Part shown: one piece after another, positions 1-64,000 of the stretch | Numbering within the stretch: position 1 is the first letter of the stretch | How the letters are laid out: each line of letters begins with the position of its first letter | Virus record (IMG/VR): IMGVR_UViG_3300028558_000791 | Span: 186,001-250,000 of that record | Reading direction: 5' to 3' (one strand) | Length of the DNA stretch: 64,000 nucleotides | Position numbers and translations under genes: made by a program | The notes under the pieces: generated by a model | The model's database searches: none | What the model was told of the DNA's origin: nothing | What the model saw: the letters and a program-made list of their open reading frames with translations, nothing else

Positions 1-954
1 CTAAACAGTTTCAACATCAAAGCTACCTGTCTCAGTATGCATCAGGTTGACAACTATGTCTATTATGACTTGAAGTTACACCCTCGCGCTAAGGTACGAG
101 AGATTCAGAAGTATGGTGATGAAATCTCCCTTGCACTGAAGAAGAGCAAGCCAAGTGTCAAGGTTCTCCACGAGCAAGGTGTCGTTCGTGTGGAGTTTGC
201 TTCTCCTCGTGAGAAGCCCCTCAAGCTGTTTGATTTGTTCACCAACGACGATGTTCCCAAAGGCGGCCTAGTTTGTTTACTTGGTCAGACGGTTGATGGT
301 AGTAAAGTGTGGACTGATCTGTTAGATAACCCTCACTGTCTGATTGCTGGAACTACTGGTTCTGGTAAGAGTACGCTGTTGCACAACATTATCGCTAACG
401 TATTCAACTATAACGATGCAGATTTGTATTTGGTTGATCCGAAGCGTATTGAGTTTGGTCAGTATCAAGGCGTGCGGAAAACTCAAGTGTATCATAACTA
501 TGATGACGTGGTAGAGTTGCTTGCTAACATGATTGATATCATGGAAGATAGGTACGAGAAGCTTCGAGCCGGCTGGAATCCCAAAGACTTGAAACCAATC
601 CTCATCATTATTGATGAGTTTGCGGATCTGGTCATGCAGGACAAGGGTGATATGTTTTTCGATAGACTCTGTCGCCTGGCACAGAAGTGCCGTGCAGCCA
701 GAATGAGTATCATTCTCTCTACACAGAGACCTTCGGTAAATGTTGTCAATGGCGCCATCAAGGCCAACTTCCCAGCCCGTATTGCTTGCAAAGTTGCAAG
801 TCATGTAGACTCTAAGGTAATCTTGGATGCAACTGGAGCGGAAAATTTGCTTGGGAAAGGTGATGCTCTTATGCGCGATAACTCTCGCAATATGGAACGT
901 TTCCAGGTGGCATATACGGACGCAACTGAAGTGTGTGAAGTTTTCGGAGCCTAA
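1..954 (+). CDS. FtsK/SpoIIIE-family ATPase, 5' truncated (frame is open from base 1)
   Basis: Walker A GTTGSGKS, LVDPKRIEF, Walker B IIIDEFADL, STQRPS, ANFPARIA and GAENLLGKGD are typical of the FtsK motor domain. No gamma domain follows. Confidence 0.9.
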   Translation, partial: LNSFNIKATCLSMHQVDNYVYYDLKLHPRAKVREIQKYGDEISLALKKSKPSVKVLHEQGVVRVEFASPREKPLKLFDLFTNDDVPKGGLVCLLGQTVDGSKVWTDLLDNPHCLIAGTTGSGKSTLLHNIIANVFNYNDADLYLVDPKRIEFGQYQGVRKTQVYHNYDDVVELLANMIDIMEDRYEKLRAGWNPKDLKPILIIIDEFADLVMQDKGDMFFDRLCRLAQKCRAARMSIILSTQRPSVNVVNGAIKANFPARIACKVASHVDSKVILDATGAENLLGKGDALMRDNSRNMERFQVAYTDATEVCEVFGA

Positions 955-2303
955 TGTTAGCTGTAAGTCCGATAAATCTAATGGACGTTGATTCCTTAGT
1001 AGAAGATTTTCTAAGGGAACGCGAACAAGGAATTGCCACATTACATCGTATCCATTTTAAGAATGGCAATCAGCTATCTCTGCGTGCTCTGATTGAAGAA
1101 TTAAAAGAAGAGCTGAAAACAGGTTGTGTGACTTTTATCAACAATGGTTCGCCTATTGATGAGATTAATGACTACCTGTTTTATATTGTCAACGCTTCAT
1201 GCAAGAAGCTAGCTACACCTGACCTACGACACAAGGCAGAGTATATTTGTCCAGGCTGCGTTTTTCTGGGCAAAGAGTATTCTGTGTTGTATTTCAATAA
1301 GATTCTGTTTTGCGATGAGTGCGAATCAGAACTGAAAGAGTCGACCGATCCTAAGAGGGTATATTTCTTTCGCACATTCTACCGCCACAACAAGAATGGA
1401 TATCGTTGCCCGGATTGTGAGAGATTTATCCCGCATCCAATAGATAATTCAGGAACGGTCTCTTGTCCGTTTTTCGATTGTTTCTTTTCTGGTTCCACAA
1501 ATGATTTGAGTAAGATGCATCATCCTACTTCCAAATCTAATCCAGAGAAGCTTATTCTCGATGCATCTCATGATGGATTTTCGTTGAAGGATAACATTCA
1601 GTCACATGACGTGGATGTCCATACTCAGATGGAAATTGCTGAAGACCTACAAGCCAAGATAAAGACAATCAAGGAGATCATCGAGACTCAGAGCAACAAT
1701 GCGGCTTACAGCAGCTCTAATGCAACCGTTAGGCACAAACAATGCGTTTATCAGGCTTTTGCTAATCTTCTAGAAAGAAATCCCGAGGAAATGTCGGCTT
1801 ACGTGCTTAACAGCACCGATAGTCATATGGGATTTCAGCATAAGATATTCCAGGAGTACGTTTCGTTGTTGGAGGCTTCCTTGCCATTTTTCGTGCTTAA
1901 AAATAGGAAGCCAATTAAGATAGATAACATACTGGACGAGCATCTCGGTATATTCGATGGTATATCCGTTTTCGAAGGCATCGTCAACACTAAGCTGGCG
2001 GTCAAGAACGAAACTAAAGAGTTTTACATTGGTGGTAGGAAAGCAGCCTATACTAAGCCGTACTACATTGGTAAGCTTCTGAATATCATTCAGCAAGATA
2101 CTAAGACTCCACTTATGCAGAATGTTAGGGAGTATAGTTTCTCTAAGATTCACATGTTTGATGTTAGACCAGGTACTCTGGTCACTGTGACACATCTTCG
2201 AGTGCCGCCTCATTATCAAATGGGTGGAATGGCCTATGTTAATAGGGTCCGTAAGAAGATTGTGGAAAGGGCGAGGCTACTGATTAATGAGCAGCAGAAA
2301 TGA
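954..2303 (+). CDS. Hypothetical protein, 449 aa, with several CxxC zinc-ribbon motifs
   Basis: Long ORF coupled to the upstream stop (TAATG); CPGC, CDEC, CPDC, CPFFDC. Confidence 0.8.
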   Translation: MLAVSPINLMDVDSLVEDFLREREQGIATLHRIHFKNGNQLSLRALIEELKEELKTGCVTFINNGSPIDEINDYLFYIVNASCKKLATPDLRHKAEYICPGCVFLGKEYSVLYFNKILFCDECESELKESTDPKRVYFFRTFYRHNKNGYRCPDCERFIPHPIDNSGTVSCPFFDCFFSGSTNDLSKMHHPTSKSNPEKLILDASHDGFSLKDNIQSHDVDVHTQMEIAEDLQAKIKTIKEIIETQSNNAAYSSSNATVRHKQCVYQAFANLLERNPEEMSAYVLNSTDSHMGFQHKIFQEYVSLLEASLPFFVLKNRKPIKIDNILDEHLGIFDGISVFEGIVNTKLAVKNETKEFYIGGRKAAYTKPYYIGKLLNIIQQDTKTPLMQNVREYSFSKIHMFDVRPGTLVTVTHLRVPPHYQMGGMAYVNRVRKKIVERARLLINEQQK

Positions 2304-2778
2304 TTCACTTAATCGTGCAATGGCTTTAATTATGAATCCTAAACAAGAAGTTGTTAGAATCAATATTTCATCAACGTTTTTACAGCGAGCCCGTTGTTCA
2401 GAGTGTGGGAAAGGCCCAACTTTCTACTATGCGAGCATGCAACCTTTCAAATGGAAAGAAATCAAGCATTTCTTAATCTATTCCAAGTTCTCTAAAAGAT
2501 GGGTCAAGAGAATGGTAACCAATTGGTACCAGGATTTCTCTCCTCGCTACTTCCGTAAGTTAGGCGATTTTTCTTTCGCTTTAGAAGGAAAATCATACAA
2601 TCCAGTTTTGCATAATGCACATGGTGCTAATGTAAAGGATCGCGATAACGTAATAGAGTACGTGGGTTGTGATTGCGGGTCAACCGTTTGGGCTTTCAAT
2701 GATAAGTCAACGAAAAAGCGACCCGAGGTTATCAATCGAAAGGGCCGATATAAATACCCTCAGAAGTTTGTGTTTTGA
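2287..2778 (+). CDS. Hypothetical protein with CxxC/CxC motifs
   Basis: 163 aa ORF overlapping the upstream gene end; CSEC, CDCG. Confidence 0.65.
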   Translation: MSSRNDSLNRAMALIMNPKQEVVRINISSTFLQRARCSECGKGPTFYYASMQPFKWKEIKHFLIYSKFSKRWVKRMVTNWYQDFSPRYFRKLGDFSFALEGKSYNPVLHNAHGANVKDRDNVIEYVGCDCGSTVWAFNDKSTKKRPEVINRKGRYKYPQKFVF

Positions 2779-3175
2779 GCTGAGGAAGGCGTTTACGAAC
2801 CTGCTCCTCAAGGGATAGGAAGTCGTCAGCTAGCTCTTCAAACAGTTTCCATTCACGATTGATTAATTTATAGCATGAGTAATAAGATAGCCTAGCTACT
2901 GTATCGTAATATTCTTTACTGGCATGATGAAGATGATTAGGCGCCAAAGTATTGGCGAAAAAAATCCAATCTCCTAAATTCTGGTAGGTCAAAAAATCTT
3001 GTTTATTGCGGGCTTGCGCGAACAGCAGAGTGACACTATCTTGTGATAGATCGAACTCGGCGCTCTTATATTTCCCGTAAATGCTCACGATGTAAGCTTT
3101 CGTATCTCGTTGGCAATGAAGATCGTTTAATAGTTCATCGAAAAAACTAGTAATGTTCTTGTGAAAGACATCCAT
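2732..3175 (-). CDS. Conserved hypothetical helical protein of a bacterial-type family; start refined to ATG 3175
   Basis: YQNLGDWIFF...EYYDTVARLSY...LFEELADDF resembles, from memory, an uncharacterised bacterial family with an LGD..LF...YY......Y....F.ELA..F pattern. Confidence 0.65.
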   Translation of the reverse strand: MDVFHKNITSFFDELLNDLHCQRDTKAYIVSIYGKYKSAEFDLSQDSVTLLFAQARNKQDFLTYQNLGDWIFFANTLAPNHLHHASKEYYDTVARLSYYSCYKLINREWKLFEELADDFLSLEEQVRKRLPQLKTQTSEGIYIGPFD

Positions 3176-3210
3176 AGGGTGATGCAAGAATATTGAAAGA
3201 CTTGGTAAAA

Positions 3211-5001
3211 ATGAAGACATTAGTTATTGTAGAATCTCCAGCTAAAGCTCAAAAGATTCAAGAGTATCTTGGCAAGGATTATGTGGTACTAGCTAGCAAG
3301 GGTCATATTACTGACCTGGCAAAGGGTGGCCGCTTTGGTCTAGGTGTAGATGTCGAAAACAACTTCCGTCCTCACTACATTCTGCAAGAAGATAAGGTTG
3401 ATACGCTTGATTTATTGCTCAAAGCTTCCAAGCAGTGTGACAACATCTTAGTGGCAAGCGACCCTGATCGTGAAGGCGAAGCTATCGCCTGGCATCTCCA
3501 GGAGCGTTTAAAAGATACTGGTTTACCTATCAAGCGAGTTGTTTTTAACGAAATCAAGAAGGATAAGATCAAGAAGGCAGTCGCCTCTCCTAGAGACGTA
3601 GATATCAACTTGTTCCATTCTCAAGAGGCCCGACGTATTCTGGATAGGTTGGTAGGATTTATGGCCTCCCCATTCCTAATGAATACTATGGGTCCCAAAC
3701 TGTCGGCTGGCCGAGTTCAGTCTGTAGTTACTCGTATGGTCATTGACCGTGAACGAGAAATTGAGGTTTTCGTTCCAGAAGAGTTCTGGACTATTCAGGT
3801 TATGCTGTCCAACGGAAAAACAGAGTTCGCTACCAAGTTTGTTGGCCGTCCAACCAATGACAAAGATGCTCAGGCCGCAAAGGCGCTGCTCAATGTAAAC
3901 CCATACATTGTTTCAGAGGTCTCGGCGGAAGAAGAGGCTAAGTACCCTCAGCCGCCTCTGGTAACTTCTACGCTTCAGCGAATCATGTCTAAAGATCACG
4001 GCTTCAGTGCTGACCGTACCATGAAAGCTGCGCAGTCTCTTTACGAGAATGGTTACTGTACTTACATCAGAACTGACTCTGTTCGAGTTGGCGATGAAGC
4101 CTTGGAAGATGTCCGTAACTTCATTAAGGATAAGAAGTATGCTTTGCCAAAGAAGGCTTATGCTTACAAGAATAAGGATGCATCACAGGACGCCCACGAG
4201 TGCATCCGTCCATCCGATTTGACGCTAGAGCCAAACAACAATTATGCTATGGTTGACCCAGACGAGAAGCTTGTCTATGAAGTCATTTGGAAGCAGTTCA
4301 TTGCTAGCCAGATGATGCCAGCCATCTACAACACATTGAAGGTGACTGCTCATGTCAAAGGCAACAAAGCTGCTGAAGTTCGCGCAGCGGGTAAGGCTCT
4401 TAAAGACAGTGGCTTCTTGGACATTCTTGAAGTTTCTGATAATAGCAAAATTGAAATCCCGCTCCTCGCTGTCGGAGATAGTCTTAGCCTATCAAGTAAA
4501 ATCCCTGTCAGACTGGAGAAAAAATCGACTCAACCACCTGCTAGATATTCTGAAGATAAGCTAATCAAAGAATTAGTTGCCAAGAATATTGGGCGTCCTG
4601 CAACCTATGCAGACCTTCTCAGTAAGATTACGAATCGTAACTATGTAGAGAAGAAGGGTAGCGTATTCCACGCCACTGATTTGGGCAAGAAGATTACTGA
4701 CGAACTACAGAAGTTCTTCACGTTTATGGACTACAACTACACCGCCAAAATGGAACAACAGCTCGATGAAGTGGAAAGTGGTAAAGTTGATCATATCGAT
4801 ATGCTGAAAAAGTTTTATCCAGATTTCAAAAAGGAATTAGATCGGGCATATCTAGGACATGGTGCGACCATGTGTCCGAAGTGCGGAAGCCCGATGTCAG
4901 TTCGCAAAACTAAGACGGGACAGTTTTTAGGATGCTCAGGATATCCAAAGTGTAGACATACTGTGAATATTGCTTCCCCAGCATCTGCAAATGTTGCTTA
5001 A
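3211..5001 (+). CDS. topA: DNA topoisomerase I (type IA)
   Basis: LVIVESPAKA, ASDPDREGEAIAWH, SAGRVQS, catalytic TYIRTDS, GRPATY, C-terminal C4 zinc ribbon; ATG at 3211 preferred. Confidence 0.97.
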   Translation: MKTLVIVESPAKAQKIQEYLGKDYVVLASKGHITDLAKGGRFGLGVDVENNFRPHYILQEDKVDTLDLLLKASKQCDNILVASDPDREGEAIAWHLQERLKDTGLPIKRVVFNEIKKDKIKKAVASPRDVDINLFHSQEARRILDRLVGFMASPFLMNTMGPKLSAGRVQSVVTRMVIDREREIEVFVPEEFWTIQVMLSNGKTEFATKFVGRPTNDKDAQAAKALLNVNPYIVSEVSAEEEAKYPQPPLVTSTLQRIMSKDHGFSADRTMKAAQSLYENGYCTYIRTDSVRVGDEALEDVRNFIKDKKYALPKKAYAYKNKDASQDAHECIRPSDLTLEPNNNYAMVDPDEKLVYEVIWKQFIASQMMPAIYNTLKVTAHVKGNKAAEVRAAGKALKDSGFLDILEVSDNSKIEIPLLAVGDSLSLSSKIPVRLEKKSTQPPARYSEDKLIKELVAKNIGRPATYADLLSKITNRNYVEKKGSVFHATDLGKKITDELQKFFTFMDYNYTAKMEQQLDEVESGKVDHIDMLKKFYPDFKKELDRAYLGHGATMCPKCGSPMSVRKTKTGQFLGCSGYPKCRHTVNIASPASANVA

Positions 5002-5024
5002 TGAAAGAACGAGTACATTGATAC

Positions 5025-6338
5025 ATGACCACAGATAAAGTAGAGTATTTGACTCCAGAAATTCTGGAGCAACAGGAGCACCTTTCGCCAGAAAGATTAG
5101 CGAAACTCGCTCCAACCTATAGGGTTTCTCCTTCGGATAACTGGGAACGACCGCAGGCCAACTTCATCGATTTGATGAATTGGACCCAGCAGATGTTTAG
5201 TCCGGCTCTAAAAGATCAGCAACATTTAGAGAAGTTTGTACATAACCGCATCATCATTGACGGTCAGTTTCTTCAGTTTGCTGAAGAGTCTGGCGTTACT
5301 GTTGAGTGTTTGTACAAGGACTCTAGCATCTCCTGGACGACCGATCATGATTTCGAGAAGTTTTTTGTCCAAGGTGTATTTTACATTAAGGCCAAAGGAT
5401 TGGAATTTTTGCATGCCGCCTTGTTCCATAAAGGGAATCAGCAGGAAGACGAAATCAGTTTCTTCATAGTTGTTTCTCAGAAGAACTATGAGGCTTACGT
5501 TAAACTGCGTAATCAATTTGATGATTGGGTTCAGGAACGTGACCGTAGCAATCTGAACATCCGCGTTATTGAGGGAGATGATATCCCTTACACTAAGGAT
5601 CATTCTTGGGAAGATTTGTTCTTACCCGAGTCCATCAAAAACGAAGTGCGTGGTTTGGTTGAGAACTTCTTGGCCTCTAAGGACTTCTATTTGGAAAATA
5701 AGATTCCTTGGAAGCGTGGTATCTTGCTGTATGGTAAGCCAGGTAACGGAAAGACCTCCATTATTCGTACTATCATTGCGCAATACAATTTCAAACCCGT
5801 AACCATTGTAGCAGGAGCTAATGATGAGGCGGTGCGTGAAGCATTTTCTTATGCGGAGGAACAAAGTCCTTCGTTGCTTTACTTTGAAGACTTAGACTCG
5901 TTACTTGAGAAGAGTGTAGATATCTCTTCGTTCCTTAACTTGATGGACGGCATCTCAGCGAAAAACGGTTTGCTGGTTATTGCAACTGCAAACGAAGTTA
6001 AAAAACTGAAGACTAACATTACTGATAGACCTTCACGATTTGATAGAAAATTCGAGATTCCTCTCCCAAACGCAGAAATGGCTTATATATATCTAAAGAG
6101 ATGGTTTGGAACTCTTCTTACTGCCAAGCAGTGTAGAGACCTAGCCAAGTATGCAGCCAAGTACGAGTTTTCTTATGCTTACTTAAAAGAATTGTATATC
6201 TCTGCTATGTTCGAAGCCCTAGCGCATAATCGCAAAAAGCCAACTAACAATGATGTACAGAGTGCCCTTAACCGCCTAGTCAAGGACAAAAATCTATTGA
6301 ATGGCGGAGCCGTGAATATCGATAAATACTTTCAGTAA
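5025..6338 (+). CDS. AAA+ ATPase, classical clade (FtsH/BCS1/Cdc48-like single module)
   Basis: RGILLYGKPGNGKT, Walker B LLYFEDLD, FLNLMDG, second region of homology DRPSRFDRKFEIPLP. Confidence 0.92.
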   Translation: MTTDKVEYLTPEILEQQEHLSPERLAKLAPTYRVSPSDNWERPQANFIDLMNWTQQMFSPALKDQQHLEKFVHNRIIIDGQFLQFAEESGVTVECLYKDSSISWTTDHDFEKFFVQGVFYIKAKGLEFLHAALFHKGNQQEDEISFFIVVSQKNYEAYVKLRNQFDDWVQERDRSNLNIRVIEGDDIPYTKDHSWEDLFLPESIKNEVRGLVENFLASKDFYLENKIPWKRGILLYGKPGNGKTSIIRTIIAQYNFKPVTIVAGANDEAVREAFSYAEEQSPSLLYFEDLDSLLEKSVDISSFLNLMDGISAKNGLLVIATANEVKKLKTNITDRPSRFDRKFEIPLPNAEMAYIYLKRWFGTLLTAKQCRDLAKYAAKYEFSYAYLKELYISAMFEALAHNRKKPTNNDVQSALNRLVKDKNLLNGGAVNIDKYFQ

Positions 6339-6358
6339 AGGTTAAAAGTGTTTTCTAG

Positions 6359-6730
6359 ATGAAAGATCAGAATAGACGAAGTAAGAGGAACTACAAAAAG
6401 GCACCGAAGGGAGGTGAAACGCAGCCAGTCGTCGTCAACGACAAATTCGCACATATTGAAGCAGTGCAAGCCCAACCCCTCGAAGTTAAAGTGTATGGGA
6501 ACAATTTCGATAAAGCTCTTAGAGCTTTTCGAGCCTTAGTGCAGAAAGAAAGGGTTCTTTCGTCATATAAGGAAAAGCAGTCGTACGAGAAACCGTCCGA
6601 TAAACGTAGGAGAAAGCGCAACGAATCCGTAAGGAAACAACTTGAACTCTGTAGCAAAGGTGACTGTAGACATACAGAACACGCCAAGAATCGCAAAGAG
6701 CGCAAGTTTAAGCGTAACTCCTCAGAATAA
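6359..6730 (+). CDS. rpsU: Ribosomal protein bS21 with N- and C-terminal extensions
   Basis: EVKVYGNNFDKALRAFRALVQKERVLSSYKEKQSYEKPSDKRRRKRNES matches the bS21 pattern (V.V....F.KAL+.F+......G+L.......+Y.KPS.+R++K). Confidence 0.88.
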   Translation: MKDQNRRSKRNYKKAPKGGETQPVVVNDKFAHIEAVQAQPLEVKVYGNNFDKALRAFRALVQKERVLSSYKEKQSYEKPSDKRRRKRNESVRKQLELCSKGDCRHTEHAKNRKERKFKRNSSE

Positions 6731-6742
6731 TCTGGGAACAAC

Positions 6743-7459
6743 ATGTCTGATACCGATGGAAAAGTAAAACTTATCAAGAATCCTGAAAGAAGTAAACCTG
6801 CGTCATACAAACCGTATGTACCGCAATATCAGGTTCATGGTAAAGAACCCCAAGAGTATCAAGGTGGTGCAGTGGTGCCTGGTGCTACAATTGCCAGGCC
6901 CACTCAACTACCCTCTGATAATCCAAGGGCGAGAAGAGTGCCAGTGCGTCAGCCATATGCTGAACCTACCTCTTCTCCCATCGGTAGAGGACCCGTTCCA
7001 AATGTAGGTAATAATATGGAACATACGTGGTCTAGTGTAGATGGTGAGATTGTAGATGATTTGACTGGTGGGGAACTTGATCCTAACCAAGAGATGGTTG
7101 ATAATAATGACTATGTTAGTGAATCAGCTTTTGGATTCAGAAATGGACCAACTGCCGCTGACATTCGTCCTGAATATCAAGCTTTTCCGCCAAAGGCTAT
7201 TGAACAAGAAGTTCAAGCCAAGCATATTCCAGTTGATCCAGAAGACTTATTACCAGTATTAGCGGATTTAGAGGCTGATGCTTATCTTCTAATTGTAGCA
7301 GGAACTCCAGTTTGTTCTGGTCCCAAAGAAGAGATTGAAGACCAGGCTATGGCATTAGTATCTGGCGAACATGAGATGTGTGACGGAAATCCTGTCTCAG
7401 TCGATGATATAATTATTCTTAAGAGAGTCAAGGTAAAGATTGGTCTTTTCTTAGAATAA
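6743..7459 (+). CDS. Hypothetical Pro-rich protein
   Basis: 238 aa ORF in operon orientation. Confidence 0.75.
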   Translation: MSDTDGKVKLIKNPERSKPASYKPYVPQYQVHGKEPQEYQGGAVVPGATIARPTQLPSDNPRARRVPVRQPYAEPTSSPIGRGPVPNVGNNMEHTWSSVDGEIVDDLTGGELDPNQEMVDNNDYVSESAFGFRNGPTAADIRPEYQAFPPKAIEQEVQAKHIPVDPEDLLPVLADLEADAYLLIVAGTPVCSGPKEEIEDQAMALVSGEHEMCDGNPVSVDDIIILKRVKVKIGLFLE

Positions 7460-7466
7460 AGGTACC

Positions 7467-8354
7467 ATGGGACAAGAGCCAAGAAAAGCTACAGATGTAT
7501 TGTTAGATTTAGAATCTAAAGTAACAGAATTACTAGGAATAATTCGTGCTCAGGATTTGAATATTAAGGTATTATCCAATAAATTAAATGATGTAATTGG
7601 ACGATTGGATAAGCAACCAGCCGGCCCACCAAAGATTGTAGTGGAGACAGTACAAGCGCCCCCAAGGGCAAATATTGTTCCATCGACATTCGACCAAATT
7701 CCGGCTGGTGATCCGACAAGGAACATTCCAGTAACGGCTGAATCTAAGCTTCCACAAGCTGGAGCACCACAAGGTTTCCGACGTTCTTCTAGACCGGAAA
7801 CTTATGCTGGTGACAATGCATACCTCCCTCGTCCTGAGCAAGAGATGAAGATGCCTGTCCAGCTTCCTAAGATGCCTCCAGCACGTCAAGACCCTAATGG
7901 GCCCCCTCCAGGTCGCGGGCCTTCTGATGCAGATGCTATGGTGCCACAAGAGGCAATGGAGAATCCAAGAAATAATAAGAGGGGCGTAATGGCTCCTCCT
8001 AATCCACGAGGAGCGCCAGTTGCACAACAACCACAAGCGCCGCCAATGGATGAAGAACATCAACAGCAAGCTGCACATGGACAAATTCCAGTTATGCAGC
8101 GATGTGTGGATAAGAATGGCAAATCCCTTTTCTTAGCGCCCGTTGAAATCGTTGACCTGTCAACCGGACAATCAGTTTTCAAAACAAGAACAAATGGAAC
8201 TGGTAAATGGATGGCGTCCCTTGGTATAGGAGGTTATCGAGTAACGATCACTAAGCAAGCTTCTATGAACAAGGAGAAGCTTGAAGCGGTACAAGACATT
8301 CAAGTGGACGGCACCCAATCGCCACTCGAATTACCGATGATGATCATCAAGTAA
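7467..8354 (+). CDS. Hypothetical protein: N-terminal coiled coil, Pro/Gln-rich linker, C-terminal carboxypeptidase-regulatory/prealbumin-like beta domain
   Basis: C-terminus VDKNGKSLFLAPVEIVD...TRTNGTGKW...GGYRVTITK fits a CnaB/CarboxypepD_reg-like sandwich. Confidence 0.6.
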   Translation: MGQEPRKATDVLLDLESKVTELLGIIRAQDLNIKVLSNKLNDVIGRLDKQPAGPPKIVVETVQAPPRANIVPSTFDQIPAGDPTRNIPVTAESKLPQAGAPQGFRRSSRPETYAGDNAYLPRPEQEMKMPVQLPKMPPARQDPNGPPPGRGPSDADAMVPQEAMENPRNNKRGVMAPPNPRGAPVAQQPQAPPMDEEHQQQAAHGQIPVMQRCVDKNGKSLFLAPVEIVDLSTGQSVFKTRTNGTGKWMASLGIGGYRVTITKQASMNKEKLEAVQDIQVDGTQSPLELPMMIIK

Positions 8355-8367
8355 TTGCGAGGCCCTA

Positions 8368-9066
8368 ATGGGTAAAAAGTATTCTGTAATTGTGGCTGAT
8401 CCGCCATGGCCGTTCAAGGATTCTCTTAAAATGTCCAATGTCAAGCGTGGCGCCCTGGCCAACTACGACACCATGACAATGCAACAAATTCGCGAGATGC
8501 CCGTAGCGGAGGCTTGCAATCCTGACGGAGCAGTCTTATGTTTATGGGTGCCGGGCTCTTTGCTACAAGACGGCCTCAACACCATGAAAGCTTGGGGCTT
8601 CGATCATAAGCAGACCTATGTATGGGTCAAAATCAAGAAGCATAGATTCAAGAGGTTTTCTGCTTGGATCAAAAAGAGTATATTGAAACATAAGCAAATA
8701 TCTTATGATAAGTTTGCTTATGATAGAGCCATCAAAGCAATTCTAGATTCATTGCCAAATGTTGATTTAGCAGATGAACTAGCTTTCTTTATGGGCCGCC
8801 TTTTTAGACAGACTCACGAAATTTGTTTGGTTGGAACTCGCGGTAAGATACTAAAGCAATTAGAAAACAAATCACAACGTTCTGTTAGTTTTGCTGAGAA
8901 CCTAAAACACTCAGCTAAACCAGAAGACCTACAAGACTCTTTGGAAGCTATGTTTCCAAAAGCTCGGAAACTAGAATTGTTCGCCAGGAGACTCCGCTCG
9001 GGTTGGACTTGTCTAGGTAACGAGATTGATGGTAAGGACATCTATGATGCTCTTGCCGAACTGTAA
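8368..9066 (+). CDS. MT-A70 family N6-adenine methyltransferase
   Basis: VIVADPPW, LCLWVP, WGFDHKQTYVWVK, THEICLVG, HSAKP, KLELFARR...GWTCLGNE. Confidence 0.92.
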   Translation: MGKKYSVIVADPPWPFKDSLKMSNVKRGALANYDTMTMQQIREMPVAEACNPDGAVLCLWVPGSLLQDGLNTMKAWGFDHKQTYVWVKIKKHRFKRFSAWIKKSILKHKQISYDKFAYDRAIKAILDSLPNVDLADELAFFMGRLFRQTHEICLVGTRGKILKQLENKSQRSVSFAENLKHSAKPEDLQDSLEAMFPKARKLELFARRLRSGWTCLGNEIDGKDIYDALAEL

Positions 9067-9083
9067 CGGAGAATAGAAACATC

Positions 9084-9593
9084 ATGTCGAAGAAAACGCT
9101 TTTGTTAAATGCCAGTTATGAGGTGCTTTCTTTCATCCCAGAAAGAAAAGTATTCAAGTTGCTTTTCAAGGATAAGGTTGAAGTTGTCTCATCTTGGGAC
9201 GAGTTCATCACCTGGGGTTCCGGAAAGGTTGCACACCCTTCTATCTTGAGATTGAAGAATCACGTAAAGAGAAATTACTTCAACTCAAACTTTAGTCGTA
9301 AGGCTTTGGTAAAAAGAGATAGAAGCACTTGTCAGTATTGTGGTAGGAAGCTTACCGCTTCTCAGGTTACTGTTGACCACGTTTTACCAAGAGCACAAGG
9401 AGGTATTACCTCTTTCGTGAACTGTGTGGTCTCGTGTCAGGTTTGTAATAACCAAAAGGCTGATAAGACGCCGGAACAAGCAAACATGAAGCTTTTGAAG
9501 AAGCCAACTCATCCGTCTTTTTCTGCGACATACTATGTGGCGGATCCCCAGGAATACTGGCATAAAGATTGGGATGACTTCTTACAGGGCTAA
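9084..9593 (+). CDS. HNH endonuclease
   Basis: TLLLNASYE N-terminus, RDRSTCQYCG, TVDHVLPRAQGG, NCVVSCQVCNNQK. Confidence 0.92.
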   Translation: MSKKTLLLNASYEVLSFIPERKVFKLLFKDKVEVVSSWDEFITWGSGKVAHPSILRLKNHVKRNYFNSNFSRKALVKRDRSTCQYCGRKLTASQVTVDHVLPRAQGGITSFVNCVVSCQVCNNQKADKTPEQANMKLLKKPTHPSFSATYYVADPQEYWHKDWDDFLQG

Positions 9594-9609
9594 AACCTGA
9601 TTTGTCTGG

Positions 9610-9640
9610 AGGGGATAATAGAAACATTATCCCCTTTTTC
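9610..9640 (+). terminator. Rho-independent terminator
   Basis: Perfect 10-bp stem aggggataat/attatcccct, 6-nt loop, then a T tract. Confidence 0.85.
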
Positions 9641-9675
9641 AGGGCAATAATATGGAATACCTATATACTTTCCCA

Positions 9676-9683
9676 TGATATAT
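9676..9683 (+). promoter_or_regulatory. TGATATAT promoter-like box
   Basis: Recurrent 8-mer at gene boundaries; here just after a terminator and 10 nt before ATG 9694. Confidence 0.6.
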
Positions 9684-9693
9684 AGGAAGCACC

Positions 9694-9954
9694 ATGACCC
9701 AGGTAACATCTTGTAACTGCATTGTTTGTGCGCAAGAGTTCGATTCAGAAGAACTCCAGAGCGTAGCGTTGTCTAAAATCAATGTAACTCGTTTCAAGAT
9801 TTGTCAGTCATGCCTTGATCATTGTGATCCAGCCGAAGACTATCGTGAAGTCCGTGAAATCATTAGTTCTTATCTTTGGTTTGCTGAGGCTAAGGGTCTA
9901 TTCAAGGAAGCTTCTGACATTTTGGATGATGTCAATTCCAAGAAGAAATCATAA
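9694..9954 (+). CDS. Small zinc-finger hypothetical protein
   Basis: CIVC and CQSC pairs; SD AGGAAG. Confidence 0.7.
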   Translation: MTQVTSCNCIVCAQEFDSEELQSVALSKINVTRFKICQSCLDHCDPAEDYREVREIISSYLWFAEAKGLFKEASDILDDVNSKKKS

Positions 9955-10101
9955 TTCTATTACGACGACTCGTGGAGTTTCTTCTTCATCGTTTGATTTC
10001 TTGCGCTCAATAGGAGGCGCCTCAAGCTCGATGTAAAGAGGTTGTAACTCTTCTTTTTTCTTTTTCTCGATTTTGTGGATAAAAGGAAAGAAATCGTTCA
10101 T
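9949..10101 (-). CDS. Small hypothetical protein, 50 aa; start refined to ATG 10101
   Basis: GGAGG SD upstream on the minus strand; MNDFFPFIHKIEKKKKEELQPLYIEL...RVVVIEL. Confidence 0.6.
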   Translation of the reverse strand: MNDFFPFIHKIEKKKKEELQPLYIELEAPPIERKKSNDEEETPRVVVIEL

Positions 10102-10139
10102 AGTCGCCTCCAATAGGGATATGCTGGAATAATGGTAAG

Positions 10140-10337
10140 ATGATGTGTTCAAATTGTTCCAAGCTAGCCTTCTTATACACTAAGAAGCAATGTATGCGCT
10201 GTCAAGGCACGGTTGTTGTCAACGTGGCCGTAATCTGTGAACTTTGTTCAACTAACGATAAGATTTGCTCCGTATGTTTGAAAAAACTTACGCCATTGCA
10301 ACCTAAGAGTGGTGGTTGCAACTGTGGTAAAAAGTGA
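10140..10337 (+). CDS. Cys-rich small protein (10 Cys in 65 aa)
   Basis: Four CxxC pairs plus C-terminal CNC. Confidence 0.7.
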   Translation: MMCSNCSKLAFLYTKKQCMRCQGTVVVNVAVICELCSTNDKICSVCLKKLTPLQPKSGGCNCGKK

Positions 10338-10367
10338 TTAGGATCCCTCGGGGTATATAGGTAAGAC

Positions 10368-10895
10368 ATGATAATCACAAATAATGAGGCCGCGCTACGT
10401 GTGTTCTGTGAACCCGTAACGATGGAAGAAGTAGGTTCTTTAATTGATACTCTCGAAAAAGAGCTAGACTATGCTAACCGTTTGGGTAAAAACGGAATTG
10501 GATTAGCAGCACCCCAAATAGGTATTGCTAAAGATATTGCTATTATACGTTTACCCAAGATTAGTTTAAATCTAATTAATGCAAGATTAACTCAAGGATT
10601 TGATCCTGCCACGTTTACAGATGAAGGTTGTTTATCTTTCCCTGGTCGTACAGAAAATACTACAAGATTCCAGGAAGTGTATATTACCAACAATCTAGTT
10701 GAGCCTCATAGTTTTGTAGCTAGCGGTTTTATCTCAGTAGTATGCCAACACGAGTTGGATCATTTGAGCTCTACTCTGTTTATGGATCGTAGCCTTCCTA
10801 AGCCGGTGCCGGTTATTAGGAAAGCCAAAGTTGGCCCTAATGAAACATGTATTTGTGGTTCGGGTAAGAAATACAAGAAGTGTTGTGGTCGCTGA
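10368..10895 (+). CDS. def: Peptide deformylase with C-terminal SEC-C zinc motif
   Basis: GIGLAAPQIG, EGCLSFP, QHELDHL; tail VGPNETCICGSGKKYKKCC is a SEC-C motif. Confidence 0.95.
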   Translation: MIITNNEAALRVFCEPVTMEEVGSLIDTLEKELDYANRLGKNGIGLAAPQIGIAKDIAIIRLPKISLNLINARLTQGFDPATFTDEGCLSFPGRTENTTRFQEVYITNNLVEPHSFVASGFISVVCQHELDHLSSTLFMDRSLPKPVPVIRKAKVGPNETCICGSGKKYKKCCGR

Positions 10896-10937
10896 ATCTC
10901 TAGCGATAACTGTTATAGAAAGATATGGGAGATTCTA

Positions 10938-11195
10938 ATGACTGACAAAAAAGATGCTAAGAACGAGCTAACTAATGATGTATTGATGGCAGATATTATG
11001 CTGCGCGTAACTGCCATTGAAAAGCTTCTAATTGAGAAGGGTGTATTTACCCAAACAGAACTAACTGCAGCTACTGAGGAAATAGCCAAAAGAGTGGCTA
11101 AGGTAGTTTTAGAGAAAGTTCAAGGCTCAAAGAATATAGAAGAGTTTGTGGCTGATTTAGAAGCTTCTTCTAAGAAAAAGGATTTTGATAACTAA
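10938..11195 (+). CDS. Small helical hypothetical protein
   Basis: 85 aa, SD GGAG. Confidence 0.7.
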   Translation: MTDKKDAKNELTNDVLMADIMLRVTAIEKLLIEKGVFTQTELTAATEEIAKRVAKVVLEKVQGSKNIEEFVADLEASSKKKDFDN

Positions 11196-11503
11196 TGCAG
11201 TTCATTACTCAAGAAGAGGAACTTCAAATTGACCTGCCATTGCAGGCTTTGTATTTTTACGCTTCCTGGATGCCCTATCATAATAAATTCATTACTATGA
11301 TAGGTAAGATTGAGGAGAAGTATAAGGATATTTCTTTTTTTGCAGTAGATGTAGACGCTTTTCCAAGTCAGTGTAAAAGGTTTTCTGTAAATTCAGTACC
11401 TGAAGTTATAATCCTAAAGGATGGGAAAGAAATAAAACGAATCAGCGGGCTGGTCTTAACCAGCGCTTTTAGAAGCGCTTTTGCTGATATATGTAGTTCT
11501 TGA
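11195..11503 (+). CDS. Thioredoxin-fold protein lacking CxxC
   Basis: LYFYASWMPYH at the WCxxC position, FAVDVD, SVPEVIILKDGKEIKRISG. Confidence 0.8.
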   Translation: MQFITQEEELQIDLPLQALYFYASWMPYHNKFITMIGKIEEKYKDISFFAVDVDAFPSQCKRFSVNSVPEVIILKDGKEIKRISGLVLTSAFRSAFADICSS

Positions 11504-11523
11504 AACTATTAAACGGAGTTTAT

Positions 11524-11856
11524 ATGCCAAAAAAAGTTGATACGACTGAAACACATGTTGAAGGTACTGAAACAGAAGCAACGCCAGCTACTAAGCCGGC
11601 TAAGACTGAAGCTCAGAAAATTTGGGAAGAGATTCAGGATCTCCCGATTCTAATGTTTGGTTTGCCAGATCAAACTGTTAACTTGCATTGTTCGCCAATT
11701 ACCGTAGAGCCATCCAGTTTATATTTGACTGTTCGCTCCAGCGCTACCCTACCATCTTTAGAGTCAGCAATCGGTTCTCGTTTTACTGTCGAATTGGCTG
11801 ATAAGTTTGTAATTGTCAAGCGTGCTCCAAAACCGCTCTTCCCTAAGAAGAAATAA
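11524..11856 (+). CDS. Hypothetical protein; start refined to ATG 11524
   Basis: SD GGAG before ATG 11524; TGATATAT at 11485-11492. Confidence 0.7.
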   Translation: MPKKVDTTETHVEGTETEATPATKPAKTEAQKIWEEIQDLPILMFGLPDQTVNLHCSPITVEPSSLYLTVRSSATLPSLESAIGSRFTVELADKFVIVKRAPKPLFPKKK

Positions 11857-11866
11857 TTGAGGTTGT

Positions 11867-12388
11867 ATGACGAATAGAAACGCACCACCTCCAGGCACAC
11901 CATTACAAAGTCCAGATGAATACACTCCTAAGGGAGCTGTTAAATCACAAGGCCAATCTATGTTTGATAACAAGCGTAGGAAGCCAACTCAGCAAGAGTT
12001 TCAACAGCAAGTTCATCAGGCTCAAGAGGTACAGTCAGGATACAAAAAGCGTGCGGCTGAATTATTCGTACAGTTTCAGCGAGCGATAATGGATAAGACT
12101 CTTCCTCAGAATCGTAACGTATTCAATGTAGAGTCAGAAAAAGAATTGCTGCAGAATATGATTCAGCTAGCAGTTGAAATTAACAATGACCCAAATGAAA
12201 GAGAGAGTGAAGGCTGTCTCACTTGGATTGTTCTTCTTCTCAAAACTTGTTTCGCTCAGAGAGATAAGTTGAATGAGCTAGAGTTTTCTATGGCTTCCCT
12301 TCAGAAAAAATTTGAGCCGGTCGCCCTTTCCGAGTTCATAAACAAAGAAATTAATAAGGCGCTTGACAAGAAAAAAGGTAGTGAATAA
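11867..12388 (+). CDS. Hypothetical helical protein
   Basis: 173 aa, SD GAGG. Confidence 0.75.
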   Translation: MTNRNAPPPGTPLQSPDEYTPKGAVKSQGQSMFDNKRRKPTQQEFQQQVHQAQEVQSGYKKRAAELFVQFQRAIMDKTLPQNRNVFNVESEKELLQNMIQLAVEINNDPNERESEGCLTWIVLLLKTCFAQRDKLNELEFSMASLQKKFEPVALSEFINKEINKALDKKKGSE

Positions 12389-12395
12389 CTTGCCT

Positions 12396-12575
12396 ATGAC
12401 CGCCAAAGAGTTACTTTTATCTTTAATTTCCGAAGAAAAAGAACGCTTCGGGCAGTATTCACAATTATGTGCTCTATACCAAGTGACCCCAGACCCAATA
12501 GCGATGGCAAGACACCAGGGGAAACTGGAAGTCCTTCAGCAGCTTTTGCGGGAAAAGATTATTACCAAGAGTTGA
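12396..12575 (+). CDS. Possible small helical protein overlapping the CHC2 gene
   Basis: ATG 7 nt after the upstream stop; amphipathic sequence MTAKELLLSLISEEKERF...GKLEVLQQLLREKII. Confidence 0.4.
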   Translation: MTAKELLLSLISEEKERFGQYSQLCALYQVTPDPIAMARHQGKLEVLQQLLREKIITKS

Positions 12576-13084
12576 TTGGCAAGGCTAACTCAGTCCCAAT
12601 CATGAAGCTGTTCAAGCATTACGGAATGCGATTGGACGCTTACAACAAGAAGTGTTCGTGCCCATTCAAATCGCACAAAGGCGGACGAGAACGTAGTCCG
12701 TCTTTTTATTTTTATCCAGACACCAACAGTTTCAACTGTTATGGTTGTAGTACTGGTGGACGTTGCTGCGATTTAGTAATGCATTTAGAAAGATGTACGA
12801 AGGTACAGGCAGCCTACAAGATACTTCAATTGTTTGGTTCTGATGTAGATGAGGATAACATCTATGACCCAGAAGATATGGCGGAACGCCTCCAAATAAT
12901 GATGGACTTTTCTAACGCCGTTCGCGAGTTTTATCAGAGTTATCCGACCGAGGAAGCAGGGGTATATGTTGAGGCAGTGTGCAAAAAATTTGACACGCTG
13001 AACCGCAAGAAAAAGCTGGATAACAAAGCTCTACAGCGAGTTGTAGAGCAATTCAAGCTATACATAACCCTATATAAACCATGA
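12467..13084 (+). CDS. CHC2 zinc-finger protein (primase zinc-binding domain) with helical C-terminus
   Basis: CSCPFKSHKGGRERSPSFYFYPDTNSFNCYGC...LVMHLE. Confidence 0.85.
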   Translation: MCSIPSDPRPNSDGKTPGETGSPSAAFAGKDYYQELIGKANSVPIMKLFKHYGMRLDAYNKKCSCPFKSHKGGRERSPSFYFYPDTNSFNCYGCSTGGRCCDLVMHLERCTKVQAAYKILQLFGSDVDEDNIYDPEDMAERLQIMMDFSNAVREFYQSYPTEEAGVYVEAVCKKFDTLNRKKKLDNKALQRVVEQFKLYITLYKP

Positions 13085-14277
13085 CTAACGCCATAATTCT
13101 TGGCGATGTGCACTTGGGTAAAGGAACGAACATCGGAAAAGGTGGTATCGGTTCTACACTGAATAGTCGCATCGTTGATCAGCTTAATCTGTTGGAATGG
13201 ACATTGGATCGTGCTGTAGAGCACCACGCAGAACATATCGTCCTTACTGGAGATATCTTCGAAGATCCAAAGCCACATCCAGCCCTAATTACATTGTTTA
13301 TTTCTTGGCTCAAAAAATGCCAAGCATATGAAGTTAATGTCCACATTATCGTGGGTAATCATGATATTCTTCGTAGCGGTCTTGTATCTACCTCGTCACT
13401 AGATATTATTAGTGAGGTAGATTTAGACGGTATTCATGTTTACAAGGACATCAATACAATCATCATTGGTACTACCGCTTTCACTATGGTACCATTTCGT
13501 GATAGAAAATCATTTACTGTAAATTCGAATGCGGATGCAATCTCGCTGGTTCGCGATAGTCTTGTCTACGAACTGGCTAGTATCCCCGACACTTATCACA
13601 AAGTTGTAATCGGACACTTAGCAATCGAAGGCTCAATCCCTGTTGGTGATGAGATTGACGATCTGGCTAATGAGTTGTTCTGCCCTCTCGATATGTTCGA
13701 GGGATACGACTATGTGTGGATGGGACACGTCCATAAACCGCAAGTTATGAAGAAGGCTAATCCGTACATCGCCCACATTGGTAGTATGGATATTTCTAAT
13801 TTCGGTGAAAGCGACCACGCTAAACACATCGTCATTTTCAACTGTGATGAGAGCAATGGTTGGTCAAGAGAGTTTTTGCCAACTAGGCCATTGCAGAAAA
13901 TCACCGTTAGTGTACCCAAAGATACTGAAGATCCAACCGCATACGTTTTAGACGAGATCAAAAAACTGGGTGTGCAAGATAAAGCGATTGTGCGCGTTGA
14001 AGTTGCGTTGACTTCCCCCGATCTCAAATCGGTCAACAAATCTACAATTGAGAAGTATCTGACGAGCCATGGAGCTTTTAACGTCAATGCAATCTCAGAG
14101 TCCAAGAAAGTCAATCTGATTAAGAAGGACAATAACAACACTATTGACTCCAAGATGGACGTGGTTGCTGCGATCAAAACATATGCGCAAACGTATATAG
14201 ATGACGCTACCAGAGCAAGCTTTATCGAGCTGGCCTTGGAAATCCATACTATCCATAAAACCGAGGGTAAAGAATGA
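13081..14277 (+). CDS. sbcD: SbcD/Mre11 metallophosphoesterase nuclease
   Basis: LGDVHLG, TGDIFE, VGNHD, IGHL, MGHVH, HIGS; coupled to the Rad50-like gene. Confidence 0.93.
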   Translation: MTNAIILGDVHLGKGTNIGKGGIGSTLNSRIVDQLNLLEWTLDRAVEHHAEHIVLTGDIFEDPKPHPALITLFISWLKKCQAYEVNVHIIVGNHDILRSGLVSTSSLDIISEVDLDGIHVYKDINTIIIGTTAFTMVPFRDRKSFTVNSNADAISLVRDSLVYELASIPDTYHKVVIGHLAIEGSIPVGDEIDDLANELFCPLDMFEGYDYVWMGHVHKPQVMKKANPYIAHIGSMDISNFGESDHAKHIVIFNCDESNGWSREFLPTRPLQKITVSVPKDTEDPTAYVLDEIKKLGVQDKAIVRVEVALTSPDLKSVNKSTIEKYLTSHGAFNVNAISESKKVNLIKKDNNNTIDSKMDVVAAIKTYAQTYIDDATRASFIELALEIHTIHKTEGKE

Positions 14278-16499
14278 AGCCATCTAGATTGTACATCGAA
14301 AACTTCATGTGCTATGATGATGCTTATATTGATTTCTCTGAATTCAGTTCAGCACTTATCGTTGGTAAAACAGAAAACAACAATGACATATCCAATGGTG
14401 TCGGTAAGACTACTATCTTCCGAGCTATTGAATATGGATTATTCAACCATTCAGATGTCAATTTAGAAAACATTGTTCGAGACGATGCAGACAGATGCAG
14501 TGTAACATTCGATTTTGCCGTTGGTGATGAAGAATACAGAGTCACGCGCACACGCACGCGTAAGGGTACAAGTGATTTAACATTATACAAGCGTACAGCG
14601 TTAGAAGGTGATGCAACCGAAGCTCTCCACAGTGTTAGTGGGGATCGCTATAAACCAATCGAAGATAAGGACGAGAAGTATTGGAAAGACATTTCTGGTC
14701 GTCGTTCTGCTGACACAGAAAAAGAACTTGGCAAATTGGTCAAGGTGAACCTAAAGTCCTTTAGGATTTTCGTGCATTTTATGCAACACGATTTCGGTGG
14801 TCTAACAACTGCCACGCCCGAGACTCGTAAAAAGATTCTTAAAGATGCCCTCAATCTAGTTATCTATTCTAAGTTGGAAAAGATTGCTAAAGACAAATCC
14901 TCGGCTTTATCTAAAGAGTCTGATAGGTTCCGTACGCTTATTGAGAATATTGGTGACCCTGATCGTGCTCTAGCTGAGATTTCTCAGAAACTTGCAGCGG
15001 CGGACCAAGAGATTGCTACCCGAGCCCTCAAAGTAGGTGAGTTTGAATCTTTGATTGCACTGGCTAATGAGACAGTCAATCAACTCATCAATGACCATGC
15101 AAATTTAGAAAGCAAGTATTCTGCCCTGGCTGCTAGAGAGCAAACTCTCAACACAGAAAAGACTAGAATAGAAACCTCTATCAAAGAGTATACTACTAAG
15201 AAGTCTAATATTGTCAAGCTGGCTAAAGAAGCTATTGTTGAGCTAAAAGAACTTGAGGAAACTCAGGTTAAGTTAGTTGGCCTAGATTTCCATCAAATAG
15301 ATATTCTATCTGAGCAGATTGTCTCTAACAAAGAGAAAAATGCTCAATTGAGCCTAACCATTCAAAATGACATGGCAAGGTCAGAAAAACTCAAGAAGCC
15401 AATCCCGCATGATGGCGAGTGCGAAGAATGCCGCCAGCCCATCACAGCCGAACACAGGAAAATTTGCCAGCAGAAGCTGAATGACGAGCTGCGTGAGAAG
15501 CAGGAGAATATCCAGAATTGCAAGAAGGACATCGCTGCCATCAACGCGCAGAACACCGTCCATCAACAAACCATTAATCATCTGACCCTGTCTAAGCAAC
15601 ATCTTGAAAGCATCAATAACAAGATTTCTTCTAAAAAGAAAGAAATGATTGATAGGCGTACTATACACGATGAGTACAAAGCGTTGTTGGATAAGTTTGG
15701 CCAAGAGCTAGAAGAAAAGATCAAAGAACTAGACGCTGTTGAGGTTGAGCTAAAGAACTCCCCAATTAAGGAGGCTAAAGTTCTAGAGAAGCGAATTCAA
15801 GAAGAGAAGCAGAAAGTAAAGCTTATTGAGCAACAGAATCTTCTTAATAACAAAGAGCTGACGCATTTCAATAGCAATAAAGCAGTTTTACAACATGACA
15901 TCAATCAACGTGCTGATGAAAAGCGCAAGAAGATTGAGTATACCAAACTTCTAAAGGAGCTTGAAGATAAGTTGGGCATGTATCCTGCCGTTGTTCAAGC
16001 ATTCTCTAGTACTGGGATTCCTAATCTGATTATCCAAAACGTATTGGATGATTTGCAGATAGAAGCTAATGCGTTGTTAACTCAGTTGAAGCCAGGTCTA
16101 CAACTTGCATTTTCAGTAGAGAAGACTGTGGAAAAGACTGGCGACCAAGCTGATACATTGGATATTCAGTATTCCATTAATGGCAAGAAGCGTTATTATG
16201 AAAACATCTCTGGCGCTATGCAGCTAGCAGTCAATTTCAGTTTGAAATTGGGCCTATCTTTCCTACTTCAAAAGCTAAGTGGTGTAGATGTCAAGTTCCT
16301 ATTGTTGGATGAAATTGACCAATCTTTGGATAAGGCTAGTGTAGATTTCTTTGCAGATATTGTGAAGTTTTTCCAGAAGGATTATTCTATTTTGGTGATT
16401 ACTCATAATGATCGTTTGAAGGATAAGTTTTCTCATGCCGTCTTGGTGGAGCAAGATATAAATATGGTATCACGAGCGCGTGTAGTATCATCATGGTAA
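14274..16499 (+). CDS. sbcC: SbcC/Rad50 SMC-like ATPase
   Basis: IENFMCY, Walker A SNGVGKTT, Q-loop FMQ, coiled coil with CEEC zinc hook, signature ISGAM, LLLDEIDQSLD, ITHN. Confidence 0.95.
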   Translation: MKPSRLYIENFMCYDDAYIDFSEFSSALIVGKTENNNDISNGVGKTTIFRAIEYGLFNHSDVNLENIVRDDADRCSVTFDFAVGDEEYRVTRTRTRKGTSDLTLYKRTALEGDATEALHSVSGDRYKPIEDKDEKYWKDISGRRSADTEKELGKLVKVNLKSFRIFVHFMQHDFGGLTTATPETRKKILKDALNLVIYSKLEKIAKDKSSALSKESDRFRTLIENIGDPDRALAEISQKLAAADQEIATRALKVGEFESLIALANETVNQLINDHANLESKYSALAAREQTLNTEKTRIETSIKEYTTKKSNIVKLAKEAIVELKELEETQVKLVGLDFHQIDILSEQIVSNKEKNAQLSLTIQNDMARSEKLKKPIPHDGECEECRQPITAEHRKICQQKLNDELREKQENIQNCKKDIAAINAQNTVHQQTINHLTLSKQHLESINNKISSKKKEMIDRRTIHDEYKALLDKFGQELEEKIKELDAVEVELKNSPIKEAKVLEKRIQEEKQKVKLIEQQNLLNNKELTHFNSNKAVLQHDINQRADEKRKKIEYTKLLKELEDKLGMYPAVVQAFSSTGIPNLIIQNVLDDLQIEANALLTQLKPGLQLAFSVEKTVEKTGDQADTLDIQYSINGKKRYYENISGAMQLAVNFSLKLGLSFLLQKLSGVDVKFLLLDEIDQSLDKASVDFFADIVKFFQKDYSILVITHNDRLKDKFSHAVLVEQDINMVSRARVVSSW

Positions 16500-16508
16500 G
16501 GGAGTTAG

Positions 16509-17147
16509 ATGTACAAAATTGCAATTTGCGGAAGAGCTAATACCGGCAAAAATACGTTAGCTAACCTTTTGTATGAAGAAGTTCATGAACGAGATAGCGC
16601 AGCGATGCTGGCTAAGTCTGGTGGTTTCACCGGGTTACAAGCATACTCTGGTAAGTTCATGGCCTTTGCTGATCCTATCAAAGAGATAGTGATGACTATG
16701 TTTCCACGAGCCAATAGAGAGTGCTTGTACGGGCCATCTCGTTTGCGTGCTGAACCTATTCCCGGCGCTTTTAAGAATGATAAGCCGCTAACCTATCGCC
16801 AGGCCCTGATTGATATTGGAACTGAAGTTGGGCGTTCCTATAGTGATAGGGTATGGTTGGAGAATTTTGACCACCGTTACGAGCAGATTCTTGTTAAGAA
16901 GAATCCGCCTAACATTGTTGTAGTGACCGACGTAAGATTCCGAAACGAATTCGATCATCTCAAAGAAAAAGGATTTTTTCAGATTCGTTTGTATCGTGAC
17001 ACTGGTGCTCCAGAGATTCAACACATCAGTGAAACAGGTCAGAGTTCAATCAAGGACGAAGAATTTGATTACGTTCTATTCAATAATAAGTCTTTAGAAG
17101 ATTTGAAAGAAGAGGTTAAGTGCCAGATCATTCCAAGGTTGATATGA
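16509..17147 (+). CDS. Deoxynucleoside monophosphate kinase (T4 gp1-like)
   Basis: IAICGRANTGKNT, AFADPIKE, YRQALIDIGTEVGR, VVTDVRFRNE, HISET. Confidence 0.9.
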   Translation: MYKIAICGRANTGKNTLANLLYEEVHERDSAAMLAKSGGFTGLQAYSGKFMAFADPIKEIVMTMFPRANRECLYGPSRLRAEPIPGAFKNDKPLTYRQALIDIGTEVGRSYSDRVWLENFDHRYEQILVKKNPPNIVVVTDVRFRNEFDHLKEKGFFQIRLYRDTGAPEIQHISETGQSSIKDEEFDYVLFNNKSLEDLKEEVKCQIIPRLI

Positions 17148-17497
17148 TGCAATGGGCTATTAATAAGTTTGTATCTGTACAAATGAGCGTAGAAGCCCTC
17201 AAACAAAACTTTGTACCTAAGTACCTGGCGACAGGAGAACGGAAATTCTATCGCTTTCTACTACTTTACGCCCTAAATAAACTAATCTATATTGAAAAGG
17301 GTTCTTTCAAAGGAACATCACCCGAATTAGAATTCCTAGATTATCATGAGCAGTTCATAATTCTGTATAGAAGAGAAGGTGAGGACGTTTATTTAGAGCT
17401 AGCCCGCTGTTTTAGACGAGCTGCCCATAAAGTTTATCGAGTCATGCTAAAGAAGAAAATGACCGAAAGAAACGCAAAGTTCCTCAATTTGGTATAA
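17144..17497 (+). CDS. Hypothetical protein; start refined to ATG 17144
   Basis: ATGA overlap with the kinase stop codon. Confidence 0.7.
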   Translation: MMQWAINKFVSVQMSVEALKQNFVPKYLATGERKFYRFLLLYALNKLIYIEKGSFKGTSPELEFLDYHEQFIILYRREGEDVYLELARCFRRAAHKVYRVMLKKKMTERNAKFLNLV

Positions 17498-17498
17498 A

Positions 17499-18527
17499 AT
17501 GGCAGTTATTAGCGTTACGATTACACAATCAGCAGAGCAAGTAGTTTCAGGAATCCCTAAAACAGTTTCTATCACTACCAACATTCCTGCTACCATTTTC
17601 TATACGCTAGACGGCATTGACCCAACCCTGTTCTCTAATATGTACACGGGTCCGATTTTCCTACCATTCAGTTCTCTATTAGTTACCTTGAAGGTATTAG
17701 CTACTAACGGAACAGATTCCTCTCCAATTGTTATTGAACAATACATGACTAACATAGTGGATGGCAACGCCCGCCTACCTCATGCAGGAACTACTGCTGA
17801 AGCTGGAAGTGTAATCCCAGACGCTTACCCTTTTGGAACGCCTCCGTACCAACCACAGCAAGGCTATACTAACCCCGCCGATGCTGGACCTTACACAGTT
17901 TACAACACTGCCTTACCCGCTACGCCAACCGGCTATGATGGTAAGGGTAACCCAACCGGATTCACTAACCAACCATACGACTCTACTAACTATCAGATTA
18001 CTTATACTGATAGGGATGCTACGGGTAACCAAGGCGGGTTTATTGGCAACATGCCAGGCAAGACTACACTTCCTTACCCAAGTGATGTGCAGCCAGACAA
18101 GGGCCAACTATCAGGACAGGGCCCAGAGCAGACTCAGCAATTTACAGCATTGTTCGATCCAAGGGCGATGGTTATCTTCCAAGACTTTAGTAAAGAGGAC
18201 CCAAACGATCCTCCACAGATTAACAGACAGTTCTTCACGCTTGAGAATCCCGAGAGAGCTAGAGATGGTACATTCTATTTCAATACCGGTTTGGACGCCT
18301 CTGCCCCAATCAGCGGTTCTTTCGTAAGGGCTCACTACAACCCACGTACCAACACTATCACACACTATTACAGAGACTCCTGGTCTAACAAATGGATTAT
18401 TTCTACGGCCCCATATCAACCAAGCGGAACGTTTGACGGAAACATGGCAGCGAGTGCTATGGGAACCAAGAGCGGCGCTGGTGTTGTTTTCGAGTGGCTG
18501 CCATTTGCAAGACGCGTTCTCTTCTAA
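17499..18527 (+). CDS. Hypothetical protein with N-terminal Fn3-associated/chitobiase-C-like beta domain
   Basis: VSITT..PATIFYTLDGIDPT...YTGPI...TLKVLA; Thr/Gly/Pro-rich remainder resembles a structural protein. Confidence 0.65.
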   Translation: MAVISVTITQSAEQVVSGIPKTVSITTNIPATIFYTLDGIDPTLFSNMYTGPIFLPFSSLLVTLKVLATNGTDSSPIVIEQYMTNIVDGNARLPHAGTTAEAGSVIPDAYPFGTPPYQPQQGYTNPADAGPYTVYNTALPATPTGYDGKGNPTGFTNQPYDSTNYQITYTDRDATGNQGGFIGNMPGKTTLPYPSDVQPDKGQLSGQGPEQTQQFTALFDPRAMVIFQDFSKEDPNDPPQINRQFFTLENPERARDGTFYFNTGLDASAPISGSFVRAHYNPRTNTITHYYRDSWSNKWIISTAPYQPSGTFDGNMAASAMGTKSGAGVVFEWLPFARRVLF

Positions 18528-18569
18528 ATCGATATATAAGTATTACACATTAAACGGAAGATTTACTAA

Positions 18570-19355
18570 ATGATAGATGAATTGCGCCTCTCGGTTAGCA
18601 AAACCAAAACTTTTTTGGATTGCAAGGCCAAGTTTAAGTTTTGCTATATCGAAAAGCTGCCTCGTAAAGAATGGGAATTCCATACTTTCGGGAAGTTCTG
18701 CCACTCTGTTTTAGAATACTTTCATCAACAGTATATTGATGGAAGTACGCTTCCATATAGTACGGTTATGACGGACGGTTTCAAGCAAGCTTGGGCTGAG
18801 TATAAAGACAGAATGACTCCTGAGATGAAGAAGGAGTGCTGGGATATTATCAATCAATATCTCAAGCTGGTCACCAAAGATAAACAAAACGGCCTGCCTG
18901 CCAACGTAATTGCGGCAGAAAAAAGATTCGACTTTCCGATCACGGATAATATTGTTTTAAACGGAGCAATTGACAGAATCCAACTGGATGCCGATAATGT
19001 TCTCCACGTAGCCGACTACAAAACGACCAAACATAAAAAATATCTGAAGAACGATTGGTTCCAACTCTTGACATATGCTTACGTCTTGTATCATGACGAT
19101 CCTACTATCACGAAGGTAAGAGGATCTTACGTTTTACTGAGACACAATTTTGAGTATATTACAACAGAGTTTTCTTTGGCTGATATCTTGTCGGTCAAGG
19201 ATAAGTTTGAAGAGTACGCAGCTAAGATGAGAGCGGAGAAAGAATTTCCGCCAACACCGACTAATCTTTGTAACTACTGCGACTACTTACAAGAATGCCC
19301 GGCCGGTAAGAGCAAGGCTTATGATCAACAAGTTTACGGTGAAGTTAACTGGTAA
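18570..19355 (+). CDS. PD-(D/E)XK nuclease, Cas4/AddB/RecB-like
   Basis: LSVSKTKTFLDCKAKF, GKFCH, GAIDRI, ADYKT, QLLTY, C-terminal CNYCDYLQEC (split four-Cys Fe-S arrangement). Confidence 0.9.
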   Translation: MIDELRLSVSKTKTFLDCKAKFKFCYIEKLPRKEWEFHTFGKFCHSVLEYFHQQYIDGSTLPYSTVMTDGFKQAWAEYKDRMTPEMKKECWDIINQYLKLVTKDKQNGLPANVIAAEKRFDFPITDNIVLNGAIDRIQLDADNVLHVADYKTTKHKKYLKNDWFQLLTYAYVLYHDDPTITKVRGSYVLLRHNFEYITTEFSLADILSVKDKFEEYAAKMRAEKEFPPTPTNLCNYCDYLQECPAGKSKAYDQQVYGEVNW

Positions 19356-19364
19356 GAGGAAACA

Positions 19365-20612
19365 ATGCAAATTGATGTAACTGAATTAGAACCATGCAGA
19401 TTGGCCATTCATTATGAAGCTAACTTCCTAGAGATTTCTGACAAGAGAGCAGAAGTTGAAGTAGCTTTCAAGAAGGCACCCGTTCCAGGCTTTAGGCCAG
19501 GAAAGGCTACGTCAGAAGTTATTAGAGTGCACTATCGTCAGCAGATTGACGACTCTCTAAAGCGAGCATTGGCTGAAGATGCTTTTCACAATACGCTTTT
19601 CGAAAAGAAACTAAGACCACACGGCGCCCCTCGTTTCAATAACTTACTGCTTGATGGTGGTAAGTTTACTTGTGAGTTTGAGCTTTTGACCAAGCCAAGT
19701 TTTGAGCTTCCAGATTGGAAGAATTTGGAAGTTCCCAAGCCACATGGTGAGGCAGATTCTAATGAACTAGCTCAGAAGATGATGCAGGACTTGCGCGTCC
19801 GTCTTGGTGATGTAACCCCATACACTGACACTGACTTTGTCCAAACTGGTGATAATGTCATTATCGATTACGAAGGTACTATCGATGGTGAGAAGGTTGA
19901 TAGCCTAGTTGCTCAGGGAGAAATGGTTACCATTGGTAGTAGCCCTCTAGCAGCTTTCGATAGCAATCTTTTGGGAATGTCTATGGGCGAGACTCGTGAG
20001 TTTGACTTCGTTGCACCGGAGAATGGTTTACCATCTCTATCTGGTAAGACTATCCACTTCACAGTTACTTTGAACATGGGCTCTAAGACTACGCCTGCCG
20101 CGTTGGATGATGAGATGGCTAAGAAGATGGGCAAAGCAAACTTTGCTGAGTTGGAGGAAATGGTGGCACAAGCCGCATTTGCCCGCTCTGCTAATATGAA
20201 CAAGATGGCCATTCATGAGGCTATCGCCAAGAAGTTGGTTGTTGAAACACAGGTTGCAGTTCCACGCTGGATGTCTCTATCCGAGGCTCAGTATCTAACT
20301 CAGCAGTCTCAGTTAGATTGGAATGTGTTGCCAGATTCTGACAAAGAGAAGATGATTGAAATGGCTGAGCAGAACGTAAAGCTATCTTTGGTCTTAGATA
20401 AGATTAGAGAGGCTGAACCAGAAGCTCAACTAACTGATCAGGAAGTCTTTGAGATTATTAAACAGAACCTAGCTCAAACTAAGGTTACTCAAAGTTTAGA
20501 TGAAGTTATTCAGCAAATGAATAAGACGGGTTATCTACAGATTCTGTTCTCTCGTATTAGAGATGAGAATACTATGGATTACGTAGTGAAGACAGTAAAG
20601 TTGATTGATTAA
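19365..20612 (+). CDS. tig: Trigger factor (ribosome-associated chaperone/PPIase)
   Basis: Ribosome-binding signature VPGFRPGKA, FKBP-like GDNVIIDYEGTIDGE...LLGMSMGETREF, SurA-like C-terminus. Confidence 0.92.
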   Translation: MQIDVTELEPCRLAIHYEANFLEISDKRAEVEVAFKKAPVPGFRPGKATSEVIRVHYRQQIDDSLKRALAEDAFHNTLFEKKLRPHGAPRFNNLLLDGGKFTCEFELLTKPSFELPDWKNLEVPKPHGEADSNELAQKMMQDLRVRLGDVTPYTDTDFVQTGDNVIIDYEGTIDGEKVDSLVAQGEMVTIGSSPLAAFDSNLLGMSMGETREFDFVAPENGLPSLSGKTIHFTVTLNMGSKTTPAALDDEMAKKMGKANFAELEEMVAQAAFARSANMNKMAIHEAIAKKLVVETQVAVPRWMSLSEAQYLTQQSQLDWNVLPDSDKEKMIEMAEQNVKLSLVLDKIREAEPEAQLTDQEVFEIIKQNLAQTKVTQSLDEVIQQMNKTGYLQILFSRIRDENTMDYVVKTVKLID

Positions 20613-20624
20613 GGAGAAAGTATA

Positions 20625-20951
20625 ATGGGAAAGAAAGCTGCTATTAATGTTCCGCTAACTAGTTTGCCTAAGAAGTGGGATGATCTCATTAAGAAGATGC
20701 CAGAGTTCAAAGACACGGCTGATGCGGCCGATGTGGATGGACTGAAGAAGATTATTGTTGAGTGTGAAGGTAACCTTTACACAGTCAACAAAGAACAAGA
20801 AGCCGATGCTAAGCTAGCGGGAGCACGTGAGATGGTTAAAGAACTATCTGCGCCTTACCGTGATGCCAGCAAGCATCAACAGGCTAAGATTCAGTACGCA
20901 CTACTTTGCTTAGAGAGCAAGGGCGTCGATCTAGATAACAAAGGCGACTAA
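20625..20951 (+). CDS. Hypothetical coiled-coil protein
   Basis: 108 aa, SD AAGGAG. Confidence 0.75.
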   Translation: MGKKAAINVPLTSLPKKWDDLIKKMPEFKDTADAADVDGLKKIIVECEGNLYTVNKEQEADAKLAGAREMVKELSAPYRDASKHQQAKIQYALLCLESKGVDLDNKGD

Positions 20952-21229
20952 TGAAAGTCGAGAGATTTCTCATACAAGCATGCTGTAACAAGACCCAGAT
21001 TGTCTTTAAACTAGACAAGCCTCTGGATCAAAGCATACTTGAAATTCTGAAAAGTAACGGGTTCACAGAAGCTCCACACTTTACTAAAGCCGGAATGCTA
21101 TATGCCGATAGTTCGGAATTAATAGTAACGGGTCCGTTTGGTGGGGATAAGCTTAATGCCAAGTGCAAAAAGCAAGACTGTAGCCAAACCCTCAATGATC
21201 TTGAGGCGTTACTTATCAGAATGGGGTGA
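20951..21229 (+). CDS. Hypothetical protein
   Basis: 92 aa, TAATG coupling. Confidence 0.7.
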   Translation: MKVERFLIQACCNKTQIVFKLDKPLDQSILEILKSNGFTEAPHFTKAGMLYADSSELIVTGPFGGDKLNAKCKKQDCSQTLNDLEALLIRMG

Positions 21230-21897
21230 CAATGGCAAATGGGTCAGGATCTATCGCTGAAATCAGAAAGAAAGTTACCAAAACCCATGAATTTATCTCT
21301 ACTTCATATCATGAAGCTGGACATACAATTTTTGCTCTTTTACACCTAATGAGAGTTAGTTCTGTATCGGTATTCGAAGATAAAAAATTGAAAAGGGTTC
21401 ATGGTAACACTTACTATGAATATCCTAGTGATTTGGACGAAGTCCAGGACCAAGACCTTCTAAATACTTTAGTTAAGGCCGAAGTTGGGATTAGTTACGC
21501 TGGTTTGATTGCTGAAAAGTCTTTGTTTAGAAGCATTTCTGGTTCTAAACAAACCCCAACGTTTATTAGCGATGGGTCAGCATCTGACAACAAGTCAGCC
21601 CGTGAGGTGATTAAAAAGTACAACCTAGCACCTCCTGGGCCTAAAAGAACTGCTTATAAAGCAAAGATTATGAGAGAAGTTCAACAGGAACTTCATGATA
21701 ATTGGGATGCTGTAATGGTCGTGTCTCACGCCCTATTCCGTCATCGTCGTTTGTCATTTGAAGATTTACAAGAATTGCTTACCAAAAAGACCCATAATAA
21801 AAAGTTTTGGAAAGACCAATTCAAAAAGATTAGCCATTTTTACGACAATAGCAAGGCCCTTGACGAAAAAGATCTAAAGATTATTTTATCAAGGTAA
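21226..21897 (+). CDS. Stand-alone peptidase M41 (FtsH protease-domain)-like protein
   Basis: SYHEAGHT (HExxH), YAGLIAE, GSASDNKSA corresponding to FtsH GASND. Confidence 0.75.
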   Translation: MTMANGSGSIAEIRKKVTKTHEFISTSYHEAGHTIFALLHLMRVSSVSVFEDKKLKRVHGNTYYEYPSDLDEVQDQDLLNTLVKAEVGISYAGLIAEKSLFRSISGSKQTPTFISDGSASDNKSAREVIKKYNLAPPGPKRTAYKAKIMREVQQELHDNWDAVMVVSHALFRHRRLSFEDLQELLTKKTHNKKFWKDQFKKISHFYDNSKALDEKDLKIILSR

Positions 21898-22018
21898 CGT
21901 AAGTTTCACACCGTATTCCCTGGCACAGTACACGCAGTCTATTCTTAGACTGAAAAATCCCCTAGAGTGGGTAAGATGTACAGACGTGTTACAATGCACA
22001 ACCACATCAGGAGGTCGT

Positions 22019-25000
22019 ATGACCGACTTTGTTTCATTGCATAATCAGACTGAGTTTTCTATTCTCGATTCAATCATCTCGCCCAAGGGGCTCTTCAAAC
22101 GAGCCAAAGAGTTAGGGCAGACAGCCGTTGCGATTACAGACCATGGCACACTAGCTGGAGCTTGGGATGCATGGAAAGCATCCAAAGAAACCGGAGTCAA
22201 ACTCATTATTGGTTGTGAGTGTTATTTTCAAGATGACGCTGCCAATGTCAATGAGAAGTTTCGTCATATCATTTTGCTAGCCAAGAACGCTGTTGGCTAT
22301 CGCAATCTTCTAACGTTGAACAAGAAGGGTTTCGACCAAAGTTCTTTCGTAGGTAAGCGCGTATACTCGGTTCTAGATTGGAATCTATTGGCCGAACATG
22401 CTGAGGGTCTCATTTGTTTGACGGCTTGTGGTAACGGTATTATCAGCCAGCCCATTATGAAGGGCAAGCTAGATGATGCTGAGAGAACGCTATTGCGCCT
22501 CAAGGATTTGTTTGGCGAGAATTTGGGTATCGAGATTCAGCCCAACAATATGAAGCGTGGTTCAAACATCTTTAACGATGAAATCGATCAAGACTTTTTG
22601 AACAGACAATTAGTGAAGCTCGGCAAGAAGCACGACATTCGTGTGGTCGCCGCTTGTAATGCGCACTATCTAACTAAGGAAGAGTCTAGTACTCATGATG
22701 CCTTTTTGGCAATTGGGTCTCACCAACCAATTCATTCTGGGTTCCGTCTTCGTTACCCCGTGCCAGAGTTTTATCTCAAGACTGGTGATGAAGTAAAGGA
22801 TTTCTTCACTAGAGTTTTCAAGGATGACGCTCAGACGTTTATCGACAACAGCATATACTTCTCCAATCTGTGCGAAGTGCCAGAATGGATTGACCCTAAG
22901 TATTCTAATCCATCAGGTAAGGAACTGCCACAGTTTCCGGTCAAAGATGAACTGGACTATGCTCAATTCCGTACTTGGGTTGCAACTCAGCCAGAAGATG
23001 TTCAGAAGTTAGAAGAAGATAAACTCTTCTTACGCTACCGTTGTGTTATGACGTTTGACTCTCGTGTCAAAAATTTGACACCAGAAAAACACAAAGAGTA
23101 TATGGCTCGTATTGATGAGGAGCTAGACGTTTTGGAGTTCCACGGCTTCTCTAGCTACATGCTCATCGTAGCCGATTTTATAGACTGGGCCAGAAAGCAT
23201 GAAATTGCTGTTGGTGAGGGTCGTGGTTCGGTCGGCGGCTCATTGATTGCATACCTGCTAGGAATCCATCAGGCCGATCCAATTAAGTACAATTTGATCT
23301 TTGCTCGTTTCCATAACAAGGAAAAGTCAAGCTTCCCCGATATTGATACGGACTTTGCGCCCTCTGGCCGTCCATTGGTTCAAGAATATCTACGAAACAA
23401 ATATGGAGCGGACCATGTAGCCCACGTTAGCAACGTCAACACTATTACGCCCAAGGTGTATGTGAAGGATATTGCCCGCGTTTGTGAGCTTGGTGGTTCC
23501 AAAGAAGATGCCGTTAGAATTGGCAATGAAGTGGCTAACTGCATTCCAGCAGAAATCCATTCTATTGACGATGCGTTGGCTAAAGTTCCGCTGTTTGCGG
23601 AATACGCCAAGAAATATCCAGAGTTCGAAAAGTACAAAGCTATCTGTGGAAAGTACCGTGCCTGGTCCACTCACGCTGGTGGTATTATCATCTCCGCTCG
23701 TCCCCTCACTGGACTTGTGCCGTTGAGAAAGGATAAAGATGGAGCATTGGCGATTGAGTATGATAAGGACAAGGCCGAAGAAAATGGTCTAGTCAAGATG
23801 GATACTTTGGGCCTTTCGACTCTGGATACTATTGGTCAAACCATGAAGCTGATCAAGGAGTCCGGTAAAATCGTTCCTGAAGTCATCAGCTATGATGAGT
23901 ACGACCAAGAAGCATACGATATCATTTCTAATGGTGATACGTTCTGTGTATTCCAGCTTGGAACATCTGGTGGTACGATTGATTTGTGTAAACAAATCAA
24001 GCCTAAATCTGTCAATGATATTAGCTACATTAACTCGTTAGCGCGTCCTTCTGCCCGTGATATGAGAAAGGACTTTATCCTTACTAAGGATGGAAAGAAA
24101 CCATTCTCTCTATTGCATCCAACATTAGGTCGAGCATTCAATAATACTTTCGGATTCGGTTTGTATGAAGAAAGTCTTATGTATTTAGCTCAAGACGTAG
24201 CAGGATGGAGCTTGCATGGAGCTGACCGTTTGCGTAAACTGACTAAGGAAAAGGGAAAGAATCCTAAGAAAGCGCAGGAATGGAGAAACGAATTTATCAA
24301 GGGCGCTGTTGAGAACAATGTAAACGAAGCTATTGCGAAACGTATCTGGGATGAAGTTGTTGACAAGTTCCAAGGTTACGGTTTCAATATGTCCCACTCC
24401 ATCTTGTATTCTATGACGAGTTACAAGACGGCATATCTCAAAGCTCATTTTCCAATTGAGTTCTTGATGGCTAACTTGATGGCTGAAGTCAAGTCCAATG
24501 CGCCAGACTCTAAGGGTAATATTGAGAAGATTAAGAAGGAGATTCGTAAACGTCGAGTCAAGATTGTTCCCCCAGATATCAACAAGTCTCAATTGGTTTA
24601 TACGATTGAAGATGGAAACAGATTGATTACTGGTTTGGATGCAATCAAGTTCGTAGGTGCAGATGCAATCAAGGAAATTATTGAGAAGCGACCGTTCACT
24701 GACTTCTTTGACTTTATGACCAGAGTAAGTTCCAAGGCAGTACGAGCGAATAGTATTCAAGCGCTTGCCGCGTGTGGTGCATTGGATTCGTTCAAGATTC
24801 CTCGTAAGCTGATGTTTTTGTATTGTTCTGACTATCGTAAGAAGTTACAGGTCTGGCTCAAGAAGCATGATCCAACGGTAGACCAGTTTGTTTACCCATG
24901 GCCTGCTGAACCAGATTGGTCGATGCCTGAAGTGTATGCTTTAGAGCAATATTATTTGGGAGAATCGTTTACTTGTAAACCTGCATTGGCTTATGGTAGA

Positions 25001-25534
25001 TTCTTTGATGGAGAGTTTGTGACTGTTCAGGACATTAAGCGATCCAAAGATAAGACCAATGTATCTTCTGTCAAAGGCATCATCCGAGACTTTTTTGAAT
25101 TTCGTGTCAAGAAGGAAGGTAAGTATTATGGTCAGCCAATGGTTAAGGCCGTAATGGAAGATAAGAATGGTGACCAATGTACATTGACGATCTTCCCAGA
25201 TCGTTGGAAGGTTGTGCAAGAAAGGATTGGAGAACTCAACAAGAAGGCTGAATTCGATGTAGGTATCGCATTGTTCTTTTCAGGGAATACCAATTCTTAT
25301 GAAGACGATATGGGTGTCATATTGGATCAATTGTATCATATTGCCCTGCCACCTCCCCTGCCAACCGACTTGAAAGCCAAGAAAATCAACCTCAAAGAGG
25401 CTAAGGCTAAAATGTTTGGAATTAAGGAAGAAGCCGAAAAACCTAAGAGTCCTCAGGAGATACTCGATGAAATCGAGGATACTTTGTATGATGAAGGTCT
25501 TATCGATTTGGATGACGAAAACGAGGATGACTGA
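22019..25534 (+). CDS. dnaE: DNA polymerase III alpha subunit
   Basis: PHP domain (SLHNQTEFSILD, AITDHG), GRGSVGGSL, catalytic FPDIDTDF, STHAGG, KMDTLGL, FNMSHS, OB fold; SD GGAGG before ATG 22019; no intein seen. Confidence 0.97.
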   Translation: MTDFVSLHNQTEFSILDSIISPKGLFKRAKELGQTAVAITDHGTLAGAWDAWKASKETGVKLIIGCECYFQDDAANVNEKFRHIILLAKNAVGYRNLLTLNKKGFDQSSFVGKRVYSVLDWNLLAEHAEGLICLTACGNGIISQPIMKGKLDDAERTLLRLKDLFGENLGIEIQPNNMKRGSNIFNDEIDQDFLNRQLVKLGKKHDIRVVAACNAHYLTKEESSTHDAFLAIGSHQPIHSGFRLRYPVPEFYLKTGDEVKDFFTRVFKDDAQTFIDNSIYFSNLCEVPEWIDPKYSNPSGKELPQFPVKDELDYAQFRTWVATQPEDVQKLEEDKLFLRYRCVMTFDSRVKNLTPEKHKEYMARIDEELDVLEFHGFSSYMLIVADFIDWARKHEIAVGEGRGSVGGSLIAYLLGIHQADPIKYNLIFARFHNKEKSSFPDIDTDFAPSGRPLVQEYLRNKYGADHVAHVSNVNTITPKVYVKDIARVCELGGSKEDAVRIGNEVANCIPAEIHSIDDALAKVPLFAEYAKKYPEFEKYKAICGKYRAWSTHAGGIIISARPLTGLVPLRKDKDGALAIEYDKDKAEENGLVKMDTLGLSTLDTIGQTMKLIKESGKIVPEVISYDEYDQEAYDIISNGDTFCVFQLGTSGGTIDLCKQIKPKSVNDISYINSLARPSARDMRKDFILTKDGKKPFSLLHPTLGRAFNNTFGFGLYEESLMYLAQDVAGWSLHGADRLRKLTKEKGKNPKKAQEWRNEFIKGAVENNVNEAIAKRIWDEVVDKFQGYGFNMSHSILYSMTSYKTAYLKAHFPIEFLMANLMAEVKSNAPDSKGNIEKIKKEIRKRRVKIVPPDINKSQLVYTIEDGNRLITGLDAIKFVGADAIKEIIEKRPFTDFFDFMTRVSSKAVRANSIQALAACGALDSFKIPRKLMFLYCSDYRKKLQVWLKKHDPTVDQFVYPWPAEPDWSMPEVYALEQYYLGESFTCKPALAYGRFFDGEFVTVQDIKRSKDKTNVSSVKGIIRDFFEFRVKKEGKYYGQPMVKAVMEDKNGDQCTLTIFPDRWKVVQERIGELNKKAEFDVGIALFFSGNTNSYEDDMGVILDQLYHIALPPPLPTDLKAKKINLKEAKAKMFGIKEEAEKPKSPQEILDEIEDTLYDEGLIDLDDENEDD

Positions 25535-25542
25535 TATATAAG

Positions 25543-25614
25543 ATACAGACGATATTGGATAATAACAAAATCGACGCATCAACCGAAAAATGATACGAAT
25601 GATATCGTCTGTAT
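25543..25614. repeat. Perfect 13-bp inverted repeat with 46-nt spacer
   Basis: atacagacgatat (25543-25555) / atatcgtctgtat (25602-25614). Confidence 0.9.
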
Positions 25615-25636
25615 ATGCATAATAAGGAAAGTAGTC

Positions 25637-26530
25637 ATGACCAAAATCAAACTCAAGGAATGGGCTGACCGTCACAACCTATCATATTTAACTGCAAATA
25701 GACATTTTCATGCAGGTATGATTCCAGGTGCGGTGCAGCTAGACTCAGGTACCATCCTTGTGGAGGATGAATCTCTGGAGCAGTCCATGGCCGCAAATCC
25801 ATCTCACGGTGATGCAATGTCTCTCTTCCTTAAAAAGACAGTTGAGTTTAGCAAGAACAATTCTACAGTAGAAGATTTTGCTGCTTTCATCATCTCTAAT
25901 TTCCAAATCAGGTTGAATACAACTCCTGATAGTCCTAAATACTCTCGTCGTAAACCAGAAGCGGATGAAGTGCAAAAACACTTTCAGCAATTCTTACCAG
26001 ATAAAGAATCCATTGAGCATCTAAAAGCCGTTAAGTCTTTGCTCAAGGAAGGTAAGCAAGCTGGTGATGTTGTGCCTGCCGAGGCAGCGCTCCCCGAGGC
26101 AGCGCTCCCCGTGGCAGCCACTTCACCCGTTGCTGGTTTAGATGAGAATCTCATGCAAGATTTTTTGGCGTCTCCTAGCGCCACAGACGTACGTATGTAC
26201 GGGAATGTTACTGAAGGTCTGGTATCACGAAGTGTTGATTTTGACACAACTCCACAACAGATCAACTATACCGGCTCTACAAGCCAGACCTTCAGTAACG
26301 CTTCTTTCAGCGAAGGCGTTAGTAGTAACTACATGGTAAGTGGTGTAAACGCAGCAAATCCAGTCTCACTCGGTTTTGTTGGAGCTAGCGTAATACTTAA
26401 TGCTGTCCCAGCCTCCGCTCCATTTCAACCAACACAAAAAGAATTATTGTCAGCCACACAGGTTATAGAGACAACCGAGACTGACGACCTCCCACGCAAG
26501 CGTGGCAGAAAACCATCTAAGAAGAGATAA
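25637..26530 (+). CDS. DNA-binding protein: IS607/MerR-like N-terminal HTH, no resolvase domain, basic AT-hook-like tail
   Basis: IKLKEWADRHNLSYLTANRHFHAGMIPGAVQLDSGTILV resembles the IS607 TnpA N-terminus; ends PRKRGRKPSKKR. Confidence 0.65.
   Translation: MTKIKLKEWADRHNLSYLTANRHFHAGMIPGAVQLDSGTILVEDESLEQSMAANPSHGDAMSLFLKKTVEFSKNNSTVEDFAAFIISNFQIRLNTTPDSPKYSRRKPEADEVQKHFQQFLPDKESIEHLKAVKSLLKEGKQAGDVVPAEAALPEAALPVAATSPVAGLDENLMQDFLASPSATDVRMYGNVTEGLVSRSVDFDTTPQQINYTGSTSQTFSNASFSEGVSSNYMVSGVNAANPVSLGFVGASVILNAVPASAPFQPTQKELLSATQVIETTETDDLPRKRGRKPSKKR
26081..26110 (+). repeat. In-frame 15-bp tandem duplication (EAALP x2)
   Basis: gaggcagcgctcccc twice, followed by a partial third copy. Confidence 0.9.
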
Positions 26531-26532
26531 TC

Positions 26533-27690
26533 ATGCAGCTACACAATCGTTTATCCAATTTGTTTCAAAAAGAAACTGACAGACTACTCAAGGGTTTCCT
26601 CAACGATAATCCCGATGTACTTAAGAAGTATGTTGAAGGTGGTGTTGTTGCCGTAGGCGCCGTTCTCAGACCAATCAATTCCTTTATGAGACACCTATTA
26701 GTGGTTCAAGGATTGGACCCGGAGGCCGTTCCTGGCGAGAAGCAAAGGCTTCTTGTCCTACAGTCTCTAACCAATTTCTTCGATTCAAAGCATGAAAAAG
26801 ACTTTGATGATGATTACGATCTATCTTGGGTTAATCAAAAGTTTGAAAAGACCAGAGGCGCTCTCAAAGACCTAAAGATGACTAAAGATAAGTTTATGGA
26901 ACTTACTGACCTATCTAGACTTCCAAATGTAAGAACATCTACCGTTCCTACTGTGGAAAGATTAGAAGATCTAACTGGTGAGCCAATTGATCATCTTGCT
27001 CAAAGAGTAAATCCAGTTGCTCCTGAACCAGAGAAGCGTGAGGCTCGTCTTACCTTTTCTGAACGAGCTGAAAAGTTGAAGAGAATTGCTCAAGATATTA
27101 GATCAGAATCTAAAGATTTCAATCCAGGTGATGCTATTCAGCAATTGAGAAGCTTTATGAATGACCTCGGCAAGCAGCTTGAAGATGTCAAGCCAGAGGT
27201 TGAAGAAAAGTCAGCTCCTCTAAAGCCAGGCAAGAAGAAGCTAAACAAAGGTAAGAGAGTCGGTTCAGGACTTAGAGTTCAGCGTGTTTCTAATACAGAA
27301 CCGGTGAAGGAAGTGCCAAGCACCCTAACTGTTGAGTCTGATCGTAAAGTACGCCCACCAGCAATACGTGAACCAGGCCGTAATCTAAGAGACTTGGCTT
27401 CTCAAAAGAAGGCAGAAATCAAGGCTGCTAAAGAAGCTACCCCTGAATTTAAGGCAGAGGCTGCTCGCAAATTAGCTAGAGCTACCGAGCTAACTCATCT
27501 TATGGCTCAAAAGGGTTTAGTTGAAGCTAGCGATACTGCTTTTAACACCCAGGTTGATTCTATGAAGAATTGGTCTGATAACAATTTTGATGCATTGGAA
27601 AGAGTAGTAACTAAGTACGGCCCTACTAAGGATGCCGTTGCAGAGAACAAATTCAAGGGTTCTTTCAGAAGAGCCAAGAATAAGGTATAA
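26533..27690 (+). CDS. Hypothetical protein carrying a copy of the scaffold C-terminal domain
   Basis: 385 aa; 27469-27624 aligns ungapped (20/52 identical) with 59998-60153 of the protease-scaffold ORF. Confidence 0.8.
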   Translation: MQLHNRLSNLFQKETDRLLKGFLNDNPDVLKKYVEGGVVAVGAVLRPINSFMRHLLVVQGLDPEAVPGEKQRLLVLQSLTNFFDSKHEKDFDDDYDLSWVNQKFEKTRGALKDLKMTKDKFMELTDLSRLPNVRTSTVPTVERLEDLTGEPIDHLAQRVNPVAPEPEKREARLTFSERAEKLKRIAQDIRSESKDFNPGDAIQQLRSFMNDLGKQLEDVKPEVEEKSAPLKPGKKKLNKGKRVGSGLRVQRVSNTEPVKEVPSTLTVESDRKVRPPAIREPGRNLRDLASQKKAEIKAAKEATPEFKAEAARKLARATELTHLMAQKGLVEASDTAFNTQVDSMKNWSDNNFDALERVVTKYGPTKDAVAENKFKGSFRRAKNKV

Positions 27691-28137
27691 ATGCCAATCA
27701 GACGCGTTCAACAACAATCAGATAGGGGAAGTATTAGTGACCTAGCCAATGGGGATGACGAGAAGTTTCCTCCAACGCCTCTCGAACTTCATTTGAAGGG
27801 ATTGTATGAACACGCTATGGTTACTAGAGATGAAGCTTTGCTCAACTCGTTAGGATTAATTCCTCTAAATGGCGATGCAAAGAACCCCGTTTCAATTTAT
27901 AGACATCGTGAGTATGTCAATGGCCTCAGCGCTGCTCTTGCGGAACAAATCAGGGAGACAGCTAAAGAAATTGAAGGATGCTTCACTGTAGACCAATCGA
28001 CCTTTTCATTTGAGTTGAAGATGTCTCAACACAAGCAAGCTCAAGCTTTATCCGTAATTTCTGAGCCAGAAACTTTAGTAAAGACAGCAAGTGATGATGG
28101 CGTTCCGCCAAGAAGAAGTTTTAGAAGGGTGATCTAA
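27691..28137 (+). CDS. Hypothetical protein
   Basis: 148 aa, abuts the upstream stop. Confidence 0.7.
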   Translation: MPIRRVQQQSDRGSISDLANGDDEKFPPTPLELHLKGLYEHAMVTRDEALLNSLGLIPLNGDAKNPVSIYRHREYVNGLSAALAEQIRETAKEIEGCFTVDQSTFSFELKMSQHKQAQALSVISEPETLVKTASDDGVPPRRSFRRVI

Positions 28138-28983
28138 ATGAAGTGTGTATCTTGCGAAACAGAAATCAATCCAAAATGGAAACACGCAATAGATATTAAC
28201 GTGTGCCCATTCTGTGGTAAGCATATCATGGAAGAGCACCTTAAGAATTGTGTTACTACTTTGGCTGCCGCTATGGAAGCCATGCTCAAATACCCTGAGC
28301 AGCTAGATGATTGGTTACTTTCAAACCATAATTACATCAAAACAGATTCACCAAATCTTAGAGAGTTCCTTCCTAAAGAAGCTCTTAAAGAGATGCGTAA
28401 AGTTCTTGATGATGAAGAGTTCCAAGAAAAGAAGAAGTCGGTTGTCAGGATCAAAACTCGTGATGAGGACGGTAACGTAACTGAGCAAGATGTTGTTGTT
28501 GAAAAGATGACAACTGACGATAGAACTCAGACGTTCCATGATCGTGCCAACAATATGCTAAAGCAAGAGAAAGCCGTGGACGGTGACCCTAAAAGTGTCG
28601 CCGACAAAACTAAAGATCTTAGGGCAGTTGCAGAAAAAGTCAAGAGAGAAGTCGCAGCAGCCATGTCCAACAAAGAAGGTGGTATGGCATCTATGACGAG
28701 CAAGGAAATGATGGCAGAAGCTGATCCAGAAGCAGTTGCCGAATTCCAGTCCGTAATCGGTAGCGGTGATATAGTTGCTTCGGGATTGCCGGCCCAAGCC
28801 ACAGCCGATGGGGATGATGATGAAATCCCACCAGCCGTTCTTGCTATGGCCAACATGAAGAAAGGCGGCGGCCCTGCCGGTGCCAATGAAAAAGATATGA
28901 GAGCGCTTGTCAACATGCAAGCGAAAGCTCAAGGCGCATCCAAGAGATTGGGCTCGGGTAAAGGTAGTTTCTCAAGAGGGTAA
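28138..28983 (+). CDS. Hypothetical protein with N-terminal zinc ribbon
   Basis: CVSC...CPFC. Confidence 0.75.
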   Translation: MKCVSCETEINPKWKHAIDINVCPFCGKHIMEEHLKNCVTTLAAAMEAMLKYPEQLDDWLLSNHNYIKTDSPNLREFLPKEALKEMRKVLDDEEFQEKKKSVVRIKTRDEDGNVTEQDVVVEKMTTDDRTQTFHDRANNMLKQEKAVDGDPKSVADKTKDLRAVAEKVKREVAAAMSNKEGGMASMTSKEMMAEADPEAVAEFQSVIGSGDIVASGLPAQATADGDDDEIPPAVLAMANMKKGGGPAGANEKDMRALVNMQAKAQGASKRLGSGKGSFSRG

Positions 28984-28986
28984 GTC

Positions 28987-29289
28987 ATGATCAGAGTCGT
29001 TGACAATAAGAAAGTGGAAATGACCGATGATGAGTACGAGATGTACAACAAAATCGTTAAGTCATACACTGACATAACGGGCAAGGGCGAAGACCTATTT
29101 ATTGACCTTTTTGAGTCCAATGATGATGGTATTATTATCTTCCTAAAGCCACCTTCTAAAAGAAGGACTAGTTTAGAAGTATTCTTATTTCTAATGGCAG
29201 TAATGCAGCACCAACACCTGCGATTAATGCATCAACAGATCGATGAAGCGGTAGCTGACATAAAGAAAAACAATATGGCCGCCAAGTAA
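28987..29289 (+). CDS. Hypothetical protein
   Basis: 100 aa, in operon. Confidence 0.7.
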   Translation: MIRVVDNKKVEMTDDEYEMYNKIVKSYTDITGKGEDLFIDLFESNDDGIIIFLKPPSKRRTSLEVFLFLMAVMQHQHLRLMHQQIDEAVADIKKNNMAAK

Positions 29290-29342
29290 TCATTTGTCGA
29301 GAAAAAGTTCGTTCAATTCAATATTACAGGAGAAAGACAAAC

Positions 29343-29849
29343 ATGAGCCAAACAGTAAGACTCGGCGATGTTTTAGGTTCTAATTTAGAGGAAAATTTCA
29401 AAGATTTCGACCTCACCGAGATACAGGAAGTATTAGAACAGCTACGAGACATTGATGCAATTGATTTGGCTCACGCTGAGATGTTGCAACAACAATCACT
29501 AAGGGGAGCAGACATTATAGTCGGTTACCTTTCAAAGATTGTAAAGACAGTAGGTTATCTAGAATCGCAAGTAAACAGTACGAAGAATAAAGTGTCCTTA
29601 GAATATGTAGCGCCTGATGGGGCTCGAACGACAGTGGACATGAAGAAATGGGCGGGAGAATCATCGCCTGAAGTTGAAAAAGTACAAATAAAATTAGCAG
29701 AAGCCAAGGGCGCGAAGATCGTCCTTGAACGAAAATACGAGATTTTAGTGAAGTCCCACCACCATTTTAAAGACATTGCGGCGGGCCTCCGAAAGACGAT
29801 CCTCGGTTATAGTTCAGGAACCAGCAACGCGGGCGAAGGCTACGAATGA
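29343..29849 (+). CDS. Helical hypothetical protein directly upstream of recA; possible UvsY-like mediator
   Basis: 168 aa, long amphipathic helices, SD AGGAG; function inferred from context only. Confidence 0.55.
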   Translation: MSQTVRLGDVLGSNLEENFKDFDLTEIQEVLEQLRDIDAIDLAHAEMLQQQSLRGADIIVGYLSKIVKTVGYLESQVNSTKNKVSLEYVAPDGARTTVDMKKWAGESSPEVEKVQIKLAEAKGAKIVLERKYEILVKSHHHFKDIAAGLRKTILGYSSGTSNAGEGYE

Positions 29850-29860
29850 TGGGAGATAAA

Positions 29861-31069
29861 ATGTCAGATGATAAGAAAAAGAAGTCAGATAGGCTAACCG
29901 CGTTTTTCCGAAGTTTTGCCGATGCAGACGAACAATTAGACTTTAGACTCGCCCACGAAACCATGGGAGAGAAGCTCCCCGTGACTTCCTCTGGTTCATT
30001 AGTTCTCGATGACGCTTTGTCATCTGGAGGACTTCCTAAGGGCAGATTAATTCAGTTCTATGGTGCTCCTGGTAGCGGTAAGACCTTGATGGCCATGCTA
30101 GCAATGAAAGAAGCTCAGCAAGCTGAGCCGGGCACTCAACAAATGTTCATTGACGCTGAAGGGACATTTGATGCTAAGTGGGCTGAAATTTTGGGATTGG
30201 ATGTTTCTCGTATCATTGTCGTTGATGGTGAGACTGCCGTTATTGGCCGTAGCTGTTTCGAAATGATCCTTGGCGTTCCTAAGGAAGACAAGAAGACTCA
30301 CTTGCTCGTCGGTAAGACCAAGCAAGGTTTGCTCGATATGATTATGGCAGGCGAGTTTAATATCAACATGGTTGTATTGGATTCACTTGGCGCTATTATT
30401 CCACCAGGCGAAGATGTTTCGGCTGTTGGAAAGATGAACATGGCTTTGTTAGCTAGATTCTTAACCACTACTTTCCGTAAGCTTTCTCTAGATGCAAATA
30501 GGGCTAATGTGCCATTCATTTTCATCAACCACAAGAAGGCTAATATGGATCCTTATGGTGTGGACCATTCATTCTCCGGCGGAAATACTTACGCTCACTT
30601 CTTGAGTGCCAACGTTTACTTTGAAGCAGTGGCACGTGCAGACGCACAAATCTTGGATGAAAAAGAGCAAAAGGTCGGTCATACAATGCGTGCCACCATT
30701 GAAAAGTCGAAGTTCGGCCCTTACCCACGTAAGTGCGAATTCAAAGTGAACTTCGGCATCGGTATCATTGATAAGCACGAAGAGGTCGCACAGCTAGCCT
30801 TGGACTACAACGTAGTCGTCAAGACCTCCACAGTGTCCCATGAATATGGCGACAAGAAGTGGGTTGGATTTCCAAAGTTCTGTGAAGCCGTCAAAGATGA
30901 TCCAGCCTTAGCGGCTGAGTTGACTCAGAAGATTGGTGAAGCTCGTGATTACAAGAGAGATGCCGCCAGAAGAGAACAAGAAGCAAAGAAAGAAGCTGCT
31001 TTGGCTCCAGCAGTAGCAGATGATGCTAGTGTTGAAATAGATACGAAGAAGAGTAAGAAAGGTAAGTAA
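29861..31069 (+). CDS. recA: RecA recombinase
   Basis: SGSLVLDDALSSGGLPKGR, GAPGSGKT, FIDAEG, VVLDSLGA, FINH, SGGN, KSKFGPYP; SD GGAG before ATG 29861. Confidence 0.95.
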   Translation: MSDDKKKKSDRLTAFFRSFADADEQLDFRLAHETMGEKLPVTSSGSLVLDDALSSGGLPKGRLIQFYGAPGSGKTLMAMLAMKEAQQAEPGTQQMFIDAEGTFDAKWAEILGLDVSRIIVVDGETAVIGRSCFEMILGVPKEDKKTHLLVGKTKQGLLDMIMAGEFNINMVVLDSLGAIIPPGEDVSAVGKMNMALLARFLTTTFRKLSLDANRANVPFIFINHKKANMDPYGVDHSFSGGNTYAHFLSANVYFEAVARADAQILDEKEQKVGHTMRATIEKSKFGPYPRKCEFKVNFGIGIIDKHEEVAQLALDYNVVVKTSTVSHEYGDKKWVGFPKFCEAVKDDPALAAELTQKIGEARDYKRDAARREQEAKKEAALAPAVADDASVEIDTKKSKKGK

Positions 31070-31072
31070 ACC

Positions 31073-31423
31073 ATGCCAATTGATTTAGGCCCAAACAGTC
31101 TAACGATGGCCATTGCGCCATCTCTTAAGAAACCTCCATTCATGATTGTATTGGATGGCGGTCTTCAAGGGAAGACTCGTATTTTCGAGAGATTTATTTC
31201 TTTGGATAAGCCTCTATCAGAAAATGGTTTTATCACAGTTAAAGGAATTTTCTGTGATAAGGACGAAGACGAAATAATCAAAGGTTTTGCGGACATCTTG
31301 ACGAATACCTCGAAAGAACTTATATTGGAGATGATGTTTCCGCTACACAGAGTTTACAGCATTAGAAGTTTAGTCTTCAATGCAGTAAAGACTATAAACA
31401 ATCCAAATAAGGAAAGTAAGTAA
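31073..31423 (+). CDS. Hypothetical protein
   Basis: 116 aa, in operon. Confidence 0.7.
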   Translation: MPIDLGPNSLTMAIAPSLKKPPFMIVLDGGLQGKTRIFERFISLDKPLSENGFITVKGIFCDKDEDEIIKGFADILTNTSKELILEMMFPLHRVYSIRSLVFNAVKTINNPNKESK

Positions 31424-31704
31424 TGCGAGAAGACATAGAGGTGAATGAGTTAGTATTCACCAAGATCAACACGATAGTAAGTAACCAATCTGGTAGCAAG
31501 TGGATCGGAACGATGACCAATTTGATGACTGCTTTGAACAGAGTTTCTAGCAAGCGTCAAAGAGAGATTCTACCCGGCTCTCCAGGTGCTCTCAGAGTGG
31601 TGATAAACAGAGTAGCCAACAGGCTACGTAACAGGGGTATCGGAGTAAGATTCAGCCGAACCACTGACCACGCACGAACTCGTAACGTACGATTTACACA
31701 CTGA
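31423..31704 (+). CDS. Small basic protein, probable winged-helix DNA-binding domain
   Basis: WIGTMTNLMTAL...LPGSPGALRVVINRVANRLRNRGIGVRF resembles winged-helix domains at the C-terminus of phage/plasmid primase-helicases. Confidence 0.55.
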   Translation: MREDIEVNELVFTKINTIVSNQSGSKWIGTMTNLMTALNRVSSKRQREILPGSPGALRVVINRVANRLRNRGIGVRFSRTTDHARTRNVRFTH

Positions 31705-31790
31705 TGTGATAGATAATACGATCGATGGTTTTGTTAAGTAGATAAAAGTACTAGAAACAGTACATAGAGAAATAACAGTAGGAGATCAAT

Positions 31791-32525
31791 ATGACGAATA
31801 CATTTGGTGAAGTAGACTGGAACTCAGACGTTTTCCCAGGCGACAACAAGAAACAAACAAACAGCAAAGACCTCTTTCTTCGTTTAGATGAGGGTCCAAA
31901 CGAGATCAGACTCCTGACCCAGCCACACCAGTACTTGGTTCACAAGTATAAGAAAGACGGTGACACAGGCTTTGGACAGAAGGTTCAGTGCTCCGCAATT
32001 CACGGAAGCTGCCCACTCTGTGCCACTGGCGATAAGGCCAAGCCACGTTGGTTGCTCGGCGTAATTAGCCGTAAGACTAACACTTACAAGATTCTTGATA
32101 TCTCTTTCGCTGTGTTCTCGCAGATCAGAAAGTACAACAAGAATGCGCGATTTGGTGATCCTACCAAGTACGACATCAACGTTGAAGTTGATAAGAACGG
32201 CGGAGCTACTGGATACTACAGTGTACAAGCCCTACCAAAAGAGCCACTATCGGCTGCTGACCAAGTAATTAAGGACAGCATTGATTTTGATGACCTGAAG
32301 CGCAGAGTCACTCCACCAACTCCTGACAAAGTTCAGGGTCGTTTGGACAAGATTAATGGTGTAACGACCACCGGTGCAACTACTTCCGCACCAGCTACGG
32401 CACCTGCCGCCGCTGCTGCTAAGAAGACTGTAACCAAGGCTGCCGCTCCAGCCGTCAGCATGACTGATGATGAAGACTTGGATAAGTCATTTCCGGACTA
32501 CGAAGGTGACCCAGCTCAATCCTAA
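31791..32525 (+). CDS. Single-stranded DNA-binding protein (T4 gp32-like)
   Basis: FLRLDEGPNEIRLL, zinc site CSAIHGSCPLC, PRWLLGVI, DPTKYDINV, Ala/Thr linker, acidic tail; SD AGGAG; followed by a terminator. Confidence 0.8.
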   Translation: MTNTFGEVDWNSDVFPGDNKKQTNSKDLFLRLDEGPNEIRLLTQPHQYLVHKYKKDGDTGFGQKVQCSAIHGSCPLCATGDKAKPRWLLGVISRKTNTYKILDISFAVFSQIRKYNKNARFGDPTKYDINVEVDKNGGATGYYSVQALPKEPLSAADQVIKDSIDFDDLKRRVTPPTPDKVQGRLDKINGVTTTGATTSAPATAPAAAAAKKTVTKAAAPAVSMTDDEDLDKSFPDYEGDPAQS

Positions 32526-32550
32526 ATCTATCACTCCCTAGATAGTACTG

Positions 32551-32588
32551 AAAAGCCTGCAACTTAACTGTTGTGGGCTTTTCTTTTT
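32551..32588 (+). terminator. Rho-independent terminator
   Basis: 13-bp stem aaaagcctgcaac/gttgtgggctttt (2 G-U pairs), loop ttaact, T tract. Confidence 0.85.
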
Positions 32589-32592
32589 CAAT

Positions 32593-32600
32593 TGATATAT
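32593..32600 (+). promoter_or_regulatory. TGATATAT promoter-like box, probably giving a leaderless transcript
   Basis: 7 nt before ATG 32608, no SD, directly after a terminator. Confidence 0.65.
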
Positions 32601-32607
32601 TACAAGT

Positions 32608-33168
32608 ATGGCAAAAACTATACTTGGCTTCGACGCCTCTTCGACTACTATTGGATATTGTGTATTAAGTTGGGATGAAACTACTAATGACATTTCCTTT
32701 GTCAAAGCAGGATATATCAAACCTAAGAAGACTGGAACTATTATTGAAAGAATAGTAGATACTAGAAATCAGGTTCAGAAAGTAATTGTAGATGCCCAAC
32801 CAGACTATATTGGAATTGAGGAAATTATTCAGTTCATGAAAGGTAAAAGCACGGCTAAGACTATTATCATGCTAACTACATTCAACAGAATGGTATGTTT
32901 GACCTCTTACGATTATCTGGGTAAATCTCCAACACTCTATAGTGTAATGACTATTCGTCATGGATTGAAGTTCGGCAAAGAATTACCAAAAAAAGAAGAA
33001 ATGCCGGCCCTTGTCGCCCAACATTTAGGAATTACATTTCCTTACGAGTATAATAAAAAGGGCAACATCAAGGTCGAAAGTTTTGACAAAGCTGACGGCA
33101 TCGCCGTTGCCCTTTATCATGCCCGAGTATTATCGGGTAAGGTGAAGCCCAAGGGTAAGAAGAAATGA
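32608..33168 (+). CDS. ruvC: RuvC-like Holliday junction resolvase
   Basis: TILGFDASSTTIGY, IGIEE, DKADGIAVA (D, E, D, D catalytic pattern). Confidence 0.85.
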   Translation: MAKTILGFDASSTTIGYCVLSWDETTNDISFVKAGYIKPKKTGTIIERIVDTRNQVQKVIVDAQPDYIGIEEIIQFMKGKSTAKTIIMLTTFNRMVCLTSYDYLGKSPTLYSVMTIRHGLKFGKELPKKEEMPALVAQHLGITFPYEYNKKGNIKVESFDKADGIAVALYHARVLSGKVKPKGKKK

Positions 33169-34094
33169 ATCTTAAGGAAGCCTACACAACTCTAGAATTG
33201 GCCCAGGGCTCGTCCCCGGAGGAAGCCAAGAAGAAGTACCGAGAACTTACTAAAAAGTATCACCCCGATATAAATAAGGACCCCGATGCCGAGGGTAAGT
33301 TCAAGAAAATCAATGAAGCCTACCAAATCATACAAACTGGTAAGGGGACTGATCTACAAGATAGGCATCCACAACAAGGCGGTTTTCATAGACAGCAGCA
33401 GGTAATTCAATTAGAGAACGTTGAAGTTCATCTAACCATCTCATTCAAAGAATCTGTTCTTGGATGTAAGAAAGAAATCAAATACGCTCGTCAAAGCAAA
33501 TGCCAAGACTGTAATGGAGCTGGAGACATCAAGCTCAACAACGGTTGTAAGAAGTGTGGCGGTAAAGGTCAAATTGTTAATCGACAAGGTAACATGGTTA
33601 TGGTTACAACATGTAATGAATGTTATGGGCGGGCCAATGTAGCTGAATGTTCAGCTTGTCATGGCCATGGGACCGTACAGGCAGACGTGTCTGTGCACGT
33701 GTCTGTGCCTGCGGGAATTATGAATAACAATACTCTTCGTCTACAAGGCATGGGTAATTACGCAGGTTCATTCCTGGGAGTGGCTGACCAACATACTGAC
33801 GCTTTCTGTCATGTTACTGTAACACAAGAGCCGGGCCTTAATATAGAGGGACCGCATGTCATTAGTCATCTAACGCTTCCTTTGTTAGACGCTTTGCGTG
33901 GTTGTAAGCGTAAGGTAAAGACGATTCATGGAGACAAAGAGATTCAAGTCAAACCGCAGTCTAGAAACCGTGATGAGGTAATTATACCCCATTGTGGTGT
34001 CAGCGGTACTGGAGACCAAAAAGTAGTTCTAGACGTTGAATATCCTAAGAACACTGACAAATTGATTGGCGTTCTGTTAGATGAGGTAATATAA
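33165..34094 (+). CDS. dnaJ: DnaJ chaperone (J domain, four CxxCxGxG-type repeats, C-terminal domain)
   Basis: KKYHPDIN, FKKINEAY, CQDCNGAG, CKKCGGKG, CNECYGRA, CSACHGHG, LRLQGMG. Confidence 0.95.
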   Translation: MNLKEAYTTLELAQGSSPEEAKKKYRELTKKYHPDINKDPDAEGKFKKINEAYQIIQTGKGTDLQDRHPQQGGFHRQQQVIQLENVEVHLTISFKESVLGCKKEIKYARQSKCQDCNGAGDIKLNNGCKKCGGKGQIVNRQGNMVMVTTCNECYGRANVAECSACHGHGTVQADVSVHVSVPAGIMNNNTLRLQGMGNYAGSFLGVADQHTDAFCHVTVTQEPGLNIEGPHVISHLTLPLLDALRGCKRKVKTIHGDKEIQVKPQSRNRDEVIIPHCGVSGTGDQKVVLDVEYPKNTDKLIGVLLDEVI

Positions 34095-34459
34095 TGCCAC
34101 TCGCACTAAACTGTACGAATACACACGTAGATAAATTTGGTAAGAAGAGACACTGTGGTCAAGTAGAACCATATATGGATCCCAAGACTGAGCAAGTGTT
34201 TTGTCCACTATGTGATAATGAGATGCCTAATGTAACTCACTTTACTAAAGTGACGTTAAAGAATCTTAGACAATTCCGCACAAAGCCACAGATTCCGTTT
34301 GGGGTCAAGTGTCAAAAGTGTGGAAAAGAGGCTCAGCCGGCGATAGTCAACGATGATATAGTATGTCCGTCGTGTGCTAATCCGCACAGCCACCTGAGCG
34401 AGCCGTTCAAAATGATGTTGAAGGATAAGCTCCGAACCGTTAATAAAGACGTCACTTAA
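34094..34459 (+). CDS. Multi zinc-ribbon hypothetical protein
   Basis: CPLC, CQKC, CPSC; coupled to the primase core gene. Confidence 0.7.
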   Translation: MPLALNCTNTHVDKFGKKRHCGQVEPYMDPKTEQVFCPLCDNEMPNVTHFTKVTLKNLRQFRTKPQIPFGVKCQKCGKEAQPAIVNDDIVCPSCANPHSHLSEPFKMMLKDKLRTVNKDVT

Positions 34460-35224
34460 ATGCTAGAAAAAATAGTTGAGTCGTGCCGCTTTCTGTTGGA
34501 AAACTATCCGGATGCGCGGCCCAGTAAGTCGTATCTCGACTCTCGCCTTAAAGGGGCAAGCCAGGAAGATTTCCGGTTTGGCTACTTCCCAGGGGTAGAA
34601 AACATTTCTGTACTCGCCGATTTGGTGGGTGAAGAATTTTTACAGAAGGAGAAGCTGCTCTTCGTAAAAGATATAGAGGATTCCCTTTTCCCTCGTAAAG
34701 TGCAGTCCTGTTACTTTGAGGACCACCCTCTGGTTATGCCATTCCGCGATCCCTACGGAAGAGTGGCTGGGCTGATTGGGCGCACCATCCTCTCTGATAA
34801 AGAGCAGAAAGAAAAGAATATCTCTAAATACAAGAATACTAAATTCGAAAAGGGAAGTCTTCTATTTGGTCTTTATGAGAATAAGCAACATATATTAGAC
34901 CGAAAGTTCGTTTATATCGTAGAAGGACAAATCGATGTTATAAAGGCATCTGAGATAGGTTTAAGAAATATTGTTGCTTTAGGTAATTCTTCTATCACAT
35001 CCTATCAATTTTCTGTCATTAGCAGATACTCCAGTAACCTGTTTTTGTTATTGGATAATGATGAAGCTGGCCAAAAAGGGAGGAAACAGATCATTAGTAA
35101 GTTTGGCCACTTGGCCAACATTCGTAATTTTTACATACCAGACGACTACAAAGACATCGATGAATACATCACTAAGGGGGGAGTTAGTGATCAGGAAGAA
35201 TTGTCTTTTGGCGTCAAGGATTGA
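34460..35224 (+). CDS. dnaG: DnaG-type primase catalytic core (TOPRIM) without zinc-binding domain
   Basis: YLDSR, FRFGYFP, VMPFRDPYGRVAGLIGR, KYKNT, LFGL, IVEGQIDV, LDNDEAG, KDIDEY. Confidence 0.92.
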   Translation: MLEKIVESCRFLLENYPDARPSKSYLDSRLKGASQEDFRFGYFPGVENISVLADLVGEEFLQKEKLLFVKDIEDSLFPRKVQSCYFEDHPLVMPFRDPYGRVAGLIGRTILSDKEQKEKNISKYKNTKFEKGSLLFGLYENKQHILDRKFVYIVEGQIDVIKASEIGLRNIVALGNSSITSYQFSVISRYSSNLFLLLDNDEAGQKGRKQIISKFGHLANIRNFYIPDDYKDIDEYITKGGVSDQEELSFGVKD

Positions 35225-35239
35225 AATTTATTAAGAAAT

Positions 35240-35304
35240 TTCCATCTTTCCCTTATTGATATATTGTGATTGTGTCTTTCAGTATCTAGGGGTAAAAGAT
35301 GGAA
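35240..35304 (+). promoter_or_regulatory. Hairpin burying the SD and ATG of the sigma-like gene, with TGATATAT in its loop
   Basis: ttccatcttt (35240-49) pairs perfectly with aaagatggaa (35295-304, contains the ATG); ccctta pairs with tagggg after a 2-nt bulge; box at 35257-35264. Confidence 0.8.
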
Positions 35305-35739
35305 CGCAGAAAAAACAGATCAGATAAGTATCAGTGGGTATTACTCGAAACAGTTTGTTCAAACGATATGATGGAGGCATTTTGCAATGAGGATAGTATC
35401 TCTGCAAGGCTCAATCCGTTTGACTACAACGAGGACCTAATCGAGCTAGAAGAGCAGCTCAAGAAAGAATTTTGGAGAGTCGTAGATACCCTATTGACCC
35501 CAAGACAAAGAGAAGTCATTCGACTTTATGCAGACGGCTATACTCAAATGGAGATTGCCAAGATGCTAAATGTCAACCAAAGTTCAATAACGAAAAGTTT
35601 GAACGGAAATGTAGACTATAAGAACGGAAAGAAAATCTACGGTGGCGCTCGTAAAAAGATCAGAAAGATTATCGAAAATGATGAGAAGATCAAGGATATT
35701 CTGAAAAAGATGAGTGACGCAAGAGACGAAAAATGGTGA
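35299..35739 (+). CDS. Sigma-70 region 4-like HTH protein
   Basis: LLTPRQREVIRLYADGYTQMEIAKMLNVNQSSITKSL...ARKKIRK; no recognisable region 2. Confidence 0.8.
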   Translation: MERRKNRSDKYQWVLLETVCSNDMMEAFCNEDSISARLNPFDYNEDLIELEEQLKKEFWRVVDTLLTPRQREVIRLYADGYTQMEIAKMLNVNQSSITKSLNGNVDYKNGKKIYGGARKKIRKIIENDEKIKDILKKMSDARDEKW

Positions 35740-35769
35740 AAATTCGACATCAGTGATATATGCTGATGT

Positions 35770-36450
35770 ATGAGAGTTTATTATCTTTACAAGATCACTA
35801 ATACGTTTAACGGTAAGATTTACATAGGACAAAGTGTGAACCCACGTTCACGTTGGTACGGACATAAAAAAGAAGCGGAACGTGAAGTTCCACGAATGGT
35901 AATAGCCAGAGCTATCAAAAAATATGGTAGCTCTGGTTTTCTATTTGAGTTAATAGCTTGCTGCTCTAATCAAGAAGATACCAATGAAATAGAGACGGAA
36001 CTCGTACGACAATATGATAGTAGAAATTCTGAAAAAGGATATAATATTGCACTCGGTGGTATGAACGCCCCCAAAACCGAAGAGTGGAAACGTAAGGTTT
36101 CAGAAAAACTAATGGGTCATGAAGTGACACAGCAAACTCGTGACAAAGTTTCTAAAGGTAATACCGGCAAAGTGCGCTCTGAAGAGTTCAAAAAAGACGT
36201 AGGAGATTTTTGGCGAGGTAAAGAGCGTTCGGAAGAGCATCGAGATAATTTATCAGAGGCTCTTAAGGGCAATCAGAATTGGTTGGGCAAGAAACATTCA
36301 GACGAATCTAAGCAAAAAATGTCACAAGCAAATAAGGGCCGAAGACCTGCCGAGATAACAATTCAAAAGTCTCTTGAGAAAACCAAAGGTAAGACCTGGA
36401 AAGTTATAGATGGCAAGAGAGTATGGGTGGATAATGGACAAAGAGACTGA
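35770..36450 (+). CDS. GIY-YIG homing endonuclease with NUMOD3 repeats (free-standing)
   Basis: YLYKITNTFNGKIYIGQS, RWYGH, YNIALGG; repeated H/R-S-EE..+K+S motifs (HSDESKQKMS). Confidence 0.92.
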   Translation: MRVYYLYKITNTFNGKIYIGQSVNPRSRWYGHKKEAEREVPRMVIARAIKKYGSSGFLFELIACCSNQEDTNEIETELVRQYDSRNSEKGYNIALGGMNAPKTEEWKRKVSEKLMGHEVTQQTRDKVSKGNTGKVRSEEFKKDVGDFWRGKERSEEHRDNLSEALKGNQNWLGKKHSDESKQKMSQANKGRRPAEITIQKSLEKTKGKTWKVIDGKRVWVDNGQRD

Positions 36451-36640
36451 TGAACAGTATGCGGAAAGAATTGGTTCGCTTCGTAAAATCTATAAAGTAA
36501 TGGATTTTCTTGAAATCCCATACGACTTTGAGTATGATGGTGATGAGGGTATGAATGTAAGAGATTTATACGATATCCTTATGGATGATGAAAAACTACG
36601 AGTTTTAGTCTCTAAACTTAGGAATAAAGCCTTTTGGTAA
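36434..36640 (+). CDS. Small hypothetical protein
   Basis: 68 aa from ATG 36434, overlapping the upstream stop. Confidence 0.6.
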   Translation: MDKETDEQYAERIGSLRKIYKVMDFLEIPYDFEYDGDEGMNVRDLYDILMDDEKLRVLVSKLRNKAFW

Positions 36641-36756
36641 CAAAAGCGTGGTAATAATCTGAAATCTACCTAGTAGGTTTACCACCAATAAAGTGCAGAA
36701 TTAGTATCAATATTACTCTATTTAATGTAGGTATGTTCTGTTTAACGGGAGACACG

Positions 36757-37218
36757 ATGCCAAAATTTTCGATAGATTACTCAGGCTTGACCAAACTAAC
36801 AAAGAAAGCATATCGTCTTGCTGATGTAAAAGATCAGTTGGAAACTGTGGCTTTTGATGTGGTTAGGTTCAAGGATAGCGACAAGGGTGCAGACCTTTGG
36901 CAGATCCAAAGCGCAGATGATGGTGATTACATCGTTGCTCTATATGATAACGAGGAAGTCGAAAAGACCGCTTCTTCCAACCCTTGGGGTGTGTTCGTGA
37001 CCAAGAATGGTTGCGACTTGCAAATATCTTACAAGGGTGACCCCCTTGTAAGATTAGCCTCAGCTAAGCTTGGTATTCCAAGTTCAGAGCTGCACAAGGC
37101 TGAGCAGTACCTACCAGAAAAACTAGCCGCTAACAAAAAGCTCGTCAAGGCTTTGTTGAGCGAGCTAAGCGAAGCAGCTAGACAAGAGGTATCAAGACGA
37201 TACCCAGAACTGGTTTAA
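36757..37218 (+). CDS. Hypothetical protein, first gene of the head module
   Basis: SD GGAG before ATG 36757; EKTAS motif. Confidence 0.75.
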   Translation: MPKFSIDYSGLTKLTKKAYRLADVKDQLETVAFDVVRFKDSDKGADLWQIQSADDGDYIVALYDNEEVEKTASSNPWGVFVTKNGCDLQISYKGDPLVRLASAKLGIPSSELHKAEQYLPEKLAANKKLVKALLSELSEAARQEVSRRYPELV

Positions 37219-37233
37219 CGGAATAGGTATTCA

Positions 37234-38832
37234 ATGAGCTTTGATAAAATACATCAACTAGTCGGTTCCTTAGCAAAAGCAGTGGACGAAAATCAAAGGA
37301 TTCCAACTCCAATTTTAGCTGCTAAGCTAGCACGTTATGTTGAAGTCTATCCTCAAGATAAAACTCTTGGATCTATGTCCAGAATTATCGACAAGATGGT
37401 CGACAACAATACAAACTTCATTCGTAAAGCCGAGCTAAAGTCGCTTTACGGAAAACTGTATCAACATGGCACTAAGGTTGCTGAGTTGCTATCAGAGGAG
37501 CTTGGCGAGACTGCCGAGCCAGAAATTACTACTTATCAGCGCGATGAAGCTGTTCAAGCCAATCCATATCACGTAGGTGATCAGGTTTTAGCTAGTGCTT
37601 TAGAGAGCGTATTCGATAAGCACCTACCACTCAAGATGTACTCACAACCAGTAGCCGAAAAAGCTATGAGATCAGTGGGTACAACTTTGGATGCTTGGAA
37701 TCTCAGACCATCTCACTTGACCGTAAGTGATGGTAACGATAAGTTCATCGTAATCAAAGCTGACTACGAAACTCCAAAGGGTGTTACTAGCTTTTACGTT
37801 CCAGTAGAAGTTACTAAGAATAATGTAGTCGAACCAGACGTATTCATGGGAAATACTGGTCCAGAAGACCTCAACCACACTACTATCAAGGCATATCTAA
37901 AGCAACAGGCCGGCACCAAGACTAAGATTGGCGCTGCTGATATCCTAACTGCTTTGACTCATGCCGCTAGTGATAAGCGTGAAGTATCTGCCGCTGAACT
38001 AGCTGTTACCCGTTTGAACGCAGAACGTCAAGGTAAGTCAGAGTTTTTCCAGGGACAAGTAGTTGGACTTAAGGTAGATGCCGCTGCTAAGGCAGATGTT
38101 GCTCTTCCAAAGTCTGATGAGTTTGTTTCTTTCGAAGATAAATTCACTACTCCACAAGGCTTGGCCTCTTGGAGATTTGGTGCAGATAAAGTTGGTACTG
38201 CTAAGGCTCACATCTCTCGTGAACTACAATCCATGGGATTTGCTACCCACCAAATAGTTGTTACTGGTAATGACGAAAACACTATTTTCTGTGGAGTCTC
38301 CTTAGACACTGGAAAAGTTGCTTTCACGGTTCCAGTCAAAGTTGCCAATGATAAACTTCAGAAACCATCTATCATGTTGTGTAATGGCTCTATCTCTAGT
38401 TTTGATAGAAAAGGTATCAACGGTTTAGTTTCTGGAAATAAGACAGATGTTAAGGTTGCCGCAGTTGCTTCTAATATGTCTTCTCTCAAGCCAAGCGAGA
38501 TTGTCAGCAATCTACGTCAAGCTCTTGCTGAAGATAATTATGCCAAGGCAGAAGATGCTCTCAACGTACTAGCAAACGCTGGTGATGAAAAGGCTTATGC
38601 CCTTGCATTCCAGCTATACATGACCGGACTAGCTGGTGTCAAAACGGCTGAGACAAAGTGCTCTAAGATGATTAAGAGTGCTAACAGCGAATACCCAATC
38701 TGTTCACACACCGGATTGCCAACCAATAAGGTTTACCAAGACAAGAGTGGATATTGCCGTCCTCTATATCGTAAGGGTATGGATGAGACTTACGAAGGTG
38801 CATCCTTTATCAACGCTAAAATATTCGGGTGA
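37234..38832 (+). CDS. Hypothetical protein, 532 aa, probably structural
   Basis: Long ORF in the head module; C-terminal Cys cluster KCSK, ICSH, YCRP. Confidence 0.8.
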   Translation: MSFDKIHQLVGSLAKAVDENQRIPTPILAAKLARYVEVYPQDKTLGSMSRIIDKMVDNNTNFIRKAELKSLYGKLYQHGTKVAELLSEELGETAEPEITTYQRDEAVQANPYHVGDQVLASALESVFDKHLPLKMYSQPVAEKAMRSVGTTLDAWNLRPSHLTVSDGNDKFIVIKADYETPKGVTSFYVPVEVTKNNVVEPDVFMGNTGPEDLNHTTIKAYLKQQAGTKTKIGAADILTALTHAASDKREVSAAELAVTRLNAERQGKSEFFQGQVVGLKVDAAAKADVALPKSDEFVSFEDKFTTPQGLASWRFGADKVGTAKAHISRELQSMGFATHQIVVTGNDENTIFCGVSLDTGKVAFTVPVKVANDKLQKPSIMLCNGSISSFDRKGINGLVSGNKTDVKVAAVASNMSSLKPSEIVSNLRQALAEDNYAKAEDALNVLANAGDEKAYALAFQLYMTGLAGVKTAETKCSKMIKSANSEYPICSHTGLPTNKVYQDKSGYCRPLYRKGMDETYEGASFINAKIFG

Positions 38833-38835
38833 ACC

Positions 38836-39663
38836 ATGAGAATAGCTAGGTTGGCAGACCTCTTAGCACACAAGTACGAGATGGTGTCTGAGGCCGCCCC
38901 CTCTGCTCAAGTGGTTAACGAAGTCAAAAGAGAACTCATCAATGCTTATAAGCTGTATGTCAATGGACAATCAGCTAAAGAGCCTATTCTACAAATGCTA
39001 GCTGATGCTGGCGAAACGTTCTCTAAAACATTAGTATCTATGTTCGAGGGCTTAATCGCTAGTATCGATAGTCATAGTAATTCCCAATTGTTCTTTAAGT
39101 TGAACAATATGTTGGGAATGATTAATGATATGAAGAATGACAAAGACTTCCCCGTTAGGTCATTCATTCATGATTCCGTCAGAGTCACCAAAGATTCTGA
39201 GAGAAATTATCGCGAACGTCTCAAGTCTAAGTTTGAGATGATCGTCTCTAGACTCTCCTCAATTTTAGAGAGAGAGGCTAAAAAATTACAAACCACATTG
39301 CCTCTAGGAACCCCTACTGGACTAGAAGGCGGCCGAGTTGAGCCACAAAGAAAAGAACTAAGCAAGGAAAAATTGCTTATGTTCATGAGGACTCCTGCGG
39401 CCCAATATTATGGGCTAGACAATATTGATATAATGACTAAAGCCCTTTCCTATAATGATGTGAAAGAAAAGATTACTACTCTTGTCAATGCTATTGATAG
39501 GGGTCATTTGCCGGCTGATGGGCCTGAAGTTATGGCTGAAACCCGTATGATTAAGAGCCGGTTGGATAGTAAACAGACTAATCTTCCGGCATTAGAGCAA
39601 ACACCTGAGAAACCGGCTCCTCCTGTTTCTCTCTTCGAGCAAGAGGAAGAAGATCCCAAATAA
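38836..39663 (+). CDS. Hypothetical helical protein
   Basis: 275 aa; starts MRIARLADLL. Confidence 0.75.
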   Translation: MRIARLADLLAHKYEMVSEAAPSAQVVNEVKRELINAYKLYVNGQSAKEPILQMLADAGETFSKTLVSMFEGLIASIDSHSNSQLFFKLNNMLGMINDMKNDKDFPVRSFIHDSVRVTKDSERNYRERLKSKFEMIVSRLSSILEREAKKLQTTLPLGTPTGLEGGRVEPQRKELSKEKLLMFMRTPAAQYYGLDNIDIMTKALSYNDVKEKITTLVNAIDRGHLPADGPEVMAETRMIKSRLDSKQTNLPALEQTPEKPAPPVSLFEQEEEDPK

Positions 39664-39674
39664 GAGGCTAAACT

Positions 39675-40388
39675 ATGAGAATCGCTGAACTATTAAATGC
39701 TATGGCTTCTTGGCTATCAAGCCCTAACAATGAAGCTATGTTGCTTGCTGAGTCCGATGAGAAGTGCATGCAAGTAGTGGCAGAGTCTTGTGTTCTAGCC
39801 GCTGAGCTACTCAAGAAAGCCGCTGTTGAAGTGGATACCCTTGAAGCTCCAACTGAGTCTGTTATCACTTCAGACTCCATCGAAGAGACTGCTGCTTTGG
39901 CAAACGCTTTCGATCAGTCTGGTGATCCTCAACTTAAGAGAATCGCATCCGTTCTAGACGAACTTCTTCTAACTATTGCTGCTCCACCAAACGCATACGC
40001 TGAGCGTAAGGATTTGGTTGATGCACGAGCTGATGCTCTGAAGAAGAAGTATGAGCAACCACGTGAAGACCTACACAAGTATAACCAAATTGGAAAGTCT
40101 GAGAAGGCTATTGAACAGAGTGGTTTTACTAAAGAATACAAGATTCTAGAGGCCCCACTAAGCTCACGTTACTGTCCAGATCATCCCGGCGCACAAATTG
40201 CCCGTGTTGGTGAACACATGTGGCAGTGCGATTTAGATAAGAAGACTTACAATTTTGAAACTGGATTTGAACTTGCTAATGGTTCAAAGGTGCCAGGTGG
40301 AGATGTCTCACAACAGACCAATGGTTTGGATACACCATTCCACGCCATCTTTGATACTCGTGAGGGCAGGCTCGGCTACAACAAGTGA
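39675..40388 (+). CDS. Hypothetical protein with CPDH...C motif
   Basis: 237 aa; starts MRIAELL; LANAFDQSG helical motif; RYCPDHPG...WQC. Confidence 0.75.
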   Translation: MRIAELLNAMASWLSSPNNEAMLLAESDEKCMQVVAESCVLAAELLKKAAVEVDTLEAPTESVITSDSIEETAALANAFDQSGDPQLKRIASVLDELLLTIAAPPNAYAERKDLVDARADALKKKYEQPREDLHKYNQIGKSEKAIEQSGFTKEYKILEAPLSSRYCPDHPGAQIARVGEHMWQCDLDKKTYNFETGFELANGSKVPGGDVSQQTNGLDTPFHAIFDTREGRLGYNK

Positions 40389-40402
40389 TTGATTGGTATA
40401 CA

Positions 40403-40552
40403 ATGGATCGGCATTTAGAAGAGTTTCAAGAGGCTATAGTAGAGGTTTTGTCACAGTTAGACTCGGGAATGGCTGAGCTTTTCTTAGACCGTTTCACGGA
40501 GATAATGAATGAACAAAAATGCACTCAAGAAAATTCTGGAACACCCAGATAA
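40403..40552 (+). CDS. Unlisted 49-aa ORF duplicating a C-terminal helix of the next protein
   Basis: HLEEFQEAIVEVLSQLDSGMAELFLDRFTEIM vs HISVFHDVIRDVLSQLDLESSMLFMELFQEKM (14/32 identical); no clear SD. Confidence 0.5.
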   Translation: MDRHLEEFQEAIVEVLSQLDSGMAELFLDRFTEIMNEQKCTQENSGTPR

Positions 40553-41267
40553 AGATGAAATCATTGCTAAGTTAGTATTAGACTATCCTGCCAAAGATAT
40601 TCATGATTGGCTTGCTGGCAAATATACCAATGTCAGCGAAGCTAAATTCGTAGTGGCTGAAAAGTCAATTAAAGTATTCAAAGAGAACTATCTTGATGTC
40701 TATAGCATGATCCGTGAGGACATGATTAAAACCAAGCAGGCCGTAGCTACCAGTACGGAAGATCAGCTAGAGTTAGCTGTCAAGAGTAATCCAACTTACA
40801 AGAGTAAAATGTTGGAATTGGCTGGTAAAGAAATAGATGTCCGTTCTATGGTGGCACAATTGTGTTTAGCTATTGAAACGCGTTTAGGTCAGGTTTTTGA
40901 TGAAATTCAAGAAGACCCGCGTAATATCAATACTAAGATAGATCGTGTTCTAATCGAATATGGTGAGCTACTAGGCGGCTTATTGGAAAAGTATTACAAA
41001 TTTACTGAGAATCCGGCCGATTTGGTTGTCCAGCATAACGTGACTTTGCAGGTCGTGGATCAGCATATTTCGGTATTTCATGATGTAATCCGAGATGTTC
41101 TGTCTCAGTTAGATTTGGAAAGCTCCATGCTATTTATGGAATTATTTCAAGAGAAGATGGCTAGACTAAAGCCACCAGCTCTAGAGCAACCACTCAACAC
41201 TGACATGAAGCTTGCTGAGGCTAAACTACTCAACGAAACCATTAACAAAAAGTTGAATAACTCATAA
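40509..41267 (+). CDS. Hypothetical helical protein; possible terminase small subunit-like
   Basis: N-terminal HPDKDEIIAKL..Y...DI..W HTH-like segment, central helices, VQHNVT strand; the TerS idea is weak. Confidence 0.55.
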   Translation: MNKNALKKILEHPDKDEIIAKLVLDYPAKDIHDWLAGKYTNVSEAKFVVAEKSIKVFKENYLDVYSMIREDMIKTKQAVATSTEDQLELAVKSNPTYKSKMLELAGKEIDVRSMVAQLCLAIETRLGQVFDEIQEDPRNINTKIDRVLIEYGELLGGLLEKYYKFTENPADLVVQHNVTLQVVDQHISVFHDVIRDVLSQLDLESSMLFMELFQEKMARLKPPALEQPLNTDMKLAEAKLLNETINKKLNNS

Positions 41268-43189
41268 TGCCAGAGAACAAGCCTTCCAACAAACCTATTA
41301 TCGACATGCCTTCCAAGAAGCAGTTGGAGAAGGCTACTAAACCATATTCTGATGAGGAGTTAAAACTAACTCCTGAACAAGAAGAAAAGATGAAGAAGCT
41401 CATGGAGTTTTTTGATCATCATGGTGTGGATTATGGTAAGTTTATTCCTAAATTCTATTCTTACATTACTGAGAAGAAGGCTTATCCAAATTACGATCAG
41501 TATCAGCATATTGCTGGACAGCATGATATGAAGAGATGGATGCTTGCCCTAAAAGACATCCACTACAAACAGAAGGCCGGGTTCCAATATCGAGAGGCTA
41601 TCAAGACTGCGACTCAGGGTTGGGCTAAAATGGAAATCTACGATTTCTTGAACTGGGTAAAGTTTCACGAAGAAGGGGCTCACATGAAATACAAGTTTGC
41701 ACAAGTCTGGTATGAAAATGGACAGCCAGGCTATTTCTTGCACATTAAGCCAGACGCCCAGAAAGAACCTGAACCTCACTCCGATGCTAATGCTATCAAT
41801 GATGCTCGTGAAGAGTCTGAGCGTAAAGAAGAGAAAAGACAAACCATCGAGAAGCAACGTTCCAAAATTATTGGACGTTTAGATTCCGCTGAGAAGTTAC
41901 TTCGTTCCCAAGAAGGTCAAGAGTTTGCTGGTGGCGAACTAGAAAATTTGATGGAGGCTATCTATAGTCTCAAGAAGAAAGTTCAGCTTGTTAACAAGTT
42001 GAGTGTTTCTACACGCCTATACGAAGATATGATTGTTCGTGAAGGTAACGTACTAAAACGTAATGGATTCGTTAAAGCTGCCGAGGTACTATACTCGTTA
42101 GCTCAAACCCCAGGTCAAGCAGGTCAAGACGCTAAGGGTACGACTGGCCCTGGTGCAGTTCCTCCAGTCGCTCCGCCCGCCGACCCATCAGGGGCCGGCA
42201 ATCCTGGTGCTCCAGGTGGATTGCCAACACAACCACCAGGAACGCCAAGCGTTCAAACCCCAGTCGGCGGAGATCAAAATGATCCACCACAACCAAAGGG
42301 CATCAAAGATTTCATCGACAATATGAACGATGGAAATAAGACCGATGGTGATGTAACTGGTGCAGAAGATGATGAACTAGAAGTGATTGACTCAGAAGAT
42401 CAGTTGATGGTTACTGAAGCACAAATTGTACCACCACCTACTCCAGGCATTCCACCAGCAGCTTTGGAAGACGTTCCTACTACAGATGCCCCAAAGCCAG
42501 AGAGAAACCCTCCAGCATTCATTCCAGATGCAGAGGAGAAAGAACCTGGTAAACCAGGCGATCCCGGTTCTCCAGCAACCGAAGAACCACTAGAAGTTAC
42601 AGAAGATGACATTAAGCCAGGTGGTGATAAACCTGAGCCTGCTGCATCTAATTTTGACTCTAAGGTCGATGAAGTATTCAAGAGCCTCACCATCGGTGAT
42701 GTTGTAGCTAAGCTAGAAGATATCTCTAAGTCTTACAAGACTAGAGAAATGCCAAGACAATTAGGCATCGTTGATATGATGTTAGATAGCCTTGGATTGG
42801 CCTCCCTATTCCCTTCACTCTCTGAAGCTCAGAACAAAGCACTAGAGGCTAACAACTATATCTCTACTCGTGTAGACGATATTCTTGCTAAGCTACGTGG
42901 TGCAATGGCAAGTGCCGAAAAGTCTCCAGTTGCACCAGCTCCTGAGAGAGAAGATATGGCTGGCATCAGAGGCAAGCTACAAGGTGACCAAGATAAAGAG
43001 AAGCAGCGCAAGCAACAGCGTAAAGAGCAAGAAGCTGCCGAACTCGATGGTACAGGTAAAGAAGAGGGTAAGGAAACTCCAGCAGTAGAGTTGGGTGAAT
43101 TAGGTGCTCCTACCGCTCCAGCAACTCCAGGACCAGCCGCTCCTCCAACTCCACCTCCACCAGTAGTTCCAAGACCACCAGCCGTTTAA
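41267..43189 (+). CDS. Hypothetical Pro-rich protein, 640 aa, probably head-associated
   Basis: Folded blocks separated by Pro/Gly/acidic linkers; KFAQ, SLAQ, TEAQ, DDELEVID. Confidence 0.8.
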   Translation: MPENKPSNKPIIDMPSKKQLEKATKPYSDEELKLTPEQEEKMKKLMEFFDHHGVDYGKFIPKFYSYITEKKAYPNYDQYQHIAGQHDMKRWMLALKDIHYKQKAGFQYREAIKTATQGWAKMEIYDFLNWVKFHEEGAHMKYKFAQVWYENGQPGYFLHIKPDAQKEPEPHSDANAINDAREESERKEEKRQTIEKQRSKIIGRLDSAEKLLRSQEGQEFAGGELENLMEAIYSLKKKVQLVNKLSVSTRLYEDMIVREGNVLKRNGFVKAAEVLYSLAQTPGQAGQDAKGTTGPGAVPPVAPPADPSGAGNPGAPGGLPTQPPGTPSVQTPVGGDQNDPPQPKGIKDFIDNMNDGNKTDGDVTGAEDDELEVIDSEDQLMVTEAQIVPPPTPGIPPAALEDVPTTDAPKPERNPPAFIPDAEEKEPGKPGDPGSPATEEPLEVTEDDIKPGGDKPEPAASNFDSKVDEVFKSLTIGDVVAKLEDISKSYKTREMPRQLGIVDMMLDSLGLASLFPSLSEAQNKALEANNYISTRVDDILAKLRGAMASAEKSPVAPAPEREDMAGIRGKLQGDQDKEKQRKQQRKEQEAAELDGTGKEEGKETPAVELGELGAPTAPATPGPAAPPTPPPPVVPRPPAV

Positions 43190-43197
43190 GGAGATAA

Positions 43198-43971
43198 ATG
43201 AAACTCCGCGAACTGCTTCAAGAAATGAAGAGAGTACAAGAAAAGATAGGCTCATCACCAGCCTATATTTGCGGAGGTACGCCCAGAGATAAGTACATGG
43301 GACAATTACAGAACATTGCTGACATAGATGTTACAACCGGTGATAAGACGGTTGATTACCTATCTCAAGAATTTTTCATTGAGTTTCGTAAGAAATACAA
43401 CGTTACTCGTAAGACAATGGAAGATGGCCACAGCACTATCTTTATCGGCAGTCTAAAAGTAGACTTCTCATCCAACTTTATGGTTCCTAACGTGGATCAA
43501 GAGTTAGCTAAGATAGGAATTAAAAATCCTTCTAACATACAGAGAGAAATGTTTAGTCGTGACTTTACGTGTAACTCTTTATTACTGACAACGGACCTTA
43601 AGCAGATTCTCGATCCAACTAAAAGAGGATTCAAAGATATCAAGGAAAAGAAAATCAGGACTTGTTTAGCTCCAGAGATTACTCTAACTTCTAATAGGAA
43701 TAGAGTTGTAAGGGCTATTTATCTAGCTTGCAAATTAGATTTCGACATAGATGATTCAATTATTGCGTATGTAAAGAAGTATCCACAAACTGTTAAGATT
43801 TCAACTGAAAAAGCCATGAATGATAAGTTGAATGAAGCTTTCTCTAGGAATCCAGAGAAGGCGGCGGAGTTAATTTCCAAGATGAATTTGTGGACTCAGA
43901 TTCCAATTACGGAAAAAGTTTATCCGTACTACATGAAACATATCAAAGGAAAAGCTAATGTCAGTAAATAA
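43198..43971 (+). CDS. CCA-adding enzyme/poly(A) polymerase family nucleotidyltransferase (class II), short form
   Basis: AYICGGTPRD, DIDVTT, RDFTCNS, DPTKRG..DI, RVVRAI..ACKLDF. Confidence 0.88.
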   Translation: MKLRELLQEMKRVQEKIGSSPAYICGGTPRDKYMGQLQNIADIDVTTGDKTVDYLSQEFFIEFRKKYNVTRKTMEDGHSTIFIGSLKVDFSSNFMVPNVDQELAKIGIKNPSNIQREMFSRDFTCNSLLLTTDLKQILDPTKRGFKDIKEKKIRTCLAPEITLTSNRNRVVRAIYLACKLDFDIDDSIIAYVKKYPQTVKISTEKAMNDKLNEAFSRNPEKAAELISKMNLWTQIPITEKVYPYYMKHIKGKANVSK

Positions 43972-45025
43972 GAAGGGATATTTTCAAGGTGGTGGCGGAG
44001 TCAACGAACCAACGCCCGGCGAAAAGAAATACAAGTCGGATCCGGCTTTGGTTGTTCAGCCGCGCTTTGAAGAACCATTTTATCGCAACTACGATTTGTA
44101 TACAATTCCTGGTATGGAGCACATCGGCCCAGGCACCGGGTACCATGGCCTACAAAATTACGATAGCGTCCAGGAATTTCTAGAAGCAAGACGCAAGAGG
44201 ATGAAGGACCGCTACGTAGCGGATGATTCCTGGCAATTAGATTCTGGCAAACGAACTAAAGAAAATCCGGGCATCAAAGCTCGTGCCGCTATTTTTGAAA
44301 GAATTATCAAGACTGCTGGACCTAATTACGATTTAGGTAAAGGGCTCTACCAAGAGATGAGTGATGGTAAGGTTGATAGTGTAGAGGAATTTAGAGAAGA
44401 AGGCAACCATGGTCCCGGCGCTCTAATGATGGCAGATGATAATGCTGACTATATGTTACCACCTAAAGAACATGGTACCAGTATCTATAATTGGAAGAAC
44501 AGTCCTTATCAAGGAACTCCTGGTGCCAAAAACAAGAAAAAGAAGAAGGATGTCAATCATATTGATTTCCCAATTGATGATGAGATTAACCATGATGGCG
44601 AGATTTATCCAAGTGAAGAATCTTACCACAAGCCAGGATTAGTCGGACCTAGTGGTATAGATAACGTTGCCACCTTCCCAGGTGAAACGGGAGCAACTGA
44701 CTTCTCATCCTACATGAATTCAACTGATATTGCTGGTGAACACTCTTATCTACCAGAGCACGACTTAATGGATAGGGGTGACGATGCCCTCAATTTTGGT
44801 CAGGATTTGGAAGATGAACAGGGCCCAGCCAGAGGGCTTCAAGATGATGACCTTCAAAAACTTTTTAATAAGTACCTAACTCCCGATGAGACCGGTTTAT
44901 TTGGACTACCAGACGGTGTAGACCCAGAGGGCCACGATGCTGACCAGACTCAACAGGTAGAAGAGCCTTTCACCGGAACTTCCGACATAGGTACTCAAAT
45001 GTATGAGGATAAGTGGAATATCTAA
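43958..45025 (+). CDS. Acidic low-complexity hypothetical protein beginning with the scaffold-repeat motif
   Basis: N-terminal KKGYFQGGGGVNEPTPGEKKY matches the repeats in 56566..60294. Confidence 0.8.
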   Translation: MSVNKKGYFQGGGGVNEPTPGEKKYKSDPALVVQPRFEEPFYRNYDLYTIPGMEHIGPGTGYHGLQNYDSVQEFLEARRKRMKDRYVADDSWQLDSGKRTKENPGIKARAAIFERIIKTAGPNYDLGKGLYQEMSDGKVDSVEEFREEGNHGPGALMMADDNADYMLPPKEHGTSIYNWKNSPYQGTPGAKNKKKKKDVNHIDFPIDDEINHDGEIYPSEESYHKPGLVGPSGIDNVATFPGETGATDFSSYMNSTDIAGEHSYLPEHDLMDRGDDALNFGQDLEDEQGPARGLQDDDLQKLFNKYLTPDETGLFGLPDGVDPEGHDADQTQQVEEPFTGTSDIGTQMYEDKWNI

Positions 45026-45093
45026 AACCAACGATTATCATTGCATACAACCGCATATTATCATATAAAGAAAGCACTCCCAGAGGTACCTAA

Positions 45094-46176
45094 ATGACTT
45101 TACGATCAACAGCACAACAGCTATACGTCATAGACCCGTCGTCACCGGCGTCCCAGCTACCAGCACACGATGAGCACTCGGTTTCGCACATGCCTGAACA
45201 CATGCAGCATGATTTTTCCGAAGAGCTTATGGCTGGTGCCCCAATCGAAGTTTCCGAACCTGGTGAGATTGAAATCGTAGTTGAAGAACTTCCTGGCGCT
45301 CCTCCTGGCACTAAACACCCAGAACCAGAACTCGAAGTACATGATGAATCTTTGCAAGTCGAAGACGGCGAAGATAAGAAGGAAGATCCAAAAGAGACTA
45401 AGAACGCCAAATGGGATTGGTCTAAGCACGGTCCTCATGGCTTCGTAGCTTGGGTTAAGGAAAGACTTGATGGTGTTCCTAAGCACTCTGGCTATGACTC
45501 TGCCGGCCTTGAACGTGCCATGGCTTACATGGAAAAACTAGATAGCGAAATTTCTAAGGCCATGAGAATGGATCTAGATTCTGAATTGGATGCCAATCAA
45601 GTTGAAAAGATTCGCTCTCAACTAGATGATGGTTTATCTCGTTTGCGTGATCGTCTTGACAAGGTCAAAGATTCTAAGAAGTCTTCTAAGAAGCGTAAGA
45701 AGACTGCTGCTGAAATGCAACCACAAATTCAAGAAGTACTGAACAGATGGTCTGATGAAGATATCCAATCTTATGTTGTTGATGCTTCCATTCCAGGCGA
45801 AGAGTGGGATATCCAAAAGGCTATTCACCAAATTGCTAATGGTGGTGAAGAGCCAGGTTTTGAAGGCGCTTGGATTAAGACCGCACAAAAAATCTATGGT
45901 GTTGGTAATGGTGTAATGATTACTGTTCCACTTTTGATTTCTAGAATTGCAAGAGTTTGTGTTAATGGTACTGTTTCTGCAGGACATGATATCGAAGATT
46001 TGTACAATAGACAAGTTAAGAAGTGGGCTTTGAGCGAACGTGAACAAGCTGAAGTTCAACAACTATTGTTTGATATGGGATACCCACTACGTCAAGACCG
46101 CGGCTTTATGCCAGAGGATGACTTAGAAGTATTTGACACTGACAATATGGATTGGGCAGCCAACTACAGAGCATAA
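45094..46176 (+). CDS. Hypothetical protein, probably head-associated
   Basis: 360 aa; SD GAGG; STAQ, KTAA, KTAQ, DDLEVFD. Confidence 0.8.
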   Translation: MTLRSTAQQLYVIDPSSPASQLPAHDEHSVSHMPEHMQHDFSEELMAGAPIEVSEPGEIEIVVEELPGAPPGTKHPEPELEVHDESLQVEDGEDKKEDPKETKNAKWDWSKHGPHGFVAWVKERLDGVPKHSGYDSAGLERAMAYMEKLDSEISKAMRMDLDSELDANQVEKIRSQLDDGLSRLRDRLDKVKDSKKSSKKRKKTAAEMQPQIQEVLNRWSDEDIQSYVVDASIPGEEWDIQKAIHQIANGGEEPGFEGAWIKTAQKIYGVGNGVMITVPLLISRIARVCVNGTVSAGHDIEDLYNRQVKKWALSEREQAEVQQLLFDMGYPLRQDRGFMPEDDLEVFDTDNMDWAANYRA

Positions 46177-46177
46177 T

Positions 46178-46822
46178 ATGAGCAGACATCCAAGACATCA
46201 ATCTGTTGTCAGTAGACAATCTGACGCACCCGATAGTGACGACCACTGGTTAAGAGCGTTTGAGAACTCTCTTCAAAAGACCAGCGTACAGCCACGTGGT
46301 AATAGTTTATTCGAGCAGATTAACACCATCATGAATGGTAAATCAAAGTATCCATCGGTACAAGCTGCCGTTGATGATATGATGCAGCGTAGTGGTTTGA
46401 CTGACTATCTACAGACTAAAACTTCTTCTGCCGATGAAGATGAGCCTGTTAGTAAGCCAAAGAGATCAAAGAAGACTGCGCAAGCACAGGACCCTAAGAC
46501 TCCACAAGTAATTATCGAGAAGCCAAGCATTGCGCGTACTCTTGATAATATCATTGAGAACTCTAAAGGTAATTTATCCGTTCCAACTGTCATTAGTCGT
46601 TTACGCGCATTGCATGGTAGCGATGTTTCTGACAATGGTGCTTGGGAAGATGAGAGGCTCATTCGTTTAGTTAGCAATCTCAACCTAACTGCCAAGAAAA
46701 ACAACCCAGATAGCTACGATAGGTTTGATAACCTTGGCACTGGTGACCATTCTAGTAGTGAACGTGACATTGATCCATCAAATACTGATGCGTTCAACGC
46801 TTTAATGCCTGCTAAAATTTAA
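46178..46822 (+). CDS. Hypothetical protein; start refined to ATG 46178
   Basis: ATG 1 nt after the upstream stop; KTAQ. Confidence 0.75.
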   Translation: MSRHPRHQSVVSRQSDAPDSDDHWLRAFENSLQKTSVQPRGNSLFEQINTIMNGKSKYPSVQAAVDDMMQRSGLTDYLQTKTSSADEDEPVSKPKRSKKTAQAQDPKTPQVIIEKPSIARTLDNIIENSKGNLSVPTVISRLRALHGSDVSDNGAWEDERLIRLVSNLNLTAKKNNPDSYDRFDNLGTGDHSSSERDIDPSNTDAFNALMPAKI

Positions 46823-46836
46823 GTGCTTTGCACTTA
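46820..46836. terminator. Short palindrome joining two convergent stop codons; possible bidirectional terminator
   Basis: taagtgc-ttt-gcactta: 7-bp stem whose arms contain both stop codons. Confidence 0.35.
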
Positions 46837-47385
46837 CCCAGCCTGTTTTTCAGGTTCTGGCGGGTATTTTTCAGTCCATAGCTTGCTATACTTACAGTTA
46901 TAGCACAACACCTCTTTGTCTTTGCTAAGAGTTAGCGTTTCTACTCTATCACTTTTGCATTCTTTGCAGCATCCACCATAGCATTCAACAATTTTTCTTC
47001 TGTATGCCTCAGCATATTTGCTTTTGAACGGCTTATTCTTATTACAGTTGTAGCAAATCACTTTGTGACCACTCTTCTGAACAATATTGTCATACAGATA
47101 GTTAATGTCACCATTGATTGTTAACTTAGTATATTCATCTTCACCACAGTTACAGCAAGCATTACCATAAGCAAGAATGACGGCGCTTCGTTTCATACGA
47201 TAGCGCCCGTTTTGTTTTTTAGAGTAATCCACATCAGACTGATGAGACTTCTTGTCAGCCTTTTTGCGACATGGCTTGCAGATATAATAGCCTTTATTTT
47301 GGTCGTAAGTATGCCAATTTTTGAGGGTTAATGAAATGCCACATTTGAGGCATGCCTTTTTTCTTCGTTTTTTCGTGGAAGGCAT
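46834..47385 (-). CDS. Cys-rich protein with two degenerate HNH-like repeats
   Basis: AYGNACCNCGE..KLTI...VICYNCN and CYGGCCKEC...TLTL...VLCYNCK; N-terminal CLKC, CKPC. Confidence 0.65.
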   Translation of the reverse strand: MPSTKKRRKKACLKCGISLTLKNWHTYDQNKGYYICKPCRKKADKKSHQSDVDYSKKQNGRYRMKRSAVILAYGNACCNCGEDEYTKLTINGDINYLYDNIVQKSGHKVICYNCNKNKPFKSKYAEAYRRKIVECYGGCCKECKSDRVETLTLSKDKEVLCYNCKYSKLWTEKYPPEPEKQAG

Positions 47386-47411
47386 CTTACTGAATATACG
47401 ATCATTTTAGT

Positions 47412-49295
47412 ATGCCAAGTCTACATATTGAAAATAAAGAAATGTTCGAGAAGATGAAGAAGCAACTTGCAATGCTTGACCCTGTAACTTTTTGCGAGTC
47501 CAATTTAACATTGGAAGGAGAGCCATTCAAACTAAGTGGTAATGGATATAAGCCGTTCTCAGATATCTATAGATACATCGGAATCAAAGCATTAGAGCCA
47601 GATGCAAAACCAGTTATCTTAGTTAAGGGACGTCAGGTAGGAGCCACTACGATGGCCAGCGCCCTAGAAATGTACTTCATGGGTTCTGGATTATTTGGTG
47701 ATGGATTCCGTCCACCAATCCGTATCATTCATGCATTCCCTCAATTGGAATTAGCTGCCGCTTATTCAAAGACCAAGCTTCAGCAAATGATTAGTCAGGC
47801 TAAGATTCCCGAAGGAACTCCAGAAAACAAGGCTTCCCGCCCAAAGTCTTTCATGCAGCAATTGCTTGATCAGTCATCTCCAACTAATGACTCTTTGCAC
47901 TTCAAACAGTTTATTGGCGGAAACCATTTGTGGGTTGAGTCAACTGGTATTGATGCCGACAGAATCATGGGTCGTACCGCTGACATTCTATTCTTTGACG
48001 AAGTCCAGAAGACTACCAGCCAAGCCATCGGAAACGCGCTCAAGATTCTAACCAACGCTAAGTATGGTAGACCAACTAAGGGCGTACAAGTTTTCTTTGG
48101 AACGCCTCGTCGTAAGGGATCTGATTACCACAAGATGTGGCAGTCATCTTCTCAACAGTATTACTATTTAGGATGTGAGAGCTGTAAAGAACATTTCCCA
48201 CTATATACTCCAGGATCTGATGATTGGGAGAAAGTTTGGATTCACGGTAAAGTTGTTAAGTGCTCTAAGTGCGGACATGAACAAGATAAGCTACAAGCAC
48301 AGGAACGTGGTAAATGGGTAGCCTTTAAGAATCCAAATGACCCAGACTGTGATATGATTGGCTTTCATATTAATCAGCTTTACATGCCTAAATTCACACG
48401 AGAAGATATCGATAAGGAAAAGCCGGGCCGTCATCCAATCAATACGGAACGTGTTTTTCAAAACGAAGTTCTTGGAGAGTTTTACCAGGGCGATGCAAGT
48501 CCATTGTCTCCAGATGAAGTTCGCACCATGTGCGCTGACTTCGAGAGAAAGTTTAGCCCACGTATTCTTCCATCAAAAGGTATTAACCAATATTTTACTG
48601 TACTTGGAATCGATTATGGCGCTCGTTCCGACTTGGAGCAATTGGCCGATCCAGAAAGAGTTAAGCCGGCAGGACAGTCATACAGCACGGCTGTTGTTCT
48701 ACAAACTAAGGGCGCTCAATTGTTATCAATCGAGTTTGCTACCAAGTTCAAGCGTAATGACGTTGAAAGTAAAAAAGGAATCATTGATCAACTGATGAGA
48801 CAATATAGTATTCAGTTGGCGGTCGGAGACATTGGTTACTCCAATGACTTCTCTTCTATGTTGCATAACACGTATGGAGATAGGTATTTAGTTTCTCGTG
48901 CCCATAATAAGATTAATGACCATGTCAAATTCAATCATGAAGCATTTCCAAAAGAAATCATTTTTGAAAGAGACTTCTACATTACTGAACTTTATGATCA
49001 GATGAAGAAGGGGATGATTAGATTTCCATTTGGAGATTATGAAAAGATAGCCTGGTTGATTGAACACAGTTGCAGTATGGAACTAAAGCCATCTATTTCT
49101 AAATATGGAGATCATACAGTTCATTATGTGAAAGGTGGAACTCCAAACGACGGGTTTATGGCATTGTTGAATGCCTATTTAGCCTTTAAGTTCTTGGTAA
49201 GTAGAGGATTTACAAATAATAATCCGGCTAATCATACAGCCAAAAACCTAACCAAACCCATGGTAATGTCTGGTTATGTGCCCAGGAAGTTCTAA
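47412..49295 (+). CDS. terL: Terminase large subunit
   Basis: VILVKGRQVGATT, LFFDEVQ, FGTP, zinc module CESC...CSKC, GFHINQL, NEVLGE, nuclease LGIDYG, DIGY, DGFMA. Confidence 0.92.
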   Translation: MPSLHIENKEMFEKMKKQLAMLDPVTFCESNLTLEGEPFKLSGNGYKPFSDIYRYIGIKALEPDAKPVILVKGRQVGATTMASALEMYFMGSGLFGDGFRPPIRIIHAFPQLELAAAYSKTKLQQMISQAKIPEGTPENKASRPKSFMQQLLDQSSPTNDSLHFKQFIGGNHLWVESTGIDADRIMGRTADILFFDEVQKTTSQAIGNALKILTNAKYGRPTKGVQVFFGTPRRKGSDYHKMWQSSSQQYYYLGCESCKEHFPLYTPGSDDWEKVWIHGKVVKCSKCGHEQDKLQAQERGKWVAFKNPNDPDCDMIGFHINQLYMPKFTREDIDKEKPGRHPINTERVFQNEVLGEFYQGDASPLSPDEVRTMCADFERKFSPRILPSKGINQYFTVLGIDYGARSDLEQLADPERVKPAGQSYSTAVVLQTKGAQLLSIEFATKFKRNDVESKKGIIDQLMRQYSIQLAVGDIGYSNDFSSMLHNTYGDRYLVSRAHNKINDHVKFNHEAFPKEIIFERDFYITELYDQMKKGMIRFPFGDYEKIAWLIEHSCSMELKPSISKYGDHTVHYVKGGTPNDGFMALLNAYLAFKFLVSRGFTNNNPANHTAKNLTKPMVMSGYVPRKF

Positions 49296-49319
49296 AGTAG
49301 TCTAAATACCGAGGTTTAC

Positions 49320-49327
49320 TGATATAT
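49320..49327 (+). promoter_or_regulatory. TGATATAT promoter-like box upstream of the portal gene
   Basis: Intergenic; lies between tctaaat (49301-07) and atttaga (49331-37). Confidence 0.55.
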
Positions 49328-49375
49328 CACATTTAGAGTATTAGGTAGAGGGTATAGTGGAACAACAGAGGTTAC

Positions 49376-51253
49376 ATGGCTGGTATTAAAAAATCAGGTT
49401 TAGGGGAGGCTCCTTCCTTTTCAGCGAGATTCTTGGAAGGTAGATCCACTACCCCACAGGTCAGCGCCATTATGGCTCATGGCGTTTCAGGAGAGAGAAG
49501 AGTTATTCTTTCTGATGAAGTAGACCAAGGCTATTTTCGCGATGGCTCAGGCCCTAATTACAATAAGATGGCGTTAGCTAACGCCCCTACAAATGCTTCT
49601 AACGTAGTTTCATCTACTGGCGTAAAGAAATATGGACAGGCAGTTAGCAGTTCTGGTGGTATGTTTCGCGGTATTCATGGCGATACTGTCAAGCAAACCC
49701 CTGAAGTTTATTCGCCATTGTGGCTGAACAGCAACTTAAATCTTCCCCGCGACCGTGCAACTATTAATGCATGGTGTCGTAGCTTTTTCGCATTGAATCC
49801 ATTCGTGCACAATGCAATCAGTTTGCATAGCACTTATCCAATTAGCAAGCTTTCTATCAAATGTCCTAACAAGGATATTGAAAAGTTCTTCGATGATATG
49901 ATTGAAGAAATTGACCTAATGAATATCTGTATTCAAATCGCCCAAGAGTATTGGCTCTTAGGAGAAGCGTTTGTTTATGCAGAACTGGATGAAGGTAAAG
50001 GTAAGTGGAGTCGCCTACACATTCAAAATCCAGACTTCATGATTGTCAAACGTACGGTCGTAGCCAGCGAACCAATCATCATGCTTCGTCCTGATGAGAA
50101 TCTCAAGAAGATCATTTTCTCTAATCGTCCAACCGATATTGAACAGCGTAAGCAGCTTAACCAGCACATTATCGATTCTGTCAGACGCGGAGAAAACATT
50201 CCACTAGACAACTTCCACGTATCACATTTGGCCCGTAGAATTAGTCCTTACGAAATTAGAGGTACTGGACTTCCAGTCTGTATTTTCCGTCAGTTGATGC
50301 TTTTCGACAAGCTTCGTGAATCCAAGTACGCCCAGTCCGATAATATGATTAACCCATTGACTTTGGTCAAGATTGGTTCGGCCGATTACAAGCCAACCTT
50401 CGCTGACCTTGAAGCATGGAGAGGCGTATTCGAAGAAGCCCAGTACGACAAGGACTTTAAGATTTTCACTCATGAAGGTGTTGCCGTTGAAAGAGTTGGT
50501 TGGGGACAGGGTATCTATGATATCTCTGGAGACATCACTCAACTTATTAAGGAAATCTTCGTTGGTATGTTCGTTCCACCAGTAATGATGGATGGTGGTG
50601 ATACAACTACTTATGCTAACGGATCTGTAGCTCTTGACGTTCTTCGTCAGAGATACATGCAGTTTCGCAATATGATGTCCCAATGGTTGAAGACCAAGAT
50701 TTTCGCCCCAATCTCTAAGATTCAAGGGTTCTACGACTACTCTGGTGGTGAAAAGCAACTCATTGTTCCAGAAATTGATTGGAACCATATGTCTTTGTTT
50801 GATGCAGACACTTACATCAATAGCTTGGTAACTCTATCTCAGGGACAGGCTGACCAGAAGAGAGTCTCCGTTCATACTTTGTATCGTTCATTGGGTCTTG
50901 AGTATGAAGACGAAGTACGCAAGATGCGTAAAGAAAATGTTCAGAATGCAATCTCCAAGAAGGAAATGGCAGCTCTAGAATCTATGGACCTCAATGCACT
51001 ACGTGCCCTGGATGACCAGGATGAAATTCCAGAGCCAAAACAACCGGGTGCAGGTCAAGAGCAACCACTACCAGGCGAAACTCCAGGTGGAGCCCCTCCA
51101 GGCGGTGGAATGCCGGATCTTGGTGGCCTACCAGGCGGACCTCCTCCACCACCTCCACCAGCAGGTGGCCCTCCACCCCCTCCGAGTGGCGCTTCAGCGG
51201 GTCTTCCTCCACCAGGTGGCGGAGCCCCTCCAGGTCCACCTCCAGCCGGATAA
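49376..51253 (+). CDS. Portal protein with Pro/Gly-rich C-terminal tail
   Basis: Directly after TerL; NPFVHNAISLH, EYWLLGEAFVY, LHIQNPD, SPYEIRGTG, IFVGMFVP, LRQRY; about 75-aa PG tail. Confidence 0.85.
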   Translation: MAGIKKSGLGEAPSFSARFLEGRSTTPQVSAIMAHGVSGERRVILSDEVDQGYFRDGSGPNYNKMALANAPTNASNVVSSTGVKKYGQAVSSSGGMFRGIHGDTVKQTPEVYSPLWLNSNLNLPRDRATINAWCRSFFALNPFVHNAISLHSTYPISKLSIKCPNKDIEKFFDDMIEEIDLMNICIQIAQEYWLLGEAFVYAELDEGKGKWSRLHIQNPDFMIVKRTVVASEPIIMLRPDENLKKIIFSNRPTDIEQRKQLNQHIIDSVRRGENIPLDNFHVSHLARRISPYEIRGTGLPVCIFRQLMLFDKLRESKYAQSDNMINPLTLVKIGSADYKPTFADLEAWRGVFEEAQYDKDFKIFTHEGVAVERVGWGQGIYDISGDITQLIKEIFVGMFVPPVMMDGGDTTTYANGSVALDVLRQRYMQFRNMMSQWLKTKIFAPISKIQGFYDYSGGEKQLIVPEIDWNHMSLFDADTYINSLVTLSQGQADQKRVSVHTLYRSLGLEYEDEVRKMRKENVQNAISKKEMAALESMDLNALRALDDQDEIPEPKQPGAGQEQPLPGETPGGAPPGGGMPDLGGLPGGPPPPPPPAGGPPPPPSGASAGLPPPGGGAPPGPPPAG

Positions 51254-51272
51254 TGTTTTAAATCCGCCGAAT

Positions 51273-51330
51273 AACCCCTACTTGTGAATAATCACGCATT
51301 GTTTTAGCTATTGCGCACAAGTAGAGGGTT
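51273..51330 (+). promoter_or_regulatory. 14-bp hairpin (one bulge) covering the SD of gene 51334
   Basis: aacccctacttgtg (51273-86) / cacaagtag-a-gggtt (51316-30); 29-nt loop. Confidence 0.75.
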
Positions 51331-51333
51331 TCC

Positions 51334-52569
51334 ATGGATAAATTAGCTCAAAGTAAAAGACAAACAGGTCGTGGTTTTTTCAACGAATTGCGTGAAAAGA
51401 TCAATGCTCCTGGTGCTTTCGTAGAAGGTATATTCAAACCCGAATTAAATAGGGTTATGGAATCCTTAAAAGCACTAGATGACCGTGTTCGTTCAGAATT
51501 AACCGGCAAACAAATTGGCAGTGCCACAGAGCCAGCCATCAAAGAGTCTGCTAAGAAGCTCTTGAGTGACTCTAGAGGTCTTTTCAATCGTCGTGAATAT
51601 ATGTCCGGCGTTTCTGATTTGGCCATGTTTCATAAAAAGCTTCAGGCTATTGTTAATGACATTGATAAGTTCTTTGTTGATGTGAATAAAATTCATCACA
51701 AGTTCTTATTTGATGGAGTTAAGGAAGATAAAATCAACAGACTTCGTGAACACATGGAGCCTAAAGCTGCGTCTTTAATCGCCGATCAACTTCTCAAGGA
51801 AGCTGGCCTTGTTGACTCTCTATTGAATTTCTTTACAACTCGTGGTCGTGGACTTGCTGCTTGGGAAAAGAAGTATCCTAAGGAAATTAAGGCACTTCGT
51901 GATGGTGGCTTCAAGCTGCTAGATCAAGCTGATTCAGTACTAGCTTCCACTATCTCTGTTATGAAAGATATGGCAACTGCTAGAGCTACTCGTAGACCAG
52001 ATGATTATATGGATTATGCCAATAAGATTAAGCAGGACTTCAACAAGTTTGATGCTGCATTTAAATCTTATTATCAAAATGCTGTAATGCCTTGGATGAG
52101 AATCAAGGATCAGATGGAAGCAGAATTAGCAAAGCAGCAAGCTGCGCAACAATCAAGCAATCCAAATGTAGGAAAAACTGAATTAGGTACAGACCCTACA
52201 GTACCGCCAACACCAGGTGGTCCACCTAGTGGTCCTTCAGGTGGATCTCCTATTCCTCCAATGGGTGGTGGTTTTATTAACCCACATCCAGGTGCACCAC
52301 CAGTTCCAGTTGCGGCACCTCCAGTTGAGGAAGCCGCTCCAGATACTCTTCCAGGCGGCTACCAGCCAGAGGCTAAGGTTCGTATTGCCCCAGAGCCACC
52401 CAAGGTCAGAGTTGCTCATGAACAATTCTATAAATCACTTGAGGCCATGGCCGGAGAAGATCCTCGCGTTCTGTGTGGTTACATTGCTAAATATGCTAAA
52501 TCTATTCAAGGAGATGACCCAGAGACTGCTATTTCGCTATTTTCAATCGTCAAGAAACTAAAGGAGTAA
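51334..52569 (+). CDS. Hypothetical helical protein with Pro-rich segment, probably head-associated
   Basis: 411 aa; starts MDKLAQ. Confidence 0.8.
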   Translation: MDKLAQSKRQTGRGFFNELREKINAPGAFVEGIFKPELNRVMESLKALDDRVRSELTGKQIGSATEPAIKESAKKLLSDSRGLFNRREYMSGVSDLAMFHKKLQAIVNDIDKFFVDVNKIHHKFLFDGVKEDKINRLREHMEPKAASLIADQLLKEAGLVDSLLNFFTTRGRGLAAWEKKYPKEIKALRDGGFKLLDQADSVLASTISVMKDMATARATRRPDDYMDYANKIKQDFNKFDAAFKSYYQNAVMPWMRIKDQMEAELAKQQAAQQSSNPNVGKTELGTDPTVPPTPGGPPSGPSGGSPIPPMGGGFINPHPGAPPVPVAAPPVEEAAPDTLPGGYQPEAKVRIAPEPPKVRVAHEQFYKSLEAMAGEDPRVLCGYIAKYAKSIQGDDPETAISLFSIVKKLKE

Positions 52570-52570
52570 T

Positions 52571-53719
52571 ATGCCAGTCAGGGGTAAAGCCAACCTTGGA
52601 CCAAATTTCTATCCGAAATTGGTCCAGATATCCGAAGAATTGGGGATGAAACCAGAAGACCTTCTGGCTGTCATGACCTCAGAGTCTGGCTTGAATCCAT
52701 CAGCATATGAAGAAACATACAAAGGATCTGGTTTAATTGGATTTATGCCAGATACTTTGAGGGGCCTTGGCTATAAAGGCACTTGGCAAGACTTTACCAA
52801 ACTAACTGGCGAAGAGCAACTTGATTGGGTCAAGAAATTCATTCAAGGTAAAAATGGATTGATGGGTAATCGTAAGTTTACATCTGCCGGATTGTACTAT
52901 ACTGGTAACTTATGGCCTATTGCTCTAAAACTTCCTGGTGTAATTAAAGGCGATCCTAGTACTCGTATTCTAGAATCAGATCCAGAAACGGATGCAAGCG
53001 GTAAGTATAGTAAGAAGTATTTTGATCTTGGATACAAGATTAGCAAAAGTTTTGAAAGCAAAGCATATAAAGCAAATCCTCTTTTTGATCGTGATAAAAA
53101 AGGATACATCACTTATGGTGATATGATTAAGCAGACTGAGATTAACAGAAAGAATCCTGTTTATCAAAAGGCAATTGCGGAAATGGCTAAGAGCACCGGC
53201 TATCAACCTGGAAAATCAATCAACCCATCTATGCTCGCACAAAAAAATAATACACAGTCACCTTCATCGCTACAAGGAATGGATGGCATCATGGATAAAT
53301 ATATACAGGAGTTGCAGGTGGCTGCCACGTCTTATGACTTAAAGAAGTTATACAAGCGTGCCTTACCAACTCATGACGTCCTGATTCAAATTTCTGCACC
53401 AGACTATTCTAGCGCAATAGAATTCTCTCGCGTATTGACTGCGGCTTTAGACGAAGATTTACTATCATCATCTTATCCATATACAGATGGTCATCAAGTG
53501 GAAATTGAATGTTCCATCTCAGGACCAGAGAAAGAATGTTTCGCCGCAGTTCAACAGATGACCAATGCTGTAGCTGAGGCTTTCAAAGATGCAACTGCAA
53601 AAATTGGTGGTATTGCTATTAAAACCCAGCAATTTACCAATAAGAAGTCATCTTATCAACCAATCAGCCCTAGAACTGCTGATACTAACTACAGGAAGTT
53701 CCTGCTCAAATTCATCTAA
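52571..53719 (+). CDS. Lytic transglycosylase/lysozyme-like protein with additional C-terminal domain
   Basis: EELGMKPEDLLAVMTSESGLNPSA...GSGLIGFMPDT matches SLT motifs I and II. Confidence 0.8.
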   Translation: MPVRGKANLGPNFYPKLVQISEELGMKPEDLLAVMTSESGLNPSAYEETYKGSGLIGFMPDTLRGLGYKGTWQDFTKLTGEEQLDWVKKFIQGKNGLMGNRKFTSAGLYYTGNLWPIALKLPGVIKGDPSTRILESDPETDASGKYSKKYFDLGYKISKSFESKAYKANPLFDRDKKGYITYGDMIKQTEINRKNPVYQKAIAEMAKSTGYQPGKSINPSMLAQKNNTQSPSSLQGMDGIMDKYIQELQVAATSYDLKKLYKRALPTHDVLIQISAPDYSSAIEFSRVLTAALDEDLLSSSYPYTDGHQVEIECSISGPEKECFAAVQQMTNAVAEAFKDATAKIGGIAIKTQQFTNKKSSYQPISPRTADTNYRKFLLKFI

Positions 53720-53730
53720 GGAATAGCAAA

Positions 53731-54135
53731 ATGGTATCGGAAAAACAACTTTTGGACACAATTCAGCAGCTTCAAGGTTCAGGCAAAACATTTGCTGAGT
53801 TCCTGGCAGAGATTTTTAAAGATAAATTCATCGAAGTTTATGTTGGAGATTCTTATGAAGATGTAAGTACAGAACAAATCTCAACAACATATCCTGCTGT
53901 ATTTTGTGGTAAAGTTGTTGCTGCATATCGTGAATGTTTAATTCTTAGTTGCGCTTATGTTAATGGTAAGCACTTAACAATGGGCAATATGATGTTCGTT
54001 AATGAAAGAGCTATTAGAGCTTTGAATGAAGTGGATGGTAAAGGTACACTAGAAGATATGATGCTTCGTAGTAAAGAGACTTTGGATATTAAAGCGACCT
54101 TTGGGTCTGTAGAAAAGCCTGATACAAAGAAATGA
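53731..54135 (+). CDS. Hypothetical protein
   Basis: 134 aa, SD AAGGA. Confidence 0.75.
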   Translation: MVSEKQLLDTIQQLQGSGKTFAEFLAEIFKDKFIEVYVGDSYEDVSTEQISTTYPAVFCGKVVAAYRECLILSCAYVNGKHLTMGNMMFVNERAIRALNEVDGKGTLEDMMLRSKETLDIKATFGSVEKPDTKK

Positions 54136-54884
54136 TCAACACCGACACGCTGCTACAACTTGCTAGTACTTATGAAGATAAGTGTTTACAGGATTTGGTA
54201 AAGGTCGCGAAAATTCGCGAATTACCAGACGGTAGCTATCGTGTGCTCTCTGAAAAGGGAAAAGAACTAGGTTCCTATAAATCTAGGAAAGGCGCAGAAA
54301 AACGTCTTCGTCAAATAGAGTTCTTCAAACACTTGGACAAATCAAAGGCTGATGATCAAGGCAATCCAATGAAGCCAATTGACTTATCTAAAGCGGATGA
54401 GTTTAGTTATTCTGCTTTGATGAGGGCGTTACGTCAACAAGCCACTCCTGAACAAGTAATTACATTTCTTAAGATTTTCAAACTACAATTCGATAGAGCG
54501 GTTAAGGGTAAAATCAATAAGCCAGAACGAGTCGCTTTACAGAATGCGGTTATCAAATTCCATAAGATTCACCCAATCAAATTAGATAAGAAGATGGTTA
54601 AGTTTGCTGCTGTTGCAGAACTTGGAAATGCTGATCAAGTTGGAACATATTTATCCGGTATTGTTAGGTTCATTCTTAATAGATTGCCACAGGATAAAAG
54701 ACCAAGGGCTACTGAGATTCTCAAGCAGAAATTTAACGTTATGAGTGAGAATGAGATTTCTGGTAAGAACATGCCAAACGCCGCTGTTTACGGTCAAGCC
54801 ATTACATTCGTTAAACACGTACTGTTCAATCAGGACGCCAGCTATGTAAGGGAAGTTCTTAACAGCCTATCGAGGAATCTATGA
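54132..54884 (+). CDS. Hypothetical protein with basic IRELPDGSYRV...LGSYKSRKGAEKRLRQIEFFK module
   Basis: 250 aa, ATGA coupling. Confidence 0.75.
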   Translation: MINTDTLLQLASTYEDKCLQDLVKVAKIRELPDGSYRVLSEKGKELGSYKSRKGAEKRLRQIEFFKHLDKSKADDQGNPMKPIDLSKADEFSYSALMRALRQQATPEQVITFLKIFKLQFDRAVKGKINKPERVALQNAVIKFHKIHPIKLDKKMVKFAAVAELGNADQVGTYLSGIVRFILNRLPQDKRPRATEILKQKFNVMSENEISGKNMPNAAVYGQAITFVKHVLFNQDASYVREVLNSLSRNL

Positions 54885-55651
54885 TTAGAAGATTCCGAGC
54901 TGTAATTCCAGGGGTTCTGTATCGTGGCTCCGGCCCCACTCCACAAGACGTTCTCGAATTACAAGATAAATTAGGGATCAAAAAGATTGTCTCTTTAGAC
55001 CAAGAGATTGGTGAGAAAATTGATCGCGCTTGTCAAATGTTAGGTATCAATCATATCAAATTGTATATTGATCATACTAGAAAGAGTTTGTATGATTTTT
55101 TATCTCAGGATATGAAAAAACTCTTTCTAGAGGGTGGGCCAACATTTGTTCATTGCCATGAGGGTAAGGATAGAACTGGATTGGCCTGCGCTATAGTAGA
55201 ATGTAAATTCCTTGGTAAAGATCCCGAGAAAGCTATTCAAGAGGCAAAGGCTTTAGGGTTTGGTGTTGGCATAGCTCCTCAAACTACTCAGCAGTTTGAG
55301 CGTATCATTCGTCACTGCAAGCCCGATAAGGATACTAATAGTGCTGATATAGTCTCTAATGAACGAGAGTATATTGGTGATAATCGTGATAGTTTCTTGG
55401 ATGAGGGACATCAAGGATCGTTCTCTCCATACCTATCTCAGACTAAGCAAGACCCAGTGGATTCATTATACCCATCTACACTAGACCAATACCCAACTCG
55501 TCAAAATTATGATAGTCCACCATTATTCCGGCATGATCCTAGTGAGAGTGTCACATTACCTAATGTAGGGGAATATGACAACGATGCTGGTCAACGAGGT
55601 TTTGGGCCAGTGGAACGCATGGATGGTTTCTTCTCAGAGGTAGGTCATTGA
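54881..55651 (+). CDS. Cys-dependent tyrosine/dual-specificity phosphatase with acidic tail
   Basis: LYRGSGP, IKKIVSL, P-loop FVHCHEGKDRTG (CX5R). Confidence 0.9.
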   Translation: MIRRFRAVIPGVLYRGSGPTPQDVLELQDKLGIKKIVSLDQEIGEKIDRACQMLGINHIKLYIDHTRKSLYDFLSQDMKKLFLEGGPTFVHCHEGKDRTGLACAIVECKFLGKDPEKAIQEAKALGFGVGIAPQTTQQFERIIRHCKPDKDTNSADIVSNEREYIGDNRDSFLDEGHQGSFSPYLSQTKQDPVDSLYPSTLDQYPTRQNYDSPPLFRHDPSESVTLPNVGEYDNDAGQRGFGPVERMDGFFSEVGH

Positions 55652-56302
55652 ATGATTAAAAAGTCTTATTCCGTACAAATGAGCTATGATGTGTCTGACA
55701 GCGAAAAGCAGCAGGCAGAGAAAGCGCTATTGTATTTTAAGGCTGCTGAAAGATTCTTAATGCAATCTTCTGATCATTTGAATATTATGAAGACTCCATT
55801 TAAGGATAATCCAGATATGACGCCTGAAGATGTTATGAAGGCTCGTGCCGTCATTAGACGTTTCAGAGATAAAGCTATTGATAATTTTGACCAATTCAAA
55901 AAAGTAGCTTTTGATTGCGTTAATCTTATGCAGACTTTTGAAAGCGACACTCAAACTCTCAAACTAATGAAATCATTCATTGCTGCTATTGATGATTTGG
56001 AAGTTAGTGTTAATCAATTCTCAGAATTATTTAATGATTTGCACTCAAAAGACTTCGTCAAAAACGTAGTAACTTTCATTGAGAGTATCCAAAAGCAATG
56101 CGATGAGATTGATGAAATTATTGACGAAAGAATCAAGTCCCATATTCAAACCAATATATTGGCTAGTAGTTGGGTTGACTCAGTTAGCAATGATTTACAA
56201 ATGAAAATAGAGAAAAAGACACCATTAATCGTCGATCTCTATAATCAAAGACAAGAGCAGCTAAATGATGCTGTAGAGGAAAGGATGCCATCAGGGAAAT
56301 GA
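55652..56302 (+). CDS. Hypothetical coiled-coil protein
   Basis: 216 aa; DDLEV motif. Confidence 0.75.
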   Translation: MIKKSYSVQMSYDVSDSEKQQAEKALLYFKAAERFLMQSSDHLNIMKTPFKDNPDMTPEDVMKARAVIRRFRDKAIDNFDQFKKVAFDCVNLMQTFESDTQTLKLMKSFIAAIDDLEVSVNQFSELFNDLHSKDFVKNVVTFIESIQKQCDEIDEIIDERIKSHIQTNILASSWVDSVSNDLQMKIEKKTPLIVDLYNQRQEQLNDAVEERMPSGK

Positions 56303-56404
56303 AAATGGTAATATCGCTGTATATTAGATGAAGTTTTCGGTCGTAGATCGGAAAATTGTAGCAATATTACATTATACCTGTGTGGTCTCCCAATTGGAGA
56401 GTTT

Positions 56405-56560
56405 ATGTTCATTAAACACGGTGATGGAAAAATACTAGACGTTGTTGACGGAGAAGAGCTAACTGACGCTCAGAAGAAAGCTGTCAAAGATCGTTCTAAA
56501 GACCTCGTCAAACAATCTGACGATTCAACTGATTCTTCCAAGAAGAAGTCAGGGAGCTAA
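56405..56560 (+). CDS. Unlisted 51-aa protein
   Basis: SD GGAGA; MFIKHGDGKILDVVDGEELTDAQKKAVKDRSKDLVKQSDDSTDSSKKKSGS; ends 5 nt before the protease gene. Confidence 0.7.
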   Translation: MFIKHGDGKILDVVDGEELTDAQKKAVKDRSKDLVKQSDDSTDSSKKKSGS

Positions 56561-56565
56561 AACGA

Positions 56566-59500
56566 ATGCCCATTATTAAACTAGGCGAAGCCCACGAAAT
56601 TAAACTGGAGAACATGGAGTCATGTCTTCCTGAAGTGAGTGCTGAGGTCTTAGATAACTTTAGGAAGTTTGCAACCAATCTAAAGAAGATTGCTCCTAAA
56701 GCTGAAGACTTCCTCTATTTCTCTGCTGTTATGATGCATGCTGCTGAAGCATCTGCGCTTAACGAAGATGGTACACCAAAGCTAACCCTCAAAGGCGAAC
56801 CAGTCCAAGTAGGATGGGATACTAGTGGTGGTACATGGAAATGGGCATCTAATGACCCTAACATTAAGCCATATAAGAATTCTAATGGAGACATATTTCC
56901 AGAAGCAGAATTAACCAAAGCTTACAAGAAGTGGAAGCACAAGCCTCTATGCGTGGATCATAAATCGAGTTCGGTTGACCATGTTAGAGGTTTTATCGTT
57001 GATACTTATTACGACCGCTCACTCAAGAGAGTGATTGCATTGTGCGCCTTAGATAAGGCCGGATTCCCTCAATTAGCTAGACAAATTTCAACAGGCGTTT
57101 CTAACTGTGTATCCATGGGTACAGCAGTAGGAAGAGCCATCTGTTATGACTGCGGTAGAGTCGCTCGTGCTGAGCAAGACTTCTGCGCTCATATGAAGAA
57201 CAAGACTTGCTACGGTGAAATCAACGTAGACCTCAATCCAATTGAGTTATCTATCGTTGTAAATGGTGCAGACCCTAGAGCCAACATCAAACACATCATC
57301 GCCGCAGCAAACACAATGAACACTTACCTAGAGAATCGCGCTAAGGAACTAGAAAAAATAGCCGACCTCAAGTTTAGTGCTCAATTCAGTGTGTCAGATC
57401 TTAATGGTGACGAAGGTGGAGGAAGTGCTCAATTTAATGTTGATGCTACTGACATTAACCAGTTCAAGAGCGAATTAGACGAAGCATTCCGCAAAGTCCA
57501 AGAGTTCAAGAATGTAAAAATTTCTGAAAAAGATACTAATTCTACAGCATCTAATCAGACGTCGGGTTCGATCGCCATGGATGAAGGTGCACCCACGGAT
57601 TCTGGATTGGCTCTCCAAACTCCGCAAGCCATTAGGCTTGCATCCGCTGATGTAGAGGCGGAATCATTGGCTGAGCTTCAGCAAGTAACTGCATCAATTG
57701 AAGCTACGTTAGGTCAAATGAAGAAGAGCTTGGATAAGTTAGCAAAAACTTCTACTACTAAAAAACAAGAGGAAAACATGTCTGGATCAAAAGAAATCAA
57801 TAAGCAAGCTTATTTCCAGGGTGGCGGTGGCGTTAATGAACCAACTCCAGGCCAAGTTAAATATCCAAAGGACGGTCTTAACGAGCAACTTCGTGAACAC
57901 GAAGATAAGCACATGACCGGTCAACCACCTTTCCCTGAGGTTGGTCCAGTGGATGGAATGCATCCTTCTCCAGCTTCGGCTGATCCTTCTGACGAGCTTG
58001 CTCGTAAGAAGATGCTCGCTAGAGCAGAAGCAGAAGAGCGTGCCCTCAAGCGTAACGCCATTGTCAATATGGCCAAGGACGCATTGAAGAGCAAGGAAGC
58101 TTACTACCTCGGTGGTGGCGGTGTAAACGAGCCAACTCCAGGTAAAGTAAAGTATCCAAAAGACAAGCTCAACGAAGAGCTACGTGACTACGAAGATAAG
58201 CACATGGTTGGACAGCCTCCATTCCCAGGTGTTGGTCCAGTCGACGGCATGCACCCTTCTCCATCATCTGCTGATCCAAAGGATGAATTGAAGCGTAAGC
58301 AAATGCTCGCTCGTGCACAACTACGTGCCAGATTTGTCAAGGCCGCTAACAGTAACGGCACTCAGAACAGAGCCAGAAGCGCTTGGGAAGTATTCCTTGG
58401 TGACAAGCTATTGTTGACCGCATCTGTTGACGAACTCTCCGGTGGAAACACTGACGTTCTATATGACTCAATTGCTACTAAGGACTTCGGAGCCAAGTTG
58501 ATCGAAAAGGTCAAAGTTCAAGGCGCTGATGCAGTAAGCAAGCTAATTAAGAAAGCCCAAGGCGCTCCAGGCGCACCACCAGCCGGCCCTCCAGCAGGTG
58601 ATCCATCCAGTGCTCCACCTCCAGGCGGTGACATGGGTGCAGGCGCTCCAGATGCTGGTCCTCCAGCAGAAGACGCAGGCAAGTCTGGTGACCCAAAGCA
58701 AAGCGCAGTAGAACTCGCTGAGAAGGTAAGAGACCTAAGCTCTGACCTAGTAGAAGCAGTTCGTGCCCTAACCGGTGAACAAGCCGAAATGGGTGGCGCA
58801 GGCCCAGCACCAGATGCAGGTGGAGTTGGTGGCCCAGCCGGTGGTCCAATGGCCGCTGATGACCAGGATGCAAAGAAGAAGAAAGACTCTATGGAGTCCT
58901 CTGCTAACTTTAGCACCTCAACTCTCAACACCTTGAGAAAAGAATTGAATGGCGCACTTACTCATGCAATGAAGGAAGCTATTGCAGAGCTAACCGAACA
59001 CCAGCAAGAATTAGACATGATTGCCGGTATGTACGACAAGGGTGCTGTAACTCAATCTAACCAAGACTTTGTTGGAACTATCGTAGAAGACGCATTGAGC
59101 GAAGCTAAGACTGCTGTTGCAGACGGCTTTAAGCTAATGACCGCCTTCGTCAAGTATGCTCGTGGTACCAAGGCAATTGTCAAGCGTGCTGAGATTGAAT
59201 CAGAACTTGAATCACTAGCCGATGGAGACACTATGAGCGACAAGAAGGACAGTCACTCCGCAGACGGCGGTGACTTGATGGGACTAATTAATGACACCAA
59301 TGCAGACTTGGACGCAGTTCAAGAGATGATGGGTGACGACCAGGATCACGATCTTGGCGGTGAACTTGATGGCGATGGCCTAGCTGGACTCTTTGAAGAG
59401 GGTGGCGAAGGTGAAGAACATGGTCACGAGGAACCACTATTCGAAGGTTTGGCTGACGACAACGATCTCACTTTTGAACAAGGTGAGAAAGTACCACCAG

Positions 59501-60294
59501 AGTTGGCCGGAAAGAAGTTAACTATGGCATCATTTGATGATAGAGCAGGCCGTGCAGCTCTCAGGGCCAAGTTGGCTGCTGACGCTCTCGGAAAAGAAGA
59601 CGACGGAGAAGTTCAGGATATGTCCAAGCAAAAGTGGAGCGATATGCTAGATGCTGCTGACAAGCACTCTGACGGTCAAACCGAATTGGACGTCAAGCCA
59701 TCCGACAGCCTCGGATTGGTTGAGACCCTACCAGAAGTAAACAAGGCCATGATGGACGTTGCTAAAGCTCCACCAAAGGTTCGTAAGGAAGCAGAAGTAA
59801 TTCAGAGATTAGTTTCTGAAGGCAAGCTTGATCCAAATGATGTTGATGCACTCGCATCTTACGGATTGGATAAAGAAGCCGTTGCTTACTGGAAGAAGTA
59901 CTTCGGTGAAGTTGATGGTGGCAGTGAATTCGCCAGTGAGATGGTGAAGGAACATGTCAAGGCAGCTATGGAAGAAGAACTAAACACCTTCAGAGTCAAG
60001 CTAGCCCGTGCTTACGAACTAACTTACGATATGGTTGACCGTGGCCTATGCCGTCACGACAGAGTCACCATCTCTGATCAAGTTGACCAGATTATGAGAT
60101 TTAACGATGATGCATTCGAATCCTTGAAGAAGGTCGTTGCCCGTCATGAACCAGGTAATCTACGCAAGTCTGCTGGCGCAATGCCACAGGTTGGTCTCAG
60201 AGTTGACGGAGAATTCTCTCCAGCTCAAGCAGTCGAGGATGACTCTTATACCCAATTGTCAAGCCTCTTTGGTAACAAAAAGGGTGTGTTCTAA
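56566..60294 (+). CDS. Prohead protease-scaffold polyprotein, 1242 aa
   Basis: N-terminal NSNGDIFPEAEL..AY..W..KPLCVDH...VRGFIVD...VSMG...CYDCG...CAH...PIELSIVVNGADPRA resembles herpes-fold phage maturation proteases with a zinc insert; long repeat, acidic and helical C-terminal part; lies after portal. Confidence 0.75.
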   Translation: MPIIKLGEAHEIKLENMESCLPEVSAEVLDNFRKFATNLKKIAPKAEDFLYFSAVMMHAAEASALNEDGTPKLTLKGEPVQVGWDTSGGTWKWASNDPNIKPYKNSNGDIFPEAELTKAYKKWKHKPLCVDHKSSSVDHVRGFIVDTYYDRSLKRVIALCALDKAGFPQLARQISTGVSNCVSMGTAVGRAICYDCGRVARAEQDFCAHMKNKTCYGEINVDLNPIELSIVVNGADPRANIKHIIAAANTMNTYLENRAKELEKIADLKFSAQFSVSDLNGDEGGGSAQFNVDATDINQFKSELDEAFRKVQEFKNVKISEKDTNSTASNQTSGSIAMDEGAPTDSGLALQTPQAIRLASADVEAESLAELQQVTASIEATLGQMKKSLDKLAKTSTTKKQEENMSGSKEINKQAYFQGGGGVNEPTPGQVKYPKDGLNEQLREHEDKHMTGQPPFPEVGPVDGMHPSPASADPSDELARKKMLARAEAEERALKRNAIVNMAKDALKSKEAYYLGGGGVNEPTPGKVKYPKDKLNEELRDYEDKHMVGQPPFPGVGPVDGMHPSPSSADPKDELKRKQMLARAQLRARFVKAANSNGTQNRARSAWEVFLGDKLLLTASVDELSGGNTDVLYDSIATKDFGAKLIEKVKVQGADAVSKLIKKAQGAPGAPPAGPPAGDPSSAPPPGGDMGAGAPDAGPPAEDAGKSGDPKQSAVELAEKVRDLSSDLVEAVRALTGEQAEMGGAGPAPDAGGVGGPAGGPMAADDQDAKKKKDSMESSANFSTSTLNTLRKELNGALTHAMKEAIAELTEHQQELDMIAGMYDKGAVTQSNQDFVGTIVEDALSEAKTAVADGFKLMTAFVKYARGTKAIVKRAEIESELESLADGDTMSDKKDSHSADGGDLMGLINDTNADLDAVQEMMGDDQDHDLGGELDGDGLAGLFEEGGEGEEHGHEEPLFEGLADDNDLTFEQGEKVPPELAGKKLTMASFDDRAGRAALRAKLAADALGKEDDGEVQDMSKQKWSDMLDAADKHSDGQTELDVKPSDSLGLVETLPEVNKAMMDVAKAPPKVRKEAEVIQRLVSEGKLDPNDVDALASYGLDKEAVAYWKKYFGEVDGGSEFASEMVKEHVKAAMEEELNTFRVKLARAYELTYDMVDRGLCRHDRVTISDQVDQIMRFNDDAFESLKKVVARHEPGNLRKSAGAMPQVGLRVDGEFSPAQAVEDDSYTQLSSLFGNKKGVF
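57802..58317 (+). repeat. Two 225-nt (75-aa) direct repeats in the scaffold region
   Basis: 57802-58026 KQAYFQGGGGVNEPTPG...KKMLARA and 58093-58317 KEAYYLGGGGVNEPTPG...KQMLARA; many synonymous differences. Confidence 0.95.
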
Positions 60295-60318
60295 AGCTAA
60301 CCTAGAACGAGGATACAA

Positions 60319-61029
60319 ATGAAAAACCAGAGCGTATCAGATTTTGTAGCCGCAACTATGAATGCGGTGCTAAACAGCAAAGAACACAAGTCGTTGTTCG
60401 ATGTTCAATACAAGTATGCACAAGACATGAGTGATGCAAAAGACTCTTGTGGCAAGTGCGGATCTAAACACGGCGATGCAGATAGCTGCATGGCTGATGA
60501 TGACGACAATGACGCCCGTAAGGCTAAGAAGGATTCTGACTCAGACTCCTCTAGTGCTTGGGATGATGACAATGATGCTCGTAAGAAGAAGGATTCCGAT
60601 TCTGATTCCAGCGATGCAGATGATGATGAGAACGATGCCCGTAAGAAGAAGGACTCTGATTCTGACTCCAGCTCTGCTGATGACGATCTAGAAGTTTCTG
60701 CTGCATTCGACGTAGCTATCGACAGCTTGCTAACTGCATCTGCCGCTCTTGACTCCGTTGGTCTCGGTCGTGGTTCCTCACTTACCTTGAAGATTGCTTC
60801 TTTGGTTGTTGAAGCCAAGAAGAAGGACAAGGATTCCAAGAAGGACAAGAAGAAGAGTGACTCTCAATCTGCCAAGGACAAGAAGTCCAATCCATTCGCT
60901 AAGAAGAAGGATGACAAGAAGAAGAGTGACGACAAGAAGAAGAGCGATTCTCATTCTGCAAAGGATAAGAAGAGTGATTCTAAGTCTTCTAAAGACTCTA
61001 AGAAGCCAGCTTCTAAATCTTCCAAGTAA
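60319..61029 (+). CDS. Asp/Ser/Lys-rich low-complexity protein with helical A..LD..G module
   Basis: Three D-rich NDARKKKDSDSDSS-type repeats, K/D/S-rich tail, SD GAGGA. Confidence 0.8.
   Translation: MKNQSVSDFVAATMNAVLNSKEHKSLFDVQYKYAQDMSDAKDSCGKCGSKHGDADSCMADDDDNDARKAKKDSDSDSSSAWDDDNDARKKKDSDSDSSDADDDENDARKKKDSDSDSSSADDDLEVSAAFDVAIDSLLTASAALDSVGLGRGSSLTLKIASLVVEAKKKDKDSKKDKKKSDSQSAKDKKSNPFAKKKDDKKKSDDKKKSDSHSAKDKKSDSKSSKDSKKPASKSSK
60493..60687 (+). repeat. Three imperfect tandem repeats encoding (A)DDDxNDARKKKDSDSDSS
   Basis: About 60-66-nt units with synonymous variation. Confidence 0.85.
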
Positions 61030-61037
61030 GGATAACA

Positions 61038-61253
61038 ATGTACAAACAAAGCAGTTTTGAGGACGAACTCTATCGTTCGATGGAGAAGACTATAGTCAAA
61101 AATCAAACCGAAGATAAGCACGGTTTCAATAAGCTAGCTCAAGCTGCTGACCTTTTGAATGCGGCGGCCGATATTTTCGACCGTGCTGGTATGCAAGAGG
61201 AGTCGAAAGACGTTACTAATATTCTAGAAGAACTAGCTAAGGATCTCAAATGA
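61038..61253 (+). CDS. Small protein paralogous to the N-terminus of the next gene
   Basis: SFEDELYRSME...AADLLNAAADIFDRAG vs LFEDELVASME...AAECLHAALEIFEEQG; SD AAGGA. Confidence 0.8.
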   Translation: MYKQSSFEDELYRSMEKTIVKNQTEDKHGFNKLAQAADLLNAAADIFDRAGMQEESKDVTNILEELAKDLK

Positions 61254-62170
61254 GTAAAAGTCTATTTGAAGATGAATTAGTTGCTAGCATGGAGAGCCAG
61301 TTGCGCAAGCAGGGGTCGGCCGAGAAGCCAGCCCTTACTAAAGCTGCTGAGTGCCTCCATGCTGCTCTAGAAATTTTCGAAGAGCAGGGCCTGACCGCAA
61401 GAGCGGATCAGGTACTGCAACTTCTACAGAAGATTGCGCAAACCAACGAAGCACGTGACGTTCAGCAAATGCCATCAGTTCACAAACTAATGGAAGCTGG
61501 ATTGACTCAGCGTGATATGCATGAATTTGCTAAAGGCAGTCCAATTGCCAAGGCTAAATTCAATATGGTTCTGCGTGGTTTGGGATATTCTGATCATCAG
61601 ATTGGCAAGTTCATTGGTCCAACTAATGTTATGTCCGAAGATGATGCCAAGCAAGTTCTTGACCCAAATCGTTCATTCAGCAAGATTTATGACTGGATGA
61701 AGAACCCAGGCAAGCCAGTTGATCCAAGGAACCCACAGCCAGGTGAAGAGTTTTCTATCAAGAGCCTTCCAGTTACTGGTCCTGGCGATACTTTGCAGTT
61801 TGAGAGTCTCAAGCCAAAGCCAACTCAAGTTCCAAAAGACGAAGCTCTTGAGTTCAAGAGCATTGCTCAAAAAAAAAGATCAAATCTGACTGATCGTCAC
61901 ACCCATGGTCTAACTCCTGAAAAAGAAGTTGAGAACCTAAAGCATCACGGCACTCCTTTCAATATGGCTGATGATGTTCCTCTTCCATTTGATAGACACA
62001 ACGTCAAAGAGAAAGACGTCGATCCTGATTTTGCTGAGTTACTTAACTCACCAACGTTTGATCTTGATGCCTCTGACGATGAGTTAATGGGGATTGAAAT
62101 TAAAGATGATACTCTAGAAGTCTTTGATAACGATGGCCATATTGAGGATTTTGAAGACGAAAGAGATTAA
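61250..62170 (+). CDS. Hypothetical head-associated protein
   Basis: 306 aa; KIAQ, SIAQ, acidic tail DDTLEVFD. Confidence 0.8.
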   Translation: MSKSLFEDELVASMESQLRKQGSAEKPALTKAAECLHAALEIFEEQGLTARADQVLQLLQKIAQTNEARDVQQMPSVHKLMEAGLTQRDMHEFAKGSPIAKAKFNMVLRGLGYSDHQIGKFIGPTNVMSEDDAKQVLDPNRSFSKIYDWMKNPGKPVDPRNPQPGEEFSIKSLPVTGPGDTLQFESLKPKPTQVPKDEALEFKSIAQKKRSNLTDRHTHGLTPEKEVENLKHHGTPFNMADDVPLPFDRHNVKEKDVDPDFAELLNSPTFDLDASDDELMGIEIKDDTLEVFDNDGHIEDFEDERD

Positions 62171-62221
62171 TTCAAACGTTATATAGGGTACTAGAGCTGT
62201 ATAGGTGAAATAAGGACACTA

Positions 62222-62911
62222 ATGCTAAGACTAGTACAAGTGGGTAACACGTTACCCGTCAGTTTCATTTGCGACCCATCCGCAGAATTTCAACCTGGAC
62301 AGGTTGCTGAATTAACCGTTATTGGTAACCAGGTAATGGCTACCGTCAGTAATGGTACCGCACCTATTGGTATTATTGATGATATCAAAACCAAAGCTTT
62401 CTCCAACGTTTCTTGGAATGAAACTGTTATTGTTCCCGCTGTAGGCGTACTAGGACCAAATAATACATTAGTTACTCCAGTTGATATTAAAGCCGAACTA
62501 AGGAAGCCAAATATTATTCCATCCAGCTTCAATTCTACAGTTAATGTAGTTTTGAATCCTGTGAATGGAATTATTACTTTTGTAGCTGGCACTCCATTAA
62601 ATATTGATTTGTCTGGTACTGGACAACCAAATGCTATTAAAGCAATTGTCAATTATACTTATCAAGTAGCTAATATTCCAGGAGATGACAGCACTGCTGG
62701 TTCTGGTAGAATGACTGTATGGTTTGAGAGAATGTTTTTCCAAACCGACCAGTACGAAACCAATCAACAGTACCCTGTCCGTGCTAACTTATACGTTTCT
62801 GAAGCGGGCTTCTTGACTACTCGTAGGCCAAGTCCGATTCATCCTGCTGTTGGTATGGTTACTGCGCCTCCTACTCCGATGAACCCAATGATCGAAATCT
62901 TGTGGTTCTAA
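62222..62911 (+). CDS. Probable head decoration/cement-like beta protein
   Basis: FQPGQVAEL...APIGIIDD...DDSTAGSGRMTVW...TDQY...LYVS..GFLTT...VGMVTAPP; typical position upstream of a major capsid gene. Confidence 0.55.
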   Translation: MLRLVQVGNTLPVSFICDPSAEFQPGQVAELTVIGNQVMATVSNGTAPIGIIDDIKTKAFSNVSWNETVIVPAVGVLGPNNTLVTPVDIKAELRKPNIIPSSFNSTVNVVLNPVNGIITFVAGTPLNIDLSGTGQPNAIKAIVNYTYQVANIPGDDSTAGSGRMTVWFERMFFQTDQYETNQQYPVRANLYVSEAGFLTTRRPSPIHPAVGMVTAPPTPMNPMIEILWF

Positions 62912-63000
62912 ACCCCTTAGAATAGCTGCATATTCTTTTATTTAGTAGAAGCTTTCTATAATATCGCATATTGTAGACAATCTACTCAATTGAGGCCATA

Positions 63001-64000
63001 ATGACTTTTAAACACATGAAATTCGAGGATTCTCCGACTATGCGTGCCTTAGAGAAGGTCGCTAAGGAAAAGGGCCTAGTCAAACCAGAGACTCTGGAAA
63101 AGAAAGCCTCAGTTACAAAGAAGGCAGACTACTCACCAACGCACGATCTCATGGAGAACATTCTAAAGCTATGTGCCGGTTTGAGAACTCAAGGTCTTGC
63201 TAAAGAAGCTTCTGAAATTGAAACTAACTTCCTAAACTATAAACAAGCGCAAACTCTTTATGAAACTTCTAAGGAGAAGGGCGAAGACTTAGTTGACTCT
63301 GCTCATCCTAAGGGAAGCCACAAGCTAGAGGGTGTCGAAGGTGACGAAGCTACGTTCGAGACTATCGTTGACCAACACTTAAAGAATCTAGAAATGATTA
63401 GCAAGAAGCCAACTGGTAAGTTATCTAATGCTTCTATTTTATCTTCTGTCAAGAAGGCTTTAGGTCAGGTAACTGCTCCTCAAGAATCAGAATCAGATTT
63501 ATACAATACCATGAACCAAAGATTGAATAAGCTTCTTGCCGATCTTGGTGCAGTAATTTCCGTATTGAAATTAGATGGTGGGCCAGATTATGATACTGAA
63601 GGTGCCGATGCTGGTGCCGATGCTCTAAGAGCTGCTGTAGCCGCCAGACCATTTACCAGAGATAAGTATCGTGCCGCTATGGCCGCTCTAAATCAGATTC
63701 AAAATACATCAAAGAGTGGTGCTTATAAAACAAGCGAATGGTTTGGTAGTCCAGATGCAAATGATCCTGGCCTCGCGGCTTGGAACAAGCGTGCAGGCGG
63801 TATGATGGGTAAACTAGTTAATAACTTGCGTTCCATCGAGCCATTAATTTCCAAGATTGAAAACATCAGAGTTCTTAAAGAGCAAGGAACTTATCAAAGC
63901 CCGGAAGATGCGGCTAAGAAAAATACAATCACTCTTCCAGAACAAACTCTAGTTTCTGATCCATTAGTTGTAAAGCTACAAAATTTAGTTAACCAACTCA
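63001..64000 (+). CDS. Hypothetical head-module protein, 3' truncated (not in the ORF track)
   Basis: SD GAGG, ATG 63001, frame read open to the window end: MTFKHMKFEDSPTMRALEKVAKEKGLVK...KQAQTLYE...AHPKGSHKL. Confidence 0.8.
   Translation, partial: MTFKHMKFEDSPTMRALEKVAKEKGLVKPETLEKKASVTKKADYSPTHDLMENILKLCAGLRTQGLAKEASEIETNFLNYKQAQTLYETSKEKGEDLVDSAHPKGSHKLEGVEGDEATFETIVDQHLKNLEMISKKPTGKLSNASILSSVKKALGQVTAPQESESDLYNTMNQRLNKLLADLGAVISVLKLDGGPDYDTEGADAGADALRAAVAARPFTRDKYRAAMAALNQIQNTSKSGAYKTSEWFGSPDANDPGLAAWNKRAGGMMGKLVNNLRSIEPLISKIENIRVLKEQGTYQSPEDAAKKNTITLPEQTLVSDPLVVKLQNLVNQL

What the first reader, a model, noticed from the sequence alone, without database searches (positions are those of the whole stretch)
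35240..35304. Promoter-in-a-hairpin switch on the sigma-like gene
A 16-bp stem (10 perfect pairs, a 2-nt bulge, then 6 pairs with one G-U) buries both the SD (AGGGGT) and the ATG of the sigma region-4 gene. The TGATATAT box sits in the loop just past the 5' arm. Read-through RNA from dnaJ-dnaG would be untranslatable, while RNA started at the box lacks the 5' arm and is free. T4 uses this logic for late genes such as lysozyme e and I-TevI. Placing it on a transcription regulator would give a timed or feed-forward switch.
Basis: partly seen in the sequence, partly recalled or inferred. Interest (0 to 1): 0.8.

Follow-up and report, generated by a model that had tools for sequence, protein, structure and literature searches.

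The report
Promoter inside a start-site-hiding hairpin
In an uncultivated ~480-kb soil phage, a small DNA-binding regulator gene has its ribosome site and start codon folded into an RNA hairpin that also encloses the gene's own promoter, so probably only RNA made from that promoter is translated; this trick is already known from phage T4 and from IS10.

Summary
TTCCATCTTT (35240-35249) pairs perfectly with AAAGATGGAA (35295-35304, which holds ATG 35299). After a 2-nt bulge, CCCTTA pairs with TAGGGG, the Shine-Dalgarno. The fold is -21.8 kcal/mol, and the start site is the second most occluded of 68 in the window.

The TGATATATT box between the arms is best read as a host-type extended -10 promoter. 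It is invariant upstream of this gene in 41 distinct intergenic sequences, follows terminators elsewhere, and sits 6-7 nt before the ATG of at least 10 genes, implying leaderless mRNAs. That predicts a start near 35272, downstream of the 5' arm. The cost of opening the start site falls from about 12-14 to about 4-5 kcal/mol.

Classical covariation on one fixed structure is absent, and many lineages lack any hairpin. However, across 31 lineages the segment before the box matches its own start region better than swapped ones (p=0.0013; controls not significant), using different sequences.

Two claims are not supported. The upstream operon uses the same promoter class, so no timing follows. The protein shows only a sigma region 4 / LuxR-type HTH, not a demonstrated sigma factor.

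Verdict: a probable guard against translation of read-through RNA, of the T4 / IS10 kind. No 5' ends or translation data exist.

The parts
32550..32583 (+). Intrinsic terminator (14-bp stem followed by a T run) that closes the preceding unit, just before the upstream promoter box
   Evidence: top terminator-like site; sequence
32593..32601 (+). Upstream promoter of the same class (TGATATATT). The ATG of RuvC (32608) lies 6 nt after the hexamer, implying a leaderless mRNA. This is the likely source of read-through RNA
   Evidence: The RuvC match begins at residue 4
32608..35224 (+). Tightly packed upstream unit: RuvC-like resolvase, DnaJ, Zn-ribbon protein and DnaG-type primase. It has no strong terminator: one weak terminator-like site lies inside dnaG (34611-34631) and none lies in the 74-nt gap before the HTH gene
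35216..35249 (+). Competing hairpin H1 (17-nt arms, 82% complementary, -8.8 kcal/mol). It overlaps the dnaG stop codon and uses the 5' arm of the main stem
   Evidence: I2
35240..35255 (+). 5' arm of the hairpin: an anti-AUG part (TTCCATCTTT) followed by an anti-SD part (CCCTTA). It lies about -33 to -18 relative to the predicted transcription start
   Evidence: arm haplotypes
35257..35265 (+). Extended -10 promoter element TGATATATT (hexamer TATATT at 35260-35265). TTGATATATT is invariant in the relatives that have dnaG directly upstream. There is no recognisable -35 element
35272..35273 (+). Predicted transcription start, 7-8 nt after the hexamer. This is inferred, not mapped
   Evidence: The 6-7 nt spacing from hexamer to ATG in leaderless genes: RuvC, the homing endonuclease of this window, and at least 9 loci
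35287..35304 (+). 3' arm: SD region TAGGGG (35287-35292), bulge TA (35293-35294), then AAAGATGGAA, which holds ATG 35299-35301 and codon 2
35299..35739 (+). Gene for a 146-aa HTH protein (sigma-70 region 4 / LuxR-GerE type). It is 77-100% identical in more than 1000 proteins from huge-phage contigs
35747..35769 (+). A second, weaker box-in-a-hairpin: ACATCAG / CTGATGT (7 bp) around TGATATATG. It is followed directly by the ATG (35770) of a GIY-YIG/NUMOD3 homing endonuclease at leaderless distance
   Evidence: third most occluded start site; I7; z = -1.84, modest

Best explanation
The 74-nt gap between dnaG and the HTH gene holds a host-type extended -10 promoter (TGATATATT, no -35 needed). It lies between the two arms of an RNA hairpin whose 3' arm is the gene's own Shine-Dalgarno sequence and AUG.

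RNA that reads through from the RuvC-DnaJ-DnaG unit carries both arms. It folds at about -22 kcal/mol and hides the ribosome site. RNA started at the box, near 35272, lacks the 5' arm, so its ribosome site is as open as that of an average gene in the window. The HTH protein would therefore be made essentially only from its own promoter. The hairpin guards against translation of read-through RNA, as in T4 genes e, soc, 49 and I-TevI, and as in IS10 fold-back inhibition.

What is shown directly: the sequence and the predicted thermodynamics.

What is inferred from comparison: that the box is a promoter, where transcription starts, and that the 5' segment and the start region are matched within each lineage.

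What is assumed: that read-through RNA is abundant and that the fold blocks 30S binding in vivo.

No timing role is implied, because the upstream unit uses the same promoter class.
For: Hairpin:
- It is exact, stable and specific.
- The start site is the 2nd most occluded of 68.
- Opening energy is 12-14.6 kcal/mol when the RNA starts at or before 35240. It drops to 3.8-5.2 kcal/mol when the RNA starts at 35270-35274.

Box as promoter:
- It is enriched 9 against 2.5 expected, with a + strand bias.
- It lies right after terminators at 32593 and 11485, and about 45 nt after one at 9676.
- TTGATATATT is invariant in 41 distinct intergenic sequences while the flanks diverge.
- Relatives carry TGTTATAAT or TGATATAAT, which converge on TGnTATAAT.
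- The hexamer lies 6-7 nt before the ATG of RuvC, of this window's homing endonuclease, and of at least 9 other genes in relatives (most look like mobile homing endonucleases). This fixes the transcription start.

Read-through:
- No terminator-like site lies in the gap.
- A 220-nt metatranscriptome contig, about 96% identical, covers 35159-35376.

Comparison across lineages:
- Among 8 arm haplotypes of the closest clade, 7 keep 10/10 outer pairs. All changes in the 5' arm are C>U opposite G or A>G opposite U. The bulged base varies A/C/U.
- Other lineages hide the start site with different sequences, each matched to its own start region. L108 has TCTTAGTCA / TGACTAAGA, L114 has TTCGTATTGA / TCAATATGAA, L270 has TTCCATATTG / CAATATGGAA, and L094 has another solution.
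- Permutation test over 31 lineages: native -10.14 against -8.87 +/- 0.40 kcal/mol, p = 0.0013. For the AUG part alone p = 0.0007. Without the window p = 0.0075.
- Controls are not significant: coding segments p = 0.19 and 0.67; far-upstream segment p = 0.08 and leader p = 0.92.
Against: - No 5' ends, no translation data and no cultured host exist.
The centre of the outer stem is broken in 7-8 of 17 aligned relatives.
- About 20 of 41 distinct intergenic sequences with the same dnaG-box-gene order show no more occlusion than shuffles.
- An earlier mean-based test found nothing.
- The permutation signal weakens to p = 0.03 and then 0.08 as kin of the window are removed.
- In many relatives a homing endonuclease gene abuts the HTH gene, which is then evidently translated from a polycistronic RNA without any hairpin.
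- One clade member (L275) has a C x C mismatch in the stem.
- In two of seven folding contexts the stem is outcompeted.
- The upstream promoter is of the same class, so the biological benefit is unclear.
Confidence: 0.55

Rival explanations
1. The hairpin is a neutral, clade-specific accident. A pyrimidine-rich promoter spacer happens to complement a purine-rich SD and AUG region, with no regulatory role. The promoter is real but the fold does nothing.
For: - Perfect 10-nt inverted repeats are common: 10 in the window against about 5.7 expected.
- There is no covariation on the fixed structure.
- Most lineages lack the hairpin.
- Relatives express the gene from polycistronic RNA.
- The whole-fold z score is only -2.45.
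Against: - Duplex energy beats all 300 shuffles and all 17 swaps.
- The start site ranks 2nd of 68 for occlusion.
- Substitutions in the arms are wobble-compatible only, across 7 of 8 haplotypes.
- Different lineages have differently sequenced but matched arms. The permutation test gives p = 0.0013 with negative controls.
Confidence: 0.17
2. The stem is an RNA processing or stability element of the polycistronic RNA. For example, it could be an RNase III-type cleavage site or a protective 3' hairpin for the dnaG message. Occlusion of the start site would then be a by-product.
For: - It is a long, nearly perfect stem at an operon boundary.
- Hairpins of some kind follow the dnaG stop codon in most relatives.
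Against: - At 16 bp with a bulge, the stem is short for RNase III (general knowledge).
- In every lineage where pairing is found, the 3' partner is the SD or AUG, and the match to the AUG region is what co-varies.
- No Rfam family matches.
Confidence: 0.1
3. The inverted repeat works at the DNA level. It would be an operator whose two half-sites flank the promoter, bound by a regulator, perhaps the HTH protein itself.
For: - The repeat brackets the -10 element.
- The gene encodes a DNA-binding HTH.
- The sequence just after the box (TGATT...) is conserved, and TGAT recurs 10 nt apart.
Against: - The half-sites are 45 nt apart.
- Arm variants keep G-U pairs, which are mismatches in DNA and on the opposite strand.
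- In other lineages the arms have unrelated sequences but always complement their own start codon region. That fits an RNA constraint, not a protein recognition sequence.
Confidence: 0.06
4. A switch of two alternative hairpins coupled to dnaG translation. When ribosomes terminate at 35222-35224 they melt H1 (35216-35249), which frees the 5' arm to close the HTH start site. On untranslated RNA, H1 holds the arm and the start site stays open.
For: - H1 exists (17-nt arms, -8.8 kcal/mol) and shares 35240-35249 with the main stem.
- In the 35215-35340 context the 5' arm pairs upstream with probability 0.78, and the main stem drops to 0.08.
- H1 also remains pairable in L001-type sequences (sequence).
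Against: - H1 is much weaker than the main stem (-8.8 against -21.8 kcal/mol).
- The main stem wins in 5 of 7 contexts.
- The conservation of H1 may simply reflect coding constraint plus the palindromic GAAATTTC repeats.
- This rival was not tested comparatively.
Confidence: 0.07

Closest known systems
Phage T4 genes e (lysozyme), soc, 49 and intron-encoded I-TevI; also I-TevII, I-TevIII, segB and Aeh1 mobE. Long early or middle transcripts form a hairpin that hides the SD and/or AUG, and a promoter just upstream of the ribosome site gives RNA lacking the 5' arm (PMC3014915 section 29; PMC2988022 section 12).
   Same: - A hairpin sequesters the SD and AUG.
- A promoter lies between the arms.
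- The gene lies downstream of a longer transcription unit with no terminator.
- A neighbouring homing endonuclease has a weaker version of the same layout.
   Different: - The inner promoter here is a host-type extended -10, not a T4 late promoter (TATAAATA).
- It belongs to the same class as the promoter of the upstream unit, so no early-to-late timing follows.
- The gene is a conserved HTH regulator, not a lysis, capsid or endonuclease gene.
- The phage is an unrelated, uncultivated phage of about 480 kb.
- There are no experimental data.
IS10/Tn10 fold-back inhibition. Transcripts entering from outside promoters pair an upstream segment with the transposase start site, while RNA from the element's own promoter lacks that segment (Davis, Simons & Kleckner 1985, as cited in PMC13181058; the mechanism is recalled from general knowledge).
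   Same: The logic is protection of a dosage-sensitive gene from translation of read-through RNA, without any need for temporal promoter classes. This fits the present case better than the T4 timing model.
   Different: This is a phage regulator gene rather than a transposase. No antisense RNA partner is seen. The link was not tested.
Lambda cI, expressed from PRM (leaderless mRNA) and from PRE (leadered). This is from general knowledge.
   Same: One phage genome uses leaderless mRNAs that start at the A of the ATG, produced from sigma-70 promoters. Here that applies to RuvC and to the homing endonucleases.
   Different: The HTH gene itself keeps a leader of about 27 nt with an SD. The control proposed here is hairpin occlusion, not a choice between leaderless and leadered RNA.

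Membership tests
T4-type promoter-within-hairpin translational control | An RNA helix sequesters the SD and/or the start codon of the regulated gene | tested here: met
   By prediction only. The stem is 16 bp and -21.8 kcal/mol. Opening energy is 13.8 kcal/mol against a mean of 5.8. Pair probability is 0.74-0.92 in 5 of 7 contexts.
T4-type promoter-within-hairpin translational control | A promoter lies between the arms, so its transcripts lack the 5' arm | tested here: inconclusive
   There is strong comparative inference that TGATATATT is an extended -10 with a start 7-8 nt downstream. No 5' end has been mapped.
T4-type promoter-within-hairpin translational control | Longer transcripts from upstream promoters run into the gene | tested here: inconclusive
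   No terminator-like site lies in 35225-35298. One RNA-library contig spans 35159-35376, but DNA carry-over cannot be excluded.
T4-type promoter-within-hairpin translational control | The inner promoter belongs to a later temporal class than the read-through promoter, which gives delayed expression | tested here: not met
   The upstream unit starts at the same box type (32593 TTGATATATTA against 35256 TTGATATATTG). The same box also precedes the portal gene (49320).
T4-type promoter-within-hairpin translational control | The long RNA is poorly translated and the short RNA well translated | not testable with these tools
   This needs reporters, toeprinting or ribosome profiling.
Sigma-70 family sigma factor | Region 2 (core binding and -10 recognition) | tested here: not met
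   There is no Pfam region 2 hit. PDB profile matches cover residues 44-105 only, apart from one weak longer match to sigma-H (E = 0.029). No full-length fold match was found, and the N-terminal 40 residues have low confidence.
Sigma-70 family sigma factor | Region 4 helix-turn-helix | tested here: met
   Sigma70_r4_2 gives E = 8e-7 and 29 bits against a cut-off of 25.7. However, GerE/LuxR and HTH_23 score similarly, and the best PDB hits are RhlR, RcsB and NarL.
Extended -10 (TGn) sigma-70-type promoter | TG one base upstream of a TATAAT-like hexamer, with A at position 2 and T at position 6 | tested here: met
   TG-A-TATATT lies at 35257-35265. Only 4 matches to TGnTATAWT lie on the + strand of the window, and 2 are intergenic.
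Extended -10 (TGn) sigma-70-type promoter | Transcription starts about 7 nt after the hexamer | tested here: inconclusive
   This is inferred from the constant 6-7 nt spacing between hexamer and ATG in leaderless genes. It has not been measured.
IS10-type fold-back inhibition (guard against outside transcription) | The upstream segment that pairs with the start site lies outside the gene's own transcript | tested here: inconclusive
   The 5' arm lies at about -33 to -18 relative to the predicted start. This depends on an unmapped start site.

The most novel reading that the evidence does not exclude
In this lineage of huge soil phages, a nearly invariant HTH regulator may be kept under the sole control of its own promoter by a guard hairpin that has been rebuilt repeatedly. 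Different lineages use different 5' arms, each matched to its own start codon region. The conserved TGAT..TGAT sequence at and just after the -10 element would be the regulator's own operator. Together these would form an autoregulatory loop that read-through RNA cannot bypass. The same portable leaderless promoter also travels with homing endonuclease genes.
Probability: 0.15. Interest if true: 0.55.

Novelty: new member of a known kind. Interest (0 to 1): 0.4.

Why it matters
If the reading is right, it gives the first promoter motif, transcription-start rule (hexamer plus 7-8 nt) and evidence of leaderless mRNAs for a widespread clade of uncultivated 450-510 kb soil and freshwater phages.

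It would also show that the T4 / IS10 way of silencing read-through RNA is used outside T4-like phages, on a core regulator rather than a late or selfish gene.

It offers a concrete, cheap test (long against short leader reporters). It also offers a rule for annotating such phages: look for TGnTATAWT followed 6-7 nt later by ATG.

It does not reveal a new mechanism.

Tried and rejected
- **GenBank phages.** Neither the DNA nor the protein gave any match, so there is no annotated relative.
- **Rfam.** A permissive search of 34800-36900 found nothing.
- **Fixed-structure covariation.** Counting pairs on 17 relatives gave no excess over shuffles. I therefore dropped the claim of a family-wide conserved 16-bp hairpin.
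- **First duplex test.** With 18 clusters the mean native energy equalled swaps and shuffles. Only after adding loci and testing matched against permuted pairs, with controls, did a signal appear.
- **RNA evidence.** Only two metatranscriptomes hold 4-5% of the sampled words, both stored as contigs, so no 5' ends can be read.
- **General rule of inverted repeats around every box.** The repeats at 49320 (7 bp) and 9676 (5 bp) are not in the minimum-energy folds and are not significant (z = 0.36 and -0.92). The homing endonuclease repeat is only modest (z = -1.84).
- **A -35 element inside the 5' arm.** No acceptable TTGACA-like hexamer lies at a 16-18 nt spacing (sequence).
- **The stem as terminator of the upstream unit.** No U run follows it on the + strand, and it is not listed.
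- **Sigma factor identity.** Profile and fold searches found only the HTH.
- **More relatives.** Querying IMG/VR with the L108 protein returned essentially the same contigs.

Full report
**What is there**

The window is part of an uncultivated phage genome of about 480 kb from a rhizosphere metagenome. Locus L002 is identical and comes from an IMG/VR contig of 480,838 bp. It has no relative in GenBank phages.

Nearly all genes lie on the + strand. Around the finding they are:
- SSB
- a strong terminator (32550-32583)
- a RuvC-like resolvase (32608-33168)
- DnaJ, a Zn-ribbon protein, and a DnaG-type primase (ending at 35224)
- a 74-nt gap
- the 146-aa gene (35299-35739)
- a GIY-YIG/NUMOD3 homing endonuclease (35770-36450)

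**Checking the observation**

The stem is exactly as described. The outer stem has 10 perfect pairs, 35240-35249 with 35295-35304, and includes ATG 35299. A 2-nt bulge follows. The inner stem has 6 pairs, 35250-35255 with 35287-35292, with one G-U, and covers the SD.

The fold of the 96-nt region is -21.8 kcal/mol, with a modest z of -2.45. More specific tests are stronger:
- The 5' segment and the SD-AUG segment form a -19.1 kcal/mol duplex. Shuffles give -9.2 +/- 2.2 (0 of 300 as good), and 0 of 17 foreign segments do as well.
- The energy needed to open -14..+3 is 13.8 kcal/mol. That is second highest of 68 genes, whose mean is 5.8 with sd 3.0.

Two caveats apply:
- Perfect 10-nt inverted repeats are not rare in this DNA: 10 observed against about 5.7 expected.
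- In two of seven sequence contexts the stem loses to a competing hairpin (35216-35249) or to coding sequence.

**The box is a promoter of the extended -10 type**

TGATATAT occurs 9 times against 2.5 expected, 7 of them on the + strand. Copies at 32593 and 11485 sit directly behind terminators, and the copy at 9676 lies about 45 nt behind one.

Upstream of this gene, TTGATATATT is invariant in 41 distinct intergenic sequences from relatives, while the flanks are often unalignable. Relatives without the exact box have TGTTATAAT, TGATATAAT or TGATATAGT at the same place, which converge on TGnTATAAT.

Most telling is the spacing. The hexamer ends 6-7 nt before the ATG of RuvC (32608), of the endonuclease in this window (35770), and of at least nine other genes that follow the HTH gene in relatives, most of them apparently mobile endonucleases. 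None of these has an SD. That is the geometry of leaderless mRNAs starting at the A of the ATG. It puts the start of the HTH gene's own transcript at about 35272-35273, downstream of the 5' arm.

With that start, the opening energy of the ribosome site falls from 12-14.6 to about 4-5 kcal/mol, close to the window mean of 5.8.

**Read-through**

No terminator-like site lies between dnaG and the box. A 220-nt contig from a soil metatranscriptome, about 96% identical and of the L001 type, covers 35159-35376. That span includes the end of dnaG, both arms and the start of the gene. This is compatible with read-through RNA but is not proof, since RNA libraries can contain DNA.

**Comparative evidence**

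Results are mixed and need care.

Evidence against a conserved structure:
The centre of the outer stem is broken in 7-8 rows.
- About half of the 41 distinct intergenic sequences show no more occlusion than shuffled controls.
- In many relatives an endonuclease gene is wedged directly against the HTH gene, with no hairpin at all.

So the 16-bp hairpin is not a conserved structure of the family.

Evidence for selection on pairing within the closest clade (at least 96% protein identity):
- Seven of eight arm haplotypes keep 10/10 outer pairs.
- The only variable 5' arm positions are C/U opposite G and A/G opposite U.
- CCCTTA, CCTCTA and the TAGGGG>TGGGGG variant all stay paired.
- The bulged base varies freely.
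- One haplotype (L275) has a C x C mismatch.
- These G-U changes would be mismatches in DNA or on the opposite strand, which points to the + strand RNA.

Evidence from other lineages, which hide the start site with unrelated sequences matched to their own start region:

| Lineage | 5' arm | 3' arm | Note |
|---|---|---|---|
| L108 | TCTTAGTCA | TGACTAAGA | protein starts MTKR |
| L114 | TTCGTATTGA | TCAATATGAA | protein starts MNKR |
| L270 / L271 / L282 | TTCCATATTG | CAATATGGAA | |
| L092 | CCATATTGA | TCAATATGG | |
| L094 | its own two-part solution | | includes a U-A to A-U exchange |

A permutation test over 31 lineage representatives asks whether each 5' segment binds its own start region better than those of other lineages.

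| Comparison | Result |
|---|---|
| 5' segment vs own start site | native -10.14 vs -8.87 +/- 0.40 kcal/mol, p = 0.0013 |
| 5' segment vs AUG part | p = 0.0007 |
| 5' segment vs SD part | p = 0.07 |
| Without the window's own lineage | p = 0.0075 |
| Control: coding segment +20..+48 | p = 0.19 |
| Control: coding segment +60..+88 | p = 0.67 |
| Control: far-upstream segment vs start site | p = 0.08 |
| Control: leader vs start site | p = 0.92 |
| Kin of the window removed | p = 0.03 |
| All wider kin of the window removed | p = 0.08 |

I read this as moderate evidence that occlusion of the start codon by the segment before the box is selected in part of the family, and has been re-matched as the sequences drifted.

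**Mechanism and its limits**

The best reading is a guard against read-through. RNA coming from the RuvC-DnaJ-DnaG unit cannot be translated for this gene. RNA from the gene's own promoter can.

This is the logic of T4 genes e, soc, 49 and I-TevI (PMC3014915, PMC2988022) and of IS10 fold-back inhibition (Davis et al. 1985, cited in PMC13181058).

The upstream unit is driven by the same box (32593), and the same box also precedes the portal gene (49320). There is therefore no evidence for two temporal promoter classes. The IS10-style rationale, a defined dose set by the gene's own promoter, fits better.

A conserved TGATT element right after the -10 element could be an operator. That would make such a guard useful for autoregulation, but this is speculation.

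**The protein**

It is 77-100% identical in more than 1000 proteins from contigs up to 511 kb. Pfam, PDB profile search and fold search find only a sigma region 4 / LuxR-GerE helix-turn-helix at residues about 45-105, with no region 2. 'Sigma-like' should therefore be read as 'HTH regulator of the sigma region 4 / LuxR type'.

**Verdict**

This is a new member of a known kind of control, in a phage lineage with no experimental system. Everything beyond sequence and predicted thermodynamics is inference. The decisive data are 5' end mapping and long-versus-short leader reporters with compensatory mutations.

Noticed in passing
window 51262-51345 (arms 51275-51286 and 51316-51328), upstream of gene 51334-52569, just after the portal gene: This is the most occluded start site in the window (18.4 kcal/mol). 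A 12-bp stem with one bulge hides the SD, and an outer AUCC/GGAU stem covers the AUG. The fold is -26.3 kcal/mol with z = -4.64 (0 of 200 shuffles). The whole gap, including the loop (TGTGAATAAT ... CATTGTTTTAGCTATT), is conserved in relatives whose protein is only 55-76% identical, with wobble and bulge-removing changes. It could be a translational operator or a second promoter-in-hairpin.
   Followed up: partly
window 35740-35770 and 35770-36450: A GIY-YIG/NUMOD3 homing endonuclease has its own TGATATATG box in the loop of a 7-bp inverted repeat (35747-53 / 35763-69). Its ATG lies 7 nt after the hexamer with no SD, so the mRNA is leaderless. It has the third most occluded start site in the window, but the fold is only modestly unusual (z = -1.84). 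The endonuclease plus a small ORF (36410-36640) form an insertion relative to L001, L004 and others.
   Followed up: partly
relatives L021, L041, L049, L138, L142, L144, L148, L152, L153 (downstream of the HTH gene); window 32593-32610: The same TG(A/T)TATA(A/T)T box lies exactly hexamer + 7 nt before the ATG of various genes in relatives (most look like mobile homing endonucleases), and hexamer + 6 nt before RuvC in the window. This points to a portable leaderless promoter and a host that translates leaderless mRNAs. Other endonuclease genes are inserted between dnaG and the HTH gene in many relatives.
   Followed up: partly
window 36641-36756: A non-coding region after the HTH gene (AATAAAGT ... 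GTATCAATATT ... CTCTAT ... GGGAGAC, then ATG at 36757) is conserved in nearly all relatives, down to 77% protein identity. It does not contain the TGATATAT box. It may be a different promoter or operator class, and possibly a target of the HTH protein. The true start of the next gene is probably 36757 rather than 36733.
   Followed up: no
window 25532-25636: Between the DnaE-type polymerase and the next gene lies a perfect 13-nt inverted repeat (25543-25555 / 25602-25614). A TGATATAT box sits just before its 5' arm, and a TGTATATG box lies inside its 3' arm.
   Followed up: no
window 26207-26299 and 55077-55130: There are two more perfect inverted repeats: 16 nt (26207-22 / 26284-99) and 13 nt (55077-89 / 55118-30). 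Each exceeds the length of the repeat in the finding.
   Followed up: no
window 35222-35243 and relatives (for example L001:1418-1445): The palindrome GAAATTTC occurs twice, 3 nt apart, directly at the dnaG stop codon. An A/U-rich hairpin or palindrome of some kind follows the dnaG stop in most relatives. It could be a weak terminator, a 3' end protector or a protein binding site.
   Followed up: no

What the first reader, a model, noticed from the sequence alone, without database searches (positions are those of the whole stretch)
36757..64000. K-x-A(Q) motif recurring through head-module proteins: candidate novel prohead-protease site
Examples by gene start: KTAS (36757), KTAE (37234), KFAQ and SLAQ (41267), KTAG (43958), STAQ, KTAA, KTAQ (45094), KTAQ (46178), KLAQ, KEAG (51334), KVAK, KFAA (54132), KIAD, RLAS, KQAY, KEAY, KKAQ, KSAG (56566), KYAQ (60319), KLAQ (61038), KIAQ, SIAQ (61250), KKAS, KKAD, KQAQ (63001). 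Many sit at the border of folded and low-complexity segments. T4 gp21 and phiKZ gp175 process many head proteins at short Glu-ending motifs. Here a basic-x-Ala specificity would mark a large set of packaged proteins. K and A are common residues, so a statistical test is needed.
Basis: partly seen in the sequence, partly recalled or inferred. Interest (0 to 1): 0.7.

Follow-up and report, generated by a model that had tools for sequence, protein, structure and literature searches.

The report
Basic-x-Ala head protease cleavage motif
A short Lys-x-Ala-(Gln/Ser/Gly/Ala) signature is selectively conserved in the head-assembly proteins of this 481-kb phage and over-represented in the head modules of distant relatives such as phage G; it most likely marks where a herpesvirus-like capsid protease cuts, a specificity I found described for no phage.

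Summary
By counting alone the window signal is modest: K.A is 84 against 66 expected, K.AQ is 11 against 2.8. Conservation and replication make it strong.

Across 27 head-region proteins aligned to up to about 100 related IMG/VR loci, K.A is the most co-conserved of 243 gapped residue pairs (37 of 87 sites; p 1e-6).

The motif is strongly over-represented in the head modules of four distant relatives, in proteins with no detectable similarity to the window's:
- phage G, z 6.9
- an uncultured 485-kb phage, z 6.4
- Rctr197k, z 3.1
- Gordonia phage Stormageddon, z 9.2 with Lys or Arg

Neighbouring non-head genes and permuted motifs are mostly flat.

The 1242-aa protein at 56566-60294 begins with a protease domain of the herpesvirus assemblin / T4 gp21 fold, fused to a scaffold-like remainder. 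K-x-A sites flank the protease domain, and another lies 39 residues from the C-terminus, like herpesvirus R and M sites.

Cleavage itself is inferred, not shown. Several listed sites are chance, and not every gene in the span is a head gene.

The parts
56566..60294 (+). Protease-scaffold polyprotein (1242 aa, P0001)
   Evidence: Residues 105-213 hit phrog_18299 head maturation protease, E 2e-13. It is 34% identical to phage G gp19. 200 cluster representatives match at E<=1e-30, mostly 1100-1300 aa fusions.
56674..57354 (+). Protease domain (about residues 37-263); His132 (56959) and Ser183 (57112) invariant
   Evidence: AF2 model pLDDT 87. VIA-align: VZV protease Z 11.2, T4 gp21 Z 10.5; the top 36 entries are all herpesvirus proteases or gp21. 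H132 and S183 are invariant, phage G gp19 included.
56665..56676 (+). KFAT, site 34: N-terminal flank of the protease domain
   Evidence: K34 and A36 at least 90% conserved. Aligns with K43-T-A-A of phage G gp19. A K-x-A lies about 14 aa before DFLY in 69 of 73 family members.
57355..57366 (+). KIAD, site 264: C-terminal flank of the protease domain (R-site-like)
   Evidence: K 92%, A 84%, middle residue variable. Phage G gp19 has KVAS at 248. Less regular in the family: 53 of 73 have a site within 70 aa.
57634..57645 (+). RLAS, site 357, in the scaffold part
   Evidence: R 91%, A 96%, S 89%, middle residue variable.
58549..58560 (+). KKAQ, site 662: end of a conserved domain, directly before an Ala/Pro/Gly-rich linker
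   Evidence: K 97%, A 80%, Q 84%, x variable (K35 S28 N9 R8 %).
59569..59580 (+). KLAA, site 1002, in the scaffold part
   Evidence: Both K and A at least 80% conserved; following residue A in 89%.
60166..60177 (+). KSAG, site 1201: 39 residues before the C-terminus (M-site-like)
   Evidence: K 88%, A 81%, G 92%, x variable. 132 of 138 family members have [KR].A in the last 60 aa (shuffle 76), mostly K-x-A-S with about 38 aa remaining. Stormageddon gp13 has KTAG 40 aa from its end.
51340..51351 (+). KLAQ, site 3 of the 411-aa protein after the portal
   Evidence: K 97%, A 93%, Q 86%, x variable; protein mean identity 42%; followed by an indel-prone stretch.
51796..51807 (+). KEAG, site 155 of the same protein
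   Evidence: K 94%, A 96%, G 71%.
54600..54611 (+). KFAA, site 157 of the 250-aa protein
   Evidence: K 98%, A 98%, A 90%; x fully variable (N45 C17 T12 S9 %).
60412..60423 (+). KYAQ, site 32 of the highly charged 236-aa protein: end of a conserved 34-aa N-terminal segment
   Evidence: K 93%, A 96%; next residue S 53%, Q 16%. Conservation collapses after the site.
60790..60801 (+). KIAS, site 158 of the same protein
   Evidence: K and A at least 80% conserved, S 94%.
61131..61142 (+). KLAQ, site 32 of the 71-aa protein
   Evidence: K 80% (R in others), A 86%; fourth residue K or Q.
61430..61441 (+). KIAQ, site 61 of the 306-aa protein: end of the conserved N-terminal segment
   Evidence: K 89%, A 75% (G in others). 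Borderline.
63100..63111 (+). KKAS, site 34 of the 408-aa protein (63001-64227, runs out of the window)
   Evidence: K 91%, A 89%, S 60% / A 25%, x variable.
63241..63252 (+). KQAQ, site 81 of the same protein
   Evidence: K 100%, A 93%, Q 69%, x variable. Lies within a conserved helical region.
36964..36975 (+). KTAS, site 78 of the 161-aa protein
   Evidence: [KR].A kept in 83% of 24 relatives; S or A follows.
38452..38463 (+). KVAA, site 407 of the 532-aa protein
   Evidence: [KR]-x-A-A kept in all 26 relatives with x variable (V, A, M, I, T).
39813..39824 (+). KKAA, site 47 of the 237-aa protein
   Evidence: K-x-A-A in 27 of 27 relatives, x = K, N or S.
41693..41704 (+). KFAQ, site 143 of the 640-aa protein
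   Evidence: K 100%, A 100%, Q 86%.
42095..42106 (+). SLAQ, site 277 of the same protein, just before its Pro/Gly-rich region
   Evidence: S 96%, A 96%, Q 93%, x variable. Ser takes the place of Lys.
44309..44320 (+). KTAG, site 118 of the 355-aa protein
   Evidence: K 95%, A 95%, G 80%, x variable.
45106..45117 (+). STAQ, site 5 of the 360-aa protein
   Evidence: S 100%, A 100%, Q 100%, x variable.
45877..45888 (+). KTAQ, site 262 of the same protein: between a variable region and the conserved C-terminal domain
   Evidence: K 68%, A 68%, Q 96%. Partly conserved.
47412..49295 (+). Large terminase (context; its KGAQ at 433 is not conserved)
   Evidence: phrog_675 E 5e-61. Relatives read KGPG or KGPN at that site.
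49376..51253 (+). Portal protein (context; KYAQ at 317 lies in the conserved core and is probably structural)
   Evidence: phrog_16240 E 1e-49. 33% identical to phage G gp14. Local conservation 0.93.

Best explanation
The N-terminal roughly 230 residues of the 1242-aa protein at 56566-60294 form a serine protease of the herpesvirus-assemblin / T4 gp21 fold, fused to a long scaffold-like remainder. I propose it is built into the prohead through that remainder. I propose it then cuts after Ala in motifs of the form (hydrophobic)-(hydrophobic)-Lys-x-Ala | Gln/Ser/Gly/Ala, with Arg or Ser sometimes replacing Lys.

Predicted cuts:
- It frees itself at K34-F-A and K264-I-A.
- It fragments the scaffold part at 357, 662 and 1002.
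- It severs the last 39 residues at K1201-S-A|G, as the herpesvirus M site does.
- It trims or fragments several other proteins of the region: 36733, 37234, 39675, 41267, 43958, 45094, 51334, 54132, 60319, 61038, 61250 and 63001.

Shown here: the motif is present, it is selectively conserved, it is over-represented in head modules of distant relatives, and the protease has this fold with an invariant His and Ser.

Inferred: that the motif is cut at all, that the scissile bond follows Ala, and that the C-terminal tail binds the capsid protein.
For: 1. Unbiased conservation. K.A is first of 243 gapped pairs: 37 of 87 co-conserved (p 1e-6) and 17 of 87 with a variable middle residue (p 2e-7). Control proteins (tail, TerL, upstream) give 2 of 19.

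2. Linkage of the three positions. Of 72 conserved Ala-[QSAG] dipeptides, 20 have Lys two residues before, against about 5 expected, and all 20 Lys are conserved. The two residues before the Lys are hydrophobic.

3. Replication in distant relatives. Only portal, protease and capsid protein are blastp-similar between the window phage and phage G, so the other sites are independent.
- Phage G head module: K.A[QSAG] 29 against 8.8 (z 6.9); K-hydrophobic-A-[QSAG] 20 against 3.2 (z 9.6). It still reaches z 5.1 without gp7.
- Phage G control regions: the hydrophobic form gives z 0.05 and 1.2. The broad form gives z 0.5 in one region but z 3.6 in the other.
- LR745208: upstream of the capsid gene 34 against 12.3 (z 6.4); downstream 8 against 6.9.
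- Rctr197k: 15 against 7.3 upstream; 4 against 6.1 downstream.
- Stormageddon gp8-15: [KR].A[QSAG] 48 against 15 (z 9.2); neighbouring genes 6 against 5.2.
- Permuted motifs are mostly flat.

4. Protease-scaffold family. In 137 full-length representatives K.A[QSAG] is 1042 against 490 (z 28), while permuted forms run at 0.73-0.96 of expectation. K.A ranks 2nd of 400 pairs.

5. Anatomy. Sites flank the protease domain in this phage and in phage G gp19 (residues 9, 43, 248, 274). A site about 38 aa from the C-terminus is found in 132 of 138 family members. In pseudorabies virus the R site is YLQA-T and the M site VQA-S, the latter removing 37 residues (PMC4498786).

6. Fold. VZV protease Z 11.2, T4 gp21 Z 10.5. 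PHROG head maturation protease, E 2e-13.

7. Negative control. In phiKZ head proteins K.A[QSAG] reaches only z 1.4, and phiKZ's own proven motif [SAG].E reaches only z 2.1.
Against: - There is no direct evidence of cleavage for any member of this lineage. I could not read the one paper most likely to hold it (Gonzalez et al. 2020 on phage G).
- Within this window the excess by count is modest: p 0.01-0.03 against the genome's own baseline.
- The genome has a general 1.2-1.5-fold excess of K.A[QEKA], typical of helices.
- One phage G control region shows the broad motif at z 3.6, so head specificity is not clean for that form.
- Some conserved K-x-A sites lie inside well-conserved, probably folded regions (portal 317; P0001 863, 873, 1074) and are unlikely to be cut.
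- Site 3 of 51334 would release only five residues.
- The border-of-domain pattern is not significant overall (p 0.35).
- The capsid protein's candidate site (KYAA, 24-27) is not kept in Rctr197k. Phage G's capsid protein lacks that N-terminal segment altogether.
- The site C-terminal to the protease domain is irregular across the family.
Confidence: 0.62

Rival explanations
1. The motif is functional but is not a cleavage site. It could be a short docking or targeting signal, recognised by the scaffold, the capsid shell, the portal or a chaperone, that directs proteins into the prohead. Its link with the protease family would then reflect a shared assembly system rather than the protease's specificity.
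For: - Conservation and head-module enrichment show selection, not proteolysis.
- Several sites sit near N-termini (51334 site 3, 45094 site 5, 67938 site 12), where targeting sequences are found in T4 (own knowledge).
- Some conserved sites lie inside folded regions.
Against: - Up to 8-11 copies occur in single scaffold-like proteins: phage G gp7, LR745208's 422-aa protein, Stormageddon gp13. That fits fragmentation better than targeting.
- Sites bracket the protease domain and lie about 38 aa from the scaffold's C-terminus, where assemblin-type proteases cut.
- A small residue or Gln after Ala, and the alternating pattern K-x-A, fit an extended substrate strand.
Confidence: 0.18
2. Only the protease-scaffold polyprotein is processed at K-x-Ala (self-release and scaffold removal). 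The instances in the other head-region proteins are structural helix motifs or chance, so the motif does not mark a large set of packaged proteins.
For: - The strongest and most regular evidence is inside the protease-scaffold family.
- In the window, counts outside that protein are small.
- The genome-wide baseline excess of K.A[QEKA] points to a helical bias.
Against: - Phage G's excess persists after removing gp7 and gp19: 16 against 6.4, z 4.0; hydrophobic form z 5.4.
- In the window, conserved sites with a variable middle residue occur in 12 other proteins.
Confidence: 0.12
3. Chance and composition. Lys, Ala and Gln are common helix formers, the reader picked examples after the fact, and nothing functional is there.
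For: - Broad motif counts in the window are not significant: [KR].A[QSA] z 1.7.
- Several listed sites are not conserved.
- The border test is negative.
Against: - K.A ranks first of 243 pairs for co-conservation.
- Four distant genomes replicate the excess in non-homologous proteins, with mostly flat permuted and neighbouring-gene controls.
- z 28 in 137 family members.
- phiKZ negative control.
Confidence: 0.05

Closest known systems
Herpesvirus assemblin and its scaffold (HSV/PrV pUL26, HCMV pUL80a; MEROPS S21)
   Same: - Same fold: VZV protease Z 11.2, PRV 10.4, HSV-2 9.1, HCMV 8.7.
- The protease is the N-terminal domain of a protease-scaffold polyprotein.
- Ala comes before the cut and Ser or Thr after it.
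- One site directly follows the protease domain (R site, YLQA-T). One lies near the scaffold's C-terminus (M site, VQA-S, removing 37 residues in PrV; PMC4498786). Here the corresponding site lies 38-39 residues from the end.
   Different: - The conserved determinant here is Lys (or Arg) two residues before Ala. Herpesvirus sites have a hydrophobic residue at the third or fourth position before the cut.
- Gln, Gly and Ala are accepted after the cut.
- Many more candidate substrates.
- The third catalytic residue is not identified (herpesviruses use Ser-His-His).
- A bacterial virus, with no sequence-level similarity: no PDB hit by sequence.
T4 gp21 prohead protease (Peptidase S77)
   Same: - Same fold: Z 10.5 over 128 residues.
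- Processes many head proteins (capsid protein, scaffold core, internal proteins with N-terminal targeting peptides) at one short motif (own knowledge; reviewed in PMC5694885).
   Different: - T4 cuts after Glu in Leu/Ile-x-Glu; here Ala follows a basic residue.
- gp21 is not fused to a long scaffold.
- No Pfam S77 match here.
phiKZ gp175 / SPN3US gp245 giant-phage prohead proteases
   Same: A giant phage in which a short three-residue motif recurs through many head and ejection proteins and defines propeptides (PMC5694885, PMC10052503).
   Different: - Their motif is (Ser/Ala/Gly)-x-Glu or Ala-x-Glu.
- In phiKZ head proteins K.A[QSAG] is not enriched (z 1.4).
- Unrelated capsid protein family.
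Bacillus/Lysinibacillus phage G gp19 (candidate prohead protease) and gp27 capsid protein
   Same: - Nearest cultured relative: capsid protein 54%, protease domain 34%, portal 33% identical.
- Its head module shows the same motif, with sites flanking the gp19 protease domain.
   Different: - gp19 is only 300 aa, so the scaffold is not fused.
- Ser, Gly or Ala follow the Ala far more often than Gln.
- gp27 lacks the 44-residue N-terminal segment of the window phage's capsid protein.
P2 gpO and Mu gpI protease-scaffold fusions
   Same: Phage proteins with an N-terminal serine protease and a C-terminal scaffold that process themselves, the capsid protein and the portal (own knowledge).
   Different: Much shorter proteins. 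No shared motif known to me. Not compared by tools here.

Membership tests
Assemblin-fold prohead serine proteases (herpesvirus S21, T4 S77, HK97 S78, phiKZ S80) | Characteristic fold of the catalytic domain | tested here: met
   AF2 model pLDDT 87. Foldseek's top hits are the EBV and VZV proteases and T4 gp21. VIA-align Z 8-11.2, and all top 36 entries are of this family.
Assemblin-fold prohead serine proteases (herpesvirus S21, T4 S77, HK97 S78, phiKZ S80) | Conserved catalytic His and Ser, in that order | tested here: inconclusive
   His132 and Ser183 are invariant in 20 sequences including phage G gp19 and in 44 diverse representatives. Their spacing of 51 residues is like T4's. I did not superpose them on the catalytic residues of a solved structure. 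The third residue (Asp205 or His209) is undecided.
Assemblin-fold prohead serine proteases (herpesvirus S21, T4 S77, HK97 S78, phiKZ S80) | Sequence match to a curated family model | tested here: inconclusive
   No Pfam match at E<=0.01 and no PDB match by sequence. PHROG phrog_18299 'head maturation protease' matches at E 2e-13. tblastn hits include annotated prohead / capsid maturation proteases of Rhodococcus phage E3 and Gordonia phage Stormageddon.
Assemblin-fold prohead serine proteases (herpesvirus S21, T4 S77, HK97 S78, phiKZ S80) | Gene placed between portal and major capsid protein genes | tested here: met
   Portal 49376-51253, protease fusion 56566-60294, capsid protein at genome 256223-257236 (window-equivalent 70223-71236).
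Prohead-protease cleavage motif (as in T4 L/I-x-E, phiKZ S/A/G-x-E) | Recurs in head proteins above chance and not in other proteins | tested here: met
   Window: modest. Relatives: strong and mostly head-specific, although one phage G control region shows the broad motif at z 3.6. Protease-scaffold family z 28.
Prohead-protease cleavage motif (as in T4 L/I-x-E, phiKZ S/A/G-x-E) | Motif residues conserved at orthologous positions while the unspecified position varies | tested here: met
Prohead-protease cleavage motif (as in T4 L/I-x-E, phiKZ S/A/G-x-E) | Mature virion proteins begin (or end) at the motif | not testable with these tools
   No virion peptide data were reachable. Supplements of PMC12484599 are not held. 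Gonzalez et al. 2020 is not held.
Prohead-protease cleavage motif (as in T4 L/I-x-E, phiKZ S/A/G-x-E) | Cleavage depends on the phage protease | not testable with these tools
   Needs an enzyme assay or a protease mutant.
Herpesvirus-type R-site / M-site architecture | [quoted passage not shown] | tested here: inconclusive
   Position met: KSAG 39 aa from the end; 132 of 138 family members have a site in the last 60 aa, typically K-x-A-S with about 38 aa remaining. Binding of the tail to the capsid protein is not shown.
Herpesvirus-type R-site / M-site architecture | Site directly after the protease domain | tested here: inconclusive
   Present here (K264-I-A, conserved) and in phage G gp19 (K248-V-A-S). 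Only 53 of 73 family members have one within 70 aa.

The most novel reading that the evidence does not exclude
A very large, ancient lineage of tailed phages shares one maturation-protease specificity, basic-x-Ala | small/Gln. The lineage runs from 135-kb actinophages through phage G to 450-500-kb environmental megaphages, and is defined by this protease and capsid protein family. The specificity would be homologous in logic and geometry to the herpesvirus assemblin R and M sites: Ala before the cut, Ser after it, and a tail of 37-39 residues removed from the scaffold. The herpesvirus Ala|Ser specificity and protease-scaffold architecture would then predate the split between herpesviruses and tailed phages. 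The motif would also allow the packaged and processed head proteome of uncultured megaphages to be read from sequence alone.
Probability: 0.4. Interest if true: 0.8.

Novelty: new variant of a known kind. Interest (0 to 1): 0.62.

Why it matters
Prohead-protease specificities are known for only a few phages: T4, the phiKZ group, HK97. A recent structural survey of actinophage capsid proteins states that the cleavage site cannot be predicted (bioRxiv 10.1101/2022.09.09.507160).

If basic-x-Ala is the cut site of this protease family, three things follow:
- Mature ends of head proteins could be predicted for hundreds of actinophages, for phage G and for uncultured huge phages.
- Packaged or ejected proteins could be picked out of long runs of unknown genes.
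- It would add a specific functional link (Ala before the cut, R-like and M-like sites) between phage and herpesvirus capsid maturation, beyond the shared fold.

It is cheaply testable, because cultivable relatives and virion mass-spectrometry data already exist.

Tried and rejected
- First structure prediction of the protease domain, from 19 close relatives, was unusable (pLDDT 44). It was replaced by a 44-sequence alignment.
- Sequence searches of the PDB with the protease domain or its profile found nothing.
- Complex prediction of the capsid protein with the last 58 residues of the protease-scaffold protein gave no answer (score 0.05). It is not evidence either way.
- The conservation-asymmetry test of the 'border' claim was negative (p 0.35).
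- PaBG: the paper reports about 20% mass loss of its capsid protein and multiple cleaved virion proteins (PMC7412058). Its capsid protein N-terminus has no K-x-A, and the genome is too distant and scattered to use.
- The capsid protein's KYAA (24-27) was considered as a propeptide site. It is not kept in Rctr197k, and the K-x-A sites in LR745208's capsid protein fall in the conserved N-arm, so I make no claim for the capsid protein.
- PDB 6WKK (phage G gp27, 280 of 282 residues deposited) gives no information on processing.
- Literature searches found no report of this specificity. Gonzalez et al. 2020 (J Mol Biol 432:4139) could not be read, so prior description for phage G cannot be excluded.
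- megablast of the terminase-portal DNA against phage records found nothing.

Full report
**Setting.** The window is bases 186001-250000 of a single 480,838-bp contig with 43% G+C. It is a huge phage.

I called 685 ORFs with a simple longest-ORF procedure, so start codons are approximate.
- a CCA-adding enzyme, 43198-43971
- an HNH endonuclease, 46834-47385, minus strand
- the large terminase, 47412-49295
- the portal, 49376-51253
- a protein with a transglycosylase-like start, 52571-53719
- a tyrosine-phosphatase-like protein, 54881-55651

The major capsid protein lies just outside the window, at genome 256223-257236 (phrog_2522, E 3e-81). Most other ORFs match no family. The span is therefore a head-assembly region with some unrelated genes in it, not a pure head module.

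**The protease.** The 1242-aa product of 56566-60294 (P0001) matches a PHROG 'head maturation protease' over residues 105-213 (E 2e-13). It is 34% identical to phage G gp19.

A structure predicted from 44 diverse homologues (pLDDT 87) aligns best with herpesvirus proteases and T4 gp21. VZV protease scores Z 11.2, T4 gp21 Z 10.5, pseudorabies virus protease Z 10.4, and all top 36 entries belong to that family. His132 and Ser183 are invariant, phage G included.

An exhaustive search found 1465 relatives, 200 of them at E<=1e-30. Most are fusions of 1100-1300 aa with the same build. The nearest cultured relative of the phage is phage G: capsid protein 54%, portal 33% identical.

Counting gives a mixed answer.
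- K.A is 84 against 66 expected, and [KR].A[QSA] 27 against 19. Neither is convincing.
- K.AQ is 11 against 2.8. It ranks 7th of 8000 motifs of that shape, is robust to local shuffling, and is unmatched by 35 other arrangements of the three letters.
- The rest of the genome also has a mild excess of K.A followed by Gln, Glu, Lys or Ala, as helices do. Against that baseline the head-region excess is only p 0.01-0.03.

**Conservation settles it.** I fetched 191 related loci from IMG/VR and mapped each window protein onto them by tblastn.
- Over 27 head-region proteins, K.A is the most co-conserved of all 243 gapped residue pairs tested. 37 of 87 sites have both residues at least 80% conserved (background 20%, p 1e-6). 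17 of 87 also have a variable middle residue (background 4.4%, p 2e-7). The runner-up reaches only p 0.004.
- Control proteins (tail, terminase, upstream genes) give 2 of 19.
- Of 72 conserved Ala-(Gln/Ser/Ala/Gly) pairs, 20 are preceded at two residues' distance by Lys, against about 5 expected. All 20 Lys are conserved, and the two residues before them are mostly Leu, Tyr, Val or Ile.
- KTAE (37234), KTAA (45094), KTAQ (46133) and KKAD (63001) do not pass.

**Replication in distant genomes.** Only portal, protease and capsid protein are detectably similar between this phage and phage G, so motif instances elsewhere are independent.

| Genome | Region | Motif | Observed vs expected | z |
|---|---|---|---|---|
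| Phage G | first 30 kb (terminase to capsid gene) | K.A[QSAG] | 29 vs 8.8 | 6.9 |
| Phage G | same | K-hydrophobic-A-[QSAG] | 20 vs 3.2 | 9.6 |
| Phage G | same, without gp7 | K.A[QSAG] | 20 vs 7.1 | 5.1 |
| Phage G | same, without gp7 and gp19 | K.A[QSAG] | 16 vs 6.4 | 4.0 |
| Phage G | two 50-kb control regions | K-hydrophobic-A-[QSAG] | 5 vs 4.9; 7 vs 4.5 | 0.05; 1.2 |
| Phage G | same control regions | K.A[QSAG] | 13 vs 11.3; 24 vs 11.7 | 0.5; 3.6 |
| LR745208 (uncultured, 485 kb) | 20 kb upstream of capsid gene | K.A[QSAG] | 34 vs 12.3 | 6.4 |
| LR745208 | 20 kb downstream | K.A[QSAG] | 8 vs 6.9 | 0.5 |
| Rctr197k | upstream | K.A[QSAG] | 15 vs 7.3 | 3.05 |
| Rctr197k | downstream | K.A[QSAG] | 4 vs 6.1 | -0.9 |
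| Gordonia phage Stormageddon (GC-rich) | gp8-15 | [KR].A[QSAG] | 48 vs 15 | 9.2 |
| Stormageddon | gp16-21 | [KR].A[QSAG] | 6 vs 5.2 | 0.3 |

Permuted motifs are mostly flat, with one exception: K..A[QSAG] reaches z 3.7 upstream in Rctr197k. The second phage G control region is also not flat for the broad motif.

In 137 full-length protease-scaffold representatives K.A[QSAG] occurs 1042 times against 490 expected (z 28). Permuted forms run at or below expectation, and K.A ranks 2nd of 400 pairs, after Pro.Pro.

As a control, phiKZ head proteins show no clear excess (z 1.4). phiKZ's own proven motif reaches only z 2.1 by the same method.

**Anatomy.**
- In P0001 conserved sites lie at 34 (KFA|T) and 264 (KIA|D), bracketing the protease domain.
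- Further sites lie at 357 (RLA|S), at 662 (KKA|Q, exactly where a conserved domain gives way to an Ala/Pro/Gly-rich linker) and at 1002 (KLA|A).
- The last lies at 1201 (KSA|G), 39 residues from the end.
- Phage G gp19 has sites at 9, 43, 248 and 274 of 300 residues.
- Across the family, 132 of 138 members have a site in the last 60 residues (76 expected by shuffling). It is most often K-x-A-S, with about 38 residues left. Stormageddon gp13 has KTA|G 40 residues from its end.

This mirrors herpesvirus pUL26. Its protease is released at an R site (YLQA-T in pseudorabies virus). Its scaffold is detached from the capsid protein at an M site (VQA-S) that removes 37 residues (PMC4498786).

In the small, highly charged protein at 60319 and in the protein at 61250, the motif ends a conserved N-terminal segment, after which conservation collapses. 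That is what a propeptide boundary would look like.

**Interpretation.** The best reading is that basic-x-Ala followed by a small residue or Gln is the recognition motif of this protease family, with the cut after Ala.

Shown: the presence, selective conservation and head-module association of the motif, and the fold and conserved His/Ser of the enzyme.

Inferred: cleavage itself, the scissile bond, and the role of the C-terminal tail.

Points against:
- There are no peptide data.
- Counts within the window are modest.
- One phage G control region is not flat for the broad motif.
- Some conserved sites lie inside folded regions and are probably structural (portal 317; P0001 863, 873, 1074).
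- The border pattern is not significant overall.
- The capsid protein's own candidate site is not conserved in a distant relative.

I put 0.62 on the protease-site reading. I put 0.18 on a functional but non-proteolytic motif, 0.12 on processing limited to the protease-scaffold protein, and 0.05 on chance.

**Comparison and novelty.** A short motif recurring through many giant-phage head proteins is known from T4 (Leu/Ile-x-Glu) and the phiKZ group (Ser/Ala/Gly-x-Glu; PMC5694885, PMC10052503). The enzyme fold is the known assemblin / gp21 fold.

What appears new is the specificity, basic-x-Ala, which resembles the herpesvirus Ala|Ser sites more than any phage motif. Its span is also new: actinophages, phage G and uncultured megaphages.

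I found no description of it in the papers I could search. One survey states that actinophage capsid cleavage sites cannot be predicted. I could not read Gonzalez et al. 2020 on phage G, so prior knowledge for that phage cannot be excluded.

I rate it a new variant of a known kind, interest 0.62. The decisive test is a semi-specific re-search of existing phage G virion mass-spectrometry data.

Noticed in passing
window 57793-57840 and 58084-58131 (P0001 residues about 410-425 and 507-522); window 43973-44020 (start of the 43958 protein): A module 'K-x-A/G-Y-F/Y-Q/L-G-G-G-G-V-N-E-P-T-P-G ... K-Y' occurs twice in the protease-scaffold protein, within two tandem repeats of about 97 aa. It occurs once more at the N-terminus of the 355-aa protein at 43958 (blastp 46% over 61 aa). 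It is almost invariant in relatives. Function unknown; possibly a shared docking element. It also explains the excess of Tyr after K-x-A in the family.
   Followed up: partly
window 51050-51250 (portal C-terminus); 42130-42500 and 43090-43189 (41267 protein); 52170-52330 (51334 protein); 58560-58700 (P0001): Long Pro/Ala/Gly-rich low-complexity stretches at the ends of, or between, domains of several head-region proteins. The portal's last roughly 70 residues are one example. They make G.PP and P.PP the most enriched tetrapeptide patterns of the region. Phage G's portal has a similar tail.
   Followed up: no
window 54881-55651: A 256-aa protein with the C-x5-R signature matches tyrosine / dual-specificity phosphatase families (PF13350 E 6e-8, PF22784 E 1e-7). 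It lies inside the head-assembly gene run, so it could be a packaged enzyme. It has no conserved K-x-A site.
   Followed up: no
window 60319-61029: A 236-aa protein built mostly of acidic and basic low complexity, with three copies of a unit like D-D-D-N-D-A-R-K-K-K-D-S-D-S-D-S-S and a Lys/Ser/Asp-rich tail. Only the first 34 residues and residues about 128-170 are conserved. It looks like an internal head or DNA-associated protein.
   Followed up: partly
genome 256223-257236 (L001:7223-8236), outside the window: The major capsid protein carries a 44-residue N-terminal segment that is absent from phage G gp27 and from LR745208's capsid protein, but present in Rctr197k and aligned in PaBG and Lu11. 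Whether it is removed at maturation is open. PaBG's capsid protein loses about 20% of its mass (PMC7412058).
   Followed up: partly
window 43198-43971 (+) and genome 257859-259103 (-), window-equivalent 71859-73103: Two CCA-adding / tRNA nucleotidyltransferase-like genes on opposite strands flank the head-assembly region. They are weakly similar to each other (22% over 202 aa; phrog_2244).
   Followed up: no
window 46834-47385 (-): An HNH endonuclease-like, Cys-rich ORF on the opposite strand lies immediately upstream of the large terminase gene. This arrangement is known from other phages, where HNH proteins assist terminase (own knowledge).
   Followed up: no
genome 263998-271016 (window-equivalent 77998-85016): Two adjacent large proteins (567 and 1755 aa) share many internal repeats (blastp 53-73% identity between repeat units). 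They are probably fibre or decoration proteins with tandem domains.
   Followed up: no
protein family of P0001: Some family members (1400-1670 aa) carry the protease domain from about residue 450-490 instead of at the N-terminus. The alignment is split into two stretches, so an extra domain or an insertion precedes or interrupts the protease in part of the family.
   Followed up: no

What the first reader, a model, noticed from the sequence alone, without database searches (positions are those of the whole stretch)
40403..41159. Unannotated 49-aa ORF that copies the C-terminal helix of the next protein
ORF 40403-40552 encodes HLEEFQEAIVEVLSQLDSGMAELFLDRFTEIM, matching HISVFHDVIRDVLSQLDLESSMLFMELFQEKM (41064-41159) at 14 of 32 positions without gaps. 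The substitutions are conservative and the codons have diverged, which implies selection on the peptide. It overlaps the start of the larger gene. It could be a dominant-negative or stoichiometric partner of an oligomer, which would matter if the large protein is TerS-like.
Basis: partly seen in the sequence, partly recalled or inferred. Interest (0 to 1): 0.6.

Follow-up and report, generated by a model that had tools for sequence, protein, structure and literature searches.

The report
Small gene copying neighbour's helical hairpin
A 55-codon gene in a 480-kb soil phage is an old copy, still under selection, of a two-helix hairpin from the protein encoded right after it. It occurs in dozens of related phages and probably acts as a small mimic of that hairpin, although the function of both proteins is unknown.

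Summary
The ORF at 40385/40403-40552 matches residues 183-221 of the next protein (40509-41267): BLASTP E 5e-7, profile-profile E 5.6e-13. It overlaps that gene's start by 44 nt.

It is not a decaying relic. Sixteen distinct DNA versions and 60 protein clusters from metagenomes are all open. They all sit at the same place and nearly all start on the stop codon of the gene before. Mean pS is 0.72 against pN 0.32. There are 0 stops in 587 codons, against 54 and 42 in the other two frames.

AlphaFold gives a confident two-helix hairpin (pLDDT 87). The hydrophobic face and the turn motif of the parental hairpin are kept. Several polar residues that never vary in the parent are lost.

The gene is accessory: 11 of 62 distinct relatives have it. 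It lies in a variable slot that holds homing endonucleases, promoters, terminators or nothing in other relatives. It changes about ten times faster than its parent.

My best reading is a phage "microprotein" that mimics the parental hairpin. Binding is not shown; the co-fold gave no verdict. The TerS idea has no support. I rate it moderately interesting: a new variant of a known kind.

The parts
39675..40388 (+). Upstream core gene ('up', 237 aa, unknown function). Its TGA stop is overlapped by the GTG start of the small gene.
   Evidence: ORF list and sequence. Conserved at 47-95% identity in the related loci. No Pfam or PHROG match.
40385..40552 (+). Small gene, 55 aa from GTG 40385 (49 aa if from ATG 40403). 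It is a paralog of the hairpin of the next protein.
   Evidence: Open in 16 distinct DNA versions, with start-stop overlap in 15 of 16. pS 0.72 against pN 0.32, and 0 stops in 587 codons. 60 protein clusters. AF2 pLDDT 86.8, helices 4-23 and 27-50.
40412..40507 (+). Hairpin-coding core of the small gene, the part aligned with the parent.
   Evidence: Gapless 14/32 residues and 56/96 bases. Per-column conservation.
40498..40501 (+). GGAG, a Shine-Dalgarno-like site 7 nt before the large gene's ATG. It lies inside the small gene's last helix codons.
   Evidence: Read from the sequence. Conserved in the DNA alignments.
40509..40552 (+). 44-nt overlap. The tail of the small gene is the large gene's first 15 codons read one base earlier.
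   Evidence: The same tail is in all 60 clusters.
40509..41267 (+). Large core gene ('big', 252 aa, all-helical, unknown function).
   Evidence: 250 representatives at E <= 0.001. dN/dS of 0.02-0.05 among its closest relatives, up to 0.25 for the most distant pairs.
41055..41171 (+). Parental hairpin, residues 183-221 of the large protein. It is the most conserved stretch of that protein.

Best explanation
SHOWN. 40385-40552 is a real accessory protein-coding gene kept by selection. It arose by an old partial duplication of the codons for a two-helix hairpin (residues about 181-221) of the adjacent core gene 40509-41267. The copy landed directly in front of that gene's start codon. In nearly all versions its start sits on the stop codon of whatever gene lies upstream. 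That fits translation by coupling within the tightly packed run of genes from 37234 to 43189.

INFERRED. The product is a free hairpin of about 6 kDa. It keeps the hydrophobic face and the turn motif of the parental hairpin but has lost several polar residues that never vary in the parent. It therefore most likely works like a 'trans-microprotein': it takes the place that the large protein's own hairpin takes. That place could be on another copy of the large protein, where it would cap or limit self-association, or on the hairpin's partner. Either way it would tune or block the large protein's assembly. Its patchy distribution, fast amino-acid change and position in a recombination-prone slot suggest an optional modulator rather than an obligate subunit.
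For: Homology.

Coding selection. Over 16 distinct DNA versions, mean pairwise difference at codon positions 1/2/3 is 0.37/0.28/0.54. Mean pS is 0.72 against pN 0.32, and pN is below pS in 115 of 120 pairs. The two shifted frames show no such gap. Stops number 0 of 587 codons in frame, against 54 and 42 of 571 out of frame. Two codon-usage subfamilies differ strongly at synonymous sites but keep the same residue pattern. Length differences among the versions compared are multiples of three bases.

Unbiased DNA sample. Every related IMG/VR locus that carries the insert has it open: 10 distinct versions and none broken.

Gene-like layout. The start overlaps the upstream stop as ATGA, GTGA or TAATG in 15 of 16 versions, whichever gene is upstream (gene calls).

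Family size: 60 clusters at 90% identity, 30-65 aa, all with the overlap tail.

Fold: AF2 pLDDT 86.8, helices 4-23 and 27-50. In the parent the segment is helices 171-200 and 203-218.

Kept and lost residues (small residue i aligns with large residue i+176). Kept: I187, F190, I194, V197, L198, S199, Q200, D202, E204, F209, F213, E215, K216. Not kept: H186, H191, D192, L203 (Pro in small), S206 (Ala in small), E211.

Derived features shared by the small family point to one old origin.

An RNA-library assembly holds a gapless 553-nt contig, about 91% identical, spanning the upstream gene's end, the whole small gene and part of the large gene.
Against: Binding is not shown; complex prediction gave no verdict (score 0.10).

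The function of the large protein is unknown, so 'modulation' has no testable content yet.

Among the window's closest subfamily, dN/dS of the small gene is 0.5-1.1. That is weak constraint.

In that subfamily synonymous sites are less diverged than those of the large gene (pS 0.16-0.33 against 0.35-0.72). This could mean recent lateral spread or a constraint on the RNA or DNA rather than the protein.

Most relatives do without the gene.

No coevolution between small and large is visible in the hairpin.

Translation has not been observed. The RNA-library contig could come from contaminating DNA.
Confidence: 0.6

Rival explanations
1. The reading frame matters more than the peptide. The small ORF is kept as a coupling or leader ORF. 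It carries ribosomes from the upstream gene across the roughly 105-nt insert and opens a weak hairpin that pairs with the large gene's SD, so setting the large gene's translation. On this view the peptide is secondary.
For: Start-stop overlaps in 15 of 16 versions. The large gene's GGAG lies inside the small gene. There is a weak consensus hairpin between the turn codons and the SD region, with one compensatory pair, U-A or G-C, between subfamilies. Synonymous sites are unusually conserved in the 3' half in the window's subfamily.
Against: A frame-only constraint does not explain residues away from the SD that are nearly invariant: F33 100%, A30 95%, F37 93%, D26 92%, I18 91%, E20 91%, L22 90%. 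It also does not explain pN well below pS across subfamilies or a confident fold. The RNA structure is weak: consensus -6.5 kcal/mol, single-sequence z -1.6. The small ORF ends 44 nt inside the large gene, which is a poor geometry for termination-reinitiation. Relatives with gaps of 9-20 nt need no such device.
Confidence: 0.2
2. It is a passenger of homing-endonuclease traffic. The fragment was made by faulty repair at a homing hot spot and persists because it is carried along by co-conversion between co-infecting relatives, without benefit to the phage.
For: In relatives the same slot holds endonuclease genes of 243-376 aa (phrog_559/681, DUF723/DUF4379 zinc fingers) and their remnants. Other partial copies of the large gene lie there. 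L031/L074 have a recent mini-copy, 93% aa and 90% DNA identical to their own parent. L048/L055/L058 have a copy of another hairpin, residues about 116-164. The small gene's relationships disagree with those of the large gene. For L001-L081, the large gene has pS 0.72 and the small gene 0.27. For L001-L005 the order is reversed. At least 4 gains or losses are forced on the tree.
Against: Co-conversion explains spread, not long-term openness or pN below pS with saturated pS. No endonuclease gene lies in the slot in the window or in most loci that carry the small gene. The other hairpin copy is rare, whereas this one has 60 clusters.
Confidence: 0.1
3. It is a decaying, untranslated remnant of a duplication.
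For: Absent from most relatives. Window-lineage dN/dS is near 0.7-1. No direct evidence of translation.
Against: No stop or frameshift in any of 16 distinct DNA versions, at divergence where synonymous sites are saturated. Start codons are conserved. The residue pattern is conserved.
Confidence: 0.05
4. The small frame is joined to the large frame by a programmed +1 shift within the 44-nt overlap. That would give a large protein with an extra N-terminal hairpin.
For: The two frames differ by +1. The small frame ends with a Pro codon, a rare Arg codon and a stop. That loosely recalls known +1 sites, which I state from my own knowledge.
Against: That sequence is dictated by the large protein's conserved residues 10-15, so its conservation says nothing. 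No family member of the large protein carries the hairpin fused in frame; N-terminal extensions are at most about 22 residues. The large gene has its own SD and ATG.
Confidence: 0.03

Closest known systems
Eukaryotic trans-microProteins (for example LITTLE ZIPPER and Id-type proteins), as defined in PMC9638782
   Same: Small, single-domain and sequence-related to one domain of a larger protein. Said to arise by duplication followed by domain loss, and to act on the related protein.
   Different: This one is in a phage, is encoded immediately upstream of its parent gene and overlaps it. The parent is not a known transcription factor. Binding and a dominant-negative effect are untested here.
Shortened inhibitor isoforms made from one gene in phages and transposons (lambda S107/S105 holin-antiholin, Tn5 Inh). 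Cited from my own knowledge, not tested here.
   Same: A shorter relative of a protein is made alongside it and modulates its assembly.
   Different: Those share the parent's codons through alternative starts in the same frame. Here the short form is a separate, diverged copy (about 41% identity) in another frame, and it evolves independently.
Partial gene copies left beside mobile endonuclease genes or other mobile DNA. Organelle genomes show such fragments, for example a cox1 fragment ORF (PMC3783487).
   Same: A fragment of a neighbouring gene sits next to a site used by mobile endonuclease genes in relatives.
   Different: Such fragments are usually treated as by-products. This one shows coding selection and a large family.

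Membership tests
microProtein (trans-miP) concept | Small (<20 kDa) protein with a single domain | tested here: met
   55 aa. AF2 gives one two-helix hairpin, pLDDT 86.8.
microProtein (trans-miP) concept | Sequence-related to a domain of a larger protein, arisen by duplication and domain loss | tested here: met
   BLASTP E 5e-7 and hhalign E 5.6e-13 to residues 181-227 of the neighbour. A recent analogous mini-copy in L031 shows the route.
microProtein (trans-miP) concept | Binds the related protein or its partner and alters its activity | tested here: inconclusive
   Complex prediction gave no verdict. An experiment is needed.
Small terminase subunit (TerS), for the large protein | Match to a TerS sequence family | tested here: not met
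   No Pfam or PHROG hit for the window's protein, for 55 relatives or for 10 distant relatives. Only a sub-threshold language-model neighbour.
Small terminase subunit (TerS), for the large protein | Fold: N-terminal DNA-binding domain plus an oligomerisation core resembling solved TerS | tested here: inconclusive
   The AF2 model is weak (pLDDT 64, pTM 0.27). Only generic helical-hairpin matches were found.
Small terminase subunit (TerS), for the large protein | Gene next to the large terminase gene | tested here: not met
   TerL is at 47412-49295, with five genes between.
Pseudogene or decaying duplicate | Stops, frameshifts, or dN about equal to dS | tested here: not met
   0 stops in 587 codons. 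Length differences among the versions compared are in frame. pN 0.32 against pS 0.72.
Translationally coupled gene | Start codon overlapping or abutting the upstream stop | tested here: met
   ATGA, GTGA or TAATG in 15 of 16 versions.
Homing-endonuclease-associated duplication | Endonuclease gene at the same site | tested here: inconclusive
   None in the window's slot. Present in that slot in 11 related IMG/VR loci and in L221, with remnants in 3 more.

The most novel reading that the evidence does not exclude
The small protein is a weapon in competition between related phages. On this reading it is a fast-changing decoy hairpin, carried in a recombination-prone, endonuclease-visited slot. 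It would poison assembly of the essential large protein of co-infecting relatives while the carrier's own protein tolerates it. A broader form of the idea is that huge phages repeatedly turn fragments of core proteins into microproteins; a second fragment-copy ORF lies at 61038-61253 in this window.
Probability: 0.1. Interest if true: 0.8.

Novelty: new variant of a known kind. Interest (0 to 1): 0.5.

Why it matters
Small proteins that copy one interaction module of a larger protein are an established way of regulating protein complexes in plants and animals. They are hardly described in phages. This case is well populated and clearly under selection. Its origin can be traced: a partial duplication in front of the parent gene. 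It also has natural with/without pairs among close relatives, such as L002 against L003. That makes it a tractable system for asking how new microgenes arise and what they do. It also flags the hairpin as the functional hot spot of an uncharacterised core protein shared by a large clade of huge soil, sediment and groundwater phages. Finally, it shows that gene callers miss such genes in some records.

Tried and rejected
1. Co-folding of the large protein (A1) with the small one (A3) scored 0.01 and 0.10 against a mark of 0.32. That is no verdict, and I do not use it as evidence either way.
2. Function of the large protein. Nothing usable came from Pfam, PHROGs, PDB sequence profiles, Foldseek on BFVD and PDB, VIA-align wide, the atlas shape search, or PHROGs on distant relatives. 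VIA-align gave only generic antiparallel helical hairpins for residues 105-170.
3. The phage collection gave no DNA or protein match, so no cultured relative was found there.
With A2 on viral contigs it gave no new small-ORF loci.
5. My degenerate DNA pattern on metagenome contigs returned 120 loci. None encodes the large or the small protein, so all are chance hits and that scan was wasted.
6. Four of nine look-ups by identity returned gene maps but no DNA or a short contig.
I redid it from coordinates.
8. RNA structure as the main explanation: weak.
9. Promoter and terminator scan of 36500-43400: at chance level.
10. The second hairpin-copy ORF (L055 type) has no further relatives by word search.
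11. I looked for coevolution between the small gene and the parental hairpin and for in-frame fusions, and found neither.

Full report
SETTING. The window is bases 186001-250000 of a 480,838-bp IMG/VR virus record. Genes are tightly packed, almost all on the + strand, at 42% G+C. The window carries DNA polymerase, SbcC-like nuclease, UvsX-like recombinase, SSB, primase, a GIY-YIG homing endonuclease, a CCA-adding enzyme, large terminase (47412-49295) and portal. It is therefore a huge tailed phage. Near-identical DNA is found in rhizosphere metagenomes, and related sequence in sediment, groundwater and soil. No cultured relative turned up in the phage collection.

THE OBSERVATION. It holds. 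The ORF 40403-40552 exists, and so does a longer form from GTG 40385. Its product aligns without gaps to residues 183-221 of the 252-aa protein encoded at 40509-41267 (16/39 identical, E 5e-7). At the DNA level it is 56/96, with identities of 23, 21 and 12 of 32 at codon positions 1, 2 and 3. Among 203 small ORFs of the window compared with its 65 large ORFs, only this pair and one other give a hit. Profile against profile the match is E 5.6e-13. The two genes overlap by 44 nt.

RELATIVES. A scan of IMG/VR with the large protein returned 80 loci at 49-97% identity. In all of them the large gene follows the same 237-aa upstream gene, but the distance between the two varies from 9 bases to 2 kb.
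- Most relatives have a short spacer, sometimes with promoter-like or terminator-like sequence.
- Eleven loci have a 243-376-aa endonuclease gene there, with treble-clef zinc-finger repeats (phrog_559/681, DUF723, DUF4379). Three more have its remnant.
- Fourteen loci (ten distinct sequences) have the small ORF.
- On the tree of the large protein the small ORF sits in three separate parts. At least four changes are forced, eight by parsimony.

So it is an accessory gene in a variable slot.

IS IT A GENE? Every DNA copy found is open. I added six more DNA versions by identity look-up, giving 16 in all.
- The frame has 0 stops in 587 codons, against 54 and 42 of 571 in the other two frames.
- Differences pile up at third positions (0.37/0.28/0.54).
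- Mean pS is 0.72 against pN 0.32, with pN below pS in 115 of 120 pairs. The shifted frames show no such contrast.
- Two subfamilies use different codons for the same residue pattern.
- In 15 of 16 versions the start codon (ATG in 10, GTG in 5) overlaps the stop of the preceding gene as ATGA, GTGA or TAATG. This holds even where the preceding gene is a different accessory ORF. The sixteenth has an in-frame TTG or GTG just upstream.
- A search of 5.8 billion proteins with the small-ORF profile found 60 clusters of 30-65 aa. All end with the same tail, which is the large gene's first codons read one base earlier, so all sit in this same position.
- The window's own copy is not in that collection, but 89%-identical copies are called there as 55-aa genes starting at the upstream GTG position. 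In them the window's internal Met is Ile. That favours 40385 as the start.
- An assembly from a soil RNA library contains a gapless 553-nt contig, about 91% identical, running from the upstream gene through the small gene into the large gene. This fits one transcript, but DNA carry-over is not excluded.

WHAT WAS COPIED. AlphaFold models the large protein as all-helical with low overall confidence (pLDDT 64, pTM 0.27). The matched segment is helix 171-200, a turn, and helix 203-218. It is the most conserved stretch of the protein. The small protein, folded with its 61-row alignment, is a confident hairpin (pLDDT 86.8, helices 4-23 and 27-50).

Column by column (small residue i aligns with large residue i+176), the small family keeps the hydrophobic positions and the turn motif: I187, F190, I194, V197, L198, S199, Q200, D202, E204, F209, F213, E215 and K216 of the parent. 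It has not kept H186, H191, D192 or E211, which are almost invariant in the parent. It has fixed Pro for L203 and Ala for S206. These shared derived states point to one old duplication rather than many. Some members still carry three to nine further residues that match the parent beyond position 217.

TEMPO AND MODE. The large gene is under strong constraint: dN/dS is 0.02-0.05 among its closest relatives and up to 0.25 in the most distant pairs. The small gene changes about ten times faster. At 97% identity of the large protein (window against L002), the small cores are 56% identical. Within the window's subfamily dN/dS is 0.5-1.1. In that subfamily its synonymous sites are less diverged than those of the large gene (pS 0.16-0.33 against 0.35-0.72). 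Between subfamilies the reverse holds. The small gene's relationships therefore only partly follow those of the large gene (Spearman 0.53). This points to exchange of the cassette among related phages. An added constraint on the RNA around the large gene's GGAG site is also possible, because a weak hairpin with one compensatory pair can be drawn there.

ORIGIN. The slot produces such copies repeatedly. L031 and L074 carry a recent mini-copy: the large gene's first 8 codons joined to codons 176-222. It is 93% identical in protein and 90% in DNA to their own large gene, and it has its own stop. L048, L055 and L058 carry, beside an endonuclease gene, a 47-54-aa ORF derived from the preceding hairpin, residues about 116-164 (E about 1e-9 to their own large protein). 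That one is rare. A tandem duplication followed by internal deletion, perhaps provoked by endonuclease-induced breaks, is thus a plausible route. This is inference.

MECHANISM. Shown: a selected, probably coupled, small gene encoding a hairpin paralogous to the conserved hairpin of its neighbour. Inferred: it acts as a mimic of that hairpin, in the manner of trans-microProteins. These are defined as small single-domain relatives, made by duplication and domain loss, that act on the related protein (PMC9638782). Keeping the packing face and turn while losing parent-specific polar residues fits a molecule that can occupy the hairpin's place without doing the rest of its job. I could not test binding; the single co-fold job gave no verdict. 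The main rival is a coupling or leader ORF whose peptide is secondary. It explains the layout and the conserved 3' half. It does not explain the invariant residues away from the SD, the pN/pS contrast between subfamilies, or the confident fold.

THE LARGE PROTEIN. Its function stays open. It belongs to a large family (250 representatives at 50% identity with E <= 0.001) with no annotated member in any library I could search. The TerS suggestion rests only on a language-model neighbour below the tool's own threshold and on a generic helical architecture. The gene is not adjacent to the terminase gene.

VERDICT. The partner or dominant-negative idea is plausible but untested. The TerS link is unsupported. 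The finding is a new variant of a known kind, a phage microprotein made from a piece of its neighbour. Interest is moderate, because neither protein has a known role.

Noticed in passing
window 61038-61253 and 61250-62170: A second fragment-copy ORF. A 71-aa ORF directly upstream of a 306-aa gene, with an ATGA overlap, matches residues 3-64 of that gene (23/65 identical, E 2e-9).
   Followed up: partly
L018, L020-L023, L041, L048, L055, L056, L058, L078, L221 (slot between the 237-aa and 252-aa genes); remnants in L013, L014, L024: The intergenic slot is a hot spot for a free-standing endonuclease gene with repeated treble-clef zinc fingers (phrog_559/681, DUF723/DUF4379).
   Followed up: partly
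L031:3977-4144 (also L074); L048:3861-4004; L055:3980-4144: Other partial copies of the large gene lie in the same slot. One is a recent mini-copy (codons 1-8 plus 176-222, 90% DNA identity to its parent). The other is an older ORF derived from the hairpin at residues about 116-164.
   Followed up: partly
L005:3766-4017, L062:404-763, L218:697-1188, L221:1046-1504: A further accessory ORF family (83-163 aa, no Pfam or PHROG match for the two members scanned, L005 and L062) also occupies the slot, upstream of the small gene where both occur.
   Followed up: partly
window 43958-45025, 26533-27690 and 56566-60294: The N-terminus of the 355-aa protein (residues 3-63) resembles two repeats (411-466, 509-563) in the 1242-aa protein, whose N-part is protease-like. 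Residues 313-364 of the 385-aa protein resemble its residues 1145-1196. These may be shared targeting or processing segments of head proteins.
   Followed up: no
window 40462-40501: A weak hairpin pairs the turn codons of the small gene with the region of the large gene's GGAG. One pair changes on both sides between subfamilies (U-A or G-C).
   Followed up: partly
window 43198-43971: A CCA-adding enzyme (PolyA_pol head domain, tRNA nucleotidyltransferase PHROGs), although ARAGORN finds no tRNA gene in the 64-kb window.
   Followed up: no
window 35770-36450: A GIY-YIG-type homing endonuclease gene (phrog_314 and others) between the primase gene and the block of unknown genes.
   Followed up: no
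window 40302-40840: A soil metatranscriptome assembly (run X20) holds contigs of a relative, about 84-91% identical, across the whole 39675-41267 stretch. Their word depth of 23-76 (27-46 in most bins) is higher than in the DNA runs laid beside it.
   Followed up: partly
P0172, P0186, P0203: Short proteins of 71-99 aa that match inner or C-terminal parts of the large protein at high identity. They may be contig-end fragments, split genes or further mini-copies.
   Followed up: no
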